Source: a virus | Virus record (IMG/VR): IMGVR_UViG_3300008267_000019 | Coordinates: 20,122-84,121 of that record | Direction: 5' to 3' (one strand) | DNA: 64,000 nucleotides | In this document: piece by piece, positions 1 through 64,000 of the stretch | Position numbering within the stretch: the first letter of the stretch is position 1 | Layout of the letters: each line of letters starts with the position of its first letter | Position numbers and translations under genes: made by a program | Notes under the pieces: generated by a model | Told to the model about the DNA's origin: nothing | Databases searched by the model: none | Seen by the model: the letters and a program-made list of their open reading frames with translations, nothing else

Positions 1-2
1 AT

Positions 3-581
3 ACAGCAGCTCAAGTAAAAACTGCAGTAGCATCTAAAAGCTACAAATGGTTTGAAGGTAAAGATTTAATGTTAAATATTGTAGGAATACGTAATTCTTT
101 TACAGGTCAAAAAGTAACTAATTTATTTGACGATCATTTAACTTTAACTTATACAGTTAACGGTGTAGAACATTTTCATTGCTGGCCAGCTACTACAGAT
201 CCTGGAACTAAAGGTGTAATGCAGTATGGAAACAAAGCTGGTGTAGCTAGACTAGTAGAAGGACAGTACATCAACTCACACATCATGCGTTTACATGCAG
301 GTAAGTATGAAGCACTAGGACAAAACAAACCAGTTAAAGTATTCCGTGATCCAAACAAAGATATGGTATATGATGAAAAGTCAATACAAGAAGGATTATT
401 TGGAATCAATATTCACAAAGCTGGAGCAGATTCAACATTTGTAGAAAACTGGTCAGAAGGATGTCAGGTATTTAAGAAGTCTGCAGACTTTGAAGAGTTT
501 ATGGCAATATGTAGAAAAGCAAAAGCTATACACGAAAACAACTTTACATATACTTTAATCGAGTCAAACGACATTGTATGA
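3..581 (+). CDS. Putative peptidoglycan hydrolase/endolysin, YkuD-like L,D-peptidase fold (5' truncated by the window)
   Basis: The frame of ORF 69..581 is open back to position 3. It contains GINIH-x11-WSEGCQV, resembling the H...S.GC catalytic motif of L,D-transpeptidase-like enzymes. Confidence 0.6.
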   Translation, partial: TAAQVKTAVASKSYKWFEGKDLMLNIVGIRNSFTGQKVTNLFDDHLTLTYTVNGVEHFHCWPATTDPGTKGVMQYGNKAGVARLVEGQYINSHIMRLHAGKYEALGQNKPVKVFRDPNKDMVYDEKSIQEGLFGINIHKAGADSTFVENWSEGCQVFKKSADFEEFMAICRKAKAIHENNFTYTLIESNDIV

Positions 582-736
582 AATTTAGAAATAACTGGAA
601 ATCTAAAAATAGACAATGGGATAAACTAATGATAAGAATTAGAATTAGTTCTCTAGATATATTTACTGCAGAGTTAGATATATCTAGAGAGTTCTATCTT
701 ATTACTATTTTAAATTTAACTTTTAAAAATAGATAA
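578..736 (+). CDS. Small hypothetical protein, 52 aa (not in ORF track)
   Basis: ATG overlaps the upstream TGA (ATGA); reads MKFRNNWKSKNRQWDK...TFKNR*, filling the gap in a co-oriented operon. Confidence 0.6.
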   Translation: MKFRNNWKSKNRQWDKLMIRIRISSLDIFTAELDISREFYLITILNLTFKNR

Positions 737-738
737 TC

Positions 739-879
739 ATGGCTAAAATTAAAGAACAAGGATTGTCATTAAAAAGAGATACTAAAGTATCTAGACCAGG
801 CATCCATGCTAAGACTAAAACTTCTGTAAGTAAAAGCTCTAAAAATTATAGAAAAGCTTACAAAGGACAAGGAAGATAA
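739..879 (+). CDS. Small highly basic protein, 46 aa (not in ORF track)
   Basis: MAKIKEQGLSLKRDTKVSRPGIHAKTKTSVSKSSKNYRKAYKGQGR*; starts 2 nt after the previous stop. Confidence 0.7.
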   Translation: MAKIKEQGLSLKRDTKVSRPGIHAKTKTSVSKSSKNYRKAYKGQGR

Positions 880-894
880 TTAATAAAATAATCT

Positions 895-902
895 TATATT
901 TG
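895..902 (+). promoter_or_regulatory. Bacteroidota sigma-A -7 promoter element (TAnnTTTG)
   Basis: TATATTTG in the intergenic gap just upstream of ORF 908. Confidence 0.45.
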
Positions 903-907
903 CTATT

Positions 908-1618
908 ATGCTATCACTAGACGACTTACATGCTCAATTAGATGAAACACTGGCAATTAACTCAGTAGAATCATCTTACTCATATGAGTTCTATACAGAT
1001 CTTATAAATGAGCAAAGATCTCTTTGGCTACGTAATGAGTATAATAAAAACCGCAGCATAGATCCTTATATCATACAAAATCTAAATTGCGTAGAATTAG
1101 AACATGTAAATCCTATAGATTGCTGTATAGAAGTTCCAGGATTATGTCAAGTATTAAGAACAAAAAAGAAAATTCCTAATACTATAGAGTTTAACTTTAC
1201 AAAAGGAATAGTAGCTGTAGGCCCTGCAGAAATAACAAAACCAAGATATATTTTAATAGATTACTCTAGAGTTCCTTACGCAGGTAACGGACGTACTACT
1301 AAAAATTCTATATATGCATTTTTATATGGAGGATATTTGTATATCATTAGTAAAAATCCTAATGTAAATCTTTTACAATATATTACAATTAGAGGTTTAT
1401 TTGAAGACCCTACTAGTTTAGGAGAATTTATTAATTGTGAAACAGGAAATAGTTGTTGGAAACCTTCTGACCCTTATCCAATAAATCAATGGATGTGGGC
1501 ATATATTAAACCAATAGTAATTCAATATTTAATGCAGAAAGGAATGTTCCAATACGATGATGCAAATGATGCACAAGATAGCAGAATTAATCCTCCAAGT
1601 CAAGCAGGTACAGAATGA
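908..1618 (+). CDS. crAss-like tail ring/adaptor structural protein
   Basis: 236 aa; position ahead of the IHF-like, ring and muzzle genes; C-terminal RGLFEDP...YPI pattern typical of crAss ring proteins. Confidence 0.6.
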   Translation: MLSLDDLHAQLDETLAINSVESSYSYEFYTDLINEQRSLWLRNEYNKNRSIDPYIIQNLNCVELEHVNPIDCCIEVPGLCQVLRTKKKIPNTIEFNFTKGIVAVGPAEITKPRYILIDYSRVPYAGNGRTTKNSIYAFLYGGYLYIISKNPNVNLLQYITIRGLFEDPTSLGEFINCETGNSCWKPSDPYPINQWMWAYIKPIVIQYLMQKGMFQYDDANDAQDSRINPPSQAGTE

Positions 1619-2157
1619 TAGAAAACTCTACATATCTTAAAAGGGGCGAAGGCAAATTAAAAGGAGCTATTAAAAAAAATAGCTTTTATAATTATTATAT
1701 AAAAAATGCTAAAGAAACTATAGTATCTAGAAGCGTATATAATAATTTTTTAAAAGAATTACTTCAAGCTTTTAGTACAAGTATTGTAGAAATAGGGTTA
1801 GAGTTAAAGATTAATAAAATAGGAAAAATTAGAATTAAAAGTAATAATTTAAATATATTAAATAAAGAAGGTAAAGTTACTAAAGCTTTAAAAGTAAACT
1901 GGAAAGCTACTTGGGATTACTGGCAAAATAAATATCCAGGATTAACAAGACAAGAAATTACAGAATTGCCTGACAAAAGAGTTTTGTATCACGATAATGA
2001 GCATACTAATTACGAATTCTATTCTCATTATTGGGATAATTTAAGTATACCTTTAAAATTTAAAAGCTTTTATAGTTTTAAACCGTCTAGACAATATTCT
2101 AGATTAATTGCCAAAATAGTTAAAGACCCAAATAGAAAAACATTTTATTATGGATAA
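1615..2157 (+). CDS. IHF/HU-like DNA-binding protein of the crAss tail block
   Basis: Basic 180 aa; helix followed by LKINKIGKIRIK beta-arm and FKPSR, plus VNWKAT; syntenic with the crAss IHF-like gene. Confidence 0.6.
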   Translation: MIENSTYLKRGEGKLKGAIKKNSFYNYYIKNAKETIVSRSVYNNFLKELLQAFSTSIVEIGLELKINKIGKIRIKSNNLNILNKEGKVTKALKVNWKATWDYWQNKYPGLTRQEITELPDKRVLYHDNEHTNYEFYSHYWDNLSIPLKFKSFYSFKPSRQYSRLIAKIVKDPNRKTFYYG

Positions 2158-2443
2158 GTTAATGATGGCCGAAATGGCCGAAATGAAAAACCCAATCATG
2201 AACAACAAAGAGGTTGAATCAGAATGTAAAACTGTTAGAAAAGAATTTGCTGACGGAAGTTCTGAAGAAGTTCGTGTAGAAAAAGTTGATGGGGGATATA
2301 TCAAAACTGTATGTAAAAAATACAAAGATAAAGAAGGCTGTTGGCAATGGGATGAAGAAAAATCTGTTCACACAGAAGATCCTTTAGAAGATAAAACAAG
2401 TATAGTAGATAGACTGGCAGCAGTCATGAAAGGCTTAGAATAA
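2150..2443 (+). CDS. Hypothetical charged protein
   Basis: 97 aa ORF overlapping both neighbours in the operon. Confidence 0.6.
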   Translation: MDKLMMAEMAEMKNPIMNNKEVESECKTVRKEFADGSSEEVRVEKVDGGYIKTVCKKYKDKEGCWQWDEEKSVHTEDPLEDKTSIVDRLAAVMKGLE

Positions 2444-3276
2444 TGCACGCAGGAAAAACAGTTTCATATAAAGCAATCCTTGATAAAACTATCAGGGATT
2501 TTGGCTTTAATTATGATATAATCGAAGAAGAAGGTATTGAATGGTTAGCAGAGTTCATGGCTCACACCAATGTAGGCGTGACTATGGAGGAAAAAATTGC
2601 ATATATGGAAATATGTGATGCTCGCGGAGATCTTCCTTTTGATTTATATAAAATTGGCCAAGCAGCACATATTGAAGGAGTAGAAACTATTGAAGAAGCT
2701 ATGTGTGGTAAAGGACGTATGTTTCCAATGAGATGGAAAACAGATTACTTCCACAAACGCTACCATAGAGACGATAGAGATTATACAACAGAATCTAGAG
2801 AAACTTATACTGTAGGTCAAGGATATATTTTCCCAAGTTTTAATAGAGGCATTGTAGCAATGAGTTACACTGCTATACCAACAGACGATTGCGGATACCC
2901 TACTATTCCTGCAGAGCAAGAATGGTTAGAAGCAGGGGCTCATTATATTGCATATAAAATTGCTAGAAAACTGTGGTTAAGAAATGAATTAGCTTCAGAT
3001 AAGTTTCAAATTATAGAACGAGATAGAGATTGGTATTTTGCACAAGCAGTAAATCATGCTAAACAATGGAATGGTGTTGATGAAGCAGAAACAGTTAAAA
3101 ACTCTGTACTTAGAACTATTCCTGATGTACAAGCGCATGCAAGCTTCTTTGCTAATATGCAATTACCTGAACAACGTAAATTTAGACCTAAAGCAGGTGT
3201 AGGTTTAGTATCAACAATTAATGTATTAACTCACGGACAAAATCCAGCAACTGTAGTACCATCTAACACTCCATAA
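2443..3276 (+). CDS. Tail tubular/ring protein (P22 gp4-like class in crAss phages)
   Basis: 277 aa immediately before the stabilisation protein; Y.AIPTDD.GYP.IP and W.FAQA motifs. Confidence 0.7.
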   Translation: MHAGKTVSYKAILDKTIRDFGFNYDIIEEEGIEWLAEFMAHTNVGVTMEEKIAYMEICDARGDLPFDLYKIGQAAHIEGVETIEEAMCGKGRMFPMRWKTDYFHKRYHRDDRDYTTESRETYTVGQGYIFPSFNRGIVAMSYTAIPTDDCGYPTIPAEQEWLEAGAHYIAYKIARKLWLRNELASDKFQIIERDRDWYFAQAVNHAKQWNGVDEAETVKNSVLRTIPDVQAHASFFANMQLPEQRKFRPKAGVGLVSTINVLTHGQNPATVVPSNTP

Positions 3277-6200
3277 TGGAATCTCAAATAAATACATATC
3301 AGGGAATGAATAAAGATACTGCTTACGATACTATCGAAGCATCTCTTTATATTGACGCAAAAGATATTAGAATAACAACCACCAACGGAGAATCTATTGG
3401 TGGTTTTACTAATATTAAAGGAACAGAGTTTTCTTTTGCAATACCTTTAAGAGGCACATTTCCTAGTAACCCTGTACAAGTTTGGGTAGCAGACAATCCT
3501 GCAGTTATAGGATATACTACTATTAGAAATAAAATAATTTTATTTGTTGCTGATGATAGCAATGAAAAAGGTTGGATATATGAAGTACAATATGATCCTG
3601 CAACTAGGCAAGTACTATCAGGATTTCCATTATTAAAATATTATAATTCTCTTTTATATTTTAAAAAAGAATGGCCTATAGAAGCACTTGGTCGCTATGA
3701 ATCGGATACTATACAAAGAGTTTATTGGACAGATTATAATAATTATTTTAGAGCAATAAATTTAGAAGAAGCAGATTTAGCTAATCTTCCTGTAGGACAA
3801 ATAGATATTTTTCCAGATGTAACTTACACACAACCTTTATTAAAAACAATTTCAGGAGGAGGAGCTTTACTATCAGGGGAATATCAAATAAGTTACAGAT
3901 TAATTACAGTAGATGGCAAACAAACTTTAATAGCTCCTCCAAGTAATTTAATACATATAACATCTCCTTCAGAAACATTAATACAATCAGCGCAATATAC
4001 GGGAGATCTTGCTGCAGTCAATACAGGCAAAGCAATTAGTATAGAAGTTGACACAAGTAATTATGGAAATTTTGATAAAATAGAATTTATTGCAGTATAT
4101 CATTCTGCACAAAATTCTGTCCCTGTAGTTACTAGTATAGAACAGATGGGAATAGGTTCCGCTACTACAGTTACTTTTGTTTATACAGGAACTGAAGGAA
4201 CGGCTATACCTGTAGAGTTATTTACTTTTACTACTAAAAATTACGCATTCAAAACTCCTAAAACTATTACTCAAAAAGATAGTTCTTTAGTAATAGCTAA
4301 TATAAAAGGCTCTAATATTTCTGTACAAGATTTACTTACAACAGGAAGTTTTGATGCAAAAACTAGAAGATATAGAAACAATGGCGTAGACCCCATTGCT
4401 CCTCCATTTCCTCCAGGACCAGGTAATGATTTACTAAATGCATTTAACGAAGAGTATAATAAAGATGCACATTGGAGTAGAGATTGGAATATAAATTCTC
4501 AATATAGATATCAATCTGATGGAGCAAGACTAGGTGGCGAAGGACCTAATATTTCATATACGTTTCATTTAGAAACTTACACAATGGATGGTAGTGCTAC
4601 ACCAGGTTTTGCCAATGTAGCTAATATACCAGATTTTGTATATACTCACGATTTAAATGACGGTTATGGAACCTACGCTAACACTACTTTTCCTAATCAT
4701 GCTTCTCCATTTATATCAGGATTATTAAGAGGATACAAACGCGGTGAAACATATCGTTTTGGAATTGTGTTTTATACTATTAAAGGGGAAACTACTTTTG
4801 TTGAATATATAGGTGATATTAAATTTCCAGATATTTCTGAGGAAGATTCTGTAAATAATTCTTCTACTACTAAATTTTGGCCTTTATCTCAAACAGGTAC
4901 TCCTTCTACAGTAACCCTAGGTTATTCTATGGGTATACAATTTAGTATAGATTTAAGTTCTTGTCCAGAGTTGTTAAACCAAATTACAGGTTATCAAATA
5001 GTAAGAGTAGAAAGAACAGAAGCTGATAAACGACGATTAACTCAAGGTATTTATAAAGGATTTTATTTTAATAGAGTATTAGCTCCAAACCGTTCATTTA
5101 ATTTTGATTTACAAATAGAAAATCAAGAAGAAGTTTTACACCTTTACCCTTACTACCCAGATACTTTAGAAGACAATGGATGTTTTTCAACTTTAGGGGG
5201 AACAGGTTATATTCCGCAATATTTGCAATATATTATAAAAGGAGAATATTTAGGATTTTATAGCCCAGAAATTTCTTATGATTATAATAATGTTAGAGAT
5301 ATAGCAAGAAACTTAGGAAGTAATCCTTGTTTACTTTTAACAGGAGCATATGGAGTTAAAGATAAAAATTCTCCTAGCCCAATTGATTTAAACTCTATAG
5401 ATTTAGGAATAAAAGATTATGATTATAGAGTCACTTTAAGATCTACATTACCTGTAACATTTAATAGTATTAACAATATTAAAAAATGGAAATTTATTAA
5501 TCTATTTACAATGGAAGATACTAGTGACTACAAAACAAAAGTCACTGGAGATTTAGATGGATATTACATGCGTAATTATTGGTGTTTAGATAATTGGTAT
5601 TATAAAGGACTTCCTGGCCCAGGTATAGATCCTAATGATCCTTCTAATGGAGTAAACTACGCTAGTACTTCTTATGATCTTGCAGAATTTTATAAAGCAG
5701 GTACAAGTTTAGTAGGAAAAATAGATTTAATACAAAATGATCTTTTAACGGGAGCTCCTTTGCCTTTAAATTCTATAGCATTAACTTCTTATTTTTGGAC
5801 TCCATTTAATGGTAATGATCCTAACGGAAATCCTAAAATATTAATTAGAAATATAAGCACAGGAGCAAGTATAAACGCTACTGATACTAATACTTATAAC
5901 AATGCTTACCCTATACTAGATTTTTTAATTCCCAAAAAAGAAGTTTATGGAGGATCTTCTCAAGATGCTCTAGAAGCTAATATATTTATTCCTGCGTCTC
6001 CATTTATAAGTTCAAGTAATTTAGTTGGATTAACAGATACATTTATTGTATTTGGTGGAGATATATTTATTAATATGTTTACTCTTCAACCTGGTATGAC
6101 AGAATTTAATGAAGAGTTTTATCAAAATAATATTGCATTTAATAATCTTAGATATATACAAAATAATAGTGTTACCGAAGTTTATCCTGTTGAGACTAGT

Positions 6201-7685
6201 ATAAACATAGATTTAGCAGCAGGTTCTACAATTAAAACAGAAGTTAAATATGATTACAACGGCAATGAATATACATTATTTAGACAAGAATTAAATAATA
6301 GTTTTATAGGATATGCACAGAGTAATACAATGTATAGTTACAACACAGTATATTCTAGAGAAAGTAAAGATGTTACATTTTTTATAGAACCTGCAGGAAG
6401 TAACGGCAGTTCTAATTTAAATGATATTAGAGCATATTTATCTAATGTAAAAATTAACGGAGAAACTATAGATTCCTGGACAAAGTTTGGATCAAATAAT
6501 TATTATGATGTTGATGATTATGGACCTATAAATAAAATATTAAACTATAAAGATTCCGTATTTTTTATTCAAGATAAAGCTGTAGGTATTTATGCCATAA
6601 ACAGAGCCGCTATTACTACTACTGCTGACGGAGTTCCTACACAATTAGGTCTTGGTCAAGGATTTGGGAAACATCAATATTATTCTAAAGAAAATGGTAG
6701 TATACATCAATATGGAGTAAAAGTTGCCCCAGAAGGAGTTTACTTTTTAGATGCAATTCATAGAAAAATATTTTTACTTCAAAGCTCTGGAACTCAAAGT
6801 CAAAATGATCCTATATCAGAACTTAAAGGAATGCATAGTTATATACAAGCATTACCTAATGGAGTATTCTTACGCAAAGAAGATGGAGGAGATAATCCTA
6901 TTTTAAAACGCGGAATTACTATAGGAAAAGATAAAATAAATGATGAAATTTTATTTACTTTTTTAGGAACAGGAGACTTTGTAGTATTAGGTCCTAATAC
7001 AACTTATACTGTAGGCACAATTGTATATGAGCCTGCTAGTGGATTATATTATATAGTAACTTCAGAATTTACATCAGGAGAAACTAAACTACAGGCTATA
7101 AGAGATTTATTAGAAAACTCTCAAGTAGCAACAGAAAAAGATAATTTTAGAGATGCAACTCTTGTATTTGACGTTTTAATGAATTCTTTTTCTTCTACGT
7201 ATTCAGCAAAGCCAACTATTTATATAGAAAACGGAGATATAATTCAGAGTCCTGATCCAAATAATAACAATCTTATATATACTCATAATATAGGAACTTA
7301 TGGAGAATTTTATGGTAATGTAGAAGAATGTTATTTAACTCTTGTAATTAATCCTCAAGCAGATATAAATAAAATTCTTAGAACTTTAGAATTTAATTCT
7401 ATAGTAAGAGATGATAATAAAGTAATAGATAGAACAGAAACTATTACTGCATTTCAAATTACTACTGAATATCAAGATACAGGTAAAGTGCCTTATAGCT
7501 CTGGAAGAATTAAAAGAAAGTTTGATAAATGGCGTGTAAAAATTCCTAGAAATCAATTAAGTATTTCACAACAAGATCGTTTGAGAAGTACTCATTTTGT
7601 TTTAACTTTATATTTTGATAATTTAAATCAAAAACAAATTATAGTAAATAGATTAATTTCTTATGTAGACTATCAAATGTTCTAA
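3276..7685 (+). CDS. Tail stabilisation/muzzle protein (P22 gp10-like)
   Basis: 1469 aa; GMNKD N-terminus, VYWTD.NN, GYKRGETYRFGIVFY, GGDIFI, NGE.IDSWT.F, YG.INKI and KFDKWR motifs characteristic of the crAss muzzle protein. Confidence 0.8.
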   Translation: MESQINTYQGMNKDTAYDTIEASLYIDAKDIRITTTNGESIGGFTNIKGTEFSFAIPLRGTFPSNPVQVWVADNPAVIGYTTIRNKIILFVADDSNEKGWIYEVQYDPATRQVLSGFPLLKYYNSLLYFKKEWPIEALGRYESDTIQRVYWTDYNNYFRAINLEEADLANLPVGQIDIFPDVTYTQPLLKTISGGGALLSGEYQISYRLITVDGKQTLIAPPSNLIHITSPSETLIQSAQYTGDLAAVNTGKAISIEVDTSNYGNFDKIEFIAVYHSAQNSVPVVTSIEQMGIGSATTVTFVYTGTEGTAIPVELFTFTTKNYAFKTPKTITQKDSSLVIANIKGSNISVQDLLTTGSFDAKTRRYRNNGVDPIAPPFPPGPGNDLLNAFNEEYNKDAHWSRDWNINSQYRYQSDGARLGGEGPNISYTFHLETYTMDGSATPGFANVANIPDFVYTHDLNDGYGTYANTTFPNHASPFISGLLRGYKRGETYRFGIVFYTIKGETTFVEYIGDIKFPDISEEDSVNNSSTTKFWPLSQTGTPSTVTLGYSMGIQFSIDLSSCPELLNQITGYQIVRVERTEADKRRLTQGIYKGFYFNRVLAPNRSFNFDLQIENQEEVLHLYPYYPDTLEDNGCFSTLGGTGYIPQYLQYIIKGEYLGFYSPEISYDYNNVRDIARNLGSNPCLLLTGAYGVKDKNSPSPIDLNSIDLGIKDYDYRVTLRSTLPVTFNSINNIKKWKFINLFTMEDTSDYKTKVTGDLDGYYMRNYWCLDNWYYKGLPGPGIDPNDPSNGVNYASTSYDLAEFYKAGTSLVGKIDLIQNDLLTGAPLPLNSIALTSYFWTPFNGNDPNGNPKILIRNISTGASINATDTNTYNNAYPILDFLIPKKEVYGGSSQDALEANIFIPASPFISSSNLVGLTDTFIVFGGDIFINMFTLQPGMTEFNEEFYQNNIAFNNLRYIQNNSVTEVYPVETSINIDLAAGSTIKTEVKYDYNGNEYTLFRQELNNSFIGYAQSNTMYSYNTVYSRESKDVTFFIEPAGSNGSSNLNDIRAYLSNVKINGETIDSWTKFGSNNYYDVDDYGPINKILNYKDSVFFIQDKAVGIYAINRAAITTTADGVPTQLGLGQGFGKHQYYSKENGSIHQYGVKVAPEGVYFLDAIHRKIFLLQSSGTQSQNDPISELKGMHSYIQALPNGVFLRKEDGGDNPILKRGITIGKDKINDEILFTFLGTGDFVVLGPNTTYTVGTIVYEPASGLYYIVTSEFTSGETKLQAIRDLLENSQVATEKDNFRDATLVFDVLMNSFSSTYSAKPTIYIENGDIIQSPDPNNNNLIYTHNIGTYGEFYGNVEECYLTLVINPQADINKILRTLEFNSIVRDDNKVIDRTETITAFQITTEYQDTGKVPYSSGRIKRKFDKWRVKIPRNQLSISQQDRLRSTHFVLTLYFDNLNQKQIIVNRLISYVDYQMF

Positions 7686-10600
7686 TGAAAAATAAACCTA
7701 AAAATATACCTACTTACTACAAGTTTCCTGGAACTCCAGTCTATAGAGATACTACAGCTTTACCTTTTAAAGCTGGTGGTAGTTTGTTTCCATCTTTATA
7801 TGGAAATTCTTTTTTAGAAAATAATGATAAAGAAAAAAAGAAAAAAAGAAAAACAAAAGAAGATTTAAATGAATCATCTACACAAGGTGATATAGTAGAA
7901 GCTATAGAAACAGAAACAGGACTTGATCCAAATCTTACATATTATAAAGGACCAACAAACTGGGGTGATAGATTATTTGCAAAAGATGCATCAGGTGCTT
8001 GGTATTCAATAGAAGCAGGTCAAGCATTACCTTTTTCTTATGATCCTGATTACTTAAATCAAAATACTACAAAAGCAAGTGATGAAGAAGCATTAGGAAG
8101 ACTGCTTCAATCAAAAACACTTAATGAAGTAGCTGTAACTGGAGAAAAACTTTCTTGGCAAAAGTATCAAGATGAATATGAAAAATCTAATCCTAGAGGA
8201 GAATATTTAGAAAAAAGAAAAAAGAATTATTTAAAATCACATCCTGGATTAAACAGAGCAATGGGAGTTACTATGAATAATTTCCCAGAAGATGCTCTTG
8301 CAAGATTTAATGACAAGTATAATAAAGAAAGAAATACTTATGCACTTGAAAAATTTGTAGATAAAGATTTAGAAGAAGATATAGACAAAAGAGGACGATG
8401 GATAGATGATGTAGAAAAAAGTCCAGGACTTTATAATATGGTTATTAACTCTAAATATGGATATAATTTAAAACCAAATATATTTTCAAGAACGCTTGCA
8501 GGCGCAGAAAAATTAGTAGACTGGATACCAGGAGTAGATCCTCTTTTAGATTGGGCTACAGGTAAAAATAGATATAATGACATTCTTACTGAACAAGAAC
8601 AAAAAGATGTAACAGGATGGGATGCTTTAGCATTTACAGAATATCCTGGTCAAGTTTTAGCTAATATGATAGCAGAAGGAATAGATCCTAATTCAAATGC
8701 TTCTTGGGAAACATTTTCAGGAAGTTCTTCTCCAATTGTTACAGCAAATCCTCAATTAGAAACAATGACCCAATTAGCAACGGGAGCAATTGGTTTACCA
8801 TTTAATGTAATGGGAATGGCTAATTTAGCTAAAAATGTAGGAAAAGGAGTTTCTAATGTAGCTAAAGCTAATTATTATGATCTTTTTAAAAAAGGAAATA
8901 ATTCTTTTAATGATATTAATTTTCAAAATTTTAAAACTGCCGAAAATACAGCAGGAGAATTAGCACAAGGAGTAAATACAATAGATAATACAGGGGCAAC
9001 TGCATCATTAAATACTGGACAAAATGCTACAGGAGCAAATAAAATATTAACAAATGAAGAAATTAAAAACATAATAGTAAACGAACAAGTACCTAGTCCA
9101 AAAACATTATTATCAACTGAAGGAGAAATACTTCCTGAGTCTGCTTCATGGCATACTATAATGGAAGATTTTAAAACAAAATTACGCGAAGTAGATCTTA
9201 CAAAACCTTTAACAGATGAAGATTATATTAAAGCTGCTAATGCAATTAATCCTGAAATAAGTAAAGTAGCAAGTTTAGATGAAATTAAAGCTGTACATCA
9301 AGAAGCTCTTGATTATTTTAAAGGAGAAAAAGATCCTGAAGATATAGCATTATATATAAGAGATGCATTAGCAGAAAAATTACCATCAATAGGAGAAGCT
9401 CCTACTATGGTTGACGGGTATCCAACATATTCTGCAGGATTTTCAGTAAGTCGTTCTTTAGATCCTAATGCTGCTCAATATTATGGACCAAAAAGTGTTT
9501 TTGATAAAGCAAAGGACTGGGGATATGATTTAAATAATCTAACTCCTAAGCAACAAAATATGTTAGCTGCTTATACAAAAGGATATGATTTTCCTATAAA
9601 TATTGGTAAAAGATTTGGATTTCAAGATATGGGTATTAGAGGAGATTTTTATCAAAAAAATGCTAATACATTACTTGACGCTATTCTTGCTAATAAATTT
9701 CCTAATGACACCTCAGTAATAAGAAGTATAAAAACAAATTATCCGCTTACTTTATTAGATAAAAATAAATTATTAGAAACAAAGGATATATCATTATCAG
9801 AAACACCAAGTACTAAATATAGAGGAAACCTTCAAAAAAGTGATGTAATAGGAGATAAAGGATTTTTATCTACTAGTTTAATTCCAGATTTAACATGGGG
9901 TAAAGCTAGATTAGGAGAAAGAATTATGATTCCAGGAGGAAATAAACAATCTTATGGTTTTCCTAATGCATCTTCAGCAAGTTCTTCTCCTTTTGAAGGA
10001 GAAATAGTGTTGCCATCTGGTTTAGGAAGAGAAGTTATTGACGTATTACCTGATAATCTAGCAAATGTTGTCGGTTATAAATATATAACAAAAATATTAA
10101 ATCCATATTTAATGCCTGCAGCAATAGGAACAACTGCTACTGGAACTTTTTTTGGAAATAATAATAATAATTATGGAGCTTCTTTTGATACTCCTAATAT
10201 GCAAGAATATTTGAATTCTTTAATGTGGGATTCTGGAAAATCTGTATTATTAAATTCAGGTTATTTTAAAGCATACGGAGGCCCATTAAATGATAGAAAC
10301 ATTAATGGCAAATTATTGCAAAGTACTTACGCTAGTCCTTTAGGAAACATGTTTAGAGAAGGAGGACCTTTTGGTGAAGATAAAGGAACCTTTGATTATG
10401 CTACTAGTATTTATGCTTCTCAACCAGGTAATTATTATAATAATGGCGGGGAAATAAATCCAATGAATGCAATGATGAAAGCAAGACTTGCTTATGCAAA
10501 TGAGTTTGGTAATCCTGCAGCAAAAAGAATGGTAAATTTACCTGATAATCCTTATATTTTTACAGGACAAGAGCCTTATACAACTCCAGATATGGCAGGT

Positions 10601-11206
10601 GCATTAGGAACACATTATATGTTTTCTCAAGATAATTATGCTATTCCCACAATACAACAAGGAGAAAATGGACAATTATATTATAATCAAAATGCAAATG
10701 CAGCTGATAAAGAGGCAATAAAATTTGATAGCCCAGAAGATGCTGAATATTTTGCAGAACATTATAAAGAAGTTTCTCCAGGGTTTATTAATAATAATTA
10801 TAGAACAGGAGGACAATTTCCTAGACCATATAGTTTACCAGAAGATAGTTTTAAACAAGGAGGAAGAAATTTACATAACAGTGTTTATGCTTCTTCTAAT
10901 GCTCAATATCCTGCTATATATAAATTAGGAGGAAATATTAATGTATATAAACAAGGAGGCAGTGTATTATCAATGTCTAATACACCTCAATTACAAGGTG
11001 AAGGAAAAGATTTAACTGTACCAGAAAATGCTTATATTTACGCTGGCGGAGGATTAATTAAACGTGCTGATGGAAGTTACTCACAACGTGGTTTATGGGA
11101 TAACATTCGTGCAGCAGCACAACGTAATAAAGCAATGGGTAAAACAGGTAAACAACCTACAAAACAAATGTTACAACAAGAAAAAAAGATTAATAAAAAT
11201 AAATAA
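7685..11206 (+). CDS. Virion cargo polyvalent protein with a VIP2/Alt-like ADP-ribosyltransferase domain and [FYM]xxGG repeats
   Basis: 1173 aa with no Cys seen; YT..Y...IN, VIR(680)S, DKGFLS(729)TS and FE(771)GE(773)IVLP.G give an R-S-E ART signature; nine xxxGG motifs. Confidence 0.7.
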   Translation: MKNKPKNIPTYYKFPGTPVYRDTTALPFKAGGSLFPSLYGNSFLENNDKEKKKKRKTKEDLNESSTQGDIVEAIETETGLDPNLTYYKGPTNWGDRLFAKDASGAWYSIEAGQALPFSYDPDYLNQNTTKASDEEALGRLLQSKTLNEVAVTGEKLSWQKYQDEYEKSNPRGEYLEKRKKNYLKSHPGLNRAMGVTMNNFPEDALARFNDKYNKERNTYALEKFVDKDLEEDIDKRGRWIDDVEKSPGLYNMVINSKYGYNLKPNIFSRTLAGAEKLVDWIPGVDPLLDWATGKNRYNDILTEQEQKDVTGWDALAFTEYPGQVLANMIAEGIDPNSNASWETFSGSSSPIVTANPQLETMTQLATGAIGLPFNVMGMANLAKNVGKGVSNVAKANYYDLFKKGNNSFNDINFQNFKTAENTAGELAQGVNTIDNTGATASLNTGQNATGANKILTNEEIKNIIVNEQVPSPKTLLSTEGEILPESASWHTIMEDFKTKLREVDLTKPLTDEDYIKAANAINPEISKVASLDEIKAVHQEALDYFKGEKDPEDIALYIRDALAEKLPSIGEAPTMVDGYPTYSAGFSVSRSLDPNAAQYYGPKSVFDKAKDWGYDLNNLTPKQQNMLAAYTKGYDFPINIGKRFGFQDMGIRGDFYQKNANTLLDAILANKFPNDTSVIRSIKTNYPLTLLDKNKLLETKDISLSETPSTKYRGNLQKSDVIGDKGFLSTSLIPDLTWGKARLGERIMIPGGNKQSYGFPNASSASSSPFEGEIVLPSGLGREVIDVLPDNLANVVGYKYITKILNPYLMPAAIGTTATGTFFGNNNNNYGASFDTPNMQEYLNSLMWDSGKSVLLNSGYFKAYGGPLNDRNINGKLLQSTYASPLGNMFREGGPFGEDKGTFDYATSIYASQPGNYYNNGGEINPMNAMMKARLAYANEFGNPAAKRMVNLPDNPYIFTGQEPYTTPDMAGALGTHYMFSQDNYAIPTIQQGENGQLYYNQNANAADKEAIKFDSPEDAEYFAEHYKEVSPGFINNNYRTGGQFPRPYSLPEDSFKQGGRNLHNSVYASSNAQYPAIYKLGGNINVYKQGGSVLSMSNTPQLQGEGKDLTVPENAYIYAGGGLIKRADGSYSQRGLWDNIRAAAQRNKAMGKTGKQPTKQMLQQEKKINKNK

Positions 11207-11212
11207 GATACT

Positions 11213-14200
11213 ATGAACTTTAAATCCAACGCTGCATATAAAAGATGGTTAGGATATGGCCATGCTTCAGGAGAATTTGCTAAGACTCCTGGAAATCAAC
11301 CTGTAAGCATAAAAGGACAATCTCATAAAGTAAAACATGAAATGGGAGGTAATATGTATGCTGACGGAGGAAAGTTTAATAATAGTGGCTTCAAAGCTTT
11401 GCCTGTAGAGATTCAGAATAAAATTAAAAAGAACTTTATGGCTATGGGAGGAATGATGCCTACACAAATGCCTATGCAAAATCCTTATAATTCAAATTTT
11501 TTAAATAGCGGAATAACTCAAAATTTTGCATTTGGAGGAAGAATAAATAGTTATGCTGGAGGAGGTATGTTAGATAACCAACTTACGCAATTTACTAATG
11601 GGGGTAAACATGAAGAAAATCCAATAGGCGGAATTCCTCAAGGGTTTTCCCCTGATGGTAGAGTTAATTTAGTAGAGCAAGGAGAAACTAAATTAAATTC
11701 TGCAGATTATATATTTTCTGATACTTTAAAAGTTACTAAAGATATTGCGCTTGATTATGGTTTACCTAAAGATACTATAGGTAAAACATTTGCAGATGCT
11801 TCTAAAAAAATGAATAGACCAAATTCTCGTAGAGAAAATGATACTATAGAAGAAGTAGCAAAGCAAAGAGACTTAGATAATTTAATGCAAGCTCAAGAAG
11901 ATTTTAAACAAAGAGATCTTCAAAAAGACATAGACATGATGGCTGAAAAACATCCTGAGTTTATGCAACAAATGATGGGTCAAGGACAGCCAGAAGGAAT
12001 ACCTCAAGAATTATTAGCGCAAGGAGTTCCACCAGATCAAATGATGGCAGCAGAAGAAATGATGGGAGGACAAACTCCACAATCTGTGCAACCAATGGGA
12101 ATGCCGCAAGGAATGCCTATGGACCCTAATCAAATTCCGCCAGAGATGTTAGCGCAAATGCCTGAAGCACAAATGGGACAACCTGTTATGGCTTATGGAG
12201 GACATATATATAAATGCGGAGGTAAGATGTATAACTTTGGAGGACATATGTATGCTAATGGAGGTCATATGTATGGAGACGGAGGGTTTTTTCAAGGAAT
12301 GGGAAATGTATTACAATCTGTAGCGCCTATAGCAGGACAAGCTCTTAATACTGTTATTCCTGGTTCTAGTGTAGTAATTTCTGGAGCTCTTAGTGGTTTA
12401 GGAGCAGGATTACAAAATGTAGGCACAGGAGCAGATTTTAAAGAAGTTGCTAAAGATGTAGGAATAGGCGCAGCTAAAGGTGCTATTGGAGGTATTGTAC
12501 CAGGAAAAGATATAAGTAAATTAGGACAATTAGCATTAGACACTGCTCCTCAAGTAATGGATGTATTAGGAAATACTATAAATGCTAATACTAATGATGC
12601 CTCAGAAATGAGTTTAATACGACAACAAGAAGCGTTAAATGCTCCTAAAATGGTATCAGGTTATAATATGTCTCCTACTCCTATGCAAATGAAGTACGGT
12701 GGATATAAAGCACAAGCACCTTGGCATAATTTTCCACAATATACTCCTAACTATCCTGGTAACGCAGGTCCTATGTATATGGGATTAGGAACTAATTTAT
12801 TTGCTGATGGAGGAATGATGATGCCTGGCCCAGGAGATCCTCCTAAAAATGATGCAACAACTTTAGATGAAGTTGTAGTAACTGCTGGTCCACAAGGTCC
12901 TGTTATAATAGACAATCCTATATACAGTAATTTAATGGAACAATATACTGCAGGATTACCTAAAGGAGGAACTTACAATAATAAAACTTGGTCTGGAACA
13001 TCCGTAAGAGATGCAGATCTTACAAGAAAACTTACTGATGAAGAACTAGCTAATTGGACAAAATATTATCAAAATAGAACTAGACAAGAAATAAATAGTT
13101 TAAAAGCACAAGGACAAGATTATAGTGAAAAATTAGCTCAATATAATTTTATACCTAAAGCAATGTATGTTCCCGCTATTCCTACAGGAATGGGAGAAGA
13201 TTATTATTCTAATCCAGAAAATTGGTATTATAATACAAAACATTTAGGAGAAAATTATTCTAAACCTTCTAAACAAATAGAAGATATTTTTGCTGTTAAT
13301 ACTACACCTCAAATTATTCAAGAACAAGCCCCTGTATTACCTACTATTACAATGGCTGAAGCAGAAGCTATGAAAAATAAAGCAATGCAAGAATTTGGTT
13401 CTGGTGTATTACAAGGAAAAAATTGGAATTATAATGAACAACCTAAAAATTATACAGGAACTCAAGCAGGGGGAGGTATGTTTAATTACTGGGATGAAAG
13501 TGATCCTACTCAAGCAGCTAATCAAAAAGAATATGAACAATTTATTCAAGATCAATTAGTTGCAAATCCTGATAAAGTTTTATACTCTAATTTATCAGGA
13601 GTAGATATGTATTCCAATCCTAACTATGAAGCTGAATTAGCAAAAAATATTAATGAAGGTCCTCAAGGTCATTTATATGATCAATTTATTGCTAAAAAAT
13701 ATAATGAGTATATAAATAACCCAGAATGGGTAAATAGTTTATCAGAAGAAGATAAAGCAAAATATTTATTTGATAATAGTAAATATAATGTTCAAATGAA
13801 TGTCCCAGAAGTAATGGGATTTGCTAATGGAGGTTATATAAATAGAAATAATACTATGTATTCCCCTGACCTTACTTATGCTGCAAAGATGGGAGGTCGT
13901 ATATATAACTACGGAGGAGGGTTAAAAAATCCTTTAATGTCTTTACCTCAAGATAATTTTATTAGATATGATGAAGGGGGTAAAATAGTACAAGGAGCAG
14001 GCACAGATACTTATCAATATAAATATGAAAATGGCAATTACTATACTGCTAAAAAAGGAACTGCTGATTGGAAAAAAGTAGAACCTACAAATAAAACTGT
14101 TTATACTGCTGTAAAAACTTTAATAGATAATTATAAACCAGAAGTTGGAGGTCCAGGCGGAGGTAGTCAATATGATTTAATGATGTCTAATATTGCAGCA

Positions 14201-15013
14201 GAAGAATCTGGTGAATTAATTCCCCCTACTATGGCAGAAGTAGAGGCTAATCGTGCTATTGCAGACGCACAAGAAAAAATGCAAAATGCAGAAACTTCTG
14301 AAGAATACCAAGAAGGTGTTAAAGAATATGAATATGGAGTAAGAACTGCAGAAGAAGCATTAAAAGATAAAAATTTAAAATTATCTATGGCACAAAGTAT
14401 AGGCTCAGGATTAGCAATGGCTGCTCCTGCTGCATATAATTTAACTACAGGATTATTTGGAAAACCAGAACAATTAGATTATAAAAATTATGAGATTGCT
14501 GCTGATATAACTCCTTATGAATATAATATTAATCCTCAGTTAGCAATGGCAAATCAGACTTTTGCACAAGCTCAAGAAGCTGCTAGAAATGCTTCTAATG
14601 CAGGAAATTATTTATCTAATATGCAAGGATTAGCTAACTTGAGAAATCAAACTGTTGGAGAGTTATACACTAATAAAGAAAATTTAGATGCTGCTCAAAT
14701 ACAAGCCGCTAAGACTGCTAATAAACAAATTGAAACTGATAACTTAACTAGAAGATTAGAAGTAGAAGATTTTAACAGATTATCTAAAGCACAAAAAACT
14801 GAAGCTCTTAAAGCTGGATTAGTGCAAATGGCAGACATAGGTAAAAATATGGAAGAGAAAAAAATGCAGTTAGCATTAATTAAAGCAATGGCTCCTGATT
14901 TTGCTAATACTTTATCTTATAGTACTATAGGAGAACAACTTTTAGAATATTTAAAAAATCAAAAAGCTGCAGGAAATACTTCAGCAGAAAGTGAAATATT
15001 AAAAACTAAATAA
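11213..15013 (+). CDS. Virion cargo/ejection protein (crAss cargo protein 1-like)
   Basis: 1266 aa; GGKHEENP.GG...VEQGET....DYIFSD.LK...TFADASKK block, M/Q/P-rich linker, Gly/Ala-rich putative membrane helices and about 17 xxxGG motifs; position downstream of the muzzle gene. Confidence 0.65.
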   Translation: MNFKSNAAYKRWLGYGHASGEFAKTPGNQPVSIKGQSHKVKHEMGGNMYADGGKFNNSGFKALPVEIQNKIKKNFMAMGGMMPTQMPMQNPYNSNFLNSGITQNFAFGGRINSYAGGGMLDNQLTQFTNGGKHEENPIGGIPQGFSPDGRVNLVEQGETKLNSADYIFSDTLKVTKDIALDYGLPKDTIGKTFADASKKMNRPNSRRENDTIEEVAKQRDLDNLMQAQEDFKQRDLQKDIDMMAEKHPEFMQQMMGQGQPEGIPQELLAQGVPPDQMMAAEEMMGGQTPQSVQPMGMPQGMPMDPNQIPPEMLAQMPEAQMGQPVMAYGGHIYKCGGKMYNFGGHMYANGGHMYGDGGFFQGMGNVLQSVAPIAGQALNTVIPGSSVVISGALSGLGAGLQNVGTGADFKEVAKDVGIGAAKGAIGGIVPGKDISKLGQLALDTAPQVMDVLGNTINANTNDASEMSLIRQQEALNAPKMVSGYNMSPTPMQMKYGGYKAQAPWHNFPQYTPNYPGNAGPMYMGLGTNLFADGGMMMPGPGDPPKNDATTLDEVVVTAGPQGPVIIDNPIYSNLMEQYTAGLPKGGTYNNKTWSGTSVRDADLTRKLTDEELANWTKYYQNRTRQEINSLKAQGQDYSEKLAQYNFIPKAMYVPAIPTGMGEDYYSNPENWYYNTKHLGENYSKPSKQIEDIFAVNTTPQIIQEQAPVLPTITMAEAEAMKNKAMQEFGSGVLQGKNWNYNEQPKNYTGTQAGGGMFNYWDESDPTQAANQKEYEQFIQDQLVANPDKVLYSNLSGVDMYSNPNYEAELAKNINEGPQGHLYDQFIAKKYNEYINNPEWVNSLSEEDKAKYLFDNSKYNVQMNVPEVMGFANGGYINRNNTMYSPDLTYAAKMGGRIYNYGGGLKNPLMSLPQDNFIRYDEGGKIVQGAGTDTYQYKYENGNYYTAKKGTADWKKVEPTNKTVYTAVKTLIDNYKPEVGGPGGGSQYDLMMSNIAAEESGELIPPTMAEVEANRAIADAQEKMQNAETSEEYQEGVKEYEYGVRTAEEALKDKNLKLSMAQSIGSGLAMAAPAAYNLTTGLFGKPEQLDYKNYEIAADITPYEYNINPQLAMANQTFAQAQEAARNASNAGNYLSNMQGLANLRNQTVGELYTNKENLDAAQIQAAKTANKQIETDNLTRRLEVEDFNRLSKAQKTEALKAGLVQMADIGKNMEEKKMQLALIKAMAPDFANTLSYSTIGEQLLEYLKNQKAAGNTSAESEILKTK

Positions 15014-15015
15014 TA

Positions 15016-17619
15016 ATGACAATTACTCCATATACTACTCCTCTACAGTATGAGTATAAACCATTAAATCTTCTTGCATTTGCTGCACCATTAAGCAAAA
15101 TGCAAGAAGAATTTGATTTAGTTACATCCGCTGTAGACGAAGCAGATTTTGATATTAATTATTTGCCTTATGGAACAGATCCAGAAAAAGCAAAAGAATT
15201 ATTAAAAGTTGTAGAAGGTAAAAGAGATGAGTTAGCTCAAAATTTAGCAGAGACTAAAAATTATAAACAAGCTGCTAGTAAATTAAAAGAACTTAATACT
15301 CTTTGGCAAGAAGATCCTGAATTAGTTGCTATACAAAGTAACTATGCAAAATATGCTACCGATGTACAGTTAGCTAAAGATAATGTTAAGTCTGGATATT
15401 GGAATCAAACTTATGCAGATCAATGGTTAAACCGTGCAAAACGAGAATACACAGGAACTAATTTTACTGCTGATTATGATAATCCTGAAGGAGATTATCA
15501 AGTATTTGGAAGAAATCCTAGAGTAAAAGATATTCAAAAAGATTTTGATGAATTAGCTTATAAAGTAGCAGCTGCAGTTCCAGGAACTACTAGAGAAGGA
15601 GCTTTACAAGAAGCAGGAATTGATGTTAGTTTAATGAGTAAAAAATTCTTACAAGAAATTGTAGAAGAAAAAGACGCTAATATAGTAGCACAAAAAGTAA
15701 GTGCTTATTTAAAAACTCTTCCTCAATATGAAGAATATTTTAGAGAAAAAGCAGATTATGATTTTGCCGATATTAAAGCAGATCCTGATTTATATAAAGC
15801 AACTGCAGTAAGTTTAAATAATGAGTATATAAAAAATTTAGATGCTGAAATAAGTCAAATTAAAGCGGCTGCTAAAAAAGATAAAAGTTTATTAACTAAT
15901 CCTGATTATTTAGCTTTATTAGAAGAAAGAGAAGTAGCTGTAAATTCTAAAAATACTGGAGAGTATGATGAAACTGGTATTAAAAATTTATATCAAAATG
16001 CTTATTTAGCAGATGCATATGATATGACTGCATTAGGAAAAGTATTTGCATATAAAAATGTTAAAAGAAATTATAGCTGGCAAGATTTATATATTCCTCC
16101 TGTTAGTAGTAGTGGTGGTAGTGGCGGAGACGGCACTGACTGGACAGGTTTAGGCGGAGGATTTTGGAAAGAGGCGGGGGAAGAAACCTTAGATTATTCT
16201 ACTCTAAAAGATTTAAGAAATAAATCAGCTGCTAGTTTAAGTCCTATTGTACAAAATATTGGAAAACTAGCAGGAAGTGCTGTAGCAAGAATTACTATTG
16301 GAACAGCAGGAAGTGATTTATACAAAAAAACAAAATACGATCAATCTTTAATTTGGAATAATCAGCAAAAATTACTTAATGTGATTACCCAAAGTGGGGG
16401 AAATGCTAATACTATTATTGCTAAAGCAAAAGAAGTTGGATTAACAGTTTCTGCAGCAGATGCTAAAAGATTAGTAACTGCTTTTGGAAAAAGTGGTGAA
16501 GCTATAGGAGATTATCAAACTTTATTAGAACAAGGTAGGTCTTATAAAAATAGTATGACTTCCGCGGGAACTGCTGTAGATAATATGATTAAAAATAGTG
16601 CTGCAGGTACTGGTATGTTTGCTATGGGATTAGCAGGTTTAGGAAATTCTCCTATATTTCCTGAAGCAGGTCCTGATCCTATAAGTTATCAAATAGGAAA
16701 TCCAGGAGTAGGAGTTTCTTTTGGATTAGAAAGTTATGCTTTTAAAGGAGCAGCGGATAAAGAAGTTGCGAAAAAAACTTGGAATCAACTTGCTAAAGAA
16801 AAAGGTTATGATAATCTTCAACAAGCAGTTGCTGCAGGAGAATATTTTGAAGATGTTAAACCTGGAGGAATTAAAGCCGCATTTGCAGCATTAGGACCTT
16901 CAAAAGATGCTACTATAATGACTTATGAATATATAGATGGAAGTAAAAAAGTAAATAATTATGTTGCTAGTATGTTTAGTACTCCAGATGATTTATTGAA
17001 TCTTGATCCTGCATATTATGGAAACTGGAGTGATGTTCCTGGATTTAGAGAAGGTGATACAGATGTAAAAATAGATATAAGCGGAAATACTCAACCTAGA
17101 CTTGTTAAAGCAGGAGATCAAATACTTTATGAGGTTCCTATAACATATAAAGAAGGTGAAATATTAAAATCAGGAAGAGTTACAGTAGTACCTTCTGCAG
17201 CATTAGGATTACAAAATCAAAAAGTATTAAGAAATATGGATATAATGAGTAGCTCTGATGATGCTGCAGATATCCAAACAAATTCTACTATTAAATCTGC
17301 AAGGTATGATAGAATATATGAAGGAAATGCTTTAAATGATTATACTTTAAAAAATACTTCAATAACTAAAGGAGGAACTCCTGTTACTTTAGATATAATA
17401 CCTTATGATGCATCTACAAGTATTATAGTAGAAAAAACATATGATGCAAATAGTTATGGTCCTAAATTAAAAGTAAAAGCTGTAAATACTACAACAGGAG
17501 AAAGTCAATATTTAACAGATGCATCGGGTAAAATTTGGTATACAGACGCAAGTTCTGTAGGAGCGGCTGATGCAGCAAAAGCATTTGTAATGAGTGTTAT
17601 AGATCCTGTAACTCCGTAA
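15016..17619 (+). CDS. Virion cargo/ejection protein
   Basis: 867 aa, helical N-terminal half, no Cys seen; lies between cargo protein 1 and the giant RNAP-containing gene. Confidence 0.55.
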   Translation: MTITPYTTPLQYEYKPLNLLAFAAPLSKMQEEFDLVTSAVDEADFDINYLPYGTDPEKAKELLKVVEGKRDELAQNLAETKNYKQAASKLKELNTLWQEDPELVAIQSNYAKYATDVQLAKDNVKSGYWNQTYADQWLNRAKREYTGTNFTADYDNPEGDYQVFGRNPRVKDIQKDFDELAYKVAAAVPGTTREGALQEAGIDVSLMSKKFLQEIVEEKDANIVAQKVSAYLKTLPQYEEYFREKADYDFADIKADPDLYKATAVSLNNEYIKNLDAEISQIKAAAKKDKSLLTNPDYLALLEEREVAVNSKNTGEYDETGIKNLYQNAYLADAYDMTALGKVFAYKNVKRNYSWQDLYIPPVSSSGGSGGDGTDWTGLGGGFWKEAGEETLDYSTLKDLRNKSAASLSPIVQNIGKLAGSAVARITIGTAGSDLYKKTKYDQSLIWNNQQKLLNVITQSGGNANTIIAKAKEVGLTVSAADAKRLVTAFGKSGEAIGDYQTLLEQGRSYKNSMTSAGTAVDNMIKNSAAGTGMFAMGLAGLGNSPIFPEAGPDPISYQIGNPGVGVSFGLESYAFKGAADKEVAKKTWNQLAKEKGYDNLQQAVAAGEYFEDVKPGGIKAAFAALGPSKDATIMTYEYIDGSKKVNNYVASMFSTPDDLLNLDPAYYGNWSDVPGFREGDTDVKIDISGNTQPRLVKAGDQILYEVPITYKEGEILKSGRVTVVPSAALGLQNQKVLRNMDIMSSSDDAADIQTNSTIKSARYDRIYEGNALNDYTLKNTSITKGGTPVTLDIIPYDASTSIIVEKTYDANSYGPKLKVKAVNTTTGESQYLTDASGKIWYTDASSVGAADAAKAFVMSVIDPVTP

Positions 17620-17626
17620 AATTGTT

Positions 17627-17634
17627 TATTTTTG
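17627..17634 (+). promoter_or_regulatory. Bacteroidota -7 promoter element (TAnnTTTG)
   Basis: TATTTTTG in the 32-nt gap before the 3018-aa gene. Confidence 0.4.
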
Positions 17635-17651
17635 TTTAAGATATTTATACT

Positions 17652-20600
17652 ATGAAGGCTCCTAAAAAAGAACTTAAACCAAATCCTTTACATCAACAAT
17701 TAAAAGATTTTGCTACAAAAAATGCAGATAATATAGGATATAACAAAGAATATGTAGAAGAATTAAGTACTATAACTCCTGAAAATACTTCATATAAAGG
17801 AGTAGAAGCTTTACATGCTCCTAAAGAAGCCGATATTTATGATCCATATGAAGCATATATAAATAGAACAGAACTTCATAGTGGAAGATTTGATATAAAT
17901 GAATTAAATAGGCTTAGAGCAGAAAATCAATCTAATTGGGCCCAGGCAGGTAATGCTATAGGACAACTTGCTGTTAACATAGTTCCTCAAATTGCTTCTA
18001 CTGTTAGTAACATGATAAATGTTCCAGGATGGTTTTCTGCAGAAGCAGCTGCTGCTAATCCTATACAAGAATGGGCTAGTGGAATAAAAGAATGGTCTCA
18101 AGAAGCTATGCCTATTTATGAGGAAACTCCAGGGCAAATGAATATGGCAGATCCTGCATGGTGGTTTAGCAGAGGAGAAGGTTTAATAGAATCTATGACA
18201 TCTTTTGCTATACCAGGAGGTATAGCAGGTAAAGCTGTATCTGCAGGTTTTAAAGGATTAGGAGCAGTAACGAGAGGTAAACAATTAGTAAGAGCTGTAT
18301 TAGGAGCAGAAAAGTCTGCAGGGTTATTAAAAGGAATGAGCACATTAGGCACAGCTGCTTTATTAAATCAAGCAGAAGGTGCTACAATTGCTGCAGATGT
18401 TTATAAAAATACTTTAGATTATCAATTAAAGAAAAATGGAGGTAATGTAGACTTAGCTAAAAAGATGGCATCAGAAGCTGCAGCTACTGCTATGAGTATT
18501 AATAGAATTAATATTTTACTAAACCTTACTTCTGCTAGTGCTTTTTTAACTCCTTTTAAACAAACAAGAAATCTTTTAAAAACTCAAGGAATAGGTTCTA
18601 CTTTAAGTAAAATAGGTCTAGAAGCAGGTCAAGAAGCTACAGAAGAATTAATAAACCTTGTAGGACAAAAAGCAGGAGAAGCAAAAGGACGAGAGGAAGA
18701 AGATTACGTAGCTAAAGGTCTTGAAGCTATTGGTACAATGGAAGGTTTTGAATCTGTTTTTTTAGGAGCTTTAGGCGGTGCGGGTCAAACAGGATTAGTA
18801 GATGCTAGTCAATATTCTAAATATGGAGCAGGATCAACTAAAGATGCAGAAGGTAATAGAATTAGTTATGCCCAATATCAAAGTGATCTTTATAATCAAC
18901 AACAACAAACAATTAAAGAATTAGAAGACCAAGGTGTTCAAGTAAGTGATTCTTTAATGAATGTTAAAGATGCTGTTGTATTTAATGAAAAAAGAAATAA
19001 AGCAGCTGCTGAAGGAAATCAAGAGGAGTATGATAGACTTAATAATCAAATGTTTGAAAATCAAGCATTAAAAGCATTTCAATCTGGAACTACTAAAGTA
19101 TTAGAAAATTTATACAAAGCTGAAGCAGAAAGAGATGTTGAAGAAGTTGGACAAGAATATATTGACAAAGCAAATCAAGCTGTAAAAGATTTACAAACTC
19201 TTGAAAGTGTTTATAATAATTTTGAAGAATATACTAATGTAAATGATATATTCTTTAATCGTGCTAATAAAATTAGAACAGATAGAAATTTAGGATACAT
19301 TCAAGATGCTGCTAAAACTAATAATTTAGAATTAGCGCAATTAGTAAGAAACATAGCAGGTAAATATGAATATGACGTTGAAAGAGAAGTTCTTTATAAA
19401 AAAGAAGGAGAAGTTGAACGTACAGAAACAGTAACAGAAAAAGCACCATTGACATACTCAATGAGTGACTTAGAAAATAACACAGGACAAACAGAAGGAC
19501 AGAAAAAGGTTTATAATAAATTTTTAAAAGAAGTAAAAAAACTTGATGCTTATAAAAGAGAAGTGGGTTACCAACAAGCTATAAGTAATGGAGAAAAAAT
19601 TTTAGAAGATAATAATAAAGAATTTGCAGAGTTAACAAGTCCTGAAGCACAAGAAGCTGCTTTATTAAAACAAGAAAAAGTAGCAGCTATTAAAAGTGCT
19701 TATAAAGAAGTAGCAAGTACTAGTTCTAGAGCAAGAATACAAGCTCTAATGGACACTATTGAAGATCCTGATTTTAAAAGAGTAGCACAATTAAGATTAG
19801 ATGCTTTAGATAAAGCTAAAGCAAGTAACTTACAACAAAAGAAAAAAGACTTTGCTACTAAAACAATGGAGTCTAAAATTTCTAAAGCTAGTTTAGAAGA
19901 GTTAGCAACTATTCAAGAAGAAATTAATAAGGCAGATCCTAATGATATTTCTAAAACAGCTAAAGCAGCTTTATTAAATAAAGTAGAATTTAGAGCTAGA
20001 CAGTTAAATAATCAAGTATTAGATCCACAAGAAACCGCAGAAATTCAAGATCCTTTTGCTGACTTTGATTCTCGGTCCCCAGAAGAATTAGAAAATGAAA
20101 TAGAGTTAGAACAAAAATCCTTTGATACTACTATTCCTTCAGATTTTCCTAATAATGAAAAAGAAGGTAAAGATGTAGAAACAGAAGTAGAAAATGCTGC
20201 TGTAGATTTATTAGGTTCTGATAAGAGTTTAATAATAGGTACAGATGAAAACGGCAACTTAGTTTATAACTATGAAAAAAGTGCTGAAGGTTACAATCGC
20301 GCAGCTTTCTTATCAAGGGAGTTTAATCAAACAGAAAATGTAGGAATAGTAGATCGAGAAGAAATAACTAATGATGTTATTAATTCTAAATTACTAGATC
20401 CTGATTTTTTGTTAGCAGGTACTGCATTAACAATGGAAGTTGACAATGATTACACAGGAGAAAAATACGACCCAACTTCTACAACAAGAGAAACTATTGC
20501 TTGGCCTCTTAGATTAAAACAAATTATAGATAAATATGAAGTATTAGGACAAGACTATAGACAATCATATGAATATATAACAGAAGCTCCTATTAAAGTA

Positions 20601-23600
20601 ACTACAGCAGATGGACAAACAGTATTTTATGTACATGACAATGCTTGGTATAAAGCAGAAAATTTAAGTGCTAGTCCTGAAGAAATTGCTATTGATAAAG
20701 AAAAGAATTTCTTAATAAGAAAAGCTATTATCTCTAAAGGAAAAGTAAATAGCAAAGTAGATTATAAAAGCTTTGGAAGATTATTTAAAACAGCTGACGG
20801 TAAAAAAGTGACTGTATCAGAAGCTATGCCTGATAAAAATTTAGTATTAGGTATAGGAAAAGATGGAGCTATAGAACTTTCTGGAAATAGTTCAGAAGTT
20901 ATGAAAGATGCTAAAATCTTAAAGAATAATCCTGAAGATGGTAGGTTATATGCAGTTGTTAAAGTAGGACCTAATGAATACATGCCTATTCCTTTACAAA
21001 GAAAACCTATAAACCAAGAAACTGTAGATTCAATTATTTTAGCAATTGAAGCTCACTTAACTAATGATCCTGAAAATGCTGTAGTAAAAGCTATTGCAGA
21101 ATCTTCTTTAGGATTAGACATTACTACTACTAAAGGATTATCAGATTACTTGAGTCAGTTTATTTACATATATCCTACTGAAGGTAAAGAAGGTTTAGAA
21201 AATGCATTAATTAGCAACGGTGGTACTAAAAGTACTTTAAAGTCTTCTATGCCATTAATTACTGTAACTCCTACAGGAATACAATTTGGTAGACCAGGAA
21301 TACAAGCGGCCAATTATATGGACGCTAATAATAATAAGATAGTACAGTATGCTATTAATATTTCTCAAAATTTTAATAAAACTACTGCAGGAGAAGCTAG
21401 AAATAGTTTAAACTTAAATAAACTAAGAACAGTATTAGAATCAGGTAAAGTATTAGCTAATGCTAATAAAAATACTTTAAGCAAAGATGGTAACTCTGTA
21501 ATTATATTAAATCCTGAAGGAGATACTAAAACAGATACTTATAGAGAGTTTGTAAAAGAGAATTACGAAAGTAATATCTTGTCAGTAAACATAGGCTCAG
21601 ATGAAAATCCTAAATGGGCCTATACTATACAACCTACTATTTTATTTGACACAGCATTTGCTAACATGCCTACTCAAGTAGTTGCATCTAAAGCACAGTC
21701 TACTGTAGCACCTGTACCTAGCCAAACTGCACGTACTACACAAGAACCTACTCAAGCTGTAGAAAAACTTTATTATAAAGGAGTAAATCCTACAGTAGAT
21801 ACAATTGTAACTTCCGATGATAGGGTATTACTTATTAAACGTAAAGAAGGAGCTACAGAAGGGGGCAAGTGGGCAATTCCTGGCGGCTTTGTAGATACTA
21901 ATTCTAAACCAGGTGAAGCTTGGACTCCAGGAAAAGAAACAGTAGAAGAAGCAGCTGTTAGAGAAATTAAAGAAGAAACAGGTCTTAAAATTTCTCCAAA
22001 GTCAGTAGTATTTTCTGAAAAAATTGATGATAGATCTAGAGATCCTAGAAACACAGAAGAGTCTTGGATAGAGAATTCTCTTTATACTGTTAATATTCCA
22101 GCAAAACAAATGCAAAAAGCAAAAGGAGCAGACGATGCTTCTGAAGCTAGATGGTTTACTAAAGAAGAACTATCTCAAATGCCTGCATCTGATTTTGCTT
22201 TTGATCACAGTAAAGTATTAGAAAGAAATAATTTAAGGACACCTTTAACAGCTAATAATAATATAGAATCTCAAAAAGCTGATATAGAAAGAAGAAGACA
22301 AAAAGCAATTGAATTTAATAAAGGAGCTAAACCTGTTACTGAAGAAGATTTTAAAGAATTTGATGAAAATTTTGTACTTACAGAAGAATATAAAAAATTA
22401 TTAGGTACGTATGATTTTGATTTAGATCCAGAATCTAGATCTGATAATGATTTAGTAGGTAATATTAAATCTATACAAGAAGGTATAGATTTAATTAATG
22501 CCAAATATGATGCAGAGTTAGCAGCTTTAGAACAACCTTCTACAGACATAGAAGTTAAAAGAGCCGATATAGAAAGAAGAAAAGCTTTAAGTAAAATAGT
22601 TGAGTTAGACACAAGAATATCTGATGAAGAAGTCGATGCAGTACAACCTGAACCAGGAGTAAGGGTTACTTATTATTTACCAGAAGGTAAAACTACAGAT
22701 GGAAGAGATATTTCAAAAATACCCAGAGGTTCTATTGAAAGATATACTACAGAAACTAAAGTTTTTTATGGTTTTGAAGAAGCTGAACAAGAAGCAAAAG
22801 CGTGGATTAAATCTAAATATGATGAAGAACTAGCAGCTTTAGAAGCTGCTCCTATTGCATCTGAGATTTCTGTAGAAGAGCAAGTAGAACAAAATGTTCC
22901 TACATCATTAGCAGAAAATATATTAGCGCAAGGAGTTGATTTAGCAGAAATTAATGATACTATCGAAGCATTAAATAGTGGTAATATTAATGAAGAAGCT
23001 TTAGCAGAAGCGGGTTATGAATCTACAGAACAAGCATTAGCAGCTTATCAAGAGGCTAAAGATTTATATAATAAAAGAGCTGAAGATACCGAGACTATTA
23101 CTTTGCCTAACGGTGAGACTATCACTATTACAGGTAATGATTTAGATATTAACGATCTAGCAGAGGATGAAATAGATGATTTTTTAGTTAGAACATTAAC
23201 TAAAGAACAAATAGAAGCGCAAAAAGGAGAAATAGATGAGATGATCATCTATGGTTTAAATACTACTACTCAGTCATCTTTAATAGCTTTTTTATCAGCT
23301 GATATAATTAATGCTGCTTTAAATGCTAAAGAAGTTGGAGGCAAACGCAGCGTAAAGGCTAAAGAAATCTTAGACAAGCATGAAGAGTCTTTTAAAATAT
23401 TATCTGAATTCTTTAAAAAGAAAAATTTAGTAAATAGAGCAAAACATGTTGATGCTGTATTAAGTCAATTTGATAAAGTAAGAAGATTAGTAAACCAAAA
23501 CATGAGTAAGTTTACTACAGGAAATTTATCAGAAGAAGTAGAATACGATGATAATCAGCAAGCAGTAGGACTAGAGCGTACCTACGCAGATGATTGGACC

Positions 23601-26600
23601 TTCACAGTAGACTCTAAGAATACTGCTTCTGCTGATTTAAAACAATTTTTCAGTGTAATAACAGCTCAAGATGAAAATGGTGTAATTAAAAATCCTCTAG
23701 GATTTAATGAGATTATTCCTTTTGATGTTGTGTATAATACTCTTCATGAACTACTGGCTAATAAGCCTGCTGATTATGAAACAATGATAGATATCCTAGA
23801 GTTAAATTATAATAGATTTCCTTGGATAAAATCAGTAGTAGAAAAATTAGAAGCAGCTCCTGAAAGAATTCAAAACGAGTTTGTTTCTGATATGTCTAAG
23901 CATCATATAGACATGCAGTTTGTTATGTGGTCAAAAGATCCTAATGGAAATTATTTATTACAAACATGGTCTGCTAATAAATCATCTATTGAAAATAGAC
24001 TTAGAGCTATATGGTCTTCTAATTTAAAAGGTGTAGCAACTCAAAGTAACTTAGTTTATGTAGATGAAAATGATGTTTATCAATTTAATCGTACTGTAGC
24101 AGATAGTTTAATAGCGCAAGCAGAAGAATTTGGTATGAAGCCTGAAGATGTAACCAATGAAGCATTAGCTACATGGTTAGGAAATTTTGGTATAGTACTT
24201 AATGACGAAACTTATAATGATCTTAGAAAAGGAAGATACTTTAATAATGGCAGACAAGACTGGAATAAATTATTTAATAGCTCTAAAGGAATTGTAAAAG
24301 TACTTGCTAAAGAACTAAAGAAAAAAATAGACGGGGAAATAGATGTTGAAAATTCTAATATATTAAATGACACAGCAGTAAAAGCATTAGCTTCTTTGGA
24401 TGCAGCTAATACTTTAAATTCTTTTAGTAACTCTTTTAGAGCAGGTGGTAAAACTGTTTACTCTTATGGAAATAATAATTTCTTAGTAAATCGCATGCGA
24501 GATTTAACAGCATATGATTCACAGAATAAAATGTTTTTAAATCCTGATTTAATAGATAATCTAAAAAACATTTCTTTTAGTCGTGATAGTTTATGGCTGG
24601 ATGAATTAACTAGTGATAAAGAAATAGGAACAAAAACTAGACAAACATTAAAAGTTGGTTATCTATCATTAGAAGCTTTAAAAAGATTATATACTAAATC
24701 TGAAGACAATAGAAAATTAAATAATCTTACTGCTGCAGAACATGAAGTAACTAAATTAGGTTTTTTCCAAAATGTATCTGGAGAAATTTTTGACAAAGAA
24801 GGCAGAAGAGTCGTAGACTTTTTCTATCCTACTATGTCTGATAAGACTACTATGCTTACGATCAAAGCCCTCGCAAGAGAGATAAGCTATACTAATTCTA
24901 AATTATCTGAGGAAAATTTAAAGTTATTATATAAAGCAATAGTACAACCAGAAATAAATAGAATTAGAGACAAGCAAGCTAAAAATGTAAAAGGTTATGA
25001 ACCTAATTATTTTTATTTCTTGCCTGCTTTAAACAAATTAACTATAGATGTTAATGGTGTAACTAAAAGATTCTTAGATATAGTTTTAGATAAAACAGAT
25101 GTATTATACGATCCTGCAGTACAAGCAGCTGTAATGTCAGAAATTTCTACAACATTTAATAAATTAGTTTTAGATAAATTAGATGAGTGGAATACTTTAG
25201 GTATAGGTAAAATTATAGTAGATGAAAACGGAAAAGTTACCGACAACTATACTTTTATGGATAAATCCTACATGGAAACAGTTGCAAAAGGAACTAAAGG
25301 AAAAGGACGTGTAGAATATGCCGCAGCAGATTTTGTATATAATTATTTAATTTCTAATGCAGAAGCCTATAAATTATTTGCTGGGGATCCTGCTTTATAT
25401 GCTAAGTTTAAAACTAAAAAGAAATATGCCGAAAGCATTAACAAAACCGTAGAAACTTTAACAGAAGAAGACTTAGAAACTTGGTTAGATCAAAACCTAC
25501 AAGAAACTTTTATAAACATAGGTAAACGTCTTGCAGGAGATATTGCTCCAGGTATGGAGCTAGCTAATAGTATGGATAATGTTTACTATCAAGTTTATTT
25601 AGAAGATAAAGAAATTGCTAGTAATAATGTTAAGGATAGTGTTCAGAGAGAATTCTTTGAGAAAATAGTTAGTACATATGCTGATAAGAAAAAAGGATAT
25701 GGAGCTATAGAAGGATCAGATGCGCAGGAATATACTACTTGGCAAGAGCATTTATATGTAATGAAGCAACTAGGTAGGTTGACTAAAAAGCAATTTGATA
25801 CTTTTACTAAAAAACTTACTGCGCAAAGTCAAGGTAATTTTAGCAAAGAAAATAGGTTAACTTACGACGAACTAGGAATAATTTTACAGCCAATTAAACC
25901 TGTATATGTAGGTAACATAGCTTCTAAAGAAGAAAATGTAGATCGTAGAATATATATTAAATCTTCTAGCTTTCCATTAATCCCAGAATTAACGTCAGGC
26001 CTCCAGATAGATAAAATCCGTAAAGGATTAGAAAAGTTTGAAACAGAAGTAGGAAAGACAGTTACTAAGGACGGAGTTCCTGCTTTTGTTCGAGCTTCTT
26101 TTGGAACTGCTAATAAAGTAGGAGCCGTTAAAAATTCTGTAGAAACATTTGATGACAATGGCAATGTATTAGATAACTTTGAAGTTAAACCTGAAAATAC
26201 TTTATTACTATCAAGAGCTAACTTTAGAATACAGCAAGACGTGCCATATAAACGCGAAAAAGATAGCATCAATGTAGGAACCCAGGAAGCAGTGTTATTA
26301 TTTGTAAATCTTCTTAATACGCAAGTTACTACCGATAAAACAGGTAAAGAATTACTAGATAATTACAATAAAAACTATCAAGAATTATTTGCTTACAATC
26401 AAGAAAAGTTGGCTAAAAAATTAGGACTTATAGAAGAAGTTGCAGATGGTGCAGATCTTAGTAACCTAACAAGTATTCCTACAACTGATGTATTTACTAA
26501 AGTAGAAGAGTTTAATAACAAACTAAAAAGTGCATCTCCAATTAAAAAAGTATCTATGCAAGAGGTTTTTGCAGAAGAAGTTGGGGAAGATACACTAGAA

Positions 26601-26708
26601 AGAGTTAACTTTATAAACAAAAATTTTGATAAAATCGTAGAAGAGCTAGCAAAAGCTAAAGTTAATATCTTCTTTGATGAAAATAACGAATTTAAAAAAT
26701 GTGATTAA
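17652..26708 (+). CDS. Giant virion protein: N-terminal ejection-type region, Nudix domain and N-terminal (beta-like) half of the virion RNA polymerase
   Basis: 3018 aa; Nudix box GGFVD...E...AAVREIKEETG; crAss RNAP-type motifs PTMSDK, GDPA.Y, KRL....APG, SDAQEY, QPIKPVY, KSSSFPLIP, NKVG, RIQQDVP and GTQ. Confidence 0.8.
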   Translation: MKAPKKELKPNPLHQQLKDFATKNADNIGYNKEYVEELSTITPENTSYKGVEALHAPKEADIYDPYEAYINRTELHSGRFDINELNRLRAENQSNWAQAGNAIGQLAVNIVPQIASTVSNMINVPGWFSAEAAAANPIQEWASGIKEWSQEAMPIYEETPGQMNMADPAWWFSRGEGLIESMTSFAIPGGIAGKAVSAGFKGLGAVTRGKQLVRAVLGAEKSAGLLKGMSTLGTAALLNQAEGATIAADVYKNTLDYQLKKNGGNVDLAKKMASEAAATAMSINRINILLNLTSASAFLTPFKQTRNLLKTQGIGSTLSKIGLEAGQEATEELINLVGQKAGEAKGREEEDYVAKGLEAIGTMEGFESVFLGALGGAGQTGLVDASQYSKYGAGSTKDAEGNRISYAQYQSDLYNQQQQTIKELEDQGVQVSDSLMNVKDAVVFNEKRNKAAAEGNQEEYDRLNNQMFENQALKAFQSGTTKVLENLYKAEAERDVEEVGQEYIDKANQAVKDLQTLESVYNNFEEYTNVNDIFFNRANKIRTDRNLGYIQDAAKTNNLELAQLVRNIAGKYEYDVEREVLYKKEGEVERTETVTEKAPLTYSMSDLENNTGQTEGQKKVYNKFLKEVKKLDAYKREVGYQQAISNGEKILEDNNKEFAELTSPEAQEAALLKQEKVAAIKSAYKEVASTSSRARIQALMDTIEDPDFKRVAQLRLDALDKAKASNLQQKKKDFATKTMESKISKASLEELATIQEEINKADPNDISKTAKAALLNKVEFRARQLNNQVLDPQETAEIQDPFADFDSRSPEELENEIELEQKSFDTTIPSDFPNNEKEGKDVETEVENAAVDLLGSDKSLIIGTDENGNLVYNYEKSAEGYNRAAFLSREFNQTENVGIVDREEITNDVINSKLLDPDFLLAGTALTMEVDNDYTGEKYDPTSTTRETIAWPLRLKQIIDKYEVLGQDYRQSYEYITEAPIKVTTADGQTVFYVHDNAWYKAENLSASPEEIAIDKEKNFLIRKAIISKGKVNSKVDYKSFGRLFKTADGKKVTVSEAMPDKNLVLGIGKDGAIELSGNSSEVMKDAKILKNNPEDGRLYAVVKVGPNEYMPIPLQRKPINQETVDSIILAIEAHLTNDPENAVVKAIAESSLGLDITTTKGLSDYLSQFIYIYPTEGKEGLENALISNGGTKSTLKSSMPLITVTPTGIQFGRPGIQAANYMDANNNKIVQYAINISQNFNKTTAGEARNSLNLNKLRTVLESGKVLANANKNTLSKDGNSVIILNPEGDTKTDTYREFVKENYESNILSVNIGSDENPKWAYTIQPTILFDTAFANMPTQVVASKAQSTVAPVPSQTARTTQEPTQAVEKLYYKGVNPTVDTIVTSDDRVLLIKRKEGATEGGKWAIPGGFVDTNSKPGEAWTPGKETVEEAAVREIKEETGLKISPKSVVFSEKIDDRSRDPRNTEESWIENSLYTVNIPAKQMQKAKGADDASEARWFTKEELSQMPASDFAFDHSKVLERNNLRTPLTANNNIESQKADIERRRQKAIEFNKGAKPVTEEDFKEFDENFVLTEEYKKLLGTYDFDLDPESRSDNDLVGNIKSIQEGIDLINAKYDAELAALEQPSTDIEVKRADIERRKALSKIVELDTRISDEEVDAVQPEPGVRVTYYLPEGKTTDGRDISKIPRGSIERYTTETKVFYGFEEAEQEAKAWIKSKYDEELAALEAAPIASEISVEEQVEQNVPTSLAENILAQGVDLAEINDTIEALNSGNINEEALAEAGYESTEQALAAYQEAKDLYNKRAEDTETITLPNGETITITGNDLDINDLAEDEIDDFLVRTLTKEQIEAQKGEIDEMIIYGLNTTTQSSLIAFLSADIINAALNAKEVGGKRSVKAKEILDKHEESFKILSEFFKKKNLVNRAKHVDAVLSQFDKVRRLVNQNMSKFTTGNLSEEVEYDDNQQAVGLERTYADDWTFTVDSKNTASADLKQFFSVITAQDENGVIKNPLGFNEIIPFDVVYNTLHELLANKPADYETMIDILELNYNRFPWIKSVVEKLEAAPERIQNEFVSDMSKHHIDMQFVMWSKDPNGNYLLQTWSANKSSIENRLRAIWSSNLKGVATQSNLVYVDENDVYQFNRTVADSLIAQAEEFGMKPEDVTNEALATWLGNFGIVLNDETYNDLRKGRYFNNGRQDWNKLFNSSKGIVKVLAKELKKKIDGEIDVENSNILNDTAVKALASLDAANTLNSFSNSFRAGGKTVYSYGNNNFLVNRMRDLTAYDSQNKMFLNPDLIDNLKNISFSRDSLWLDELTSDKEIGTKTRQTLKVGYLSLEALKRLYTKSEDNRKLNNLTAAEHEVTKLGFFQNVSGEIFDKEGRRVVDFFYPTMSDKTTMLTIKALAREISYTNSKLSEENLKLLYKAIVQPEINRIRDKQAKNVKGYEPNYFYFLPALNKLTIDVNGVTKRFLDIVLDKTDVLYDPAVQAAVMSEISTTFNKLVLDKLDEWNTLGIGKIIVDENGKVTDNYTFMDKSYMETVAKGTKGKGRVEYAAADFVYNYLISNAEAYKLFAGDPALYAKFKTKKKYAESINKTVETLTEEDLETWLDQNLQETFINIGKRLAGDIAPGMELANSMDNVYYQVYLEDKEIASNNVKDSVQREFFEKIVSTYADKKKGYGAIEGSDAQEYTTWQEHLYVMKQLGRLTKKQFDTFTKKLTAQSQGNFSKENRLTYDELGIILQPIKPVYVGNIASKEENVDRRIYIKSSSFPLIPELTSGLQIDKIRKGLEKFETEVGKTVTKDGVPAFVRASFGTANKVGAVKNSVETFDDNGNVLDNFEVKPENTLLLSRANFRIQQDVPYKREKDSINVGTQEAVLLFVNLLNTQVTTDKTGKELLDNYNKNYQELFAYNQEKLAKKLGLIEEVADGADLSNLTSIPTTDVFTKVEEFNNKLKSASPIKKVSMQEVFAEEVGEDTLERVNFINKNFDKIVEELAKAKVNIFFDENNEFKKCD

Positions 26709-27181
26709 TGGAAAAATTACTTACAGACATAGAACAAAAAGAGCTTAATAAATTTGGAAAGTTAGAACTTACTGCTTCCCAAGTTTATTTGCATTTGTCT
26801 AACCGCATGAAAACATTAGGTTACTTTGGTGCAGAAAAATTTTTCTTATCAGAATCTAATAGTGAAAGAGAACACTATGGTAAAATAGAAAAATTTGCTA
26901 ATGATTTAGGATGTGAACTTTCAGTAGAAGCTTTAGATGCTGTAGAATGTAATTGCACAGATATTAAATCTGCTTTACAAATGGCATATGATATGGAGAA
27001 AGAGTTAATGAATTCTTATGAAACTTCTGCTAGAAAATCTGATTTAACATTAAAAGTAGTTTTATTGTTACAAGACTTTACTACTCACCAAGTAGGAGCC
27101 GTAGGAGAATATGGTGATTTGCTAGCAAGATTAGCTCTTACAGATAACATGTTATTATTCGATCAAGAATTAGGCAACTAA
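26708..27181 (+). CDS. Ferritin-like protein
   Basis: 157 aa four-helix pattern ELTASQVY...G...FF..ES.SEREH...AY.MEK...HQ, matching the ferroxidase-centre residues of FtnA-type ferritins. Confidence 0.85.
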   Translation: MEKLLTDIEQKELNKFGKLELTASQVYLHLSNRMKTLGYFGAEKFFLSESNSEREHYGKIEKFANDLGCELSVEALDAVECNCTDIKSALQMAYDMEKELMNSYETSARKSDLTLKVVLLLQDFTTHQVGAVGEYGDLLARLALTDNMLLFDQELGN

Positions 27182-27192
27182 AATAATTTATA

Positions 27193-30100
27193 ATGGCTTG
27201 TCAGTATTTTGTTAACGGCAACTGGGTTACAGAAGAGCAGTTTAAAGAAATTTTAAATAATGGTTTATTAGACAATCTAATTGCTGATAATACTGTTAAA
27301 TTAAAAAACTTTAAAATAGATCAATCAAAAGTATTATCTAGAGAGACTAGACGAGTAGAAAGAAAAACTATTCCCGCTGCAAAGCTTGCTGATATATTAG
27401 CAAAAGAAATTAAGTCTCGTCAAGGATATCCTTCAAACTTACTTTCTGCTTTAGAACTTACTGAAGATGGCCAAGATTTTAAGATTCCATTATGGGCATC
27501 TCCTTATGCTGCAAAATTTGAAAGCTTACTTACTTCTCTCGTTACTAATAAAGTTATTAAACAAAAGTTTGCAGGAATGTCAGGAGTCCTTGGATCAGAA
27601 GAAGGATTTAGAATTAAACAAGGAGATGCTGCTGCAGGAGAATTAAAAAATTCAGGTATTGTATTTACTAAAAACTTTGATCCAGAAAAAGGATTACAAC
27701 CATTACGTGTAGATCCTGAAACAGGTAAAATGCTTCCTGCACAAATAATGTTGCCTTTTAAATTTAGAGACGAATCTGGAAAAATTTTGCCTTTAGAAGA
27801 TTTTTTAATTAAAGATGAATCTGGAAAATTTATATTAGATACTTCTAAATTTCCTCAAAAATTATTAAATCTTTTTGGTTTCCGTATTCCTACACAGGAA
27901 CGTAACTCTATGGCAGCTGTAGAAATAGTAGGATTCTTACCTGAAGCATCTGGAGATCTAATTTTAGCACCTAGAGATTTTACAAAACAAATGGGTTCTG
28001 ACTTTGACGTTGATAAGTTATATACTTATATGTACAATCATTTCTACGACAGAAATACAGGAAAGATCTATACTAATTTTATATCTAATAAAGAAAAATT
28101 AGAAAAATTAATTAAGATTCAAAAAGAAACTATTGAAGATTTAAAAGCAGAGTTTAAATTAAATAAAGAAGATAGAAAACTAATTGATGCATATATTAAA
28201 GAAAAATTAGAATATACATCAGAAAATGAAGAAATACCTAGTGAACTATCACAAAAAGCTTCTGAAATAATTTCTAAAAGTTTATCAGAAGATTTACAAA
28301 ATAAATTAGATGCAGCTTTTGATTCATTATCAGTATTAAATAGATCTTATAAATCTTCTAGACAAAATAATATACTAGATGTGCATCTAGATATTATGAC
28401 TAGTAATAATCCAGAAGTTATTTCTAGTATTATAGCATTAGATTCCTTTGGGGAATTTGAAGATCTAGCTGCTGACATAAGTAAAATACGTAAAGCTCAA
28501 GGCTTAATTTCTGATCCTGTTACTATTCTTTCAGATTCTTATCAAAGAAAAAAGTTTATTAATGCAACTGAAGGTAAAAATGGAGTAGGTGCATTCTCTT
28601 TAGACTCTACTTTTAATGCTACAGCACAAGGAAAAGATTTGTTATACGTCAATATGAGCGACGAAACATATCAAGATATTATAAATAATAATGCTCCAGG
28701 TAGTATAGCTGCAAAATTATTAGAAAACAATAATCCTGTAACTAAATTTGGAGATACTGTTTCTATGGGGGATCTTTCTAATGAATATACTTTAAGATCT
28801 CAACAGCTTATTATTAAAGCTAAAGCAGAAAAAAGAGAATTAACTAAGAAAGAAAAACAATCTTTAAAATTTAAGTCTAATATTATTAGGGCCCTACAAT
28901 CTACATCAGTGGATAATGAAAAAGCACAGATCTTAGATAAATTAAACATTAATGATAATACTTTTGATGCTATTAGAGCATTAGTGCAATTAGGTTTTGA
29001 AGAAAAAGATATCGTAGGTTTAATTACTCAAGAGATTGTTTGGGAATATGTAAGTAATTTAAAAGAAGCAGGATCTTCTTTAATGGGCTATACTCCTAAT
29101 ATGGAGCAAAAAGTTTATGAAGATCTTATAAAAAAATATGACAAACAAGAAAGATACAATAAACTTACTGTTGCACAAATAGAACAGTTTAGTTCTGGAT
29201 CTAGTGAAAAATTATTAGAAAATATAGCTAATAAAAAATTACAAGAGTCTAATAAAGAAACTACTACACCTGATTATAATATAGAACAGCTAGCATTACT
29301 AGATAAATTTAGATATTTAACAGAAGTAGGAAAAGATATTAAAAAACTACAATCAGGAATAAATGCATTCTCTAAAGGTCTTCCTAAATCTTTAATAGAA
29401 GTACAAAGTAAAATCAAACAAATAAGCAATTTAACTACTTCTAAAGTATACAATGCCGATAAGTTATTAGGAGAAATTAATAATGAAGGGATATTAGTAA
29501 ATCCTACTACTCTTAATGGATTTGCTAGTTATTATGGAACTAACTTTGCAGATAAAATATTTAATAATTATTTTCCATATAATATTCAAGGATTTAAAAG
29601 TGTAACACAGGAAGTGCAAGCTCACATGCCTCAAGGAGCAGATATAAGTGTTACTCGCCAAGCAGAATTACAACAAGAAATATTTAATAATGTAAAGTCT
29701 TTCTTGTATGCAAATTCTGATACTAATCTATTTGGGGAAGATCCTGATTCAGAGCGCAGAAGATTATTTGTAGATTCTAAAGATAATATGAGTCTTGCAA
29801 CTATTCTATCTAAGTTATCTAGTCAAGAATGGTTTCAAAAAAATGGTTTCTTAAACAAACTTTCTTTTGATTTAAATAAAAACGGTAAAGTTTCTAGAAT
29901 AATGTTTGAATCTGCAACAGGTGAAAACTTTGATGAAAGAGATATATATGATGGATTTAATTATTTATTAAGTAAAAATTTTCCAATAAAAAATCCATCA
30001 TCCCCAGATGGCACTTTTAATAGTATAGAATATACTTCTAGAATGCTGGCACAAGAACTTGTAGCTGCTGCATATTTAGAGGGCGGTACTCAAGGAGCTG

Positions 30101-31632
30101 CACAATATTTAAAATATATTCCAATATCTTATTTAAAATCTTTAGGATTTGGCGAATACCTAGCTAATAGTCCATTTGATTTTGCTAGTACTTTTTTTGG
30201 TAATTTATCTACAGGAGGGCCTATATATACAATGCCTTCTGCATTTACTAGACAATATTTTCAAAATAATCCTAGTGCTACAAAGACTATAACTATGTCA
30301 GATATAGAAGGAGCACCTGATAAATTAGAAAATAGTTTTAAACTAAATAAAGAAGCTACTAAAAATAACTTTGTAGATATTATAGATCCTGCTACTGGAG
30401 ATCTTACACAAACACAAACTAAATTTATTAGCATCTATGCCCCTAAAGAAGTAAACAAATATGTTTTATATGAATTTGATGAAGTAGCTAGAGAATATAA
30501 GAAAATACCTGTACTATCTGATAAATACGACTTTGTAGCTTATAACTCAGAAAGAAGATTCTCTACACCTATAGAAAGTGGAGAAATAGTTACTACTACT
30601 CCTCCGCAATTAAACTTACCAGGATACGGCATTAACAGTATACCTGTAGAGCCTAGTAAAGAGTTTAACATTAATGTCGTAAATAATACTGCTAAACCTG
30701 CTACAGGAAATAGTTTAGCTATTTCTAAAGATTTATCAGGTACTAAAGAAGCTGTAGATGATTTATTTAATGTCTTAGAAACTGCGCCAGGTATATCTAA
30801 ACTTAATGCACAATTGATGGTGTTATTAAGAACTTTAGAACTTCCTAAAGGATTTAAAGTTGAGTACGCAAAGAAAGGTAAAACAATTAAAGGAGGTTAT
30901 AATTATAAAACAAATACCTTAACAATAAATACAGATATTTTTAACGAGTTATCTACTGATGAAATAGCTACTACTATAAATCATGAATTAATTCATGCAG
31001 TTACAGGAAAAGCTATTAAACTTTATGAAGCAGGAAAATTTGATGAACTTACTGATAAACAAATTGAAGTTATTCAAAGATTACAAGAAGTTCAAAAACA
31101 ATATATTGATTATTTAATAAGCACTGAAGGAACAAAAGGAATAGAAACTTTTGCTAAAGCTTATGCAGAATTTAAAGAGTTAGGTAAAAAAGGAAATTGG
31201 ACAGATGAGGAGCTTAGTAAGTACTATGGTGCTATAAAACTTTCTGAGTTTGTAACAATGGCTCTTACAGATTCTAAATTCCAAGAGCACTTAAATCAAA
31301 TACCTGGAGATAATAATAGAACTCTTTGGGAGCAAATTAAAGATTTACTTGCTAGTTTAGTTAATGCATTAGGATTAGATATTAAACCAGGTTCTGCTCT
31401 TGTAGTAGCAATAAAAGATTCTTTAGATTTAATTAATGTAAATCAAGAAATTTTTAAAGATCAGAAAGTTACTAATCAACCTACTCAACCATCTATTCAA
31501 ACTAATGAAAATATGTCTTTAGAAGATTGGGAAAATTATAGTAGTATTAATGATCTATTTGACGAATCTATTACAGAATCATTGATTAGTAGGGATAAAT
31601 ACGAAAACTATTTGTTAATTTGTGGAAAATAA
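27193..31632 (+). CDS. Virion RNA polymerase catalytic (beta'-like) half fused to a C-terminal zincin metallopeptidase
   Basis: GFRIPTQ and GSDFDVDKLY (DxDxD at 28000-28014); HELIH at 30982-30996 with a downstream SEFVTMAL glutamate helix. Confidence 0.88.
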   Translation: MACQYFVNGNWVTEEQFKEILNNGLLDNLIADNTVKLKNFKIDQSKVLSRETRRVERKTIPAAKLADILAKEIKSRQGYPSNLLSALELTEDGQDFKIPLWASPYAAKFESLLTSLVTNKVIKQKFAGMSGVLGSEEGFRIKQGDAAAGELKNSGIVFTKNFDPEKGLQPLRVDPETGKMLPAQIMLPFKFRDESGKILPLEDFLIKDESGKFILDTSKFPQKLLNLFGFRIPTQERNSMAAVEIVGFLPEASGDLILAPRDFTKQMGSDFDVDKLYTYMYNHFYDRNTGKIYTNFISNKEKLEKLIKIQKETIEDLKAEFKLNKEDRKLIDAYIKEKLEYTSENEEIPSELSQKASEIISKSLSEDLQNKLDAAFDSLSVLNRSYKSSRQNNILDVHLDIMTSNNPEVISSIIALDSFGEFEDLAADISKIRKAQGLISDPVTILSDSYQRKKFINATEGKNGVGAFSLDSTFNATAQGKDLLYVNMSDETYQDIINNNAPGSIAAKLLENNNPVTKFGDTVSMGDLSNEYTLRSQQLIIKAKAEKRELTKKEKQSLKFKSNIIRALQSTSVDNEKAQILDKLNINDNTFDAIRALVQLGFEEKDIVGLITQEIVWEYVSNLKEAGSSLMGYTPNMEQKVYEDLIKKYDKQERYNKLTVAQIEQFSSGSSEKLLENIANKKLQESNKETTTPDYNIEQLALLDKFRYLTEVGKDIKKLQSGINAFSKGLPKSLIEVQSKIKQISNLTTSKVYNADKLLGEINNEGILVNPTTLNGFASYYGTNFADKIFNNYFPYNIQGFKSVTQEVQAHMPQGADISVTRQAELQQEIFNNVKSFLYANSDTNLFGEDPDSERRRLFVDSKDNMSLATILSKLSSQEWFQKNGFLNKLSFDLNKNGKVSRIMFESATGENFDERDIYDGFNYLLSKNFPIKNPSSPDGTFNSIEYTSRMLAQELVAAAYLEGGTQGAAQYLKYIPISYLKSLGFGEYLANSPFDFASTFFGNLSTGGPIYTMPSAFTRQYFQNNPSATKTITMSDIEGAPDKLENSFKLNKEATKNNFVDIIDPATGDLTQTQTKFISIYAPKEVNKYVLYEFDEVAREYKKIPVLSDKYDFVAYNSERRFSTPIESGEIVTTTPPQLNLPGYGINSIPVEPSKEFNINVVNNTAKPATGNSLAISKDLSGTKEAVDDLFNVLETAPGISKLNAQLMVLLRTLELPKGFKVEYAKKGKTIKGGYNYKTNTLTINTDIFNELSTDEIATTINHELIHAVTGKAIKLYEAGKFDELTDKQIEVIQRLQEVQKQYIDYLISTEGTKGIETFAKAYAEFKELGKKGNWTDEELSKYYGAIKLSEFVTMALTDSKFQEHLNQIPGDNNRTLWEQIKDLLASLVNALGLDIKPGSALVVAIKDSLDLINVNQEIFKDQKVTNQPTQPSIQTNENMSLEDWENYSSINDLFDESITESLISRDKYENYLLICGK

Positions 31633-31638
31633 AATACG

Positions 31639-34600
31639 ATGGCAGAAGTCTGTGCAAATAAAAATAGTAAGGAATGGAAGATGCTAGTTTCTCAAACAGG
31701 AGAGACTTTAGCAAATCTTGCATTCATGGCAAATGGTAATCAAATTCCCGATGTTAAGCCTATTACAGAAATTAAAAAAGAAATAGGTTTTAAACCTTTA
31801 GTAGAAAACTTTGCAGGAATAGGTAATAAATTAAGAAAGTACAATCAAAAAAACGGAACGTCACATTATTTTATAAAAGAAAGAGCTTGGGGTAATACTT
31901 TTAGATTAACTCTAAAGTATAACTACTTACCTGTTAATATAGAAAGACAACGTCAAAGAATGGCTGCTAAAGGGGATCCTTTATATGTTATTAATGACTT
32001 TGATCCAAAAGCATTTAGTGATATTTATCCTAATGTACCTACTCCTCAAATTATAACACCTCCTACACAGCCAGGCAAACAGTTAGATATATTTTCTGAT
32101 GACATAGATGAGTTACTTACAGGATCAGAAACTAGAGTAACTGCTGTAGAGCAGAAAAGAAAACAAAAGATTAACACTGATATTATAAAACAACGTGAGC
32201 AATTAAAAAAAGCAGATACTCCAGAAGAAGTTAGAAGTATATATGCTAAATTAGAAAAACTACAAAAAAGTTTAGACTTAGCAGAAAAAAGAACTATTTT
32301 ATCTAGAAATATAGAAAGCTTTGAAGATGTAGAAAAGTTTGGTAAAGTACAATTAAAAGAAATAGAAACTTTACTTAAAAATCCTGCAATAAGTTATGAT
32401 GATGTTTATTATGCTCAAAGGATTCTTAATTTATGGACAAAAGCAGGAGATTTTTCTAGTAAATCTAATGAACATATTTTTTTAGATCCTGAAGAATTTG
32501 AATCTTCTGAAGATGTAACATTACCTGATGGTACTGTAGTACCTTCTGTACGTTCTAGATTTAGAGCTTTAGGAGCTAAGGCAGAAGATTTACAAAGTCA
32601 ACTTACTACTATTAGAGATCAATACGTTACAGATTTTGTAAATCAATATACTGATGGGGGATTAACTCAAGAAGAAGTTTTTAAGGCTATGAAAGATGTC
32701 CATAAGATGGCAACTTTAACTTTAAATCTATCTCGTCATGATGATGCAATGTTGCAAGCTATATTTCTTTCTGTAGAATCTGCTAATATAAAAGCACAGC
32801 AAGAAGTAGATGAAGTTTGGAAAAAGCTTGATAGCCTGACCCCAAAATTTTTAAGAAAAGCAGGCGGTAATTTTGAAATTTTAAAACAAAAAGATTCTTC
32901 TGGTAAAGAAACAGGAAGAATAGTACATAGATTTTCTGCAGACTTTTTTGACATTAGAAATAATCTAATGATGGAAGCTTTTTATAAAAAAGATCTTAAC
33001 ACAGGAGATTACAAAAAAAATCCTGCAGGAATAAAAAGCTACTATGATTGGATTAATAAAAATACTATTTCATTTGATCCAAGAATGTTATTTGAAGATA
33101 GCCTTCTTGAAGATGGTTCTATGCCTGAAGAGTTTTTATACAATAGAGTTAAATTTGATGAAGCTCAAAAGCAGGCTCATATTGCAGAATTAAAAGCACA
33201 GTTAGGCGAAAAAGGTTATAATTATTATCTCCAACAAATGGAGAAAAGAATTGAGAAATTTAAAGTTCGTAGAGAAGCTATATATGAAAGCATGCAATCA
33301 GAACCTGAATTATCTCAAGTAGAAAAAGATGCTTTATTTGAAAACTGGCTAAAAGAATATTCTCCTTATTGGGGAGTTGACATGGTAGAAAATCCTGCTC
33401 AAAGAGAAAAAGGCACTAGTACAGAAGGAAAAAAAGAATACTATTCTCCAAAAGGTTTAAGAGAATATGTAGAACAAGTTCCTAGAAAATTTGTAGATGG
33501 TAAAGAAACAGGATGGTACGATAAAAACTTTCAAAAAATAGAAGCAGATGAAGATCTATTAGCTTATCATACTTTTCTTAATGAAACTCTTAATACATTA
33601 AAATATACTTTACCTGATAATAAACAAGCAATACTAGGAGAAGGTGTATTACCTACTGTCCAAAAATCTTTAATGGATATTTTTAAAGAAAAAGGATTAA
33701 TGATGGGTGTTGTTCCTTTTTGGGACAAAATGAAAGAATTACAGACCACTACTGATTTATCTACTACAGTAACTACTGATGTAGATGATTTAACAGGAGA
33801 TAGAGAAAAAAATATTCAAATACAATTTTTAGAAGACCCTACTAATAAAATAAAAAATCTAGTTAGAGAGATGGCTATACGCCATAAACAGGAAACAGGA
33901 AAACCTGCTACTGCTGCAGACATGGCTAGATTTAAAAGAGAAGCACAAGATACTTTATCTAAACAAAAAAGTTGGGACGTTACTAAAGTACTTAAAGCAT
34001 GGTCTTTAACAGTATTAGCACACAAACATAAATCTTTTATAGAGCCTCAGATTAGATTAGCAGATCAAGCTTTTAAATCTAGAAAAGAAATAGTAACTAA
34101 TAAAGCAGGATTACCCCAAGAAAAAGATGGTCAACCTTTAAATGAAACAGGTTTAAATAACTTACAGTCCGCATTAGATTACTATTTAGATGTAGACATG
34201 TGGGGTATAGGCGGAAGAAAAGTAGAAGGTGTTACTAAAACTAAATTATATACTAAAGAAGAGCAAAAAAGAAAAAAAGAATTGGAAGCTTTATTAGTTT
34301 CTGAAGAAGATGAAGAAAACAAACAGTTTATTCAAAATCAAATTGATGCTTTAGGAGGATTTAGAACAGGTAGTGGTGTAGTAGATACAGTGCTTAAATA
34401 TCAAACCTTAAAAGGACTAGGGTGGAACTTATTTTCTGCAGCATCTAATATTGGATTTGGAGCAATTTCTAATATAATAGAAGGAGCTGACGGTAGAAAT
34501 TATTCTACAAAAGATTTGCGTAAAGCAATGTTACTTACTACTAATTCTATAGGAAGAAATCTATTTTTTAATACTTGGGAAGGTGTAAATTCTAATGCTG

Positions 34601-35763
34601 TTAAAATTAGAACATTAATGGATAAATGGGATTTAATGAAGACTTCTAATAATGAAACCTTCAATACTTCTCAAAAATCTTCAATGTCTAAATTAAAAAG
34701 ATTTGGACCATTTACTTTGCAAGAAAGATCGGAGTACTTAAACCAGGCTCCTATTATGATAGCAGTAATGATGTCAACAAATGAAGACGGTTCTCCAAGA
34801 TTTCCTGCAAAAGATGCAGAAGGAAATACTGTTACTATTTGGGATGCTTATGATGTTAGAACAGGTAGTTTAAAACCTGGATTTACAACTGATGTAGATG
34901 AAGTAAAAATGATTCAAAAAATAAAAAGAATCATTGAAATGAATCACGGTGATTACGCTAATCCTCTACAAATAAAATCTACTGCATTAGGAAGAGCAGC
35001 ATCCCAGTTTAGAACTTGGATGTTTGAAGGATTTGCTAGCCGTTTTGAATCAGAAAAAGTAGACTATGCTTTATCCTATGGTTTAGATGAACCTTATATA
35101 CGCAAAGGTCGTTACCGTAGTTATAGTAAAGGACAATTAGTTACTGCAGGAGCAACTTTAGGCACAACATTTTTACCAGGTATTGGTACTGCAATAGGTG
35201 CAGGAGCTGGTTATCTGGCAGGTAAATTTTTTGGAATGCAGACTAATGAATCTGTTATAGGAGATACATTGTTTACATTAAAACAATTATTAAGAAAATT
35301 AATTTTTAAACCTACACAATTCCAAGATAAATTTAATGCTACAGATGCTGCTAATATGCGTAAAAATATGACAGAGTTATATGTGTTATTAACATTAGCA
35401 GGTGTAGGACTATTACTATCAGGTCTTGCAGGAGATGATGATGACGAGGATGAAGCAATGGTAACTAATTTCTTGCTTAATCAAACTATTAGACTCCGTA
35501 CTGATGTAGGATTTTATACTAATCCTTTAGAATTTGAAAAACTTACTAAAACAGCTATTCCAATGGCAAGTTTAGTAGAAGAAGTAGCTACACTATTTGC
35601 CGATATAGGAAATTATTTTGGAGAAGATTCTAAAGAAAAGTCAATTTTTGAATCAGGACCGTTTAAAGGAAGACCTAAATTTTTAATACATGCAGGGCAA
35701 TTATTACCAGGAACTGCACAAGGTATTAGATTATACAAAAGTGGAACTAAAGTACTAGATTAA
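31639..35763 (+). CDS. Large virion cargo/ejection protein
   Basis: 1374 aa, helical, with C-terminal hydrophobic and Gly-rich segments and HGDY...QFRTW...GRYRS motifs; last gene of the + strand arm, as in crAss-like phages. Confidence 0.7.
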   Translation: MAEVCANKNSKEWKMLVSQTGETLANLAFMANGNQIPDVKPITEIKKEIGFKPLVENFAGIGNKLRKYNQKNGTSHYFIKERAWGNTFRLTLKYNYLPVNIERQRQRMAAKGDPLYVINDFDPKAFSDIYPNVPTPQIITPPTQPGKQLDIFSDDIDELLTGSETRVTAVEQKRKQKINTDIIKQREQLKKADTPEEVRSIYAKLEKLQKSLDLAEKRTILSRNIESFEDVEKFGKVQLKEIETLLKNPAISYDDVYYAQRILNLWTKAGDFSSKSNEHIFLDPEEFESSEDVTLPDGTVVPSVRSRFRALGAKAEDLQSQLTTIRDQYVTDFVNQYTDGGLTQEEVFKAMKDVHKMATLTLNLSRHDDAMLQAIFLSVESANIKAQQEVDEVWKKLDSLTPKFLRKAGGNFEILKQKDSSGKETGRIVHRFSADFFDIRNNLMMEAFYKKDLNTGDYKKNPAGIKSYYDWINKNTISFDPRMLFEDSLLEDGSMPEEFLYNRVKFDEAQKQAHIAELKAQLGEKGYNYYLQQMEKRIEKFKVRREAIYESMQSEPELSQVEKDALFENWLKEYSPYWGVDMVENPAQREKGTSTEGKKEYYSPKGLREYVEQVPRKFVDGKETGWYDKNFQKIEADEDLLAYHTFLNETLNTLKYTLPDNKQAILGEGVLPTVQKSLMDIFKEKGLMMGVVPFWDKMKELQTTTDLSTTVTTDVDDLTGDREKNIQIQFLEDPTNKIKNLVREMAIRHKQETGKPATAADMARFKREAQDTLSKQKSWDVTKVLKAWSLTVLAHKHKSFIEPQIRLADQAFKSRKEIVTNKAGLPQEKDGQPLNETGLNNLQSALDYYLDVDMWGIGGRKVEGVTKTKLYTKEEQKRKKELEALLVSEEDEENKQFIQNQIDALGGFRTGSGVVDTVLKYQTLKGLGWNLFSAASNIGFGAISNIIEGADGRNYSTKDLRKAMLLTTNSIGRNLFFNTWEGVNSNAVKIRTLMDKWDLMKTSNNETFNTSQKSSMSKLKRFGPFTLQERSEYLNQAPIMIAVMMSTNEDGSPRFPAKDAEGNTVTIWDAYDVRTGSLKPGFTTDVDEVKMIQKIKRIIEMNHGDYANPLQIKSTALGRAASQFRTWMFEGFASRFESEKVDYALSYGLDEPYIRKGRYRSYSKGQLVTAGATLGTTFLPGIGTAIGAGAGYLAGKFFGMQTNESVIGDTLFTLKQLLRKLIFKPTQFQDKFNATDAANMRKNMTELYVLLTLAGVGLLLSGLAGDDDDEDEAMVTNFLLNQTIRLRTDVGFYTNPLEFEKLTKTAIPMASLVEEVATLFADIGNYFGEDSKEKSIFESGPFKGRPKFLIHAGQLLPGTAQGIRLYKSGTKVLD

Positions 35764-35790
35764 AAAGAGCAGTATTAATTACTGCTCTTT
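35764..35790. terminator. Bidirectional intrinsic terminator between the convergent gene arms
   Basis: Perfect 11-bp inverted repeat AAAGAGCAGTA-ttaat-TACTGCTCTTT at the junction of the + and - arms. Confidence 0.75.
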
Positions 35791-36015
35791 ATGTAATCTT
35801 TCAAAAAGTTTTTCTGCACAATCTACAGCAAGATCGGCTAAAACATCAGTACGATGTTTAACATATTCAGGATTACTAAGCATTCCTTGCAAAGCTAACA
35901 TAGCACAATATTCAAACTTATTTAAGCCCATAAATCCTTCTAAATGATTAGGATTTTCTGTTACTACGCCTTTATCATCAACTATTGGATGTATCGGCAA
36001 TTCTTTTTGTTTCAT
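35779..36015 (-). CDS. Hypothetical phage protein
   Basis: 78 aa; GLNKFEY.A..ALQG.LSNP...A..AV..A..L pattern seen in many small phage proteins. Confidence 0.6.
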   Translation of the reverse strand: MKQKELPIHPIVDDKGVVTENPNHLEGFMGLNKFEYCAMLALQGMLSNPEYVKHRTDVLADLAVDCAEKLFERLHKEQ

Positions 36016-36373
36016 GGTATTGTTCTAATTCTTCGTCTGTTAACTCTTTTAACACACATCTGGAAAGATCTATCCCTGAGCGAGTTAAATTAGTTATCAA
36101 ATGTAGAATTTTTCCATCAGATTTTGCTATTTGTTCTCCAATAAATTCTATGCCCATCATAGTATTAGCAGCATTAATTTCATCAGTTTGCCAAATTAAA
36201 TCCCTGTTCTTGCTATTTTTTAAATTTAACGCATTAATAGCTTCTCTAACTTTTTGTTTTATATTACCTTGATCATACACAGTTCCTTCAAGTTCTAGTT
36301 GACAATTTAATACAACCTGCATAGCAGATAAAAGAATAATATATGTTATTGCTTCTTCACTAGGTTCTTCCAT
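35978..36373 (-). CDS. Hypothetical protein
   Basis: 131 aa ORF in a tightly packed - strand operon. Confidence 0.55.
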   Translation of the reverse strand: MEEPSEEAITYIILLSAMQVVLNCQLELEGTVYDQGNIKQKVREAINALNLKNSKNRDLIWQTDEINAANTMMGIEFIGEQIAKSDGKILHLITNLTRSGIDLSRCVLKELTDEELEQYHETKRIADTSNS

Positions 36374-36375
36374 AT

Positions 36376-36567
36376 TTAAATTTTATTTTGTCTTTTATAA
36401 TCCATAAAAAATCCTATAGCTACTATAATGTTCATACCAATAGAAGCTATTATTTCATATATATCGTCGTATACGTTTACACTAAGATGTATATGTCCTA
36501 CCATCCAAAATGGAATAGCAAGATTCTGAGAAATCCATATTATTAAAAATACTAGGAAGTTTCTCAT
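36376..36567 (-). CDS. Small membrane protein
   Basis: 63 aa with two hydrophobic segments. Confidence 0.55.
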   Translation of the reverse strand: MRNFLVFLIIWISQNLAIPFWMVGHIHLSVNVYDDIYEIIASIGMNIIVAIGFFMDYKRQNKI

Positions 36568-37016
36568 AGATCAGGTTCTTGAAACCTATGTGATTTTAAT
36601 ACTTTATTGTCAGACAAACGGTAAGTTATAAAATAGTCTCCTACTTTTTTAGAATATGTTTGTATATTTCGGTCTAAATACTTTTTATAAGTAATAGTTG
36701 CATCTTCTTCAGAGACATCTGCTTTTGACATATTAGACTCATAAATTTTAGAAATAACCTCATGCGGATCTATACCAAATTCCATCATAGCTCTAATAGT
36801 AACCCATAGTAAATCGCCTAAACCATCTTTAGTAGCTTTAAAGTCTTTATATCCTACTGCTTCTGCAGTTTCTAAAAACTCTTCGTCAATAAGATCTAAT
36901 GCTAATTTAGCCCTAGATACTTCAGGAAATTGCTCTTCTGTTAATACAGGCAATCCAAAAGTCTCACTCCAATGTTTGATCATTTCTACGATACCTTTTT
37001 CTGAATTTTTTTTCAT
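36564..37016 (-). CDS. MazG-like / all-alpha NTP pyrophosphohydrolase
   Basis: LIDEEFLE...DGLGDLLWV...ESNMSK motifs. Confidence 0.8.
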   Translation of the reverse strand: MKKNSEKGIVEMIKHWSETFGLPVLTEEQFPEVSRAKLALDLIDEEFLETAEAVGYKDFKATKDGLGDLLWVTIRAMMEFGIDPHEVISKIYESNMSKADVSEEDATITYKKYLDRNIQTYSKKVGDYFITYRLSDNKVLKSHRFQEPDL

Positions 37017-37311
37017 AATTTAAATAAAATTGTTTTTCATAATAATCTAAATCTTCCCAATTGTATACAGGAGTAGTTAACATTTCTTCTTCTGTAAAAT
37101 AACTAGAATCTTTATGCCCTAAGCAAGTTCTTTTTTTACTAGCTAATATTAAATATTGATCTATGACTTTAAATACTTTAGGAACTCCTACATTAAAAAT
37201 ATTAGCTATTTCTGCTGCAGATTTCCCATCTTCTATACATTTCCCTACAAATTTAATTTCTTCAGCAGAAAAATATGTAAACTTACCAGGAGAGTATTGC
37301 TTCTTTTCCAT
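36964..37311 (-). CDS. Helix-turn-helix protein
   Basis: GKSAAEIANIFNVGVPKVFKVI HTH pattern. Confidence 0.55.
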   Translation of the reverse strand: MEKKQYSPGKFTYFSAEEIKFVGKCIEDGKSAAEIANIFNVGVPKVFKVIDQYLILASKKRTCLGHKDSSYFTEEEMLTTPVYNWEDLDYYEKQFYLNYEKKFRKRYRRNDQTLE

Positions 37312-38011
37312 ATAAACTTTCTAATAATTTATCTACTTGTTTAAAATTAGGACACTGCCATTGTCTAAATGCTTTATTAGCTACCATAGGATGTTCCCAA
37401 GAAAATACATGATGATTAATAGAGAGTATCTCTGCATATTTATTAGCTTCTTTACCCCATAATAAAAATATAGTACCTGGTTTGTATTTTTCTATAACAT
37501 ATAATATACTACCAAAGAATTTTTTAAACTTTTCACGATGAGATTTAGGAGTATCTTTTCTTGCAACTAAGCTTCTGTTAAGCATTAGTATTCCTTGTTC
37601 TGCCCATCTTTCAAAAGTATTATCAAAGTCTAATCCTAAGTCATTATTATAGTCACTAACGCAGCGTCTTATAGCTTCAGCTGAAGAATTAGTATAGATA
37701 GAAGAAGTATCAGAAAATGCTAAAGGACCAAACCCTGTATACATTCCAGGTTCAGTAGATATTATTACTATTTTTAATTTATCCCAAGGACATAATTTAA
37801 AAGCTTTAAATACATCTTGTAATCTTTCAGGATACATATCAGATAATGCATAGTCTATATTTAAACTATTCATTAATTCTCCCATATAATCACTTTTTAA
37901 TAAAGGCTTTAAAACTTCTGTCCAGCTTTCTCCTAATTGGTCAGTCCAATATTTTTTTGTCCTCATTTTTTTTATTTTCTTCTTTCCAAAAATGATTACA
38001 AATTGCTTCAT
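37283..38011 (-). CDS. Divergent family-1 uracil-DNA glycosylase-like protein
   Basis: VFKAF..CP....K.VI, W..QGILMLN..L, FLLWG..A, HP and F..V...L......I.W follow UNG, but GQDPY is replaced by STEPG; true start is probably the internal MRTKKYW. Confidence 0.75.
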   Translation of the reverse strand: MKQFVIIFGKKKIKKMRTKKYWTDQLGESWTEVLKPLLKSDYMGELMNSLNIDYALSDMYPERLQDVFKAFKLCPWDKLKIVIISTEPGMYTGFGPLAFSDTSSIYTNSSAEAIRRCVSDYNNDLGLDFDNTFERWAEQGILMLNRSLVARKDTPKSHREKFKKFFGSILYVIEKYKPGTIFLLWGKEANKYAEILSINHHVFSWEHPMVANKAFRQWQCPNFKQVDKLLESLYGKEAILSW

Positions 38012-38138
38012 TTTTGTTCATTACATAAGGAGGTTCCATAAAATAAGCTTGTCTAAATTCATCAGGAGTAGCCGTAAATCTATAGCAAGAAAATCTTAAA
38101 GGACATTTATGTCCATCACACATTGTTATATCTGGCAT
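37941..38138 (-). CDS. Small Cys-rich protein (putative metal binding)
   Basis: MPDITMC....CP....CYRF...Q.YF...C..FW. Confidence 0.6.
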   Translation of the reverse strand: MPDITMCDGHKCPLRFSCYRFTATPDEFRQAYFMEPPYVMNKNEAICNHFWKEENKKNEDKKILD

Positions 38139-38163
38139 ATCGTAAAAATTAAGGAGGAGTTAA

Positions 38164-38799
38164 TTAAAACTCCTCCGATGGTATTAAATTAATTTTAGTA
38201 GGCAAAGATATTAATGTTTCTTTACTTAATGTCTCCTTATCTAGTTCTAATATTGGCCAAACTTCCTGATCATATAAAAACCCAGGAGAATAATAAGTTT
38301 CAGTTTTTAAGCTTAACCTTTCTTCCCAACTAATTTTTAATGCTTCAGCTTTATTTAATATTAAAGGCAAAGTATAAGGCTTACCGCTAAAGAAATGATT
38401 GCTTAGAATTAGTTTTTTAGCCTTTGCAGTAATCTTAGAATATGCGCCTATCATAATAAATTTAAAATCTATGATGTTATACTTAGGAATTTTCATTACA
38501 AAGATTAAGCATTCTCCTATACTATAATCATCTACATAATTTTCAAATGCAGTTATTGTAGAATAAAAAGAATCAAAATCTTTGTCTCGATAATCTCTTA
38601 CAGTAATAAACACATATTTATTATCTTCATCACTTTGATATTTAATAATATTAGCATCTTGCAAATAAGCATTTAAGAATCTATTAGTATATTTTACCCT
38701 GCCAAACATGTCAGTAATATTGCAGGTAAATAAATCTTTAGGAACTTCTAATAACGGAAAAATAAAAGTTGCTGTTTTTGTGAATTTCATACTACTCAT
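38164..38799 (-). CDS. Conserved crAss-like hypothetical protein
   Basis: 211 aa; FLNAY and G.YSK motifs; adjacent to the PD-(D/E)XK nuclease. Confidence 0.55.
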   Translation of the reverse strand: MSSMKFTKTATFIFPLLEVPKDLFTCNITDMFGRVKYTNRFLNAYLQDANIIKYQSDEDNKYVFITVRDYRDKDFDSFYSTITAFENYVDDYSIGECLIFVMKIPKYNIIDFKFIMIGAYSKITAKAKKLILSNHFFSGKPYTLPLILNKAEALKISWEERLSLKTETYYSPGFLYDQEVWPILELDKETLSKETLISLPTKINLIPSEEF

Positions 38800-39824
38800 A
38801 ACTCAATATACATTTCTCCATCATTATCATAATACTCCATAGGATATTCCCAAGCATTGTTGTTCATAGCGTACTCATATCTTAACATTGCTTGTTCAAA
38901 ACCATCTAAAGATTTGCCATTAGACAAAGTTCCCCCAGAAAATCCTATATCAAGAACTTTTTGATTTACTATAAAAACCATAGGAGAATTAAAAAGATTT
39001 TTTTCTACAACAATATATAAAAAGTCAGAAATCTTATAATCTTTATCTAAATACTTAGCAATATCATCATGAAGAGTAAGGCCATATTTATACACAGCTG
39101 CTTGGAAATCATATCTATAATACCAAAAATCAGAATTAAATCCTAAAACACTTTTACCTGTAGATTTAAAATCTATAGGAATAATAGTTTTATCATTATG
39201 ATCTATAATTACTCTGTCTAACTCGCCTTTAATATTATAACCTCGCCAATTAAATTCTATAATAAATTTATCTAAGATATCTCTGTTAGATTTAGCTTTT
39301 TTTACTACAAACTCCCTAGTGTATTTATCACTGGACAATGCCATTTTACAAGCTACTGCTTTAGCATACTCAGTTTCTGATACTACTATTTTTCCTATAG
39401 TATTTTTTATTTCTTCAAAATAGCCGTTACCTAATTCTATGATTTTATTTACCCTAGTTTCCTCTTTCCATACAGGATATAGACCTAGATAATTACAATG
39501 CTGCAAAATTAAGTCTCTCATAGAATCTAGAGTCACATTAGTAAGATCCATATTTAGACTATTGCATTCTTCAATAATATTATCTATCACTGATTTTACT
39601 GATTCAGTACATTTAATAGCGTCATCTACTACGGCATATTTACTTTCAAATTCTTCTTTTGTACCAGTAAGCATGATGTCTAATATAGAACCAAATATAA
39701 AATGGTCTTCAGTAGTTTTTCTGTTTTCTTGTTGAGCCTTTTTTGCTTGCAAATAACTTTGAGGACTCTCAAGAATTTTCTTTAGACTACTTTGATTTAG
39801 TGCATCTATTTCTCTATACTCCAT
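38796..39824 (-). CDS. PD-(D/E)XK exonuclease (RecE/ExoVIII-like)
   Basis: S.LK....SP, FGS..D, KGELD...IDFKST and Y.YDFQAAVY motifs. Confidence 0.82.
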   Translation of the reverse strand: MEYREIDALNQSSLKKILESPQSYLQAKKAQQENRKTTEDHFIFGSILDIMLTGTKEEFESKYAVVDDAIKCTESVKSVIDNIIEECNSLNMDLTNVTLDSMRDLILQHCNYLGLYPVWKEETRVNKIIELGNGYFEEIKNTIGKIVVSETEYAKAVACKMALSSDKYTREFVVKKAKSNRDILDKFIIEFNWRGYNIKGELDRVIIDHNDKTIIPIDFKSTGKSVLGFNSDFWYYRYDFQAAVYKYGLTLHDDIAKYLDKDYKISDFLYIVVEKNLFNSPMVFIVNQKVLDIGFSGGTLSNGKSLDGFEQAMLRYEYAMNNNAWEYPMEYYDNDGEMYIEL

Positions 39825-40318
39825 TATCTTTTAATTGTTTTAAGTTTATATACTAATTTTCTATCTTTTAGGTTATTGACAGGAATAAATTCATAGGTAG
39901 TGCGACGAAGATACTCCACAGTATCATCGGGAAGAATTCCTTTCTTAATTAACACGTCATCTAGGCATTTAAGCCAGATGAGTGCTAGATTACCAATATC
40001 CCAATTAGGTTTATAACCTTCAGGAGCAGGTCTCCATTGCACTTTTCTTTTATTAGTTTCCTTGTCTAAAACCATTTTCATGTTTCCAAAATTTATTGGA
40101 GCATATACAGTAAGCCTTGTTTCAACAGGTCCTTGAATAGTAAGATTCTCAGGAATATGTTTTTCTATATATCCATGCATGGCTGCCACTAGGGCAGCTC
40201 TTGTAGTATAATGTGCTGATGCATGAATTTTATTATAGCCTATTTTAACCCAGATCTTTTTGCTTTGTGGAATATGCGTGATAAATTCTGGAAATTCTAA
40301 TTTGAGTTCACTTACCAT
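39824..40318 (-). CDS. RusA-like Holliday junction resolvase
   Basis: WDIGNL...K...D.L...GILPDD pattern of the RusA family. Confidence 0.65.
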   Translation of the reverse strand: MVSELKLEFPEFITHIPQSKKIWVKIGYNKIHASAHYTTRAALVAAMHGYIEKHIPENLTIQGPVETRLTVYAPINFGNMKMVLDKETNKRKVQWRPAPEGYKPNWDIGNLALIWLKCLDDVLIKKGILPDDTVEYLRRTTYEFIPVNNLKDRKLVYKLKTIKR

Positions 40319-40335
40319 AATTTTTAAATTTTAAT

Positions 40336-41493
40336 TTATAGCCAAGTTAAGGATTCAGGAGTAGTATCGTCACTATTTTCCTGTGCAATCTCTTCTTGCA
40401 CAGTAGGAACAAACTCAGCCATTGTTTTAAATTCATAATTATGATTTAAAAATGCTTTTAACTCGTCACTGATAGTAATAGATTTTACTTTGAAAGCTGC
40501 TTGATTGCCACCATGTATAATTTCACCCGCATATCTATGCATCAGTATATCTAAAGCTTCTACAGTTAATACTCCTTTATCTTTTAAACTTTGGATTATT
40601 GTGTCTAAATGACTAGAAAAACTATATCTATCTTTGCCCAAATAAGTTAGTAAGCTCTTGAAATTCACATGGTTCTTAGTATTAGAATTGTGCATTACAT
40701 TTCCATATTCTTTAAACAAAATATGTATATACAGCAAGCTCTCTTTGTATTTACTATTAGCCATAATTTCCATAGCAATTACATGATTATCTTGATCAGA
40801 ACTTTTAAACATAGTGCTTAATTGATCAAATACTTCAGAATCTATTAATATAGCATCGTCGCTATTTAGTTTATCAATTAACCCTGTTTCATGTGTAATA
40901 ATTCTATCTTCTAAATCTTTTGCTAAATCATAATATTCAGAATGTACTTCATATAAATAATCAGATTCTCTACATTGATAAGCAACTGCTCCAGGATTTA
41001 TTATGGAACTTTTATAGCATTCTAAATTAGCATCACTAATAAAATTTATAGACTGCCAATCTGAATATACATAATTTAAAGTATAAAATTCTAAAGCAGT
41101 AACTATATTATCATATTCATGAACATCTAAATGAGGCTTTAATGCTTCTACACAATCTTTAAAAGCATTAGTTTTAATTTTATATAACCATTTAGATTCT
41201 GATAATTTACTCTCAGTATTCTTTCCACCAAATATAACAGTAGCATTATTTACATCTCTAGCTATAGAAATATTGTAGTCTAAGATTAACTCTTTAACTT
41301 TTACTCTAGGAATATTTACACCAGGTAAAAAATATAATTTATCACCTATTTTAGGAGTATAATCCTGTTGTACAATTTTTAAAGAGTTTCTTTTAGAAAA
41401 AGCACCTACCATGTCTATTTTTATAGAGAAATACCCAATTTTTCCAGAAGTCTCAACACCTGCGTCTATATTAAATTTTAAACAATTTTCCAT
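40336..41493 (-). CDS. Hypothetical protein, probable partner of the MoxR/vWA pair
   Basis: 385 aa directly downstream of the AAA ATPase and vWA genes. Confidence 0.5.
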   Translation of the reverse strand: MENCLKFNIDAGVETSGKIGYFSIKIDMVGAFSKRNSLKIVQQDYTPKIGDKLYFLPGVNIPRVKVKELILDYNISIARDVNNATVIFGGKNTESKLSESKWLYKIKTNAFKDCVEALKPHLDVHEYDNIVTALEFYTLNYVYSDWQSINFISDANLECYKSSIINPGAVAYQCRESDYLYEVHSEYYDLAKDLEDRIITHETGLIDKLNSDDAILIDSEVFDQLSTMFKSSDQDNHVIAMEIMANSKYKESLLYIHILFKEYGNVMHNSNTKNHVNFKSLLTYLGKDRYSFSSHLDTIIQSLKDKGVLTVEALDILMHRYAGEIIHGGNQAAFKVKSITISDELKAFLNHNYEFKTMAEFVPTVQEEIAQENSDDTTPESLTWL

Positions 41494-41502
41494 AATTTTT
41501 AA

Positions 41503-42672
41503 TTATTTAATAGCCATTTGAGCTACTTTAGGATTTAACATTAATTTGCTAAACTTAGGTTTGTTACCATTAAGTAATTCTTTAATGACATAATATTTTA
41601 AGTCATCAGTAAATACCTTGGCATCAGTAGTAAGTTTTGTAAGTCTATCTATAACATCTTGAGAAATAGATTTAGTAGTTGCTTGAGTTAGGCAATAATT
41701 TATAACCCTAGTTGCAATAACACTAGATAAATCAGCTCTAAAATCATCATCTTCTCCTATTAAGTTCTTTAAAGACCCCATTACATAGACTTCGTCCTTA
41801 GTCAAGATATCTTCAGGAGATAAGATTTTATCTAGTTTATTATTAATAAACATAGTAAACATAGAACTAAAATCATAGCCTACAGAACCTTCACCAATCA
41901 TCTGAATCAGCGGCAACTCTTCCTCAAATTTTTCTATAGAACTAATAGAGTTAAAGAACGTAGTAATAGATCTTGGATTAACCTTTTGAGTTACTAACTC
42001 AGGATTCATCAACATGAAATTAATACAACGATTATCTATCTCTACTTCTTCTGCCCAACGAGCCCATACTTTCTCGTCAAACTTTAGATCTACAGAAATA
42101 AATCTAGTTTGTTGCGCAACGTCTAAGCTAGTAACATTATAGTCGCCATTGTCAGGATTAGTAGTTAATACAACATGCCAATTTTTAGGTAACTTCCAGG
42201 AAATATATTCTTGCCTATCACAAATTTCCATTACTGCTTGCATAAATCTATGATCAGCACGAGTAAAATCGTCTAGGATTAATATACCACCTTCGCCTTT
42301 ACCTTCGATCCATTCTGGCGCAGCATGAGACATCCTTTTACCTACTACTCTATAACCTTTAGCACTTGCTGTTTCAATTTCTTGCTCAGTAATCCATAGA
42401 GTTTTACCTTCTGAATTTTTAACTTGAAACTCTTTAATAGGAAAGCCGATTAAGTCACCCAATTCTTCTAGTTGAGAAAGATTTAACTTAACTACATTTA
42501 AGTTTAACTCTTTACCTAACTGCAAAATACTAGAAGTTTTACCAAGACCAGCATCACCAGAGATATTTACAGTCACAGGAACTTTTCCTTGGTTTTGAAT
42601 AAATTGATTGTTTTTAACAATATGCTTCATGAAGCTTTTTAATTCATCTACATTTAATTGTATTTGATTCAT
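41503..42672 (-). CDS. MoxR-like AAA+ ATPase
   Basis: Walker A GDAGLGKT, Walker B ILILDD, TTNP sensor, D.AQ.TRF and NPRS. Confidence 0.85.
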   Translation of the reverse strand: MNQIQLNVDELKSFMKHIVKNNQFIQNQGKVPVTVNISGDAGLGKTSSILQLGKELNLNVVKLNLSQLEELGDLIGFPIKEFQVKNSEGKTLWITEQEIETASAKGYRVVGKRMSHAAPEWIEGKGEGGILILDDFTRADHRFMQAVMEICDRQEYISWKLPKNWHVVLTTNPDNGDYNVTSLDVAQQTRFISVDLKFDEKVWARWAEEVEIDNRCINFMLMNPELVTQKVNPRSITTFFNSISSIEKFEEELPLIQMIGEGSVGYDFSSMFTMFINNKLDKILSPEDILTKDEVYVMGSLKNLIGEDDDFRADLSSVIATRVINYCLTQATTKSISQDVIDRLTKLTTDAKVFTDDLKYYVIKELLNGNKPKFSKLMLNPKVAQMAIK

Positions 42673-42684
42673 AGTTTTAATTTT

Positions 42685-43863
42685 TTAAAGTTCTAATTTT
42701 ATTACTTTGCCAGGAAGGCTGTTATTTAATTCTGATTTTTCTGATAATACCCAAAGAATATCTTTATTAGGCTTTAGACTAGTGTCACATTCACCGTCAG
42801 TAAAATAGATTAAGCTAGTATATTCTTTGTGTTGCATATAATATTCTAACACAGGGTCAAAACTAGTTCCACCACGGCCAGAGACTTTTAACTCAAACTT
42901 GCCTTTATAATCTTCTATACTATTAATTTTAGTGTCACATTGTATAATAGTAATATCTACTCCTGCTTTATGTAAATGATAAATCTCATTCATAAATTCT
43001 TTTAATTCATCATTACTTACTGAACCAGAAGTGTCGATACCTAATAGCATCTTTTGGCGCATTTTAATCTTCAGACCTGGATTGTCAGAGTATCTTTTGT
43101 TATCTTTTCTACGAAGTTTTTTAGTAAATATTTTAGTGCTTACACCAGTATACCTTCTAATATATCCTCGCCAATCAAACTTAGGTTTTAAGATTTCTTC
43201 GATAATTATCAATCCCTCTATTTCTCCAGGAACATGGCCGCGTTTTTTAAGAGTCTCTTCTTTAGCATCAGACATTAGTTTTTGAACTTGTCGCTCAATT
43301 AACTTTTGCTCAGCTTCAGATAAATCTTCAAACTCTTCCCAAGTGCTATGATCAGGTAAATTGCCATTATCTAGATCATCTAAAAGCTTATCCATGTTCT
43401 CATTACCAGAAGTTCCAGTTTTATCTTTTTGATCTTTAAAATCTCTTAGCTTATCATAATAATATCTACAGCCTGCTTTGCGATCTAATTTTAGATCTTC
43501 ATAGTTATCTATATCAATGCCGCCTTCGGGAAGATATTCTTTATTGATATATTGATTAATCTCCATATCCATAGCTACGTTAGCAAGTTTACGATCAGAG
43601 AATTTAAAGAATATACCTAGATGATTAAAAGCAATATGAAGCAGCTCATGTTTTAATAAACCTAATTTGTGATCATCAGATAAACTATCCCAAAACTCAG
43701 GATTAATAGCAAGTTGATAGTTAATACTATTTTTACTAACACCCGCAGTAGGAAGATTATTACGCCAGACTTTATTTAGTTTAATCAAAAAGAGCCCGTA
43801 ATAGGGCTCCTTAAGTATTAAATCCTTGCTGATTTTACTCAGCGATTCAACTTTATCTCTCAT
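42685..43863 (-). CDS. HExxH metallopeptidase fused to a vWA domain (DUF2201-type)
   Basis: HELLH, N.AMD.EINQ, MIDAS motif DTSGS, GGT.F and FTDG. Confidence 0.85.
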   Translation of the reverse strand: MRDKVESLSKISKDLILKEPYYGLFLIKLNKVWRNNLPTAGVSKNSINYQLAINPEFWDSLSDDHKLGLLKHELLHIAFNHLGIFFKFSDRKLANVAMDMEINQYINKEYLPEGGIDIDNYEDLKLDRKAGCRYYYDKLRDFKDQKDKTGTSGNENMDKLLDDLDNGNLPDHSTWEEFEDLSEAEQKLIERQVQKLMSDAKEETLKKRGHVPGEIEGLIIIEEILKPKFDWRGYIRRYTGVSTKIFTKKLRRKDNKRYSDNPGLKIKMRQKMLLGIDTSGSVSNDELKEFMNEIYHLHKAGVDITIIQCDTKINSIEDYKGKFELKVSGRGGTSFDPVLEYYMQHKEYTSLIYFTDGECDTSLKPNKDILWVLSEKSELNNSLPGKVIKLEL

Positions 43864-43868
43864 AATTT

Positions 43869-44042
43869 CTACATACTATGTAAAAAATCATTCATAGTAT
43901 CTACAGCTTCTGAATATCCTTCTGCTTTACATTCATTAGCCAAATCTTCTACTTTTTCTATGATTTCTTCTTTTAATTCATCTGTTAATGTTTGGATATT
44001 TAGTTCTCTAATCCAATCAATAAAATTATCTAAATCTCTCAT
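43869..44042 (-). CDS. Small acidic hypothetical protein, 57 aa (not in ORF track)
   Basis: MRDLDNFIDWIRELNIQ...FLHSM* exactly fills the gap between its neighbours. Confidence 0.6.
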   Translation of the reverse strand: MRDLDNFIDWIRELNIQTLTDELKEEIIEKVEDLANECKAEGYSEAVDTMNDFLHSM

Positions 44043-44043
44043 A

Positions 44044-44226
44044 TTACAATTTGTTTAATTCTTTAATTACTTCTTCCCATTTAACTTTATCTTCTATAGG
44101 AGCTAATGTTTTAATAGTTTCTGCTTGTTTAATAGCTTCTTCAACTGCTTTTTCTTCTCCACAAAGACTTTTATAACTAGAATATAGCTGCAAAGCTTTG
44201 TTTCTAGAAAATATTTTAATATTCAT
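44044..44226 (-). CDS. Hypothetical protein
   Basis: 60 aa ORF overlapping the primase stop. Confidence 0.5.
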   Translation of the reverse strand: MNIKIFSRNKALQLYSSYKSLCGEEKAVEEAIKQAETIKTLAPIEDKVKWEEVIKELNKL

Positions 44227-45224
44227 AAATCTTTAATTTTTTCATTAATAATTTCTACAGATTTTTTGATTCCTAGTTTCTTAACTAAATCACTAAAGTC
44301 AGTAACACCAGGTAATTCAGGCACAAAAAAATGAGGTATATTATATTTATTTGTGAAATTTTCAGATAACTTAATACCTGCAGCATCATTGTCAAATAGA
44401 CAAATTACTTTAGAAAATCTAGATTTATATTCATCCATTACAGAGTCTTTCATTAAGACACTCTCTGACTGTAAGCCAATAGCAGATATTCCTAAACAAT
44501 CATGGATACTCATTACATCTTTAAGAGATTTTGTTATAATTAACAACTTTCCTTTACTAGGCAATTGAGTATAACCTTGATGTACAGAATAATTAGCATT
44601 GTTAATCCATTTCTTTAATTTACTTTCAAAGGGTTGATAGATTTTATAGCTAACTCTATTATCTTTTAACTCTACATATGCATAAGCATATTCAGCTGCT
44701 TTTACCGCAGTGTCATTATAGAAAATATAATCAACAGGATGAACATTAAATTTTTCTAAAGTACTCTTTTTAATTCCAAAACTAGACCAATAATTTTTGT
44801 CCTTAACTAACCATGCTCTTGATTTTATGCCAAGCTTTACGCTTTCTTTATCTACTATTCTTGTATAGTTTACAGTTTGTTTTGTAAGATCTATATTAAA
44901 GTTTGCTAGTTTTAAATCATAAGCAATCTTTTTTAGAGCAATAGGATAATCAACATTAAACATCTTCATTACTAAAACTACAAAATCGCCACAATCTTGA
45001 GTAGCGAAATCTTTAAACATTAAAATGTTTCGATGATGTTTATGAAAATATAAAGCAAAAGATGGAATATTATCTTCACGCAAAGGACTATGAAATACCC
45101 CTAAAGAATTAATATCTTCTCCTAAATAAAAAGAAAAGATTTCTTCTTGAGTAATGTGTTTTAATATATCTTCTCTAGTAATTTGAGAATTATATTCAAT
45201 AGAATTAAGATTTATATTCTCCAT
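44223..45224 (-). CDS. dnaG: DNA primase (DnaG/TOPRIM, crAss type)
   Basis: SPLREDNIPSF and FKDF...GD N-terminal domain; ITKSLKDVM and FDND.AG TOPRIM motifs. Confidence 0.85.
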   Translation of the reverse strand: MENINLNSIEYNSQITREDILKHITQEEIFSFYLGEDINSLGVFHSPLREDNIPSFALYFHKHHRNILMFKDFATQDCGDFVVLVMKMFNVDYPIALKKIAYDLKLANFNIDLTKQTVNYTRIVDKESVKLGIKSRAWLVKDKNYWSSFGIKKSTLEKFNVHPVDYIFYNDTAVKAAEYAYAYVELKDNRVSYKIYQPFESKLKKWINNANYSVHQGYTQLPSKGKLLIITKSLKDVMSIHDCLGISAIGLQSESVLMKDSVMDEYKSRFSKVICLFDNDAAGIKLSENFTNKYNIPHFFVPELPGVTDFSDLVKKLGIKKSVEIINEKIKDL

Positions 45225-45227
45225 AAG

Positions 45228-45259
45228 AAAAAAAGAGAGGGACGTTAGTGCCCCTCTCT
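45228..45259 (-). terminator. Intrinsic terminator
   Basis: AGAGAGGG/CCCTCTCT stem followed by a U-tract on the - strand, downstream of ORF 45281..45880. Confidence 0.7.
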
Positions 45260-45280
45260 GTAAAGTTAATTAGTTTTTAA

Positions 45281-45880
45281 TCACCAATCATCTCCAGCAA
45301 CAAGATCGTTTGCATTTGCTGGCCCACTAGTAGGAGTTACAAAAGAATCTTCTTGTACTCTATCCATTGCGTCAAGATCTCCTCTTTTCAATCTAGTTTC
45401 AGCGATATTCACTGTCATTGGCTCCAAGAAAGGAACCCAAGAACGAGGTTGAATATATTTCTTAACACTAGAAGTAGTACCGTAATTAGCAAATACTCTA
45501 AACTTAACACCAGAAGCAAGGCCATCACGAATGATTTTCATACAACCGTCTAGCAATTCACGAGCAGAACTAAAGTTAGGAAATGCATAAGACCCACCAT
45601 AAATTGCGTGGATAACATGCTTAAGAACTTTACCTTGTTTTTGAATTTGCTCTGCTACAGTAGAATACTCAGTATCTTTTTCTACATACCAGAAAGAGGT
45701 ATTACAAGCACCACCATTTGCATCAGTAAAAGTTAACTTATATTCTGGAGAAGTATCCTTGTCTTCAGGTTTTCTCTTATTAACAGTTAAGGTTACATTT
45801 TCAGCAATACCTGCTTTACCATCGTTAAAAATTGCTACGCCTTCTTTTGCATCAAACGATGCGTCATTTAAATTAATCAT
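45281..45880 (-). CDS. Putative single-stranded DNA-binding protein
   Basis: 199 aa beta-rich protein with an acidic/aromatic C-terminal tail (AGDDW), located between the Sak4-like ATPase and primase. Confidence 0.5.
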   Translation of the reverse strand: MINLNDASFDAKEGVAIFNDGKAGIAENVTLTVNKRKPEDKDTSPEYKLTFTDANGGACNTSFWYVEKDTEYSTVAEQIQKQGKVLKHVIHAIYGGSYAFPNFSSARELLDGCMKIIRDGLASGVKFRVFANYGTTSSVKKYIQPRSWVPFLEPMTVNIAETRLKRGDLDAMDRVQEDSFVTPTSGPANANDLVAGDDW

Positions 45881-45907
45881 TGTTTATTTGTTTTAAAAAA
45901 TTAATAA

Positions 45908-46513
45908 TTACCACACATTTTCTTGAGTATCACCACTCGCAGTTTCTGTTTCATAAAGATCTTCTATCGGACCTGTTTCATATGTATCAGAATCAAATTT
46001 AGTTTCTGATATTCCTTCATAATCTTCTACACTAGGTACACTAGATAAATCTGCAGTTAAATCTTCTACATCAGAAACTTCTCCTAATTGTGTATTAGTA
46101 AATTGAGCAACTTCAGTAGTAGGCTCTAAGAAAGTCATACTACAAACTCCTGCACCAATAGTATCAGCTACAGAATGAAGTGCAAAATCATTTTCTACAG
46201 AGTTATCTAAATTCAATCTTTTAGAAATAAACTCATAAGTTTTCTTATCGCTAAGAGTACAAGTTTTAGTTAATTGAAAACCTGCTTCTCCATCCGCTTT
46301 ACGCAAGTAGATATTTTTCCCATCAGGTGTAAAGCCAAAAGATATTCTATCTTCTCCTTGAATTCCTAAAAGCTCTTGAGCAGCTTTATTAAAACTAAAT
46401 TTACGACCAGCTCCTGGTTTATCAATAGCTGACATTGTTACTGCGGCAAAGTTATACTTTTCTTCTTTGCGTTTTCTTTGTGCGGGTACTCCACCCCAAA
46501 TGATTCCTTCCAT
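45908..46513 (-). CDS. Hypothetical protein with acidic tail
   Basis: 201 aa; FSFNKAAQELLGI...I.F beta pattern; D/E-rich C-terminus. Confidence 0.55.
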   Translation of the reverse strand: MEGIIWGGVPAQRKRKEEKYNFAAVTMSAIDKPGAGRKFSFNKAAQELLGIQGEDRISFGFTPDGKNIYLRKADGEAGFQLTKTCTLSDKKTYEFISKRLNLDNSVENDFALHSVADTIGAGVCSMTFLEPTTEVAQFTNTQLGEVSDVEDLTADLSSVPSVEDYEGISETKFDSDTYETGPIEDLYETETASGDTQENVW

Positions 46514-46542
46514 TTGTTTTGTTTTTGATTTTAATTGTTAAT

Positions 46543-47217
46543 TTAAATTGAATAATATTCACGAATTGCGTTGTTAACTACTATTAGATCATTGTCAATA
46601 GTAGATTCCTCAAACATTTCTAGAGGAGTTTTACAAGTATCAGAACCAGAAGACACAGTTCTAAATACGTGTTTGTTTGGTTGCCCAGGTGTTTTGATAA
46701 TTTCTGCATATAGAACTATAGTGCTGAATGACTCAGGCACAAAACGCTCTAGCATTTTACCTTGTACACCAATACGTTCAGTAGAAAAACCATTCTCATC
46801 ATAATGCGTTTCTGGATGAGCAAATAGATAAACAATAATATCTTCTCGCATAGAATCATTGATAAAGTTTATCAAATCATACTGCGCAGAAGCCATCTTT
46901 GTCCATTTATCAAAACCTTTTTCTGCACGAAAGCTTGGGTTCATGATAGCATCAGTCATGATTCTAGACCAAGTGTCAATAATAATAGTTTTGACATTAG
47001 GAAGATCATTGACTTTTTTCAGTGTTGCTAACACTACATTTACATCAGAAGTCTTGCGATAATTGCGTTTTTCTTCATTGTATTTTAAATTGAATTGCTT
47101 AAACGGAAGAGCTTTCTGATCCGTATTAATAATTACAGTCTCTTCAGGATTTAGATTTCTTAGAGACGTTGATTTACCCATCCCTGATTTACCTACCAGG
47201 AATACTAATTGACCCAT
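46543..47217 (-). CDS. Sak4-like (AAA_24) P-loop ATPase/recombinase
   Basis: GKSGMGKST, IIIDT, AH and KTP..MF motifs. Confidence 0.8.
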   Translation of the reverse strand: MGQLVFLVGKSGMGKSTSLRNLNPEETVIINTDQKALPFKQFNLKYNEEKRNYRKTSDVNVVLATLKKVNDLPNVKTIIIDTWSRIMTDAIMNPSFRAEKGFDKWTKMASAQYDLINFINDSMREDIIVYLFAHPETHYDENGFSTERIGVQGKMLERFVPESFSTIVLYAEIIKTPGQPNKHVFRTVSSGSDTCKTPLEMFEESTIDNDLIVVNNAIREYYSI

Positions 47218-47263
47218 AAATAATTGATTTTAAATTGTTTAACTACATTAAAGATACGAAAAT

Positions 47264-47560
47264 TTAGCTTAAATCCCTAATTTCTTGACGTATTTCTTTC
47301 TCTCGTTTAGTCTTTCTTTTCTGCCATAACTTACCTCTCAGATGTGGATGCTCTTCTTGTACTTTGCGTGATGCTCTACCAAATGCATCCATGTACGGTA
47401 TTACTCTTTGCTCCATATCTTTTAGAAAATCTTTAGCAGATTTAGAAAAGTCATAGTTTATTTCAATGAGATAATGATAATACAATCTTTCATTAGAATC
47501 TCTTAACTCAGGATGATTAGATAGCTTGTTCTTCACCCATTGATACTTGTCCTTTATCAT
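47264..47560 (-). CDS. Hypothetical basic protein
   Basis: 98 aa; PELRDS..L and R..RKVQEEHP.LRG pattern. Confidence 0.6.
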   Translation of the reverse strand: MIKDKYQWVKNKLSNHPELRDSNERLYYHYLIEINYDFSKSAKDFLKDMEQRVIPYMDAFGRASRKVQEEHPHLRGKLWQKRKTKREKEIRQEIRDLS

Positions 47561-47993
47561 GTGTTACGACAGTAATTAATAAATGCTCTTGAAAATTCAA
47601 GATTTTTTTAATTGTTTCTACATTATACTTAGCGTCTTGTAATATAGGAAACAATACTTCTATGTAACTACCAGCCCTAATAGCTTCCATAGAAAGCTTT
47701 TTTAAACATGCTTTTAATGCAGAGTATTCATAGTTATCTCTTAATAACTCTGTATAAAAATTTAAGATAGTACCGTATTCAGTAGGAACTACAGAATAAT
47801 CTCCTAATCTATACAAAGCAGGCAAAGGAAATTCATTGTCTACTTCTATTATATCAGGAAATTCTTTAATTAATTCTTCAGAAAAATTATTCTTTAAATC
47901 TTTTACAGAATTAAAACTATGAACTAAAATTCCAGAATTACTTTCTTTAAAGAGACTTATTACATCTCCATTAACTTGTTTGACTATTGGCAT
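47517..47993 (-). CDS. Degenerate macrodomain-like protein
   Basis: GD.I.......I.H..N start, ...LG..S....I.NFYT and Y.AL..CL pattern of phage macrodomains; the Gly-rich ligand loops are missing. Confidence 0.5.
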   Translation of the reverse strand: MPIVKQVNGDVISLFKESNSGILVHSFNSVKDLKNNFSEELIKEFPDIIEVDNEFPLPALYRLGDYSVVPTEYGTILNFYTELLRDNYEYSALKACLKKLSMEAIRAGSYIEVLFPILQDAKYNVETIKKILNFQEHLLITVVTHDKGQVSMGEEQAI

Positions 47994-49059
47994 ATTGATT
48001 CTTTTTGTATTCGTTAATTTTCTTTAATTCTTCTGGTTGACCCAACAATTCATTAGCAGGTGGTAGTTGAGAATATCCGCCATACTCACCTATAAATAAA
48101 AAGCTAATTAATAAATTGACATCACCGTCTCTGTTTTTACATATTTTGGCCAATCTATAGCGATTTTTAAATTTAGTAATGTCATAACCTAAGCATTTAT
48201 CCACTTGATAATAAAATGGAGAAGCTAGGCCTATAGCAGTATTACAATCTTCTGCAACATTACCAGTATTTTTGATATCACTAAGCATTGGCATCCAGTT
48301 ATCATTCTCTCTACGATCCATTTGCTCAGAACCACGATTAATTTGTGAGATTACCACAGGACTAAAATTGAACATATTACGGAAAAATACTAGAGTCTTA
48401 GAAGCTTTATCTATAGCTTCCTTAACATCTTTATATTTTCCATAGTCTATTAAACCTATATGGTCAATAACAACAAGAGTTATTAAACCAGGATTATTAG
48501 GTATATATTCTATTATTAATCCATCGTCATTTCTGATTACTTTACCACGCTTTTCAGCATAAGTAATTAAATCTTTGTAGAGAAAGTCAGGGTTTAAGCT
48601 AGATCTATAATGCAGATATTTATTTTGAATTTCTTGCATACGTTTTTCATACAAAGGAATAAGTGCACTTATTTCAGGACGAATTCTTGCGTCGCCTCTT
48701 GATAGTATCTCATCCATTGAAGTTAGTATGCCGTGCTCTTTCCAAATTAAACCTGCAATATGTTTAGCTATTTGATTCTCAGGAGGGATCTCTAAAGAAT
48801 AATAGATAATCTCAATATCATGGATATAACCAGGATTATTTTGAATAAAATCTATTGCACCATAAACATAAGTAGAATTTACAAAAGCAGTTTTACCTAC
48901 ACTTGTACCCGCAAATACTAAATCATAACGACCTTGTTGAATATTCTTAATATGCTTACTTAAACTAGTAAAGCCTTGAAAAGGGATACCCGTATTCAAT
49001 CCCTTTTCACCTCTAGCTATACTATTTTTAAGCTTATCCCAATATTTAATCTTTGACAT
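47971..49059 (-). CDS. dnaB: Replicative DnaB-like helicase
   Basis: AGTSVGKT, YYSLE, VIDHIGL, SQINR, D.K.TG...ED and KNRDG motifs. Confidence 0.85.
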   Translation of the reverse strand: MSKIKYWDKLKNSIARGEKGLNTGIPFQGFTSLSKHIKNIQQGRYDLVFAGTSVGKTAFVNSTYVYGAIDFIQNNPGYIHDIEIIYYSLEIPPENQIAKHIAGLIWKEHGILTSMDEILSRGDARIRPEISALIPLYEKRMQEIQNKYLHYRSSLNPDFLYKDLITYAEKRGKVIRNDDGLIIEYIPNNPGLITLVVIDHIGLIDYGKYKDVKEAIDKASKTLVFFRNMFNFSPVVISQINRGSEQMDRRENDNWMPMLSDIKNTGNVAEDCNTAIGLASPFYYQVDKCLGYDITKFKNRYRLAKICKNRDGDVNLLISFLFIGEYGGYSQLPPANELLGQPEELKKINEYKKNQYANSQTS

Positions 49060-49372
49060 TATTCTTTAATAATTTTGTTAGATACTCTATCTCATCTACA
49101 AACTTTTGCTGATGAGGTACTTCTTTTACTTGCTGTTTTAACCAATTAAGATTTGCTCGTAAACATCTAATAGCATAAGTAGGATCAAACTTTTTAATCT
49201 CTTTATGCGGATTAAATATTACTTCTAATGCTCCTTCTAGAGATTCTATTTCTTTTAAAGTTTTACCGTATACACTATAAGTTTCTTTTAGAATTCTTAT
49301 AAAAGAATTTAGCCTATCTAGATCTCTATTTAAAATTCCAATAGAAAACTTTAAATCACTTGGGTGTTCCAT
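49046..49372 (-). CDS. Hypothetical protein
   Basis: 108 aa helical ORF in the operon. Confidence 0.5.
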   Translation of the reverse strand: MEHPSDLKFSIGILNRDLDRLNSFIRILKETYSVYGKTLKEIESLEGALEVIFNPHKEIKKFDPTYAIRCLRANLNWLKQQVKEVPHQQKFVDEIEYLTKLLKNNVKD

Positions 49373-49908
49373 TCTTGCTCATTATTATCATCGTTAATAA
49401 ATACTTCCCATTGCTCCCACATAGCATTATTCATTACTGTTTCCATGTTTGGAAGAAAGTTTAATTTGCCAGCTCTCTTTTGATAACTAACAAATGCTTG
49501 AATAGCTAATACAGCTTTTTCATGCGCTTCAACACTTTTTACTTTTGCTAAGTATTTTTTCTTGTGTTTTTCAGAAACCTGCGCACTCTCTCCAGAAGCT
49601 CGGAGAACCCTACTGCCAATACGAATAGGATAGGAATTATAAAATTCCCAAAAATTAATATTAGCATTACGTAATTGAAACAATTGCTCGACATGTTTTT
49701 TGCTTATTATAGTTTGTGTAAACTTTCCATCTTTACTAAGTATATAATCACTATCTTCTAAAGAATTTCTCAATTTTAGAGCTCTTTCTTTACCAAAAAG
49801 CTCTAGAATTTCTTGAAAGTTTTCATAATATAACAAATATAAAACTATAGCTTGATCAGGAGATAGTAATTTCTTCTTGAGCGTCGATAGATTCAGAGTT
49901 ATTTGCAT
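49351..49908 (-). CDS. Conserved replication-region protein (possible helicase loader/initiator)
   Basis: F.EFY..YP...R.LR and N..WE.W motifs; lies between the SF2 helicase and DnaB. Confidence 0.5.
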   Translation of the reverse strand: MQITLNLSTLKKKLLSPDQAIVLYLLYYENFQEILELFGKERALKLRNSLEDSDYILSKDGKFTQTIISKKHVEQLFQLRNANINFWEFYNSYPIRIGSRVLRASGESAQVSEKHKKKYLAKVKSVEAHEKAVLAIQAFVSYQKRAGKLNFLPNMETVMNNAMWEQWEVFINDDNNEQEWNTQVI

Positions 49909-51100
49909 AAGTATATAGATTTAAGAATTCTTCAAGTTCACATATTATAACTCTATCCTTACTTATTCCTTCAAGACGTTTTTTCATCCAAACTTCTTCT
50001 TGAGTTCCAGGAGTATAAAGGTTTATTATAATTGCTTCCTTGTCGGGTTGTTTTCTAACTACTCTGCCTAATTGCTGAATAAATGTACGCTTAGTACTTG
50101 TAGAACCTGCTATAATAGCTAAAGAACAATCAGGCACATTAAAGCCCTCATTTAAAGCTTGTACAGAACTAAGAAATCTAACCTTAGTTCTTTTATCTTT
50201 AAATTTCTTCACTATTAATTCTTGGTCTTTGCGTTTGATTTTACTGTGAAAAGTCATGCAGATATCGCCTAAACAATCTTGTAAGTCTTCAGCAAATTCT
50301 GTAGTAGCACTAAATATCAAGCCATTGCGATCTGATAACGCATCTATAATTTGCTTAGTAACAACTATTTTATTGTAGTTATTTTGGCAAATATTCTTAC
50401 GTTTTCTCATAGAATTATAATAAGCACCTGCTTGTCCTTGTAAAGCTTTGTCACTAGATTTAAGATAACTAGTAGCGTTTTTAAAAGCTTGACCACCATG
50501 GCCCAGTTTAGCAGCAAAATGCTTAAATGCATTATTAGCTTTATTATATTCTATTTGATCAGTTGCAGATAGTTCTACAGGAATATTATATACTACATAA
50601 GGCGCAATCCATTCGTTATCTAAGGCATCGTCTACCGTTACCTCGTCAAATACAGGAAGATATTCAAGAATTAATTCATGAAAATTATCTTCACGTTCAA
50701 GAGTTGCTGTTAAGCCTAGTATATAACTACTTAACACATTATCAAAAATACTTCTAAAACTTTCAGCAGCATATCTATGAATCTCATCTAAGACTAACAT
50801 ATCTACTTTATGCTTTTGTTTAATGGCTGAGTTAATTACCATTACTTTAGCAAAAAGTATTTTGTTTTTCTTTAGTTCTACTTCCCATTGTGCTTTAAGT
50901 TCTAGAGTAGGAACAACTACAAGACAAGATTTAATTCCTGCTTTTGTAACCATACCTTTAATACCTCTAATTGCTGTGTAAGTTTTACCAAAACCTGTAG
51001 CTGCCTGAAAAATACCGCAAAAACCTGATTTACGCCAGTTTCTCAATACTTCTACTTGACGTTCATCTCTAGTTAATTTTTTATTTTGCATCATTGACAT
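49856..51100 (-). CDS. Superfamily 2 DNA helicase
   Basis: ATGFGKT, DEIH, GLTAT, LNEGFNVP and QQLGRVVR motifs. Confidence 0.9.
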   Translation of the reverse strand: MSMMQNKKLTRDERQVEVLRNWRKSGFCGIFQAATGFGKTYTAIRGIKGMVTKAGIKSCLVVVPTLELKAQWEVELKKNKILFAKVMVINSAIKQKHKVDMLVLDEIHRYAAESFRSIFDNVLSSYILGLTATLEREDNFHELILEYLPVFDEVTVDDALDNEWIAPYVVYNIPVELSATDQIEYNKANNAFKHFAAKLGHGGQAFKNATSYLKSSDKALQGQAGAYYNSMRKRKNICQNNYNKIVVTKQIIDALSDRNGLIFSATTEFAEDLQDCLGDICMTFHSKIKRKDQELIVKKFKDKRTKVRFLSSVQALNEGFNVPDCSLAIIAGSTSTKRTFIQQLGRVVRKQPDKEAIIINLYTPGTQEEVWMKKRLEGISKDRVIICELEEFLNLYTYANNSESIDAQEEITIS

Positions 51101-51524
51101 CTATTAATTTATAAGTTCTTACTGCTTTCCACCCATTTTTGTGTAAATATGAGGGAACCGATTTAGCAACGCTAACAGGATATACATTATTGGCCATCCA
51201 TTCTTTATAATACATACCTACATGCTTTTGAACGTAATCATCGCTCACAAGTCTTAATAAATGTATTATAGTACTATGATCTTTACCAAATATTCTTCCT
51301 ATTTCAGATTTATTTAGCCCTAAAGCAAATAATTCTTTTGCTGTTATTCTTCTCATTTCTACTACAAAAGAATTTTGACATTTTTTAATCTTTAAAAAAT
51401 AATCTCTTATAGGAATTAAGAAATTTAATAAATCCACTTCTTTTTGTAATTCTTCTAATTGTTCTTCATAAGATTTTTTTACATCAATTCTTTTTTTTGC
51501 TATTCTTCCCATTAGTGTTTCCAA
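51081..51524 (-). CDS. Protein with a DnaA C-terminal-like HTH
   Basis: EIGRIFGKDHSTIIH matches the DnaA domain IV signature IG..FG.DHTTV.H. Confidence 0.65.
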   Translation of the reverse strand: METLMGRIAKKRIDVKKSYEEQLEELQKEVDLLNFLIPIRDYFLKIKKCQNSFVVEMRRITAKELFALGLNKSEIGRIFGKDHSTIIHLLRLVSDDYVQKHVGMYYKEWMANNVYPVSVAKSVPSYLHKNGWKAVRTYKLIDVNDAK

Positions 51525-53521
51525 TTAATTGTTATACAAGGATCCGCACTAAGTTTAATAGTCTTACAAAATACATCGCCAGCTTTTTCCATGCATTCTT
51601 GCAGTACTTTGCTGATATCCTCAGCCATATCTTTAGGAGCTTCAACAATCCATTCGTCATGAACTACATTAGGCATCTTTACTTTAAATACTAGATTGTT
51701 TTCTAATAAATATCTAAAGAAATATATACCTGCAAGTTTGGTAATATCCGCAGAAGTACCTTGAATAGGATAATTAAGAGACATTCTCTCAATGTCACCT
51801 TTTTTCATAAAATACTCACGAACTTTTGGCTTGTAATAATTCTTAAAGATAGTAGAATCCATCGACTTTTCCAACTTATAACTCTCCCAAAATCCATCAG
51901 TTTCATAAATTTCTTTATGCAATTTTTGATACTCATCAAAGAAAGGAATAAAACATTTTCTACCGCTAACATTATTAAACTGTACATAACCCAAAGCAAG
52001 AGCTCTAGACTTTTCTTGTTTAAAATAATCAGCAAGGCCAGGAAAAGCTTTAAAATAAGCCTTGTAAACCGCTTCACCTTCTTCTATGGATAAACTTAGG
52101 TTTTGAGAAATAGTTATTCCTGTACCGCCATAATTAATAGCAAAACCTGCACCCTTAGCAATTTGTCTTTTACCCTTGTGATTCTCTTTAATTTCATCAA
52201 GAGTTAAATTAGATAACTCAGGAAAAATCTTAGAGGCAATAAAACTATGCATATCACCAAGACCTTCTTTATAGAATCTAATAAGATCCTTGTCTAAGCT
52301 TTTGTTAGCCAATACTATTTGTTCTTGACCGCTATAGTCGCTTACAATTAGTAAGTTGCCAGACTCAGATTGAAAGCATCCTCTAGTTCTATTATCGCTA
52401 GGAATATTTTGCATATTAGGCATTTGCGGAATACCTTGTTTAGGTTTACCTTTTTGACCAGAAGATAGTCTGCCAGTATTCATAATTTGCGTATAATTAC
52501 TATGAATTCTGCCTGTTACAGGATTAATATAGTCAAACCAATTATCACCATAAGTACTTACTACTTTTTGGTGCTCAGTATATTCTATATAGGTACTTAT
52601 AATTGGGTGTTTCTTCTTTTGAGGACCCAATACTTTCTTGTCTACAGAATGCTTCATTAATCCTGTCTCTTTGTCTTTAGTCAAAGTATCTACACCTAGA
52701 CTTTGCATAAAAGGAATTACTTGTTTAGAAGAAGCCCAATTAAGTTTACACTTAGTTCCTTCTTCAAATAAACTTAACTGATTGTCTATATAAGAACTAT
52801 ATTTGTCTTTATTTTCTAAAATAAATTCATCAAGTTTTTCCTTTACAGCATTTAAATCTTTTAAGTCATCTTCGCATTTCTTTTGCCAATCTAGTCTGTT
52901 CATAAACATACCGCAGTATTCTATATAAGCAAGTACTAATACAAATTGATTGTCAAGAGAAGCAGTTTTAGTGAGTTTCATCTCTTCTAATGCTACTTCT
53001 TGCTTACGTTTAATTTGATGTAAATACTTTACGTCATCTGCCGCATATTTTATAACTCTTGTACTTAAACCTTCTCGATGTATATGCCCACGTACAGTTT
53101 TATCTAGTTCTATTTTGCAGTATTTATACGCTACTGCATCTAGAGATCTTCTTGCTGTATCTATACCAGTTGTTAATATTCTTTCTACAAGAAAACTGTC
53201 ATAGATTTTTGTTGGGACTATTTGATAATAATACAGGAATCTAAGGTCAAACTTTGCATTATGCATTATTAATTCCTTAGATTCTAAGAGTTCTTTATAT
53301 AGCTTAGGATTTATAGTACTACAGTCTATTACAAACTGTTTCTCATTATCACCGAGCTGCATAGACAATAAATCCTTTGTATAAGGATCTAAACCTCTAG
53401 TTTCTGTATCAAAACCAATAACATCTAAAGTTTTAAGATATTCTAGAGATTCTTCGACAGTAGCCATAGAATATCCAGACGGGCTAAACATAGCCTGTTG
53501 ATTTGTTACTAAATAAATCAT
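51512..53521 (-). CDS. polA: Family A DNA polymerase with 3'-5' exonuclease
   Basis: Exo motifs FDTET, HNAKFD, YAADD; TGRLSS, NMQNIP; motif A DYSGQE, motif B RQIAKGAGFAINYG, NYPIQGT; motif C VHDE. Confidence 0.95.
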   Translation of the reverse strand: MIYLVTNQQAMFSPSGYSMATVEESLEYLKTLDVIGFDTETRGLDPYTKDLLSMQLGDNEKQFVIDCSTINPKLYKELLESKELIMHNAKFDLRFLYYYQIVPTKIYDSFLVERILTTGIDTARRSLDAVAYKYCKIELDKTVRGHIHREGLSTRVIKYAADDVKYLHQIKRKQEVALEEMKLTKTASLDNQFVLVLAYIEYCGMFMNRLDWQKKCEDDLKDLNAVKEKLDEFILENKDKYSSYIDNQLSLFEEGTKCKLNWASSKQVIPFMQSLGVDTLTKDKETGLMKHSVDKKVLGPQKKKHPIISTYIEYTEHQKVVSTYGDNWFDYINPVTGRIHSNYTQIMNTGRLSSGQKGKPKQGIPQMPNMQNIPSDNRTRGCFQSESGNLLIVSDYSGQEQIVLANKSLDKDLIRFYKEGLGDMHSFIASKIFPELSNLTLDEIKENHKGKRQIAKGAGFAINYGGTGITISQNLSLSIEEGEAVYKAYFKAFPGLADYFKQEKSRALALGYVQFNNVSGRKCFIPFFDEYQKLHKEIYETDGFWESYKLEKSMDSTIFKNYYKPKVREYFMKKGDIERMSLNYPIQGTSADITKLAGIYFFRYLLENNLVFKVKMPNVVHDEWIVEAPKDMAEDISKVLQECMEKAGDVFCKTIKLSADPCITINWKH

Positions 53522-53628
53522 TGATTAATCTCCTTCTTCGTTATTGTAATATTTCATAGGAAAAGACTTTTTCCTTCTTTTGGATCTAAGTATATTTTTT
53601 AAATAAATAATAAATTGTGTTTTATTTC

Positions 53629-53811
53629 TCATTTGTCTTTAGGTAAGAAATTAATATAAGCTTGGGCTTTTCTTTTAGTGCCCCACCAACCAATATTACC
53701 AGCATGATCACGTACATATTTCCAACGAGTATACCAAGATTTCTTGTACATAACATTAAATCCTTCCAAGTTGTTTATAGATTTTGCATCTACTACTTTA
53801 TACTTAATCAT
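53629..53811 (-). CDS. Hypothetical protein
   Basis: 60 aa basic, aromatic-rich ORF. Confidence 0.5.
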   Translation of the reverse strand: MIKYKVVDAKSINNLEGFNVMYKKSWYTRWKYVRDHAGNIGWWGTKRKAQAYINFLPKDK

Positions 53812-53821
53812 AGCTTTTAAT

Positions 53822-54682
53822 TTAAAAAATATATCTTATTGTATTCCACGGAATAACTTGATCATGTAAATTTATAAAATCTTTAATATATTCTCGCTTT
53901 AAATCATATCTATATCTAATATTTTTACCTCCATATTGAGAAGTTTTAACTTCTTGAATATCAGGTGTCCATAAATACTCTTCGCCAGGTATATTTTTTT
54001 CTAGATTATATAAATGTTTGCTTTGATTGTGTGTTAAGAAAATCACCTCTGCTTTTACTAATTCTTTATAGTCTACATAGTTATTTAGCATTTCAAATAA
54101 TTCTTCATAATCTTCTTGCCAGTTGTTATAAATAACTACAGGAGAAAAATTTACATGCACATCATAACCCGCTTCTATAAATGCATCAATAGCTTTAATT
54201 CTATCTATTATCTCACTAGTATTAGGTTCTAAAATACTTGATAGTTTTTGAGGCATAAGACTGAATCTAATGCGCACCTTGTATTTAGGATCAAATTCTA
54301 AAAAATTAACAGGTACAATTTTAGTAGCTAGAGTAGCTTTAGCAACAGGATGATCTCTAAAGAAACTAAAAATATCCTGCCAAGGATAATATTTAGAATG
54401 CAAAGCAAAATCTTCATTACAGGAAATATCATAAGTTATATACTTATCATCTGTTTGATTAGGTTTTTCTACATCAGCATAGAAATATGCATGATTATTA
54501 ATGCTAGTTAATATATCTCCTATATTTTTAGCAACGCTTAAACCTTCAGGTTTATGGCGTTTCATATAGCAATAAGAGCATTTTAACAAGCAACCGTAAC
54601 CAAAAGATGGAGTAATATAATCACTAGATCTACCTGATTCTCTAATCTTAAAAGTTTTTCTAGTTACTTTTTCTAATATCAT
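53822..54682 (-). CDS. Spore photoproduct lyase-like radical SAM protein
   Basis: GCLLKCSYCY cluster motif, ATK, RIRFSLMP, EP.TS....RI.A...F..AGY.VH.NFSP and YGG..IRY as in SplB. Confidence 0.85.
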   Translation of the reverse strand: MILEKVTRKTFKIRESGRSSDYITPSFGYGCLLKCSYCYMKRHKPEGLSVAKNIGDILTSINNHAYFYADVEKPNQTDDKYITYDISCNEDFALHSKYYPWQDIFSFFRDHPVAKATLATKIVPVNFLEFDPKYKVRIRFSLMPQKLSSILEPNTSEIIDRIKAIDAFIEAGYDVHVNFSPVVIYNNWQEDYEELFEMLNNYVDYKELVKAEVIFLTHNQSKHLYNLEKNIPGEEYLWTPDIQEVKTSQYGGKNIRYRYDLKREYIKDFINLHDQVIPWNTIRYIF

Positions 54683-54918
54683 AATTTCTCCAATTCTTGT
54701 TTAACTTCATTTAAATAATTTCTCTGCTGTTCACACCACTTACCTATATAGGTATTTAAATCTGTGAATAGTAGCATAGATATCATCTGATTAACTGCAA
54801 TTAATGCCGATTGTTTAGAAATTCTTTTGGATGTATCAATAAAATGTTCATCTTCATCATCCTCAAAAATCTGATATATTTTATCAACTAACTCTTTTGC
54901 TTTCTCTTTTGGTGTCAT
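54679..54918 (-). CDS. Hypothetical phage protein
   Basis: MTPKEKAKELV...ALIAV...Y..EVKQELEKL; overlaps the SPL-like start. Confidence 0.6.
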   Translation of the reverse strand: MTPKEKAKELVDKIYQIFEDDEDEHFIDTSKRISKQSALIAVNQMISMLLFTDLNTYIGKWCEQQRNYLNEVKQELEKL

Positions 54919-54995
54919 ATAATTAATTTTTTATAAATAATCGGATTTTAAGCGTTTAAGCTTAAATTATTTTACAATTTCTTAAGTTTATAAGC

Positions 54996-55223
54996 TTAAT
55001 TTCTTAAATCTACTCCGTATCCGTTAATAGTTTCATTTAAAAACTCTCTAAGTTTTTCTACAGTTTTATATGATTTAGAATCAAGAGTTTCATCATATTT
55101 TAAATATCTTCTTAATTCTTGATCCATATCCCATATAATCATTTTCCATTTGTATCCATTAAGAGCATCTTGTATTTCTTCAGCTTCTTCTATTGTGTCA
55201 AATTCTATTGTTACTTTTCCCAT
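54996..55223 (-). CDS. Hypothetical phage protein
   Basis: 75 aa; W....WD.DQ.LR...KY pattern. Confidence 0.6.
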   Translation of the reverse strand: MGKVTIEFDTIEEAEEIQDALNGYKWKMIIWDMDQELRRYLKYDETLDSKSYKTVEKLREFLNETINGYGVDLRN

Positions 55224-55233
55224 GTTACTTTAT

Positions 55234-55491
55234 TTAAAGTTCATCAAATTGTTTCTGCAACTCTTCCAGTTCAACAGTTACTAACTCTATCTCTTTTTCA
55301 ATAGCTTCCTGCATTATACTTTCATTTCTAAAATATAAGTCATCCACTATATTGTGTGGACCAACTCTGAACTCTAATTTTATTTTTGACAAGTTACAAC
55401 CTTTAGCATGATGTAGTTTATTTCTATAAGTATAGAGTGAATTATATTTTTCTTTTAACTCTTTAGCTTTATTAAATATATTATCTTCCAT
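55234..55491 (-). CDS. Hypothetical protein
   Basis: 85 aa ORF in the operon. Confidence 0.55.
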   Translation of the reverse strand: MEDNIFNKAKELKEKYNSLYTYRNKLHHAKGCNLSKIKLEFRVGPHNIVDDLYFRNESIMQEAIEKEIELVTVELEELQKQFDEL

Positions 55492-55492
55492 C

Positions 55493-55873
55493 CTATTCTG
55501 ATTTATTTTCTACAATCTCAATTAGTTTTTCAAGACAATGAAGTTCTGCTTCTTCATAGGTGCTATAAGCTGCAGATGTATAGTATTTTTCTTTAAATTT
55601 TTCAATGTAAAATCTATATCTTTCTTTTGAGGATTCTTTTATATAAGAACAATACTTATACTTCTCTCTAAACCATCTAAATGCTTGTTGGTATAGTGGT
55701 GCTAATTCATAATAAACCGATATATTTGTTTTAGCAATAGCTTTATTTAATGGTTCTAACCTAAATTCAATCCCTATCCCAACATTATTAAACCAATGTG
55801 CAACACAAGGTTCATCAAATCCAAGTTGCTTCATTCTTAAAGCCAACTCATAGGGTATAAATTCTTTTTCCAT
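55493..55873 (-). CDS. Hypothetical phage protein
   Basis: MEKEFIPYELAL.MK.LGFDEPC...APLYQQAFRWFREK...TYEEAEL.CL.KLIEIV. Confidence 0.65.
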   Translation of the reverse strand: MEKEFIPYELALRMKQLGFDEPCVAHWFNNVGIGIEFRLEPLNKAIAKTNISVYYELAPLYQQAFRWFREKYKYCSYIKESSKERYRFYIEKFKEKYYTSAAYSTYEEAELHCLEKLIEIVENKSE

Positions 55874-55885
55874 ACTATTTATTTT

Positions 55886-55919
55886 AAAAAAATAAAGGCA
55901 GATATTACTCTGCCTTTAT
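55886..55919 (-). terminator. Intrinsic terminator
   Basis: ATAAAGGCAGA/TCTGCCTTTAT stem with a U-tract on the - strand. Confidence 0.65.
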
Positions 55920-55920
55920 A

Positions 55921-56334
55921 TTATAAACTGTCTAAACATTTTTGCACCCATTTAGTACTAAACCAACAGAAAGCATTGTTTAAATATACTTTAGCGTTTC
56001 TATTAAAATAAGATACAACAACTGTTTGATTTAAAATACTCAATGTTTTAGATTCTTTAGTTTCTATAACTTGATTAATAATATTAAAGAAATCTATCAT
56101 ATCTTGTTTAGAACTAAACATAATAGATTCATACACACTTATTTGTTGATATTGACAATCTTTAAATGTTAGAGAATAACTTTCTGTAGAATCAGGATTT
56201 ACAGCTTTATATATAGCATGAAATCCCATAGTATGCCTATAAACATCTTCTACTTTTGCTGTTTCTTCTACAGTAATTTGAGAATAAAGATTTAGATTAA
56301 ATAATACTGTTAGTATTAAGATTAAGTTTTTCAT
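55921..56334 (-). CDS. Secreted/periplasmic protein with signal peptide
   Basis: MKNLILILTVLFNLNLYS|Q, a Bacteroidota-style signal peptide ending before Gln. Confidence 0.65.
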   Translation of the reverse strand: MKNLILILTVLFNLNLYSQITVEETAKVEDVYRHTMGFHAIYKAVNPDSTESYSLTFKDCQYQQISVYESIMFSSKQDMIDFFNIINQVIETKESKTLSILNQTVVVSYFNRNAKVYLNNAFCWFSTKWVQKCLDSL

Positions 56335-56351
56335 TTGATTAAGTTTTTAAA

Positions 56352-56453
56352 TTATTTATCGTTGTCTATTACTTTGCATATTAATAACCCTATTATTATG
56401 CCTAATACAATTCCTAGTGAGAACATAGTCATTTCAAAATTATTAATAGCCAT
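56352..56453 (-). CDS. Single-TM micro-protein, 33 aa (not in ORF track)
   Basis: MAINNFEMTMFSLGIVLGIIIGLLICKVIDNDK*, starting 2 nt after the previous stop. Confidence 0.5.
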   Translation of the reverse strand: MAINNFEMTMFSLGIVLGIIIGLLICKVIDNDK

Positions 56454-56455
56454 GA

Positions 56456-56647
56456 CTATTCTCTTGTTACTTTAGGAGATATTACTAATCCTTCTTGTAT
56501 AACTTTGTCAAGTATTTGTGTATGCTGTGTTATACTTGTAGCTTGTACATCGTTTTTGCCTATATTACTTAAAATAGCAATTTCGATGTCGTTTTCTGGA
56601 ATCAATACAATCTTAGTTGTACCATTCATTAAGACTTCTACTTTCAT
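56456..56647 (-). CDS. Hypothetical protein
   Basis: The ORF-track start at 56689 lies inside a terminator hairpin; ATG at 56647 (MKVEVLMNG) has an A-rich leader. Confidence 0.55.
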   Translation of the reverse strand: MKVEVLMNGTTKIVLIPENDIEIAILSNIGKNDVQATSITQHTQILDKVIQEGLVISPKVTRE

Positions 56648-56674
56648 AATATAAATTTTTAAAGTTTTTAAATT

Positions 56675-56701
56675 AAAAAAGCGGGACACTCTTCTCCCGC
56701 T
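56675..56701 (-). terminator. Intrinsic terminator
   Basis: - strand AGCGGGA-gaagagtg-TCCCGCT followed by a U-tract. Confidence 0.65.
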
Positions 56702-56798
56702 AGAACTTACCTATTCGCATTAAACCTATGTTGATCTATAAATTTTAACAGGATTTATATAACCTCTTACCTAATGGTAGAATTTGAGAATATCTAAG

Positions 56799-57065
56799 TT
56801 AATAAAAAGGGTTATTTCTACCAAGTTTATTAAAATATTCTTCACGACGAGATTCTAATTCCCAGTCGAGATTAATAATATCATTAAAATGGTCAAAACA
56901 TTGTTCATAGTTGTCTACATCTTCTTTAAGACATAGTACATTAAAGAATTGAGTTATTAAATCTGCCCTTTCTTGATTATCTTTTGGTTTATAATCAAGT
57001 TCTATAGTGCGTAAGTATAATCCCAAATCTTCTAATCTTACTCTTTCTCGTGTTTTACTTTGCAT
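56799..57065 (-). CDS. Hypothetical protein
   Basis: 88 aa ORF. Confidence 0.55.
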   Translation of the reverse strand: MQSKTRERVRLEDLGLYLRTIELDYKPKDNQERADLITQFFNVLCLKEDVDNYEQCFDHFNDIINLDWELESRREEYFNKLGRNNPFY

Positions 57066-57096
57066 TTTTAAAAATATTTAAGAGGCTATTAATAAT

Positions 57097-57134
57097 AAAA
57101 AAAGTAGAGAGTAGCCTAAAGACTACCCCCTACT
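57097..57134 (-). terminator. Intrinsic terminator
   Basis: - strand AGTAGGGGGTAG/CTACTCTCTACT stem (with G-U pairs) and U-tract right after ORF 57148..57663. Confidence 0.7.
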
Positions 57135-57147
57135 GTCATTTAAGTGA

Positions 57148-57663
57148 TTACTCACCTAATGCGTCCGAAATCAAAGAAGACGGACGAGCTTCAACACGTG
57201 TTGTGTTGTCAAGAATTGTGTGTTTTGGCGCACCTGCTACAACAGTAGTACGAACATAGATATATTTACCATCTTTCATGATATAATCTCCGTCCTTACC
57301 TGCTCTTTTAGCACGAGTTTCAAAGTTTTGTACATCATATTCAGAACCTTCAGTAGTTTCTGTAATTTGAATGTTTAACTCTCTGTCATCTCCTGCTATT
57401 TTAGGATTAGCCATGTTGATTTCTAATACATCACCTTCAGCAAGACCAGATACGTCAATGCCAAAATATTTTTGTACATCTGCAGGCTGAACAGCTAACC
57501 ATGCATATCTTGGTTTGTTAGATTGATTAAATCTTTCATCAGATTCGTTTAATAAACCTAAAATGCTTGTAGGTGCTTTACCTGTTTCTACAATTTGAGA
57601 AAATGTCAATTGAACTTTTCCTCCTTTAACTCCTTTTGCTGATTCTAAAACGATAGTTTTCAT
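57148..57663 (-). CDS. Hypothetical early protein (beta-rich, possibly OB-fold)
   Basis: 171 aa with its own terminator and an A-rich leader. Confidence 0.6.
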   Translation of the reverse strand: MKTIVLESAKGVKGGKVQLTFSQIVETGKAPTSILGLLNESDERFNQSNKPRYAWLAVQPADVQKYFGIDVSGLAEGDVLEINMANPKIAGDDRELNIQITETTEGSEYDVQNFETRAKRAGKDGDYIMKDGKYIYVRTTVVAGAPKHTILDNTTRVEARPSSLISDALGE

Positions 57664-57894
57664 AATAATAAATTTTAATAGATAAATAAATAGATAAATA
57701 AATGCCTTGGAGTTTCAGACTTATAAAGTCTATCTTATTTAAGCAGGCTTATTAAATAAGATTTGTAACTATTGCTGTATTTTTTCGACGATGCTAACAG
57801 CAGTTACTAATAAATAAGAAAAAAGATTTTTGATTAAATAAAAAATGCCAGTACTTTAATAATTTCCTGGCATTCCCCCTTTAAAACATATTGT

Positions 57895-58332
57895 TTAATG
57901 ATAATATTCTGGTAGTGGATATCTATAAGCTAGGTAATCCTCAGTATATGGATCATAGTTAATCCTTATATACTCATCTTTATCAAACTCTAGATATACA
58001 CTAGAGTAATGTCTTGGTTCTATATCTGCAGGTGTAGTGTAGATAACTATAGTTTTATCTTTAGTTTTAAATCTAATTTTATATTCTTGATTTTTATTCA
58101 AATTAAATACTATTCCTCCTTGATCTTGTGATGTTTTAAAATCAGGTAAATAATTTAATTTATCATTAGTTAAACCATTTGATAATATTTCTCTAGATAC
58201 TACCTCTGCAATATCATATGTTATAGTGTCTTGAGTACCTATAAAAAAGTAATAAGACATTTGATTTAAATCTCTTTGTGAATAACATCCAAAAGAGATT
58301 ATAAATGTTAGAGTTATAATTAATGCTTTCAT
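57895..58332 (-). CDS. Secreted/periplasmic protein with signal peptide
   Basis: MKALIITLTFIISFGCYS|Q signal peptide. Confidence 0.6.
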   Translation of the reverse strand: MKALIITLTFIISFGCYSQRDLNQMSYYFFIGTQDTITYDIAEVVSREILSNGLTNDKLNYLPDFKTSQDQGGIVFNLNKNQEYKIRFKTKDKTIVIYTTPADIEPRHYSSVYLEFDKDEYIRINYDPYTEDYLAYRYPLPEYYH

Positions 58333-58354
58333 GATGTTAGTTTTTAAATTAATA

Positions 58355-58615
58355 CTATTGATATTCTTCTACATAAGCAAGAGCTTTTAATGCAAGCCTG
58401 CAATGAGTAAAGTTATTTGTTAATGCTTTTACATTGTTAACTTTAGTAAGATTAGTTACTTCATATTTAGTTATGTCAGGTTGTGATTCATAATGTCTTT
58501 CATAAACCATTTCCAATACATCTAGTTCAAAATTATCAGGTCCATTAGTATAGAATACTAATAACATGCCGTCATCGAACTCGACTTTTACTTGGTATAA
58601 ATTATCTTGTTCCAT
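58355..58615 (-). CDS. Hypothetical protein
   Basis: 86 aa ORF. Confidence 0.55.
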   Translation of the reverse strand: MEQDNLYQVKVEFDDGMLLVFYTNGPDNFELDVLEMVYERHYESQPDITKYEVTNLTKVNNVKALTNNFTHCRLALKALAYVEEYQ

Positions 58616-58696
58616 AATGTTTTTGTTTTAAAGGTAAAAAATAAAGAGTTGCATATTGTATATATACAACTCTTTTCAGATTTAAAAAATCTAGTA

Positions 58697-58879
58697 TTAT
58701 CTATAACAATTGTTAAGATTGAATACTCTAGTGAAGAAATGTTTGATTGCTCCACTTCTGTAATGTTTCTTGTAATTATATCCTTTCTTAGGATGTCCGT
58801 CATGTTTAATCTCTGACGTTGATGCAAATGTATTAGCACTCACTGTTGCTAATAATAAAATTAAAGCTAACTTTTTCAT
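58697..58879 (-). CDS. Small secreted basic peptide
   Basis: MKKLALILLLATVSANTFA| signal peptide followed by a K/H/R-rich mature part. Confidence 0.6.
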   Translation of the reverse strand: MKKLALILLLATVSANTFASTSEIKHDGHPKKGYNYKKHYRSGAIKHFFTRVFNLNNCYR

Positions 58880-58936
58880 AATGTTTATATTTAATTATTA
58901 ATTGATTACGCTATATATTATTCTGTAGATTAAATA

Positions 58937-59016
58937 TAATAAAGAGGTTGGGCCCCTAGAGTCTTACTTTGTCTAGACTTCTCCCAGGAGATCTCTTACC
59001 CACAACCTCTTTATTA
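58937..59016. ncRNA. Putative structured RNA / multibranch hairpin
   Basis: 14-bp closing stem TAATAAAGAGGTTG/CAACCTCTTTATTA enclosing smaller hairpins (AGTCT/AGACT, CTCC/GGAG). Confidence 0.4.
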
Positions 59017-59034
59017 ATAATTAAGCTATAATAG

Positions 59035-59187
59035 TTATTCTTCTATGAGCATTGGTGCTAACATAGCTCCCCAAAATGCACATGATATTCCTATAGAAAA
59101 TAATATATCATGTCCCATAGAATATAATGCTCCCATGAACACACCCAGTGTTCCGACAGCAATACTGTAGTCTAAATACTTTTTCAT
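59035..59187 (-). CDS. Two-TM micro-protein, 50 aa (not in ORF track)
   Basis: MKKYLDYSIAVGTLGVFMGALYSMGHDILFSIGISCAFWGAMLAPMLIEE*. Confidence 0.6.
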   Translation of the reverse strand: MKKYLDYSIAVGTLGVFMGALYSMGHDILFSIGISCAFWGAMLAPMLIEE

Positions 59188-59189
59188 AA

Positions 59190-59336
59190 TTATGCTTTTA
59201 CTGTGTTAGTACTGGCTAAAAGAAATATAGCTGATAAAGCTAATACATAGTCTCCTATAGGATTACCAAAGAAACTGATAAATCCTCCTAAGAATAACAT
59301 GCTAGCAAGGATTACTGTTAAGATATTTGATCTCAT
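59190..59336 (-). CDS. Two-TM micro-protein, 48 aa (not in ORF track)
   Basis: MRSNILTVILASMLFLGGFISFFGNPIGDYVLALSAIFLLASTNTVKA*. Confidence 0.6.
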   Translation of the reverse strand: MRSNILTVILASMLFLGGFISFFGNPIGDYVLALSAIFLLASTNTVKA

Positions 59337-59491
59337 ACTTTAATTAATTTATAAGTTATTACAAAAGCAAATGAAGCTAATACAAGCTCTATAGATGCCA
59401 TAAATTTAGTAGCTGAATCTTCACAAGCTAATGCTATGCATAAAGAACTACCTGTGCATAGTGTGAATAATAACATGAGTGCTGTTTTCAT
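59333..59491 (-). CDS. Two-TM micro-protein, 52 aa (not in ORF track)
   Basis: MKTALMLLFTLCTGSSLCIALACEDSATKFMASIELVLASFAFVITYKLIKV*; ATGA overlap with the next gene. Confidence 0.6.
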   Translation of the reverse strand: MKTALMLLFTLCTGSSLCIALACEDSATKFMASIELVLASFAFVITYKLIKV

Positions 59492-59776
59492 AATGTTTTA
59501 GTTTTAAAGATTAATAAATTAAAAAAGCATAGGCAAACCTAACCCTTAAATCCTATGCGTGTACCTTTGAGAAAAATAGGATAAACTGTATGTAACCAGT
59601 GACAGAGGTACTTTTATGCTTGGTTGATTAGACCTTCTAGTTGGCATTAGCAACAAAGTTACGAACCTAAGATCTCTTAGGAAACTGTTTTACCGATAAC
59701 TCTTTTAGTCAGGGTTCGCTTCGAGGGTATCACCCTGCCTGACAGTATAATAATTAAGTTTCTATAAGTTAAATAG

Positions 59777-59890
59777 TACTCTCACAAGGTTGCAACCCTT
59801 GTACCCCAATTATTTAAGCGAGTTGCTAAGGACATGCGGTTCTGCCCTATTAGTACTGCAATTCCTTGCACCTGCAATTGGATGAGAGTA
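59777..59890 (-). ncRNA. Putative structured ncRNA with a tRNA-like acceptor/T-arm stack
   Basis: - strand: TACTCTC/GAGAGTA closing stem, ACAAGG-GTTGCAA-CCTTGT arm, CCAATT/AATTGG stem, TGCAA-GGAA-TTGCA GNRA hairpin and AGGGCA/TGTCCT hairpin. Confidence 0.5.
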
Positions 59891-60124
59891 AATAAATAGC
59901 ACATATCGTATGATACATGCTATTATACATTTAGCCATAACATATATAATGTTAGACTAATCACGCATAATTATGCGTTAGGGTTACGAGTCCAAGACAA
60001 AATAGTAACCACACCTGATAAGATGATGTTTGTTTCCATGTTGCTGAGTATTAAGCAGTTACATAAGAAAAAAAGACTACACTCACGTAGTATTCACGGC
60101 TTATTATAAGCAATATTAAACAAG

Positions 60125-60141
60125 AAAAAGCCCGAAGGCCT
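60125..60141 (-). terminator. Intrinsic terminator with cUUCGg tetraloop
   Basis: - strand AGGCC-TTCG-GGCTT-TTT immediately after ORF 60147..60449. Confidence 0.7.
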
Positions 60142-60146
60142 GCTCA

Positions 60147-60449
60147 TTAGAACAGGTCCTCGATGCTTCCGCGTTGGTTCTCGCCACCGCCTATGAGCTT
60201 GATACGTTCCTCGCCCGCAGCGTTAGTAACCGTAGCAATCTTACAGCCGTGCTCCTTGATTACTTGACCAACGCTGTCACCTTCCGCAATTTTCTCGGTC
60301 ATAGCCTGAGAGAAATATACGTTAGTGGCTTCGTTGTCGAAGTTCATGAAGGTTACGAATAGATATCCGTTAGAGTTAGCACGAACTTTAAGAGCGTACT
60401 CCTTAATGTTATTAGCTTGTGCGAATTCCTTGATAGTTAGAGTTTCCAT
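60147..60449 (-). CDS. First gene of the leftward (early) arm, hypothetical
   Basis: 100 aa; visibly higher GC with many C/G-ending codons; flanked by the control region and a terminator. Confidence 0.7.
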   Translation of the reverse strand: METLTIKEFAQANNIKEYALKVRANSNGYLFVTFMNFDNEATNVYFSQAMTEKIAEGDSVGQVIKEHGCKIATVTNAAGEERIKLIGGGENQRGSIEDLF

Positions 60450-60886
60450 GACGTGTGTTTTAAAGGGTTAATATTATCCAGGGGGGTTCGTTCCCGTCCT
60501 AAAATTTAGTAGGGGCTGTAGGTATAGGTGGTAACCACGTCCTTAATTTCTAAGACAAAAAAAATTTTGGAAAAAAAATAAAAAAATAAAAAGTTTATAG
60601 TGCAATCTGTGCCTATAATTGTATAGGTACAGGTCGCACCTATTTCATAGGTTTACCTATACAATGTTTTAAAAATGCAAATACTTAATTATCAGCGAAT
60701 TAGCGATTTTTACTATAGGTTTGCGGTGGCGGCTAATATACCTGGAGTTATAGTAGTGTCATACCTCCAGGGGTATGTTGTTACTATACCTAGAGTTATA
60801 GTAAGCTTCATAACTAAAATATTTTATAATATCAAGAAATAATTAATTTATTTTTTAACTATTTTCTTTAAAGAAATTAGGTAACT
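60450..60886. promoter_or_regulatory. Divergent non-coding control region (possible origin, genome end or early promoter)
   Basis: Strand switch point with G-runs, long A/T tracts, repeated (T)ATAGGT/ACCTAT palindromic elements and a 19-bp direct repeat. Confidence 0.55.
60737..60803 (+). repeat. 19-bp direct repeat flanking a short inverted repeat
   Basis: TATACCTGGAGTTATAGTA (60737) and TATACCTAGAGTTATAGTA (60785), 18/19 identical, with CATACC/GGTATG between them. Confidence 0.75.
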
Positions 60887-60889
60887 TTG
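60882..60889 (+). promoter_or_regulatory. Bacteroidota -7 promoter element (TAnnTTTG)
   Basis: TAACTTTG about 25 nt upstream of the ATG at 60914. Confidence 0.5.
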
Positions 60890-60913
60890 GGAACGAACAC
60901 TAAACCCTCTTTT

Positions 60914-61693
60914 ATGAGTGTACGCAAAAGATTATTTTACGATATAGAAGTTTCCTATTTTATTGTTAGTGCATGGAGACTTGGATACAAACAAGCAATA
61001 CATCCGCATCAAGTAATTAAATACCCCCAAATAATCTGTGTTTGTTGGAAGTGGGAAGGCGAAGATAAAATACACTCACTTACTTGGGACGATGAACAAT
61101 CAGATATTAATCTAATAAAAACTTTTGTAGAAGAATTAAATAAAGCAAATCAAATAGTTGCCCATAACGGAGATAGGTATGATTTAAAATGGTTACGAAC
61201 AAGAGCCATAGATAATGAAATATTTATGAGACCTAGATATGAAACTATTGATACTCTTAAAATAGCCAAAGCACAATTTAATTTTGCATCTAATAAACTG
61301 GATGAATTAGGAAAGTTTTTAAAAATTGGCAAAAAGATAGAAATAGACTATTCTTTATGGGATGATATATGTCAACATAAATCACCAGAGGCTTTAGAAA
61401 AAATGGTAGAATACTGCAAACAAGATGTAGTACTACTAGAAAATGTTTATAATAAATTAAGACCTTACTCCAAACATAACTTTAACTACGGTAAACTTTA
61501 CGGTGACGACAATTGGGCATGTCCAGAATGCGGAAATCTAAATGTAAGAGTAACCAAAACCTATACTACTTCTATGGGTGTCCGTAGATATTACTTAATA
61601 TGCAGAATAAATAAATGCATAACTCATTACCCTGTAAGTAATAAAACTTACCTAGCCATGATGCGATGGCGAGTAGAAAATAATATTTCCTAA
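60914..61693 (+). CDS. DnaQ/RNase H-fold 3'-5' exonuclease with a C-terminal Zn ribbon
   Basis: FYDIE, AHNGDRYD, IDTL, SNKLD and YCKQDV motifs; CPECG...C....C. ATG 60914 preferred over the TTG at 60887, which overlaps the promoter box. Confidence 0.8.
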   Translation: MSVRKRLFYDIEVSYFIVSAWRLGYKQAIHPHQVIKYPQIICVCWKWEGEDKIHSLTWDDEQSDINLIKTFVEELNKANQIVAHNGDRYDLKWLRTRAIDNEIFMRPRYETIDTLKIAKAQFNFASNKLDELGKFLKIGKKIEIDYSLWDDICQHKSPEALEKMVEYCKQDVVLLENVYNKLRPYSKHNFNYGKLYGDDNWACPECGNLNVRVTKTYTTSMGVRRYYLICRINKCITHYPVSNKTYLAMMRWRVENNIS

Positions 61694-61751
61694 CTATCAA
61701 TTTTAAATACTCTACTATAAAATTTGGATAGTAAAATATTAATTATGATAT

Positions 61752-62081
61752 TTGTACTATCAAATATGTATATTTGTAATGTATAGTAGATACCGAAAAG
61801 GAAGAAAAATGGTAATGGTGTATTTAGATACAAAGGATAGTATATTATTAAAATCTAATGATAGGACGTTTCATGTGTTGTATTATATACTAAGACAAAC
61901 AAACTTTGAAACTAACCTATGGTATGCTGATAAGATTAACAAGACTTTTATCATGAATAAATTAGGCATATCAGTACCAGCATTAGACAAACATATTGCT
62001 AGCTTAAAAGAAAGAGAATTTATTAGACCTGCAGAAGTGCGGGGACGGTATAGGATTAATTTAGAATTATTATCCACTTAG
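61752..62081 (+). CDS. Winged-HTH DNA-binding protein (RepL-like)
   Basis: IMNKLGISVPALDKHIASLKEREFI....RGRYRIN; true start is probably a downstream ATG after TATATTTG at 61769. Confidence 0.6.
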   Translation: MYYQICIFVMYSRYRKGRKMVMVYLDTKDSILLKSNDRTFHVLYYILRQTNFETNLWYADKINKTFIMNKLGISVPALDKHIASLKEREFIRPAEVRGRYRINLELLST

Positions 62082-62089
62082 CTACTAGG

Positions 62090-62305
62090 GTGAAAATTGG
62101 AGAGTTTATATCAAGTAATTTTTGGAGAGTAATTACACGTCAACAGGGTCTGAAAAAAGATTTTAAAAATTATTGTGAGCATCACGATAAAACTTTAAAA
62201 ACTAAAATATTAATGACAGCGTCAGATCCTGTTGAATTTATTTTAGAAATTTATATTAATAACAAAACAAAAAATGGGAACAACGGAGAAATTAAAAGTT
62301 GCTAA
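62090..62305 (+). CDS. Hypothetical protein
   Basis: 71 aa ORF with GTG start. Confidence 0.4.
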   Translation: MKIGEFISSNFWRVITRQQGLKKDFKNYCEHHDKTLKTKILMTASDPVEFILEIYINNKTKNGNNGEIKSC

Positions 62306-62660
62306 AGAAATACTAGCAACTAGTTTTATGACTGCTACTGAAAAATCTTTAGCTAGCGGTCTGCAATATAAATATAATTCTTATCCAGTAGAAGATAAAA
62401 ACTTCAGAGGATGGGTAGTAGATATCATAGTTAAGGAAGCAGGGTATGGAGAACATACTATACAGCAATTTAAGTACACATGGCCAAATAATATTGACCC
62501 TAAGAACTTAGAGTATAATGTCATATTAGACGTAATATCTAATCTAACACAGGGATGTTTAATATCTTGGTATGAAGTAGCTAAGTTTTTAGCAAGTGAT
62601 AGTGAAATCCAAAAGAAAATTATAGATGAAGCAAAAGAAGATAATATCGCTTCCTACTAA
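62274..62660 (+). CDS. Hypothetical protein
   Basis: 128 aa ORF in the operon. Confidence 0.55.
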   Translation: MGTTEKLKVAKEILATSFMTATEKSLASGLQYKYNSYPVEDKNFRGWVVDIIVKEAGYGEHTIQQFKYTWPNNIDPKNLEYNVILDVISNLTQGCLISWYEVAKFLASDSEIQKKIIDEAKEDNIASY

Positions 62661-63228
62661 TCAGGAAAAGATATACAGACAGATACTTGCTTTCATGAAT
62701 TTTATGCTAAATCTTACGCCACAGGAACGTGATGTATTAGCAGAATTAATAAAGCTAGATAATGAGTATGAAGCTTTGCCTCCTGACAAACGTGCTAGGT
62801 TTATCTTATCTACTGATATGCGCAAAGAAATACGTGAAAAACTTTCTATAGAAGAAAAACAATTTAATGTAATATTATCCAGGCTAAAAAATCCTAAGAA
62901 ATCTTTCATGGGCAAAGCACTTATCGACGAGAATAACATTATTCATCCAGAATTAAAATTCAAACCAGACCAAGATGGATTTAGATTCGAGGTCAACTTT
63001 GTTAACACTATTACTATTCCTAAACCGTCTAAAACTTTTACAGAAGAATTAGATGAAGATATAATAGAAAAGCACGAAGAAGAAACTCAAGTTCTTACTA
63101 AAGAACTAGACATGGTTATGGAGCACGCTAAAGCTGCAGTTAATGCAACACGAGACATTGACGCTTCTAAAGCACCTGTAATTATAGAAGAAGACTTTGA
63201 CATAACTATTAATCTTCCTGATGAATAA
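62626..63228 (+). CDS. wHTH-like protein with acidic tail
   Basis: LTPQERDVLAELI...RKEIREKLSI....FNVILSRLK pattern. Confidence 0.55.
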   Translation: MKQKKIISLPTNQEKIYRQILAFMNFMLNLTPQERDVLAELIKLDNEYEALPPDKRARFILSTDMRKEIREKLSIEEKQFNVILSRLKNPKKSFMGKALIDENNIIHPELKFKPDQDGFRFEVNFVNTITIPKPSKTFTEELDEDIIEKHEEETQVLTKELDMVMEHAKAAVNATRDIDASKAPVIIEEDFDITINLPDE

Positions 63229-63502
63229 ACAAGAAGAGATATTATTAGAACTTGCTCGCAAACACGGCATAAATATTTTACAAGCCAGGGAGATATTTAA
63301 TTTATTTGGTAGTACTATAGCAGATATAATAAGTGATCCTGATAAAAAAGAAGATAACTTATATAACCCTGATAAGTTTAAAGTAATACACATAGATCAT
63401 TTTGGTAAGTTTATACCCAACCAGCGCAAAATACGACATGCAAATTTTTGCTTAACAAATAAAAATAAACAAGATGACAACACCGATGAACATAACATTT
63501 GA
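63221..63502 (+). CDS. IHF/HU-like protein
   Basis: ILLELARKHGI...AREI helices followed by IHIDHFGKF. Confidence 0.6.
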   Translation: MNKQEEILLELARKHGINILQAREIFNLFGSTIADIISDPDKKEDNLYNPDKFKVIHIDHFGKFIPNQRKIRHANFCLTNKNKQDDNTDEHNI

Positions 63503-63689
63503 AATTAAAATTCAAGATAACTTAGAACACACAGTGCCTGTAACTTTCTATCACATAGATGCAATACACCCTAGTGAAAATAATCATGCAGTAATAATAT
63601 CAGGAGGAAAAGAATGGCATTCAACTAGTACTTATCCAGAGATATGGGATAAAATTAAAAAACATTTAGATGAAAACTCCACACGATAA
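63474..63689 (+). CDS. Hypothetical protein
   Basis: 71 aa ORF overlapping both neighbours. Confidence 0.5.
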   Translation: MTTPMNITFEIKIQDNLEHTVPVTFYHIDAIHPSENNHAVIISGGKEWHSTSTYPEIWDKIKKHLDENSTR

Positions 63690-64000
63690 TAACTATTGGG
63701 AACTAAACTCTGAAGTATTAATACTAGAGGAGTTTAATAAGTTCTACAATAACGATAGTTCTAAAAATAAACAAGAAAGCTCAAAAATACTTTGGGCTAT
63801 TTTTTATGCATTTCACCCAGAGTCTAAGTTTTTTAACTATCCTAATAAACTAGAAGTACTAGCTAAAGATTTTATTAAAGACCCTAAGTTTAAATGGGAA
63901 AAGATTTCTAACTTAACAGAAGCTTTTAAGAATCTAGTACTATCAGATGTAGAAAGAGCGTTAGTTAATTGGAACGAAATTATGACAATGAGAGATACTT
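63670..64000 (+). CDS. Conserved crAss-like protein, 3' truncated (possibly packaging/terminase region)
   Basis: Open frame from ATG 63670 to the window end: MKTPHDNNYWELN...D.SKNK..SSKILWAIF. Confidence 0.55.
   Translation, partial: MKTPHDNNYWELNSEVLILEEFNKFYNNDSSKNKQESSKILWAIFYAFHPESKFFNYPNKLEVLAKDFIKDPKFKWEKISNLTEAFKNLVLSDVERALVNWNEIMTMRDT

Follow-up and report, generated by a model that had tools for sequence, protein, structure and literature searches.

A short Gly-Gly peptide recurs in two neighboring cargo proteins

Why does one short Gly-Gly peptide recur along two neighboring proteins of a phage, and what does it do there? The two proteins are encoded in IMG/VR record IMGVR_UViG_3300008267_000019, the 84,121-bp genome of a crAss-like phage; coordinates below are those of the 64,000-nt window that spans positions 20,122 to 84,121 of the record. 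Crassviruses are among the most abundant phages known. On the plus strand, the muzzle protein gene (3276 to 7685; Pfam crAss_MUZ, 438.1 bits, and crAss_MUZ_C, 49.2 bits) lies immediately upstream of the genes for protein A (1173 aa, 7685 to 11206) and protein B (1266 aa, 11213 to 15013), followed by open reading frames (ORFs) of 867, 3018, 1479, and 1374 aa. As expected for cargo protein 1 (C1), of which it is a homologue, B is encoded among the structural genes, after the muzzle gene and ahead of C2 and the RNAP-associated giant proteins. The 867-aa ORF has no match in Pfam or PHROGs and is the putative C2 by position only. A and B are most likely packed into the particle and injected; for A, synteny with crAss001 suggests delivery together with the DNA.

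All 26 pentapeptides listed in a first-pass annotation of this sequence were found in A and B where it placed them, the first (FKAGG) starting at 7766 and the last (YDEGG) ending at 13981. Its consensus, [FYM]-x-x-G-G, describes most of them, but KAYGG, HEMGG, and AKMGG have their hydrophobic residue at -1 instead of -3, and one strict copy, MIPGG (A 748 to 752), was absent from the list. The strict pattern [FYM]xxGG occurs 9 times in A, which has no cysteine, and 15 times in B, which has a single one (C335). These 24 copies in 2,439 aa, 20 of them with a hydrophobic residue two places after the GG, compare with means of 0.98 for A (maximum 6) and 1.71 for B (maximum 7) in 2000 composition-preserving shuffles. 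The proposed check of enrichment across the phage proteome gave a clear answer: A and B carry 9.84 copies per 1000 aa versus 0.31 per 1000 in the rest, where the other 60 ORFs of at least 100 aa in the 84-kb genome have 7 copies in 22,799 aa (Poisson P of ~8e-28). The DNA of the copies is diverged (62 to 74% over 42 nt), with the exception of a 21-nt tandem repeat at 12197 to 12285, and the GGs form conserved islands within variable stretches, supporting the earlier suggestion that selection acts on the peptide. The joint motif of these cargo proteins is a real pattern.

Protein A joins an ADP-ribosyltransferase domain to a widespread module

In A, a motif-rich protein of the cargo slot that has no CARG1 match in Pfam, FKAGG (7766 to 7780, plus strand) ends an N-terminal leader of ~30 residues. 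One relative, P0126, has the same leader followed directly by a unit starting PLND, which in A comes after KAYGG, 830 residues later. This 830-residue block contains an ADP-ribosyltransferase (ART) domain (residues 610 to 781; 9512 to 10027, plus strand; PF03496, 28.1 bits versus a cut-off of 23.4), with MIPGG inside it. Copies do flank the ART domain, as had been claimed, but at a distance, the nearest lying 580 residues before and 81 after the match. The other copies are clustered near the C terminus (KAYGG, FREGG, YNNGG, YRTGG, FKQGG, YKLGG, YKQGG, and YAGGG; 10268 to 11053, plus strand), where a ~115-aa module without an assigned function (A 922 to 1037; 10448 to 10795, plus strand) is located between YNNGG and YRTGG. 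Only 7 homologues of A have a similar length, and residues 840 to 1173 match 1369 representative proteins at an E value of ≤1e-3. Among the 142 representatives listed, the ~115-aa module has 113 matched stretches, of which 41 are preceded and 82 followed by a motif no more than 14 aa away. A combines an ART domain, a widespread module, and mini-modules in one polypeptide.

This architecture may place A near the polyvalent proteins (Iyer et al. 2017, PMC5512222), which are large and multi-module, are delivered with the DNA as is suggested for A, and also carry ART and peptidoglycan-hydrolase modules. A zincin-like metallopeptidase in the same polypeptide is common in polyvalent proteins, though not obligatory. 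HExxH peptidase motifs of this kind are found in 41 of 148 relatives of A; A and B differ from polyvalent proteins in having no HExxH of their own. The available text of PMC5512222 covers domains and no junction peptide, and "glycine" and "linker" do not occur in it.

Protein B carries the motif in its CARG1 domain and in a tandem array

Three copies of B (HEMGG, YADGG, and MAMGG; 11336 to 11452, plus strand) precede its crAss_CARG1 domain (B 106 to 238; 11528 to 11926, plus strand; PF25725, 102.9 bits), which is homologous to the portal-bound domain of crAss001 gp45, the C1 of that phage (Bayfield et al. 2023, PMC10172136; PDB 7QOG and related entries). The structure chain 7qog_M matches B with an E value of 3.7e-20, aligning B 105 to 243 with gp45 424 to 551. 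Unlike in gp45, the domain lies near the N terminus in B. FAFGG, YAGGG, and FTNGG sit in its N-terminal half, the most conserved part of the family, where G117, G118, F127, G130, and G131, among others, are nearly invariant. These three copies align to gp45 residues 424 to 448. B residues 81 to 160 have a pLDDT of 25 to 39 and are modeled as disordered in the monomer.

Beyond the domain, five GG-x-M/I-Y-x-x units form a heptad array (MAYGG, HIYKCGG, KMYNFGG, HMYANGG, and HMYGDGG; 12188 to 12286, plus strand), encoded by the 21-nt tandem repeat. Among 56 aligned homologues, little or no variation is seen in its first three units, and G329, G330, G336, G337, Y340, and G343 are invariant in all 56. 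The array adjoins on its 3' side a Gly-rich hydrophobic stretch (12287 to 12508, plus strand) whose sequence is glycine-zipper-like and may insert into a membrane; homologues carry the Pfam family Gly-zipper_Omp (PF13488). In the variable middle of B follow the isolated copies MKYGG, FADGG, FANGG, AKMGG, YNYGG, and YDEGG (12689 to 13981, plus strand). Across 48 distant homologues, conservation of the GG far exceeds that of the flanking residues at positions 496, 533, 873, and 901 and does not, or only weakly, at 894 and 922. The C-terminal helical region is conserved, as in crAss001 C1.

B and gp45 share the CARG1 domain and the position after the muzzle gene, and gp45 also has homologous copies at the start of its portal-bound domain (AFGG, 425 to 428) and after it (MFAYGG). 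However, gp45, the only C1 with a structure, has no heptad array, and crAss001 differs from this phage, in which the ART-bearing protein A is motif-rich as well. Nor is gp45 significantly enriched for the motif: its 3 strict copies compare with 1.38 expected, a number reached by 338 of 2000 shuffles.

The motif is widespread among crAss-like phages and confined to one gene slot

The motif is family-wide and widespread among crAss-like phages. In 120 C1 homologues, 1,560 copies were counted versus 222.5 expected, and the first copy lies within 50 residues of the start in 102 of them (47 expected). In 79 viral loci, CARG1 ORFs contain 667 copies versus 101.5 expected, and all 17 further motif-rich ORFs of these loci lie directly upstream on the same strand. 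Of 78 CARG1 ORFs from viral contigs, 64 are rich in the motif. A muzzle-like ORF ends where the motif-rich ORF starts in 48 of 56 module loci. Proteins that occupy the slot behind the muzzle gene and have no CARG1 carry this mark as well, and among the 148 motif-rich relatives of A only one has a CARG1 domain. The putative C2 and the three giant RNAP-associated ORFs have 0 to 1 copies each. A spacing of 7 residues occurs 513 times versus 192 for the next most common value. At 1830 isolated sites, F, Y, or M occupies -3 in 49% and L, I, F, or M stands two residues after the GG in 44%; A, K, or R is favored at -2. The GG islands are conserved in homologues at 36 to 49% identity. No published description of this joint motif was found in the literature, and the available text of PMC10172136 does not describe it; "protease," "proteoly," and "cleav" do not occur in that paper.

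Could the copies act after ejection? They may be short epitopes for host envelope proteins, used in crossing the periplasm by analogy with the disordered translocation domains of colicins. The motif is limited to proteins expected to exit the virion first, its copies lie in disordered segments, and homologues carry glycine-zipper and peptidoglycan hydrolase (PF01832) domains. Yet no host partner is known, TonB-box-like peptides are limited to the nearest relatives (2 of 120 C1 homologues and 4 of 148 relatives of A), and in the virion the stretch with the CARG1 copies is portal-bound. We regard such a role as improbable.

Copies fall at the seams between modules

The first-pass annotation had placed the motif at the borders of unrelated modules. 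This holds as a tendency: the ends of homology blocks peak exactly on the motif, with blocks beginning at the aromatic residue and ending at the second Gly, and indels, cassette insertions, and swaps fall at motif copies. In the structure model of B, all GGs are in segments with a pLDDT below 50, although a shallow alignment, and not disorder, may account for these low values. The rule has exceptions: half of the 10 low-confidence linkers in B contain no strict copy, and in the protein A family modules have sometimes been exchanged where there is no motif.

Short conserved peptides at such seams have precedents. Polymorphic toxins have junction motifs, VENN in CdiA and PxxxxDPxGL in Rhs proteins, and MARTX toxins have linker sites. 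As in these systems, variable cassettes join here at a short conserved peptide, but the motif and the delivery machine are different, and there are many joints per protein instead of one before a C-terminal toxin.

Another account of the seam motif would be a passive stop and hinge, in which the last hydrophobic residue of a module's final helix or strand is followed by a Gly-Gly breaker, with no specific partner, and which is kept since the cargo must be stored and extruded unfolded. Several copies of the B model directly follow helices (MAMGG after 65 to 77, EMMGG after 275 to 283, and AKMGG after 887 to 892), the favored A, K, and R at -2 are good helix formers, and a recurrent unit, ELTxEEIEEYxxGG, reads as a helix ended by GG. 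However, ordinary linkers are less stereotyped, and a passive hinge leaves unexplained the hydrophobic residue two places past the GG, the invariant tandem array, the conservation of GG islands over 36 to 49% identity, and the confinement to one gene slot. We consider it unlikely that the motif is nothing else.

Are the joints cut or bound?

The copies may be proteolytic sites, making A and B polyproteins from which a leader, individual effectors, and structural fragments would be released, either as the virion matures or once the proteins have been ejected. Candidate proteases are a zincin within the virion (the SprT-like domain described below, or HExxH domains like those that relatives carry in cis) and enzymes of the host. 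The linker location of all copies of B, the homology blocks running from the aromatic residue to the second Gly, the cassettes swapped or inserted exactly at copies, and the ~30-residue leaders ending in a motif, with an early first copy in most C1 homologues, are all as expected of cut sites. A SprT-like zincin domain (HELIH; 30847 to 31005, plus strand; PF10263, 29.4 bits in six frames and 24.9 bits on the ORF, HExxH at residue 1264) in the 1479-aa cargo ORF (27193 to 31632) is the only candidate protease among the likely packaged proteins. Together with the HExxH motifs of the relatives, it recalls the zincin processing of polyvalent phage proteins predicted by Iyer et al. (PMC5512222). Moreover, threading 12 C1 chains through the portal barrel, which is ~25 Å wide at its end (PMC10172136), would be sterically awkward; cutting of C1 would ease this and account for the 12 copies of gp45 segments on either side of the narrow portal.

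A comparison with the Gly-Gly-directed adenovirus and African swine fever virus (ASFV) proteases had been drawn at first. The adenain site consensus is hydrophobic-x-G-G, with the hydrophobic residue at P4. Here the aromatic residue would be at P5 if the cut is after the GG, and no clan-CE protease was found; the comparison with clan-CE-type processing (adenain, ASFV pS273R) is supported on neither count. PF00770 and PF02902 have no match in six frames at an E value of ≤0.1 (the family cut-off of PF00770 was reached in none of the control genomes), and Pfam scans of all ORFs of at least 100 aa revealed no clan-CE peptidase. The C39 peptidase that goes with double-glycine leader peptides (PF03412) has no match in six frames, with a positive control in 7 of 14 genomes. 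Of the prohead proteases of the T4 and phiKZ type, S78 has no match, with working controls; the S77 search gave no match and is uninformative, as its control was silent in all genomes. In the giant phages phiKZ and SPN3US, a prohead protease cuts at a short motif. Head, inner-body, and ejection proteins of these phages likewise share one short punctuating peptide, but there both the cutting and the protease have been demonstrated (PMC5694885, PMC10052503), while here the motif differs and the S78 search found no prohead protease.

Other observations also speak against cutting. The gp45 stretch homologous to the three CARG1 copies of B is reported to be resolved as one piece, 425 to 552 (PMC10172136). 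Tandem heptad arrays would be reduced to 7-mers. Copies 3 to 12 residues from the C terminus, where cutting would free only a stub, are common (a copy within 12 residues in 43 of 148 relatives of A versus ~12 expected). The other cargo proteins lack the motif, and FpV4-type phages retain the SprT-like region, yet their cargo-slot proteins lack it too. Gel bands of crAss001 at 85 and 100 kDa, taken here without their assignments, are near full-length gp45 (90.8 kDa). Overall, we judge cutting at the joints possible, though rather doubtful.

Our best explanation, held tentatively and at somewhat below an even chance, is that the copies are uncut, multivalent docking or packing joints. The element [F/Y/M]-[A/K/R]-x-G-G-x-[L/I/F/M] is a conserved joint of C1 and its upstream neighbor after the muzzle gene. 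In these proteins, flexible segments separate small folded modules, some of them enzymes (e.g., the ART), like beads on a string. The joints lie in these segments, at the protein ends, and, as the 7-residue tandem array, beside the membrane-like glycine-rich stretch; on the docking reading they would become ordered only once bound. The 12-fold portal would bind them, as in the CARG1 domain, and the tail lumen or neighboring chains probably would too. Such handles could keep largely unfolded cargo extended and export-ready and mark proteins for this route. Three copies lie in the half of the CARG1 domain that is most conserved and is modeled as disordered in the monomer, and the homologous gp45 residues (425 to 552), which start with AFGG, are reported to be ordered on the portal wing (PMC10172136). 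The tandem array is multivalent, which suits binding rather than cutting. Docking is also favored by the conservation of isolated copies on both sides of the GG, the confinement of the motif to proteins encoded after the muzzle gene, and the failure of the searches to find any Gly-Gly-directed protease family in the genome. On the other side, the lack of significant enrichment in gp45 counts against docking; cutting sites would explain the position in linkers, the ~30-residue leaders, and the cassettes just as well; and as most motif-rich proteins have no CARG1 domain, a second partner must be assumed.

Implications for cargo storage and ejection

The joint motif bears on a question raised by the crAss001 structure: how are megadaltons of protein stored and ejected ahead of the DNA? 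One short peptide marks both the first-ejected proteins and the seams of exchangeable modules, providing an experimental handle. It could also serve as a signature for cargo and effector modules in uncultured phage genomes where profile searches fail, such as the ART domain or the ~115-aa module, which occurs in more than a thousand protein clusters. Cutting at the joints, which we think possible though rather doubtful, would release a tail-resident leader, free injected effectors (e.g., the ART), and a remnant that stays on the portal. The cargo would then be an autoprocessing effector string within a phage, with a logic like that of MARTX toxins, and a phage polyprotein system of a new kind. 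It would also be clear why C1 segments are present in twelve copies on either side of a portal barrel only ~25 Å wide at its end. If the joints are handles, they would constitute a packaging or threading code.

A Gly-Gly motif recurs in two proteins encoded after the muzzle gene

Proteins A and B carry repeated copies of a short Gly-Gly peptide, strictly [FYM]xxGG, with positions counted here from the Gly pair. All 26 pentapeptides named in the first-pass annotation are found in these two proteins. The strict pattern has 9 copies in A and 15 in B; KAYGG, HEMGG, and AKMGG, three of the 26, have their hydrophobic residue at -1, not -3, and MIPGG is a strict copy within the ADP-ribosyltransferase (ART) domain of A. 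Shuffling each protein 2,000 times gave a mean of 0.98 copies (maximum, 6) for A and 1.71 (maximum, 7) for B, which rules out an artifact of composition. Enrichment in these two proteins is evident across the whole genome: A and B together account for 24 copies over 2,439 aa, versus 7 in 22,799 aa for the remaining 60 ORFs of at least 100 aa. With a hydrophobic residue two places past GG, the comparison becomes 20 versus 1.

The virus record (84,121 bp, direct terminal repeats) is mostly covered by the window, bases 20122 to 84121. Its final 30 bases are found again at position 84, giving ~114 bp common to both ends, in line with the direct-terminal-repeat label; the CheckV estimate of completeness is only 64%. 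The muzzle ORF (3276 to 7685, plus strand; Pfam crAss_MUZ, 438.1 bits) lies just upstream of protein A (7685 to 11206, plus strand, 1,173 aa), whose Pfam ART domain spans residues 610 to 781 (28.1 bits; cutoff, 23.4). Protein B (11213 to 15013, plus strand, 1,266 aa) has a crAss_CARG1 domain at residues 106 to 238 (102.9 bits). Downstream of B are ORFs of 867, 3,018, 1,479, and 1,374 aa, placed like the genes for the second cargo protein (C2) and RNAP-associated cargo of Bacteroides phage crAss001. The 3,018-aa ORF (17652 to 26708) contains a NUDIX hydrolase domain at residues 1380 to 1523 (65.7 bits), and PAS, ferritin/rubrerythrin-like, collagen-repeat, and spore-photoproduct-lyase-like Pfam domains occur in bases 1 to 20121 of the record, outside the window, and at 35978 to 63228 of the window. 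Residues 105 to 243 of B align to residues 424 to 551 of gp45, the cargo protein 1 (C1) of crAss001 (PDB 7qog_M, E = 3.7e-20); in Bayfield et al. 2023 (PMC10172136), gp45 residues 425 to 552 are reported to form the resolved domain at the portal wing. By sequence similarity, B belongs to the C1 family and A does not. A PHROGs search had no match for A or B. As a pair, they may resemble the polyvalent proteins of Iyer et al. (PMC5512222).

Selection on the peptide rather than the DNA

The annotation had described the DNA of the motifs as diverged, which holds for most copies (62 to 74% shared over 42 nt) but fails for the heptad array of B, where the motif is in 7-residue tandem. This array is a DNA tandem repeat (12197 to 12285, 21-nt period, 72 to 80% matches), the sole DNA repeat among the copies; its restriction to the array, with the other copies so diverged, rules out a DNA repeat or recombination signal. 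Most copies are encoded as GGA GGN, resembling a Shine-Dalgarno GGAGG with internal starts, a reading we rejected because the DNA level cannot account for the aromatic residue at -3. Met two residues past GG, found at 24% of all sites and 7% of isolated copies, also counted against internal starts. Shine-Dalgarno sequences are little used in Bacteroidota.

Conservation of the motif in the C1 family

Homologs of B at E ≤ 1e-3 number 325, and in the 120 of them that were listed [FYMW]xxGG occurs 1,560 times versus 222.5 expected from shuffles. In a logo of 2,783 GG sites, Y/F at -3 accounts for 45% (about sixfold enriched), with A at -2, M/Y/F/C at -1, and M/L/I two residues past GG. Seven residues is the commonest GG-to-GG spacing (513 cases versus 192 for the runner-up value) because of the conserved tandem array at B residues 326 to 358, in which an alignment of 56 homologs shows no variation at G329, G330, G336, G337, Y340, or G343. 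Directly before the array lies a Met/Gln/Pro-rich low-complexity stretch (11960 to 12190; B ~250 to 326), and M297, Q299, M312, Q315, M316, and M326 are nearly invariant in 56 homologs. The single cysteine of B, C335 (12215 to 12217), occupies -1 of the second array unit (YKCGG) and is kept in most of the family, in which Cys at -1 of GG is ~47-fold enriched; A has no cysteine. C335 may bear on a cysteine-linkage idea for the neighboring giant cargo proteins.

The motif is also two-sided at the 1,830 isolated GG sites, with F/Y/M at -3 in 49%, A/K/R at -2, and L/I/F/M two past GG in 44%. Of the six isolated copies in B's variable central part, the four at 496, 533, 873, and 901 stand out as conserved islands among 48 distant homologs (G533/G534, for instance, are kept in 88% and 79% versus 18% for the flanks), and islands are absent or weak at 894 and 922. 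GGs outside the motif, at 585, 753, and 979, show no conservation in these 48 proteins.

Distribution across crass-like phages

A search of IMG/VR with the B alignment yielded 79 loci, whose 78 CARG1 ORFs carry 667 copies versus 101.5 expected; 64 of these ORFs are motif rich (five copies or more, and threefold the expectation or more). The other 593 ORFs of these loci hold 284 copies versus 193.9 expected; 132 of the 284 fall in 17 motif-rich ORFs, each of which immediately precedes the CARG1 ORF in the same orientation, as protein A does here. Homologs of A of similar length number only seven. Its C-terminal third (residues 840 to 1173), searched alone, matches 1,369 representative proteins at E ≤ 1e-3, and the 142 newly listed among these hold 829 copies versus 124.4 expected; a CARG1 domain is present in one of 148 relatives of A.

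This third includes a highly conserved ~115-aa module (A 922 to 1037; window 10448 to 10795; MMKARLAY...THYM...HYKxVSPGF). Among the 142 listed representatives there are 113 matched stretches, at any position in proteins of 131 to 3,098 aa; the motif precedes 41 of these stretches, and follows 82, by at most 14 residues. In 48 of 56 viral loci with the module, a muzzle-like ORF (one verified by Pfam, 63.9 bits) ends at the start of the module ORF, and at least five of the eight remaining loci lack upstream sequence. ORFs after the module ORF are also motif rich (35 ORFs), all other ORFs there holding 472 copies versus 160.9 expected.

Therefore, from the counts at CARG1 loci and module loci, across crass-like phages the motif marks proteins whose genes follow the muzzle gene, whether or not the protein has CARG1. 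There are two exceptions: crAss001 gp45 has homologous copies without significant enrichment (3 versus 1.38, equaled in 338 of 2,000 shuffles), and in the Flavobacterium phage FpV4 group neither gp30 nor gp31 contains a copy. A general cargo tag is ruled out by C2 and the RNAP-associated giants, which have 0 or 1 copy.

The module is present in hundreds of phage proteins. It belongs to no Pfam family, and its protein atlas matches are unnamed viral clusters only; tblastn of A 840 to 1173 against a phage collection gave no match, and Pfam was blank for seven of eight relatives tried, the eighth carrying VanY. Stand-alone copies (131 to 298 aa) start at a Met inside the module; these gene calls may be truncated, and no conclusion was drawn from them. 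A mini-module of ~35 residues, ELTxEEIEEYxxGG[YF][IV][IV]E[DE][IV]SVP..., occurs in many relatives of A (P0125, P0182, P0187, and P0211 among them), often behind the 115-aa module and often as the protein's C-terminal end.

Motif copies and module borders

An AlphaFold2 model of B 1 to 1200 from 56 aligned sequences (mean pLDDT, 53.8) has confident modules at ~1 to 40, 54 to 77, 162 to 250, 601 to 670, 760 to 850, 923 to 975, and 1007 to 1200. That the motifs sit at module borders, as the annotation had it, is partly upheld by this model: every GG of B is predicted in a segment of pLDDT <50, but a strict copy is absent from 5 of the 10 such segments, and the low pLDDT may come in part from the thin alignment. 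A passive hinge role for the motif copies seems unlikely to us.

In local homology blocks from 127 proteins, the preferred start is the aromatic residue, on which 318 of 5,083 clustered starts fall, and the preferred ends are the second Gly (368 of 4,908) and the position two residues further (354); 20.5% and 30.0% of endpoints lie from -5 to +8 of a copy versus 12.1% at random positions. The peaks repeat in the less redundant 142 representatives (178 of 3,253 and 270 of 3,804), in which 30 to 34% of endpoints, versus ~12.5%, are within 10 residues of a copy. No probability is given for these peaks because endpoints are not independent events. The family alignment of A shows alternative cassettes between YNNGG and YRTGG and an insert between YKLGG and YKQGG. 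In P0126, a relative of A, the motif that closes the ~30-residue N-terminal leader comes directly before the unit found after KAYGG in A; other exchanges in the family happen without the motif. The ART region had been placed between two motifs, and an 830-residue ART-bearing block is indeed bounded by the leader FKAGG and KAYGG, but it is far longer than the ART domain itself.

Possible cutting sites or docking handles

Linker location, ~30-residue leaders closed by the motif, and the cassette structure favor the copies being cutting sites, as do HExxH in 41 of 148 relatives of A and a SprT-like zincin domain within the 1,479-aa cargo ORF (27193 to 31632, plus strand; domain at 30847 to 31005, HELIH at residue 1264; Pfam score 29.4 bits by six-frame search and 24.9 for the ORF, cutoff 25.6). 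Also on this side, zincin processing of polyvalent phage proteins is predicted in PMC5512222, and it would be awkward for twelve gp45 chains to span a portal barrel that is ~25 Å wide at its end (PMC10172136). The SprT-like region matches gp32 of FpV4, a 4,287-aa "virion structural protein" (28.6% identity, E = 6e-8); a tie between motif and zincin is ruled out, since FpV4-type phages have this region (HExxH at 4065) and 0 copies in gp30/gp31.

Several observations speak against cutting. Three copies of B align to gp45 424 to 448, where gp45 has AFGG, QGG, and EGG, and these residues belong to the portal-bound stretch reported as resolved in PMC10172136; cutting the tandem array would yield 7-mers; and a copy lies within 12 residues of the C terminus in 43 of 148 relatives of A versus ~12 expected. 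The comparison with Gly-Gly sites of adenovirus and ASFV proteases failed on register, hydrophobic-x-x-GG instead of hydrophobic-x-GG, and a six-frame search of the genome found no C5, C48, C39, or S78 peptidase; an S77 search had no match, but its control stayed silent. Pfam scans of all ORFs returned a DUF2201-type metallopeptidase only (DUF2201_N, HELLH, with a VWA-like domain; 392-aa ORF at 42685 to 43863, minus strand, in the replication block). A gel of crAss001 (PMC6235969) shows 85- and 100-kDa bands, sizes close to that of full-length gp45 (90.8 kDa). We tentatively prefer the copies as uncut handles for docking or packing, and consider cutting sites doubtful.

A host-binding epitope is a further reading, which we regard as quite improbable. 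TonB-box-like peptides (12863 to 12889 and 8120 to 8143) are confined to the nearest relatives; colicin-like TonB-box coupling is ruled out by their presence in just 2 of 120 C1 homologs and 4 of 148 relatives of A.

Relation to described cargo proteins

The words "glycine" and "linker" have zero occurrences in Iyer et al. (PMC5512222), as do "protease," "proteoly," and "cleav" in the crAss001 paper (PMC10172136) and "protease," "peptidase," and "proteolytic" in the crass review. No description of the motif was found in the literature searched. What appears to be new here, judged from sequence, is a conserved putative junction peptide in already known cargo proteins.

Follow-up and report, generated by a model that had tools for sequence, protein, structure and literature searches.

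The window (the whole 64,000-nucleotide stretch of viral DNA analyzed here) belongs to a Crassvirales phage, as identified by Pfam matches to the crassvirus muzzle and cargo protein 1. Downstream of these two genes, within the crassvirus structural block, lie three large ORFs whose products we call proteins A, B, and C (Table 1). At least half of the window's sampled words are present in four runs from four studies, three of them labeled freshwater metagenome and one metagenome only, and on homology the three proteins appear to constitute the virion RNA-polymerase module of this crAss-like phage from fresh water. Residues 2498-2878 of A and 48-282 of B align with residues 795-1116 and 1162-1373 of phi14:2 gp66 (E 1e-15 and 1e-14), and B 1194-1394 weakly matches phi14:2 gp65 175-338 (E 0.004); these matches came with blastp and phmmer --max, default phmmer against the phi14:2 proteins being empty. 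C matches phi14:2 gp65 (E 2e-12) and crAss001 gp49 (E 2.9e-11), the N-terminal part of A reaches E 0.09 at best against phi14:2 gp67, and a phmmer search of A 1901-3018 and B against PDB sequences gave no match at E <= 0.01. The DxDxD (DFDxD-type) signature of two-barrel polymerases, named as DFDxD in an earlier study (10.1101/2020.03.07.982082), is present in B, where G268, D270, D272, D274, and K275 are invariant among relatives, including FpV4. Mass spectrometry places the phi14:2 and crAss001 homologues in the virion (record notes; PMC10172136), and by analogy A, B, and C are predicted to be packed and ejected.

Table 1. Features of the polymerase module and its surroundings, in window positions.
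Feature	Position	Strand	Remarks
Muzzle, PF25731 crAss_MUZ	3276-7685		E 1.2e-130 (Pfam)
Cargo protein 1, PF25725 crAss_CARG1	11213-15013		E 1.8e-29 (Pfam)
Protein A	17652..26708	+	3018 aa; phrog_16227 match; N-part resembles phi14:2 gp67 / crAss001 gp47; C-part, predicted first half of virion RNA polymerase; stop TAA
NUDIX hydrolase domain, A 1380-1523	21789..22220	+	PF00293, E 5.4e-18
A tail	26481..26705	+	~75 C-terminal residues, ending ...FKKCD
A Cys3017 codon, TGT	26700..26702	+	penultimate residue
Ferritin-like ORF between A and B	26708..27181	+	157 aa, 3 Cys; PF00210, E 1.1e-12
Protein B	27193..31632	+	1479 aa; predicted second half of virion RNA polymerase plus zincin/SprT-like region; stop TAA
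B head	27193..27354	+	~54 N-terminal residues, MACQYFVNG...
B Cys3 codon, TGT	27199..27201	+	
GSDFDVDK, B 268-275	27994..28017	+	acidic DxDxD motif, two-barrel polymerase
SprT-like / zincin-like stretch, B 1219-1271	30847..31005	+	PF10263, phrog_3768
B Cys1477 codon, TGT	31621..31623	+	third residue from end, ...LLICGK
Protein C	31639..35763	+	1374 aa; homologue of phi14:2 gp65 / crAss001 gp49; stop TAA
C Cys5 codon, TGT	31651..31653	+	
Inverted repeat directly 3' of C stop	35764..35790	.	read from sequence; likely terminator

The NUDIX match in A scores 65.7 bits (cut-off 21.1), and the SprT-like match in B (E 1.8e-5, 24.9 bits) falls slightly below its cut-off of 25.6. The ORF between A and B, which the first-pass annotation had omitted, matches the Ferritin family at 48.5 bits (cut-off 24.5) and retains E, ER.HY, ME, and GEY columns across nine orthologues; its product can be placed by sequence in the ferritin-like superfamily, with a conserved Glu and Glu-x-x-His as predicted ligands. 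At the 3' side of the module, the plus- and minus-strand gene blocks converge at the inverted repeat after C, and the sign of the GC skew changes there.

The first-pass annotation had reported that A, B, and C carry cysteines only where they adjoin one another, and translation of every ORF reproduces both the residues and the four TGT codons exactly: one Cys in A (residue 3017), two in B (residues 3 and 1477), and one in C (residue 5). These four cysteines in 5,871 residues compare with ~59 expected at the 1.0% Cys content of neighboring ORFs, and each partner-facing end has one within 1-5 residues. Among 159 control ORFs outside the module, Cys occurs in the first eight residues of 7 and in the last eight of 13. 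Random placement of four cysteines would put one in each facing 5-residue end with P ~1.3e-11; this figure was computed post hoc, with the pattern already seen, and the proper test is therefore whether relatives conserve it.

For that comparison, 79 IMG/VR loci and the window (80 loci) were grouped into 64 clusters at 90% identity, with one representative each; L001-L003, whose contigs are those of L005, L006, and L014, were excluded before counting, and L004 (FpV4) was analyzed apart. ORFs shorter than 130 aa were not called, those shorter than 250 aa were skipped in defining junctions, and starts were set at the first ATG. Cys lies within eight residues of both facing ends at 71 of 81 automatically called junctions, on one side in 3, and on neither in 7, counts that are not phylogenetically independent. 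Three of the ten non-paired rows represent a single junction in L081 that is divided by inserted genes and whose true partners both carry Cys. At the outer ends of the module, by comparison, no Cys is found within eight residues in any of 50 complete N-ends or 57 C-ends. The first-pass annotation had proposed to look for the terminal cysteines in homologous cargo genes; there they are kept and paired, across three Crassvirales families and at identities as low as ~25%, leaving the proposal unrefuted.

Some exceptions remain. Two junctions of L038 (1226|2859 and 254|1089) have no pair, and L050 (2422|594|1118) has Cys on neither or only one side; when TAG was read as Gln, the ORFs of both loci were little altered, and this way of healing the breaks was discarded. 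In cr116_1, gp051 ends in Cys whereas the annotated gp049 lacks one at its N-end, and crAss002 gp33 fits the rule only if its start is shifted to Met33.

In some relatives, the module that is encoded by three genes in the window is instead a single polyprotein of ~5,000-5,900 residues, and where genes are fused the terminal cysteines vanish. All six single-ORF chains are free of Cys, including four complete ORFs of 4933, 5141, 5332, and 5920 aa. In FpV4, A and B are fused into gp32 (4287 aa), whose sole Cys is at 4286, and the following gp33 starts MAC. The breaks in phi14:2 lie elsewhere and have pairs of their own (gp67 Cys1797, gp66 Cys3 and Cys2179, gp65 Cys3), with one of the window's breaks mapping inside gp66, at ~1116-1162, and the other beyond the protease region. 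Taken together, these comparisons indicate that the Cys pairs track gene breaks and not alignment positions. On a FastTree phylogeny of the polymerase core (63 rows, L057 missing; 13 of 60 forks left open and a single long-branch warning), the three classes of break require a minimum of 3, 3, and 6 changes of state. Two apparent breaks are without a Cys pair: that in L017 is an overlapping +1 frameshift, and in L076 an ORF for a LAGLIDADG endonuclease lies within the catalytic motif. One break in L050 holds a GIY-YIG gene. In T4-like phages, essential genes are split by free-standing homing endonucleases, and the halves reassemble and are held non-covalently; in the window, by contrast, every real break comes with a Cys pair, and the inserted gene is ferritin-like.

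The A|B break, which lies inside the polymerase, is specific to the window's clade. The closest fused relative, L011, runs uninterrupted from the equivalent of A ~2943 to that of B ~55, with no counterpart of either the A tail or the B head. Both extensions are conserved in the clade, the A tail in nine members with its Cys invariant and the B head in nine sequences with M1, C3, Y5, V7, and W11 invariant. In all nine clade clusters with the A|B break, the ferritin-like ORF occupies it. At the B|C junction, Cys1477 is the sole invariant column of the B-tail alignment, and Cys5 of C is invariant in 11 sequences. A duplicated junction cassette was considered and rejected: hhalign gave probabilities of 0.15% for B head against C head and 0.11% for A tail against B tail, so the heads are unrelated to each other, as are the tails.

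The same terminal-Cys rule is followed by the homologous trios of cultured crassviruses, phi14:2 gp67-gp66-gp65 and crAss001 gp47-gp50-gp49, whose breaks differ from the window's in that one of the latter falls inside gp66 and the other after rather than before the protease region. In both crAss001 and DAC15, the genes for the second and third proteins share a strand, with that for the first on the opposite one, and the Cys pairs still hold. Fusion of the RNA-polymerase trio into one polyprotein in some phages has been reported (10.1101/2020.03.07.982082). In the available text of the crAss001 structure paper (Bayfield, PMC10172136), inter-subunit disulfides are described in the tail and portal vertex only, and the cargo-module proteins are left without a resolved structure. 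The word cysteine occurs in the available text of neither source, nor does any form of disulfide in the former.

The first-pass annotation had regarded such a disulfide arrangement as undescribed. For Crassvirales this stands, our literature search having found no report; outside the order it does not, since the same arrangement is a solved disulfide in cyanophage A4 (Anabaena phage A-4L), where pre-ejectosome cryo-EM resolves a gp27 Cys1715-gp26 Cys5 bond with the gp27 C-terminal helix inserted into gp26 (PNAS 2025, PMC12002296). In the A-4L record, the 1717-aa gp27 and the 1114-aa gp26 have no other cysteines, so that here, too, large ejection proteins from adjacent genes have a lone C-end Cys facing a lone N-end Cys. 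No sequence relation to A4 gp26-gp29 was detectable by blastp, the best hit of A, B, C, and a fused relative having E 0.96. In A4 there is a single link and no polymerase, whereas the window has two links, one of them through the polymerase, and L050 up to five; the coming and going of pairs with gene breaks does not feature in the available text of the A4 paper (PMC12002296). Cys depletion of the ejected N4 proteins, also noted in the first pass, is confirmed by the absence of Cys from gp50 (3500 aa), gp51 (644), and gp52 (150). N4 resembles the window in having a giant ejected polymerase, there wholly Cys-free and of a different, single-subunit family, but it has no terminal Cys whatever and hence suggests no chain.

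We propose that the facing cysteines form a chain, A-S-S-B-S-S-C, to which we assign a probability of about two in three (0.65) given the pattern itself, its conservation and break-dependence, and the A4 precedent. In further support, crAss001 virions have disulfides between subunits in the tail and portal vertex (PMC10172136), and Lys or Arg flanks the C-terminal Cys, standing at position -2 in 34 of 71 cases and at -1 in 30 of 71, compared with 12.8% overall. We infer the bond in this lineage, the timing of its formation, and its role in ejection. Because the particle is assembled in a reducing cytoplasm, the disulfide cannot be what recruits the proteins. The facing ends would dock non-covalently first, in the reducing cytoplasm or procapsid, and the two thiols would oxidize once inside the closed capsid or out in oxic water. 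The resulting unbranched chain would be topologically equivalent to the fused polyprotein, keeping the three products together at 1:1:1 and letting them exit in order, until the host's reducing cytoplasm reopened the links. The module has been purged of other cysteines, probably because its proteins must traverse the tail partly unfolded and in single file, where a stray cross-link would jam. Counting against such a chain, many Crassvirales hosts are strict anaerobes.

The host habitat is one of the points that would suit a different chemistry, in which the docked ends share a metal ion or the thiols sense, after injection, arrival in the cytoplasm. Pairing and break-dependence demand a joint role but leave its chemistry unspecified, and the presence of a ferritin-like gene in the A|B break could be read in the same direction. 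That gene, however, is missing from most lineages with Cys pairs, a tetrahedral metal site usually needs more than the one thiol that each partner offers, and the like one-plus-one arrangement of A4 is a disulfide (PMC12002296); we therefore consider this alternative unlikely. Slightly less likely still is that each terminal Cys acts independently, by forming homodimers or attaching to another part of the virion, with no ordered chain. The odd number of terminal cysteines in cr116_1 would fit this, as would a smaller upstream cargo protein of Intestiviridae that has a lone Cys near its C-end (860 of 861 in LMMB, 550 of 557 in crAss002) and no partner in the next gene. Independent anchors, however, would survive fusion, whereas the fused proteins carry none, and there would be no reason for them always to occur as a C-end facing an N-end; nor do they account for outer ends devoid of Cys (0/50 and 0/57) against both-sided Cys at 71/81 junctions.

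It is very improbable that the A|B break is healed by an intron or intein, with A and B one chain and the cysteines as splice-site residues. Inteins do use Cys at their splice junctions, and relative L076 has an endonuclease-bearing insert in the same gene, but neither A nor B has an intein (Hint) domain in Pfam at E <= 0.01, the gap ORF is ferritin-like and not an endonuclease, and the cysteines lie close to the end of the 75-aa tail and to the start of the 54-aa head, opposite to split-intein topology. Also against it are the codon differences in the B head, 9 synonymous to 3 non-synonymous for L007/L013 and 14 to 14 for window/L005, the pairs usable (B head, C head) in an ungapped comparison in which indels spoil most others; the A tail, with 4 and 3, respectively, points neither way. 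A chance origin or a signal in the nucleotides at gene junctions, which the after-the-fact noticing of the pattern might suggest, is refuted by both-sided Cys at 71/81 junctions, when 4% of control N-ends and 8% of control C-ends have one, by partners on opposite strands in crAss001 and DAC15, and by a variable Cys position (1-7 residues from the C-end, 3-8 from the N-end) encoded by both codons (TGT 131, TGC 11).

The disulfide chain admits a broader reading, which we put forward tentatively and at somewhat less than even odds: the ~6,000-residue polyprotein may be a modular thread that mobile genes can cut anywhere, that a new Cys pair restaples, and that the host's reducing cytoplasm parts. 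A terminal Cys pair would then restore an unbranched chain for single-file ejection even after a cut through the polymerase, as in the window's clade, and the reducing cytoplasm would trigger separation of the parts and release of the polymerase. On this view, the window would represent a natural experiment, a recent insertion of tail, ferritin-like gene, and head with its own staple.

Crassviruses are among the most abundant human-gut phages and are also commonly found in water. By what means they package several megadaltons of protein, RNA polymerase included, and deliver it has been posed as an open question (PMC10172136). If true, a redox-cleavable covalent chain would provide a concrete, testable answer for stoichiometry, exit order, and release, and would explain both why giant ejected proteins avoid Cys and how their genes tolerate repeated splitting. 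Since phi14:2, crAss001, DAC15, and FpV4 are cultured and have the same pattern, the chain is within reach of testing.

By sequence comparison, the gene block of the window is crassviral, with a muzzle protein and a cargo-protein-1 domain accompanying the three giant cargo proteins of the virion RNA-polymerase module, here called A, B, and C (see table). In blastp searches against the crass-like phage phi14:2, residues 2498-2878 of A match gp66 795-1116 (E 1e-15), residues 48-282 of B match gp66 1162-1373 (E 1e-14), residues 1194-1394 of B match gp65 175-338 (E 0.004), and C matches gp65 (E 2e-12). On these matches, A consists of a gp67-like part and the leading polymerase half, B of the second polymerase half followed by the protease-like start of gp65, and C of the remainder of gp65. 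The end of A and B match the 4401-position profile PHROG 16227 (at 2749-2990 and 3005-4018, respectively), and A and B are therefore one protein elsewhere. The motif GSDFDVDK in B, invariant in the alignment of relatives, is the DFDxD-type site named for the phi14:2 polymerase (preprint 10.1101/2020.03.07.982082). Mass spectrometry places the homologues of phi14:2 and crAss001 in the virion (record notes; PMC10172136). At least half of the sampled words of the window DNA occur in each of four sequencing runs from four studies, three labelled freshwater metagenome and one simply metagenome.

Translation of every ORF agreed to the residue with the cysteine counts of the first-pass annotation, which had proposed that terminal cysteine pairs link A, B, and C head to tail by disulfides. 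The three proteins hold 4 cysteines in 5,871 residues, where ~59 would be expected at the 1.0% found in ORFs outside the module, drawn from the window and its relatives. All three genes end in TAA.

Features of the window and of related loci (L-numbers)
Feature	Sequence	Position	Strand	Details
Crassvirus muzzle protein	window	3276-7685		PF25731, E 1.2e-130
Cys-free protein	window	7685-11206	+	1173 aa; between muzzle protein and cargo protein 1
Region carrying the crassvirus cargo-protein-1 domain	window	11213-15013		E 1.8e-29
Protein A	window	17652-26708	+	3018 aa; sole Cys 3017 (ORF translation)
NUDIX hydrolase domain embedded in A	window	21789-22220	+	residues 1380-1523
Ferritin-like ORF	window	26708-27181	+	157 aa; PF00210, E 1.1e-12
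Protein B	window	27193-31632	+	1479 aa; Cys 3 and Cys 1477 (ORF translation)
B-to-C gap	window	31633-31638		same reading frame; TAA and two codons between
Protein C	window	31639-35763	+	1374 aa; sole Cys 5 (ORF translation)
TGT codons of the four Cys	window	26700, 27199, 31621, 31651	+	read from DNA
Inverted repeat after C stop	window	35764-35790		11 bp, 5-base loop; + and - gene blocks converge there
Fused A+B	L016	2012-15139		4375 aa
Five ORFs inside Cys-paired break	L081	3639-9550
LAGLIDADG endonuclease ORF	L076	10813-11586		E 4.5e-20
GIY-YIG endonuclease with sigma-70 region-4 domain	L050	18553-19278		inside Cys-paired break
Upstream cargo protein	L086	4957-7230		Cys 747 of 757
Upstream cargo protein, crAss002	L090	5370-7043		Cys 550 of 557
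Upstream cargo protein, CrAssphage LMMB	L092	5042-7627		Cys 860 of 861

All four cysteines are kept in three close relatives (B identity 57-60%). Scanning IMG/VR with a profile yielded 79 loci at 25-63% identity, in whose uncollapsed table the rule is already plain; together with the window these were collapsed at 90% identity to 64 clusters, to which the following counts refer. Among 81 junctions, defined as breaks between successive plus-strand module ORFs of at least 250 aa each, a cysteine lies within 8 residues of the end on both sides in 71, on one side in 3, and on neither in 7, as against 0/50 complete outer N-ends and 0/57 outer C-ends of the chains. The terminal cysteines are conserved in homologues. 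Control ORFs outside the module carry a cysteine in the first 8 residues in 7/159 cases and in the last 8 in 13/159. Placement is tight, the C-end cysteine standing 1-3 residues from the terminus in 64/71 paired junctions and the N-end cysteine at residue 3-5 in 66/71, and the paired cysteines are encoded by TGT (131) or TGC (11). The whole module contains 220 cysteines in 361,828 residues, and chains encoded as a single ORF have none at all (6/6, four of them complete at 4933 to 5920 aa). Lys/Arg flank the C-terminal cysteine far above the 12.8% background, which may favor a reactive thiolate.

The pairs follow the gene breaks rather than alignment positions. When junctions are placed on the 5920-aa fused protein of locus L046, breaks fall near 2000-2250, at 3312-3322 (the clade of the window), near 3400-3450 (L081), and near 4700-4850 (most loci), with extra cuts in L050, L071, and L083. 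In phi14:2, one break precedes the polymerase and another precedes the protease region, and the module has its own pairs there (gp67 Cys1797 with gp66 Cys3, and gp66 Cys2179 with gp65 Cys3); the window proteins carry no cysteine at these positions. In FpV4, where A and B are fused in gp32 (4287 aa), the single cysteine of that protein is at 4286, and gp33 starts with MAC. A FastTree tree of the polymerase core (63 rows) gives at least 3, 3, and 6 state changes for the break classes, counts to be read with 13/60 forks open, one long-branch warning, and mosaic ancestry as a further possible source of inflation. The fused A+B protein of L016 has, besides its terminal cysteine, six internal cysteines clustered at 3047-3344, unlike its Cys-free relatives.

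The 10 junctions without a full pair come from five loci (L081, 3; L076, L038, and L050, 2 each; L017, 1). The three L081 rows represent a single junction interrupted by ~5.9 kb of other genes, and its true partners both have the cysteine, the upstream one ending in GCLWQ and the downstream one beginning MAIKC. The L017 junction is an overlapping +1 frameshift. The two L076 junctions flank the LAGLIDADG ORF, which interrupts the catalytic motif of the polymerase gene (after FTKQMGSD) with no flanking cysteine pair, and this insert is probably an intron, the break being healed before translation. The four junctions in L038 and L050 stand as exceptions to the rule, and reading TAG as Gln leaves them unmended. 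The L050 module is divided into six or more pieces.

The pairing does not result from neighboring DNA: in crAss001 and DAC15 the first protein sits on the opposite strand from its partners. In crAss001, gp47 (2341 aa, sole Cys 2339) is encoded opposite to gp50 (Cys 5, 1334, and 2404) and gp49 (sole Cys 5), which share one strand, and DAC15 is arranged likewise. The rule is also kept in Rudgehvirus jaberico, cr118_1, CrAssphage LMMB, and cr1_1, and in crAss002 if gp33 starts at Met33 (giving MSC); cr116_1 is a partial exception, with a cysteine at the gp051 C-end and none at the N-terminus of gp049 as annotated. By their record names, the phages compared cover Steigviridae, Intestiviridae, and Suoliviridae. 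Members of the Intestiviridae also encode, upstream, a smaller cargo protein with one cysteine near its C-end, and the next gene has no N-terminal cysteine.

The break between A and B, which splits the polymerase, is occupied exactly by the ferritin-like gene, which the first-pass annotation had overlooked. In orthologues of this gene, Glu and Glu-x-x-His columns are conserved and its own cysteines are not. Of the relatives in which A and B are fused, L011 is the closest (54-64% identity near the break), and its alignment passes directly from the equivalent of A 2943 to that of B 55. The C-terminal 75 residues of A, the ferritin-like gene, and the N-terminal 54 residues of B therefore form an insertion at a single site in the polymerase, between residues ~1116 and ~1162 of phi14:2 gp66. 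The two cysteines are at the far tips of this tail and head, and tail, gene, head, and both cysteines are kept together in 9/9 clade clusters with the break; L011 and L016, fused members of the clade, have no cysteine at the site. Once the enzyme is folded, the two ends at the cut must be close to each other, and by bonding at their tips the tail and head would turn the insert into a closed loop and make the chain continuous again. The A tail and the B head show no detectable relation to the B tail and the C head, respectively.

These observations are best read as a chain of head-to-tail disulfides by which the polyprotein topology would be restored, the bond itself being what we infer from the placement of the cysteines. 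Bonds would form after docking, within the particle or after release, and the reducing cytoplasm of the host would open them; the chain may also serve in stoichiometry or exit order. A precedent exists in cyanophage A4 (Anabaena phage A-4L), whose cryo-EM structure shows gp27 Cys1715 bonded to gp26 Cys5 (PMC12002296); in the A-4L record these are the single cysteines of gp27 (1717 aa) and gp26 (1114 aa). In blastp, gp27 and gp26 show no relation to A, B, or C. For particles of crAss001, whose host is an anaerobe, disulfides between subunits are described in both tail and portal vertex (PMC10172136). A word search of that structure paper did not return "cysteine", nor did one of the preprint version of the phi14:2 polymerase study (10.1101/2020.03.07.982082) return "cysteine" or "disulfide", and the literature searched, judged from titles and abstract beginnings, yielded no description of the terminal-cysteine pattern for Crassvirales. 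In N4, whose polymerase is likewise ejected, gp50, gp51, and gp52 have zero cysteines, which fits a general avoidance of cysteine among ejected proteins.

The 1173-aa protein of the window carries an ADP-ribosyltransferase exoenzyme domain at residues 610-781 (PF03496, E 1.6e-6, bit score 28.1 with the cut-off at 23.4) and is possibly an ejected host-modifying enzyme.

What the first reader, a model, noticed from the sequence alone, without database searches (positions are those of the whole stretch)
26430..27372. Virion RNA polymerase fractured by a docking-end + ferritin + docking-end cassette
Seen: RNAP-type motifs run through RIQQDVP, GTQ and LAKKLGL in gene A and appear to resume at KLADILAKEI...RIPTQ...DFDVD in gene B. 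Between them lie an extra ~90-aa tail on A (ending INKNFDKIVEEL...KKCD), a complete ferritin gene overlapping A's stop codon, and an extra ~60-aa head on B (MACQYFVNG...TEEQFKEIL). Known: the phi14:2 gp66 RNAP is one polypeptide, and other crAss phages have split versions. Inference: the tail/head pair is a portable non-intein rejoining module that tolerates breaking an essential gene and lets a passenger gene sit in the break, analogous to fractured genes with split inteins.
Basis: partly seen in the sequence, partly recalled or inferred. Interest (0 to 1): 0.85.

Follow-up and report, generated by a model that had tools for sequence, protein, structure and literature searches.

The report
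Cysteine-tipped ferritin cassette splits phage polymerase
In this uncultured crAss-like phage the injected RNA polymerase, one chain in its relatives, is cut in two by a small block that adds matching cysteine-tipped end-pieces and a ferritin gene, and the same block separates unrelated giant virion proteins in other phages, so it probably ties the two chains back together end to end.

Summary
Observation confirmed. Gene A (17652-26708, 3018 aa) and gene B (27193-31632, 1479 aa) together match the single 4287-aa FpV4 gp32 and phi14:2 gp66. The cut lies in a 12-21-residue loop of the Connector between the two catalytic barrels. A carries 92 extra C-terminal residues, B 64 extra N-terminal residues, and a ferritin gene lies between them.

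Interpretation largely supported, with corrections. The tail and head are not peculiar to this break. The same tail | ferritin | head block sits (i) mid-polymerase in 15 loci, (ii) upstream of an unbroken polymerase in 10 loci (3 more examined lack ferritin), and (iii) between two giant non-polymerase proteins in 13 loci of about 64-kb phages. In a 1.84-billion-protein library the head is N-terminal in 100 of 102 hits. The tail is C-terminal in 52 of 52 hits of a second search. Each end-piece carries the only cysteine at its end of the chain. The same facing-cysteine rule holds in phi14:2, FpV4 and crAss001. In cyanophage A-4L such a pair is a disulfide seen by cryo-EM.

Re-linking itself is inferred, not shown. 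Ferritin is a near-constant companion, not a random passenger. This scan reached the same reading earlier on other genomes.

The parts
17652..26708 (+). Gene A (3018 aa): N-terminal cargo region, Nudix domain, first half of the virion RNAP (first barrel, start of the Connector), then the tail
26226..26246 (+). RIQQDVP motif (A 2859-2865), equivalent to KLQQDLP at the start of the gp66 Connector
26430..26705 (+). Tail: 92 residues (A 2927-3018) absent from contiguous homologues
26598..26705 (+). Conserved tail core (ERVNFINKNFDKIVEEL...FFDENNEFKKCD), always at the extreme C-terminus. Cys3017 codon at 26700-26702 is the only Cys of A
26644..27306 (+). The only stretch with DNA similarity (74%) to class II locus L008: last ~21 codons of A, ferritin, first 38 codons of B
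26708..27181 (+). Ferritin gene (157 aa). Start overlaps A's stop. H-chain-type ferroxidase ligands E20, Y27, E53, H56, E97, Q128 are conserved in at least 95% of 29 homologues
27193..27384 (+). Head: 64 residues (B 1-64) absent from contiguous homologues
27193..27327 (+). Conserved head core (MACQYFVNGNWVTEEQFKEILNNGLLDNLI...); invariant M1 C3 Y5 E14 K18 L21 G24. Cys3 codon at 27199-27201
27193..31632 (+). Gene B (1479 aa): head, rest of the Connector, second barrel with DFDVD (nt 28000-28014), SprT/zincin-like HExxH region (B 1219-1271), C-terminal ...LLICGK* (Cys1477, nt 31621-31623)
31639..35763 (+). Gene C (1374 aa): next giant protein. Its only Cys is residue 5 (MAEVC, nt 31651-31653), facing B's C-terminal Cys. 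Second Cys-capped junction, without ferritin

Best explanation
A pre-existing junction cassette was inserted into a short loop of the Connector domain of a single-chain, FpV4-type virion RNA polymerase. The cassette is a C-terminal helix ending in a cysteine, a ferritin gene, and an N-terminal cysteine followed by a roughly 40-residue hairpin-plus-helix. The insertion turned the enzyme into two separately translated chains, split where cellular polymerases divide into beta and beta-prime.

The tail and head are the normal end-pieces that neighbouring giant, cysteine-free ejected proteins carry in many phages. I propose that the tail helix of A docks on the head of B and the two terminal cysteines form an inter-chain disulfide in the particle. 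The broken polymerase is then still packed and threaded out as one linear chain. After injection the two barrels form one active site.

Shown: the split, the extra end-pieces, their strict terminal position, their recurrence in three protein contexts, the cysteine rule, and an intact ferroxidase site. Inferred: docking, the disulfide, the function of the split enzyme, and the direction and number of insertion events.
For: 1. Break and extras. The break maps to gp66 1116-1162, inside the Connector (gp66 1095-1238; preprint 10.1101/2020.03.07.982082, passages read).

2. Three contexts.
- Class I: window plus 14 loci, break mid-RNAP.
- Class II: 10 loci with X (1290-1666 aa; two seen only as fragments, one cut before X) | ferritin | Y. 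In the two records read in full, Y is 3677 and 3119 aa and matches gp66 across the window's break site (Y 1948-2527 = gp66 814-1376).
- The same junction without ferritin in L065, L067 and L068.
- Type III: 13 loci, U | ferritin | D. The only match to B in 5 of 5 records is the head.

3. Head profile against 1.84 billion representatives: 102 hits, 100 starting at residue 1-13. Of those at least 900 aa, 13 have DFDxD near residue 270, 15 near 1860-2240, and 32 have none.

4. Tail profile: 52 of 52 hits end at the last residue, with Cys last or second-last.

5. Cysteines. A, B and C hold 4 Cys in 5871 aa, against about 58 expected from the other ORFs (Poisson P 2e-20). All four lie within 5 residues of a facing end (P 7e-11). 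The same holds in phi14:2 gp67/66/65, FpV4 gp32/33, G001, G002 and crAss001 gp47/50/49, which lie on opposite strands. Nine of 13 contiguous loci have a single Cys, at the end of the giant ORF, and none at the Connector site. Type III D proteins, which have no following partner, have a C-terminal Cys in 1 of 32.

6. Precedent. In A-4L, gp27's only Cys is 1715 of 1717 and gp26's only Cys is 5. Cryo-EM shows gp27's C-terminal helix in a gp26 cleft, with that disulfide (PMC12002296, passages read).

7. B-core tree: class I is one clade (82/54), sister to contiguous L039 (99/96) and nested among contiguous lineages.
Against: - No experiment or complex model supports docking. AF2 models of A's C-terminal 192 residues and B's first 250 residues are poor (mean pLDDT 53.5 and 48.5). 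Chains could not be joined for a complex prediction.
- The disulfide is inferred from position and one distant precedent. A-4L shows no sequence match to the head (no hit better than E 5 in GenBank phages).
- Four class II loci have a shorter tail lacking the FFxE part.
- Some contiguous relatives (L042, L043, L045, L046/47) carry internal cysteines.
- The A-core tree pairs contiguous L039 with class I L026 (94/84, not starred). One gain is therefore not shown; a loss or a second gain is possible.
- Cellular beta and beta-prime assemble without any such link, so the end-pieces may not be needed for enzyme assembly.
Confidence: 0.5

Rival explanations
1. The tail and head are independent address labels rather than partners. 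Each separately made cargo chain needs its own signal for loading into the procapsid or for ordered ejection (binding portal, scaffold or tail barrel). The new C-terminal fragment B therefore had to acquire an N-terminal label.
For: Strict terminal position. Presence on virion-block proteins with no detectable mutual similarity. crAss001 cargo is stored in defined zones and C1 binds the portal (PMC10172136, passages read).
Against: The two pieces were always seen as an adjacent pair: every head-bearing gene whose upstream gene end is visible has a Cys-ended protein before it. A C-terminal Cys is present only when a partner with an N-terminal Cys follows. The A-4L structure shows a direct C-end to N-end contact.
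Confidence: 0.2
2. Ferritin is a working part of the junction. It may act as a di-iron oxidase that forms the inter-chain disulfide in the reducing cytoplasm, or as a hub on which the tail and head dock during assembly.
For: Ferritin lies in 38 of the 41 head-type junctions examined (15 of 15 class I, 10 of 13 class II, 13 of 13 type III). All 20 IMG/VR ferritin loci have a head-bearing gene directly after the ferritin. Spacing is very tight (overlap, or 1-15 nt). Ferroxidase ligands are conserved across 48-84% identity.
Against: phi14:2, FpV4, crAss001, A-4L and L065/67/68 have the cysteine pairs without any ferritin. A-4L forms the disulfide without one. Ferritin's own cysteines are not conserved.
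Confidence: 0.12
3. The end-pieces are tolerated baggage. A ferritin gene (an iron or oxidative-stress auxiliary gene) spreads by recombination through conserved gene ends. One such event landed in the polymerase. The two halves assemble through their own barrel interface, as beta and beta-prime do.
For: The ferritin tree mixes class I and class II, and starred branches force at least 3 changes. DNA similarity to class II is confined to the cassette. Cellular RNAPs need no link (established knowledge).
Against: The end-pieces are conserved where ferritin is absent and between phages whose ferritins are only 48-51% identical. They have invariant residues and never lose the cysteine.
Confidence: 0.13
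4. Not a true split: assembly error, intron, intein, frameshift or read-through restores one chain.
For: crAss-like RNAP genes are elsewhere interrupted by introns (PMC7886860, passages read). cr116_1 has a LAGLIDADG-type ORF inside DFD|VD.
Against: 14 independent contigs show the same architecture. The three genes lie in three frames, and relative frames differ between loci. There is no Rfam intron (only a chance hit at E 0.88) and no Hint or intein Pfam hit. The end-pieces have no intein blocks.
Confidence: 0.03

Closest known systems
Virion RNA polymerase gp66 of Cellulophaga phage phi14:2 (and FpV4 gp32)
   Same: Homologous over both barrels, the DFDxD motif and the Connector. Lies in the same block of three giant virion proteins with cysteine-capped facing ends.
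   Different: gp66 and gp32 are single chains through the Connector. The window's enzyme is two chains with 92 + 64 extra terminal residues and a ferritin gene between them.
Cyanopodophage A4 / Anabaena phage A-4L ejection proteins gp27-gp26 (PNAS 2025, PMC12002296)
   Same: Two consecutive giant, otherwise cysteine-free ejection proteins. The upstream one has its only Cys third from the end and the downstream one at residue 5. Cryo-EM shows the C-terminal helix of gp27 in a cleft of gp26, fixed by that disulfide.
   Different: No detectable sequence similarity to the head. No ferritin. Not a split enzyme. A different phage family. The paper, in the passages I read, does not generalise the pattern.
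Aeromonas phage Aeh1 NrdA-a/NrdA-b split by mobE (Crona et al. 2010, PMC3045599; abstract read)
   Same: An essential enzyme gene is split by an inserted ORF. Unique C- and N-terminal tails that arose with the insertion act as protein interaction domains, with no RNA or protein splicing.
   Different: There the insert is a homing endonuclease and the tails are unique to that locus. Here the insert is a ferritin, no endonuclease is present, and the tails form a widespread cysteine-tipped family found on proteins with no detectable mutual similarity.
Fractured genes with split inteins (Dassa et al. 2009, PMC2677866; search listing and abstract start only)
   Same: A gene broken in two with another gene in the break, and added end-pieces on both fragments.
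   Different: No Hint or intein domain. No conserved intein blocks. No endonuclease. The end-pieces would stay on the mature proteins.
Cellular beta / beta-prime RNA polymerase subunits
   Same: The two double-psi barrels lie on separate chains, with the DxDxD barrel on the second (preprint text).
   Different: Independent origin of the split. Here it is a recent insertion in a single-chain QDE-1/gp66-type enzyme.

Membership tests
crAss-like virion RNAP (phi14:2 gp66 type) | DFDxD catalytic motif in the second barrel | tested here: met
   DFDVD at B 270-274, aligned to gp66 DFDID
crAss-like virion RNAP (phi14:2 gp66 type) | Sequence homology to gp66 on both sides of the Connector | tested here: met
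   A 2498-2878 = gp66 795-1116 (E 2e-15); B 48-282 = gp66 1162-1373 (E 2e-14)
crAss-like virion RNAP (phi14:2 gp66 type) | Both barrels in one polypeptide | tested here: not met
   Stop codon, ferritin gene and new start between them; same in 14 related contigs
crAss-like virion RNAP (phi14:2 gp66 type) | Packaged in the virion and injected | not testable with these tools
   Inferred from homology and gene position only
Split intein / fractured gene | Hint/intein domain halves at the new ends, with nucleophile and terminal Asn blocks | tested here: not met
   No intein Pfam hit on A or B. The tail is predicted helical (low confidence). By eye, I saw no Cys/Ser at the tail start and no His-Asn block.
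Group I/II intron-split gene | Structured intron RNA between the exons | tested here: not met
   Rfam E-value search of 25500-28500: only a chance snoRNA hit, E 0.88
Genes-in-pieces with insertion-derived interaction tails (Aeh1 NrdA type) | Essential gene split by an inserted ORF, with unique tails absent from unsplit homologues | tested here: met
Genes-in-pieces with insertion-derived interaction tails (Aeh1 NrdA type) | Inserted ORF is a mobile endonuclease | tested here: not met
   The insert is a ferritin (PF00210). No other ORF lies in the gap.
Genes-in-pieces with insertion-derived interaction tails (Aeh1 NrdA type) | Tails required for activity or assembly | not testable with these tools
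   Needs biochemistry
End-to-end disulfide-linked ejection proteins (A-4L gp27-gp26 type) | Only Cys of the upstream giant protein within the last few residues; only N-terminal Cys of the next protein at residue 3-6 | tested here: met
   A Cys3017 of 3018; B Cys3; A-4L checked
End-to-end disulfide-linked ejection proteins (A-4L gp27-gp26 type) | C-terminal helix of the upstream protein docking on the downstream protein | tested here: inconclusive
   AF2 gives helices at A 2945-3001 but mean pLDDT is 53.5. No complex model was possible.
End-to-end disulfide-linked ejection proteins (A-4L gp27-gp26 type) | Disulfide present in the particle | not testable with these tools
   Needs virions
Ferritin (PF00210) | Four-helix-bundle ferritin domain with di-iron ferroxidase ligands | tested here: met
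   PF00210 E 1e-12. PDB ferritins E 4e-8. E20, Y27, E53, H56, E97, Q128 at least 95% conserved in 29 sequences. The match to H-chain ligand numbering is my reading of the alignment.

The most novel reading that the evidence does not exclude
Podophages that inject giant proteins share a portable cut-and-relink kit. It consists of a cysteine-ended C-terminal helix and a cysteine-started N-terminal module, usually travelling with a ferritin gene. The kit can be dropped into any giant cargo gene. The two products are then tied end to end by a disulfide and still leave the capsid as one linear thread. The cysteine pair thus substitutes for a peptide bond. This would explain why cargo gene boundaries drift so freely in crAss-like phages. 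Ferritin may help make or guard the link.
Probability: 0.35. Interest if true: 0.85.

Novelty: new variant of a known kind. Interest (0 to 1): 0.72.

Why it matters
The finding would give a concrete, testable rule for how crAss-like and other podophages organise about 1 MDa of injected protein. Chains would be tied end to end through single terminal cysteines, and a gene can be cut anywhere if the new ends receive these caps.

It offers an explanation for the varying protein boundaries that Yutin et al. noted in the crAss transcription block (PMC7886860).

It shows a single-chain two-barrel polymerase being converted into a beta/beta-prime-like two-chain enzyme by one insertion.

It points to a small natural pair of peptide tags that might re-associate split proteins. 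It also raises the question of why a ferritin with an intact ferroxidase site travels with that junction.

Cultured phages (phi14:2, FpV4, crAss001) carry the same cysteine pairs, so the central claim can be tested at once.

Tried and rejected
- Intein, intron or recoding as the cause of the split: rejected.

- Head as ordinary internal RNAP sequence: BLASTP extended B 5-64 onto cr116_1 gp051 2227-2275. I also saw a [YF]x[VI]xGxx[VL]xxxE[FL] resemblance to the native segment just before the break. Profile-profile comparison gave probability 2%, so I treat it as an extension artefact.

- X (class II upstream protein) as a homologue of A's N-terminal part: an HMM of 8 X proteins found nothing significant in A, FpV4 or phi14:2 proteins (best full E 0.14). 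Left open.

- AF2 of the two end regions: too poor for any fold search. No fold search was run.

- GenBank phages hold neither the head (best E 5, chance level) nor the ferritin (no hit at 1e-3).

- Tail scan of IMG/VR with A3 gave only 5 loci, all known contigs.

- Literature. Searches listed no paper describing the ferritin cassette or a terminal-cysteine rule in crAss-like phages. 'Cysteine' occurs 0 times in the gp66 preprint and in the crAss001 atlas. Those of PMC7886860 (RNAP block figures) and PMC12002296 (gp26/gp27 alignments) may bear on this.

- Not done: backbone phylogeny of whole genomes, tail-head covariation statistics, RNA or read evidence. L066 was not examined.

Full report
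WHAT IS THERE

The window is part of an 84,121-nt IMG/VR virus record with direct terminal repeats. Its plus strand carries a run of giant genes. The finding concerns three of them:
- A: 17652-26708, 3018 aa.
- A 157-aa ORF at 26708-27181, whose ATG overlaps A's TAA.
- B: 27193-31632, 1479 aa.

Pfam finds a Nudix domain in A, a ferritin domain in the small ORF (E 1e-12) and an SprT/zincin-like stretch near B's C-terminus. One PHROG profile of 4401 positions (phrog_16227) matches A up to position 2990 and B from position 3005.

THE POLYMERASE IS SPLIT AND THE END-PIECES ARE EXTRA

tblastn and BLASTP place A and B on the single 4287-aa gp32 of Flavobacterium phage FpV4:
- A 1950-2926 = gp32 1860-2884.
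- B 65-1057 = gp32 2900-3904.

FpV4 therefore has 15 residues where the window has 92 (tail) + ferritin + 64 (head).

On phi14:2 gp66, A 2498-2878 = 795-1116 and B 48-282 = 1162-1373, including DFDID. The gp66 preprint gives the Connector between the two double-psi barrels as residues 1095-1238 (passages read). The break therefore lies inside the Connector.

In 13 of 13 ferritin-less IMG/VR relatives (L039-L051) the two cores are in one frame, 36-240 nt apart. The alignment of 10 of them plus FpV4 shows ...ELGL [12-21 residues] LQxLLxxEA... where the window has ...KKLGL | tail and head | LADILAKE.

No intein domain and no intron RNA is present. The three genes are in three frames, and the relative frames differ between related loci.

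THE SAME BLOCK OCCURS ELSEWHERE

Scans of IMG/VR with the ferritin, A's C-terminus and a head alignment gave three further architectures besides the window's.

Class I (window plus 14 contigs)
- Tail, ferritin and head sit at exactly this Connector site.

Class II with ferritin (10 contigs)
- The ferritin is up to 84% identical to the window's.
- It is preceded by a protein X ending ...FFNENNEFKKCK* or ...TQGCK*. X is 1290-1666 aa where complete. It is seen only as a fragment in L014 and L015, and L027 is cut before it.
- It is followed by a protein Y starting MACKYWYDGKW... .
- In the two records read in full, Y is 3677 and 3119 aa and matches gp66 across the window's break site (Y 1948-2527 = gp66 814-1376).
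- DNA similarity between the window and L008 is confined to 26644-27306 (74%). That is the last ~21 codons of A, the ferritin and the first 38 codons of B.

Class II without ferritin
- L065, L067 and L068 have the same X|Y junction with a 32-nt spacer and no ferritin. L066 was not examined.

Type III (13 contigs of about 40-65 kb)
- A head variant alignment (A4) led to these loci.
- U is 1313-1907 aa where complete, with its only Cys last or second-last. U is visible in 12 of 13 loci.
- A 155-aa ferritin (13 of 13 loci) is 48-51% identical to the window's.
- D starts MAKPC.YQLPG.D.WMSE.EFK....
- U and D have no PHROG hit.
- In 5 of 5 records searched, three of them 94-96% complete, the only match to B is the head.

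TERMINAL POSITION IS STRICT

Head profile
- The profile (A1) was run against 1.84 billion representatives and found 102 proteins at E <= 1e-3.
- In 100 of them the match starts at residue 1-13.
- The two exceptions are a repetitive protein (P0037) and a 148-aa fragment (P0058).
- Among hits of at least 900 aa, 13 have DFDxD near residue 262-288, 15 have it near 1858-2243, and 32 have none.

Tail profile
- The profile (A2) was run against the 5.8-billion-protein collection. Only proteins of 80-2000 aa were searched, and only the 8000 candidates sharing most words were scored.
- It gave 52 hits. All 52 end at the protein's last residue, with Cys last or second-last.

No fused or internal copy was seen. 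The head does not resemble the native pre-break segment beyond chance (hhalign probability 2%).

THE CYSTEINE RULE

- A has one Cys (3017 of 3018), B has two (3 and 1477 of 1479), and C has one (5).
- At the Cys frequency of the window's other ORFs (92 in 9248 residues), about 58 would be expected in A+B+C (Poisson P 2e-20).
- The chance that all four lie within 5 residues of a facing end is 7e-11.
- The same pattern holds in other phages:
  - phi14:2: gp67 ...TIC*, gp66 MAC......ECK*, gp65 MSC.
  - FpV4: gp32 ...NCN*, gp33 MAC.
  - G001 and G002.
- It also holds in crAss001 (gp47 ...RCNS*, gp50 MSKRC......ICGANTLYEL*, gp49 MAKKC), although gp47 and gp50 are on opposite strands.
- Nine of 13 contiguous loci have a single Cys, at the end of the giant ORF, and none at the Connector site. 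The next gene is visible in seven of them, and there it starts with Cys at residue 3-4. Four loci break the rule with internal cysteines.
- Among head-bearing library proteins, a C-terminal Cys is present in 12 of 13 class I and 15 of 15 class II proteins, which are followed by another capped protein. It is present in only 1 of 32 proteins without DFDxD.

Cysteines thus appear where a chain is broken and a partner follows, and are absent where the chain is continuous.

PRECEDENT

- In Anabaena phage A-4L, gp27 (1717 aa) has its only Cys at 1715, and gp26 (1114 aa) has its only Cys at 5.
- The cryo-EM paper states that gp27's C-terminal long helix inserts into a cleft of gp26 and is fixed by a Cys1715-Cys5 disulfide (PMC12002296, passages read).
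- The Aeh1 NrdA case shows that insertion-derived terminal tails can be essential interaction domains of a split enzyme (PMC3045599, abstract read).

FERRITIN

- Its closest solved relatives are animal ferritins (E 4e-8).
- E20, Y27, E53, H56, E97 and Q128 are at least 95% conserved in 29 sequences of all three contexts. By my reading of the alignment these are the H-chain ferroxidase ligands.
- It lies in 38 of the 41 head-type junctions examined.
- All 20 ferritin loci have a head-bearing gene directly after the ferritin.
- Yet phi14:2, FpV4, crAss001, A-4L and L065/67/68 have the cysteine pairs without it.
- The ferritin tree mixes class I and class II, and starred branches force at least 3 changes. 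I read this as exchange of the cassette through its conserved ends.

ORIGIN

- On the B-core tree, class I is one clade (82/54), sister to contiguous L039 (99/96), inside contiguous lineages.
- The A-core tree is unresolved and pairs L039 with class I L026 (94/84).
- One insertion into a contiguous FpV4-type gene is the simplest reading. It is not proven.

MECHANISM

Shown:
- the anatomy;
- the recurrence in three contexts;
- the strict terminal position;
- the cysteine rule.

Inferred:
- the tail helix docks on the head;
- the two cysteines form a disulfide in the particle;
- the broken polymerase is handled as one linear thread and reassembles after injection.

AF2 models of the two end regions were too poor to help (pLDDT 53.5 and 48.5). 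Their secondary structure (three helices in the tail; a hairpin plus two helices in the head) is only a hint.

EARLIER WORK OF THIS SCAN

The same cassette and the same cysteine rule were reported before on other genomes. My tests were made independently on this window and agree with them.

Noticed in passing
window 21789-22220 (A residues 1380-1523): A Nudix hydrolase domain (PF00293, E 5e-18; best PDB match a MutT/Nudix protein, E 2e-10) is embedded in the giant protein A, upstream of the polymerase part.
   Followed up: no
window 30847-31005 (B residues 1219-1271): An SprT/zincin-like HExxH region lies near B's C-terminus (Pfam score 24.9, just under the 25.6 cut-off). The surrounding B 1188-1421 aligns to the N-terminal part of cr116_1 gp051 (551-758). 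The domain therefore sits at opposite ends of the block in different phages.
   Followed up: partly
L001/L005 (cr116_1, NC_055882.1 gp051-gp050-gp049): The cr116_1 polymerase gene ends ...GSDFD+KSYVEIKMC*, and the gene after next starts M+VDKEYLM..., so the DFD|VD motif is interrupted. The 215-aa ORF between them has an LLIGLLIGD (LAGLIDADG-like) motif, which suggests an intron-type interruption unlike the window's split.
   Followed up: partly
L099 (crAss001 gp47, gp50, gp49): The facing-cysteine pattern holds although gp47 is on the opposite strand from gp50 and gp49. It is therefore a property of the proteins, not of gene adjacency.
   Followed up: partly
L086-L097, about 12.7-16 kb of each locus: Directly after D, type III phages encode small proteins very rich in cysteine (15-22 Cys in about 250-400 aa, starting MACNCN... 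or MSCTNCGS...), followed by tail-fibre genes. This contrasts sharply with the cysteine-free U and D.
   Followed up: no
L046 versus L047: In two near-identical contigs, the giant polymerase gene is one open frame of 4041 aa in L047. In L046 it is two overlapping ORFs (1-7689 and 7620-12122), which suggests a frameshift or sequencing error.
   Followed up: no
L039 versus class I loci: On the A-core tree the contiguous locus L039 pairs with class I L026 (94/84). On the B-core tree it is sister to all of class I. This may reflect secondary loss of the cassette or recombination between the halves.
   Followed up: partly
window 7685-17619: The three large ORFs before A (1173, 1266 and 867 aa) hold one cysteine in 3306 residues. 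Cysteine depletion therefore extends to the whole cargo block.
   Followed up: no
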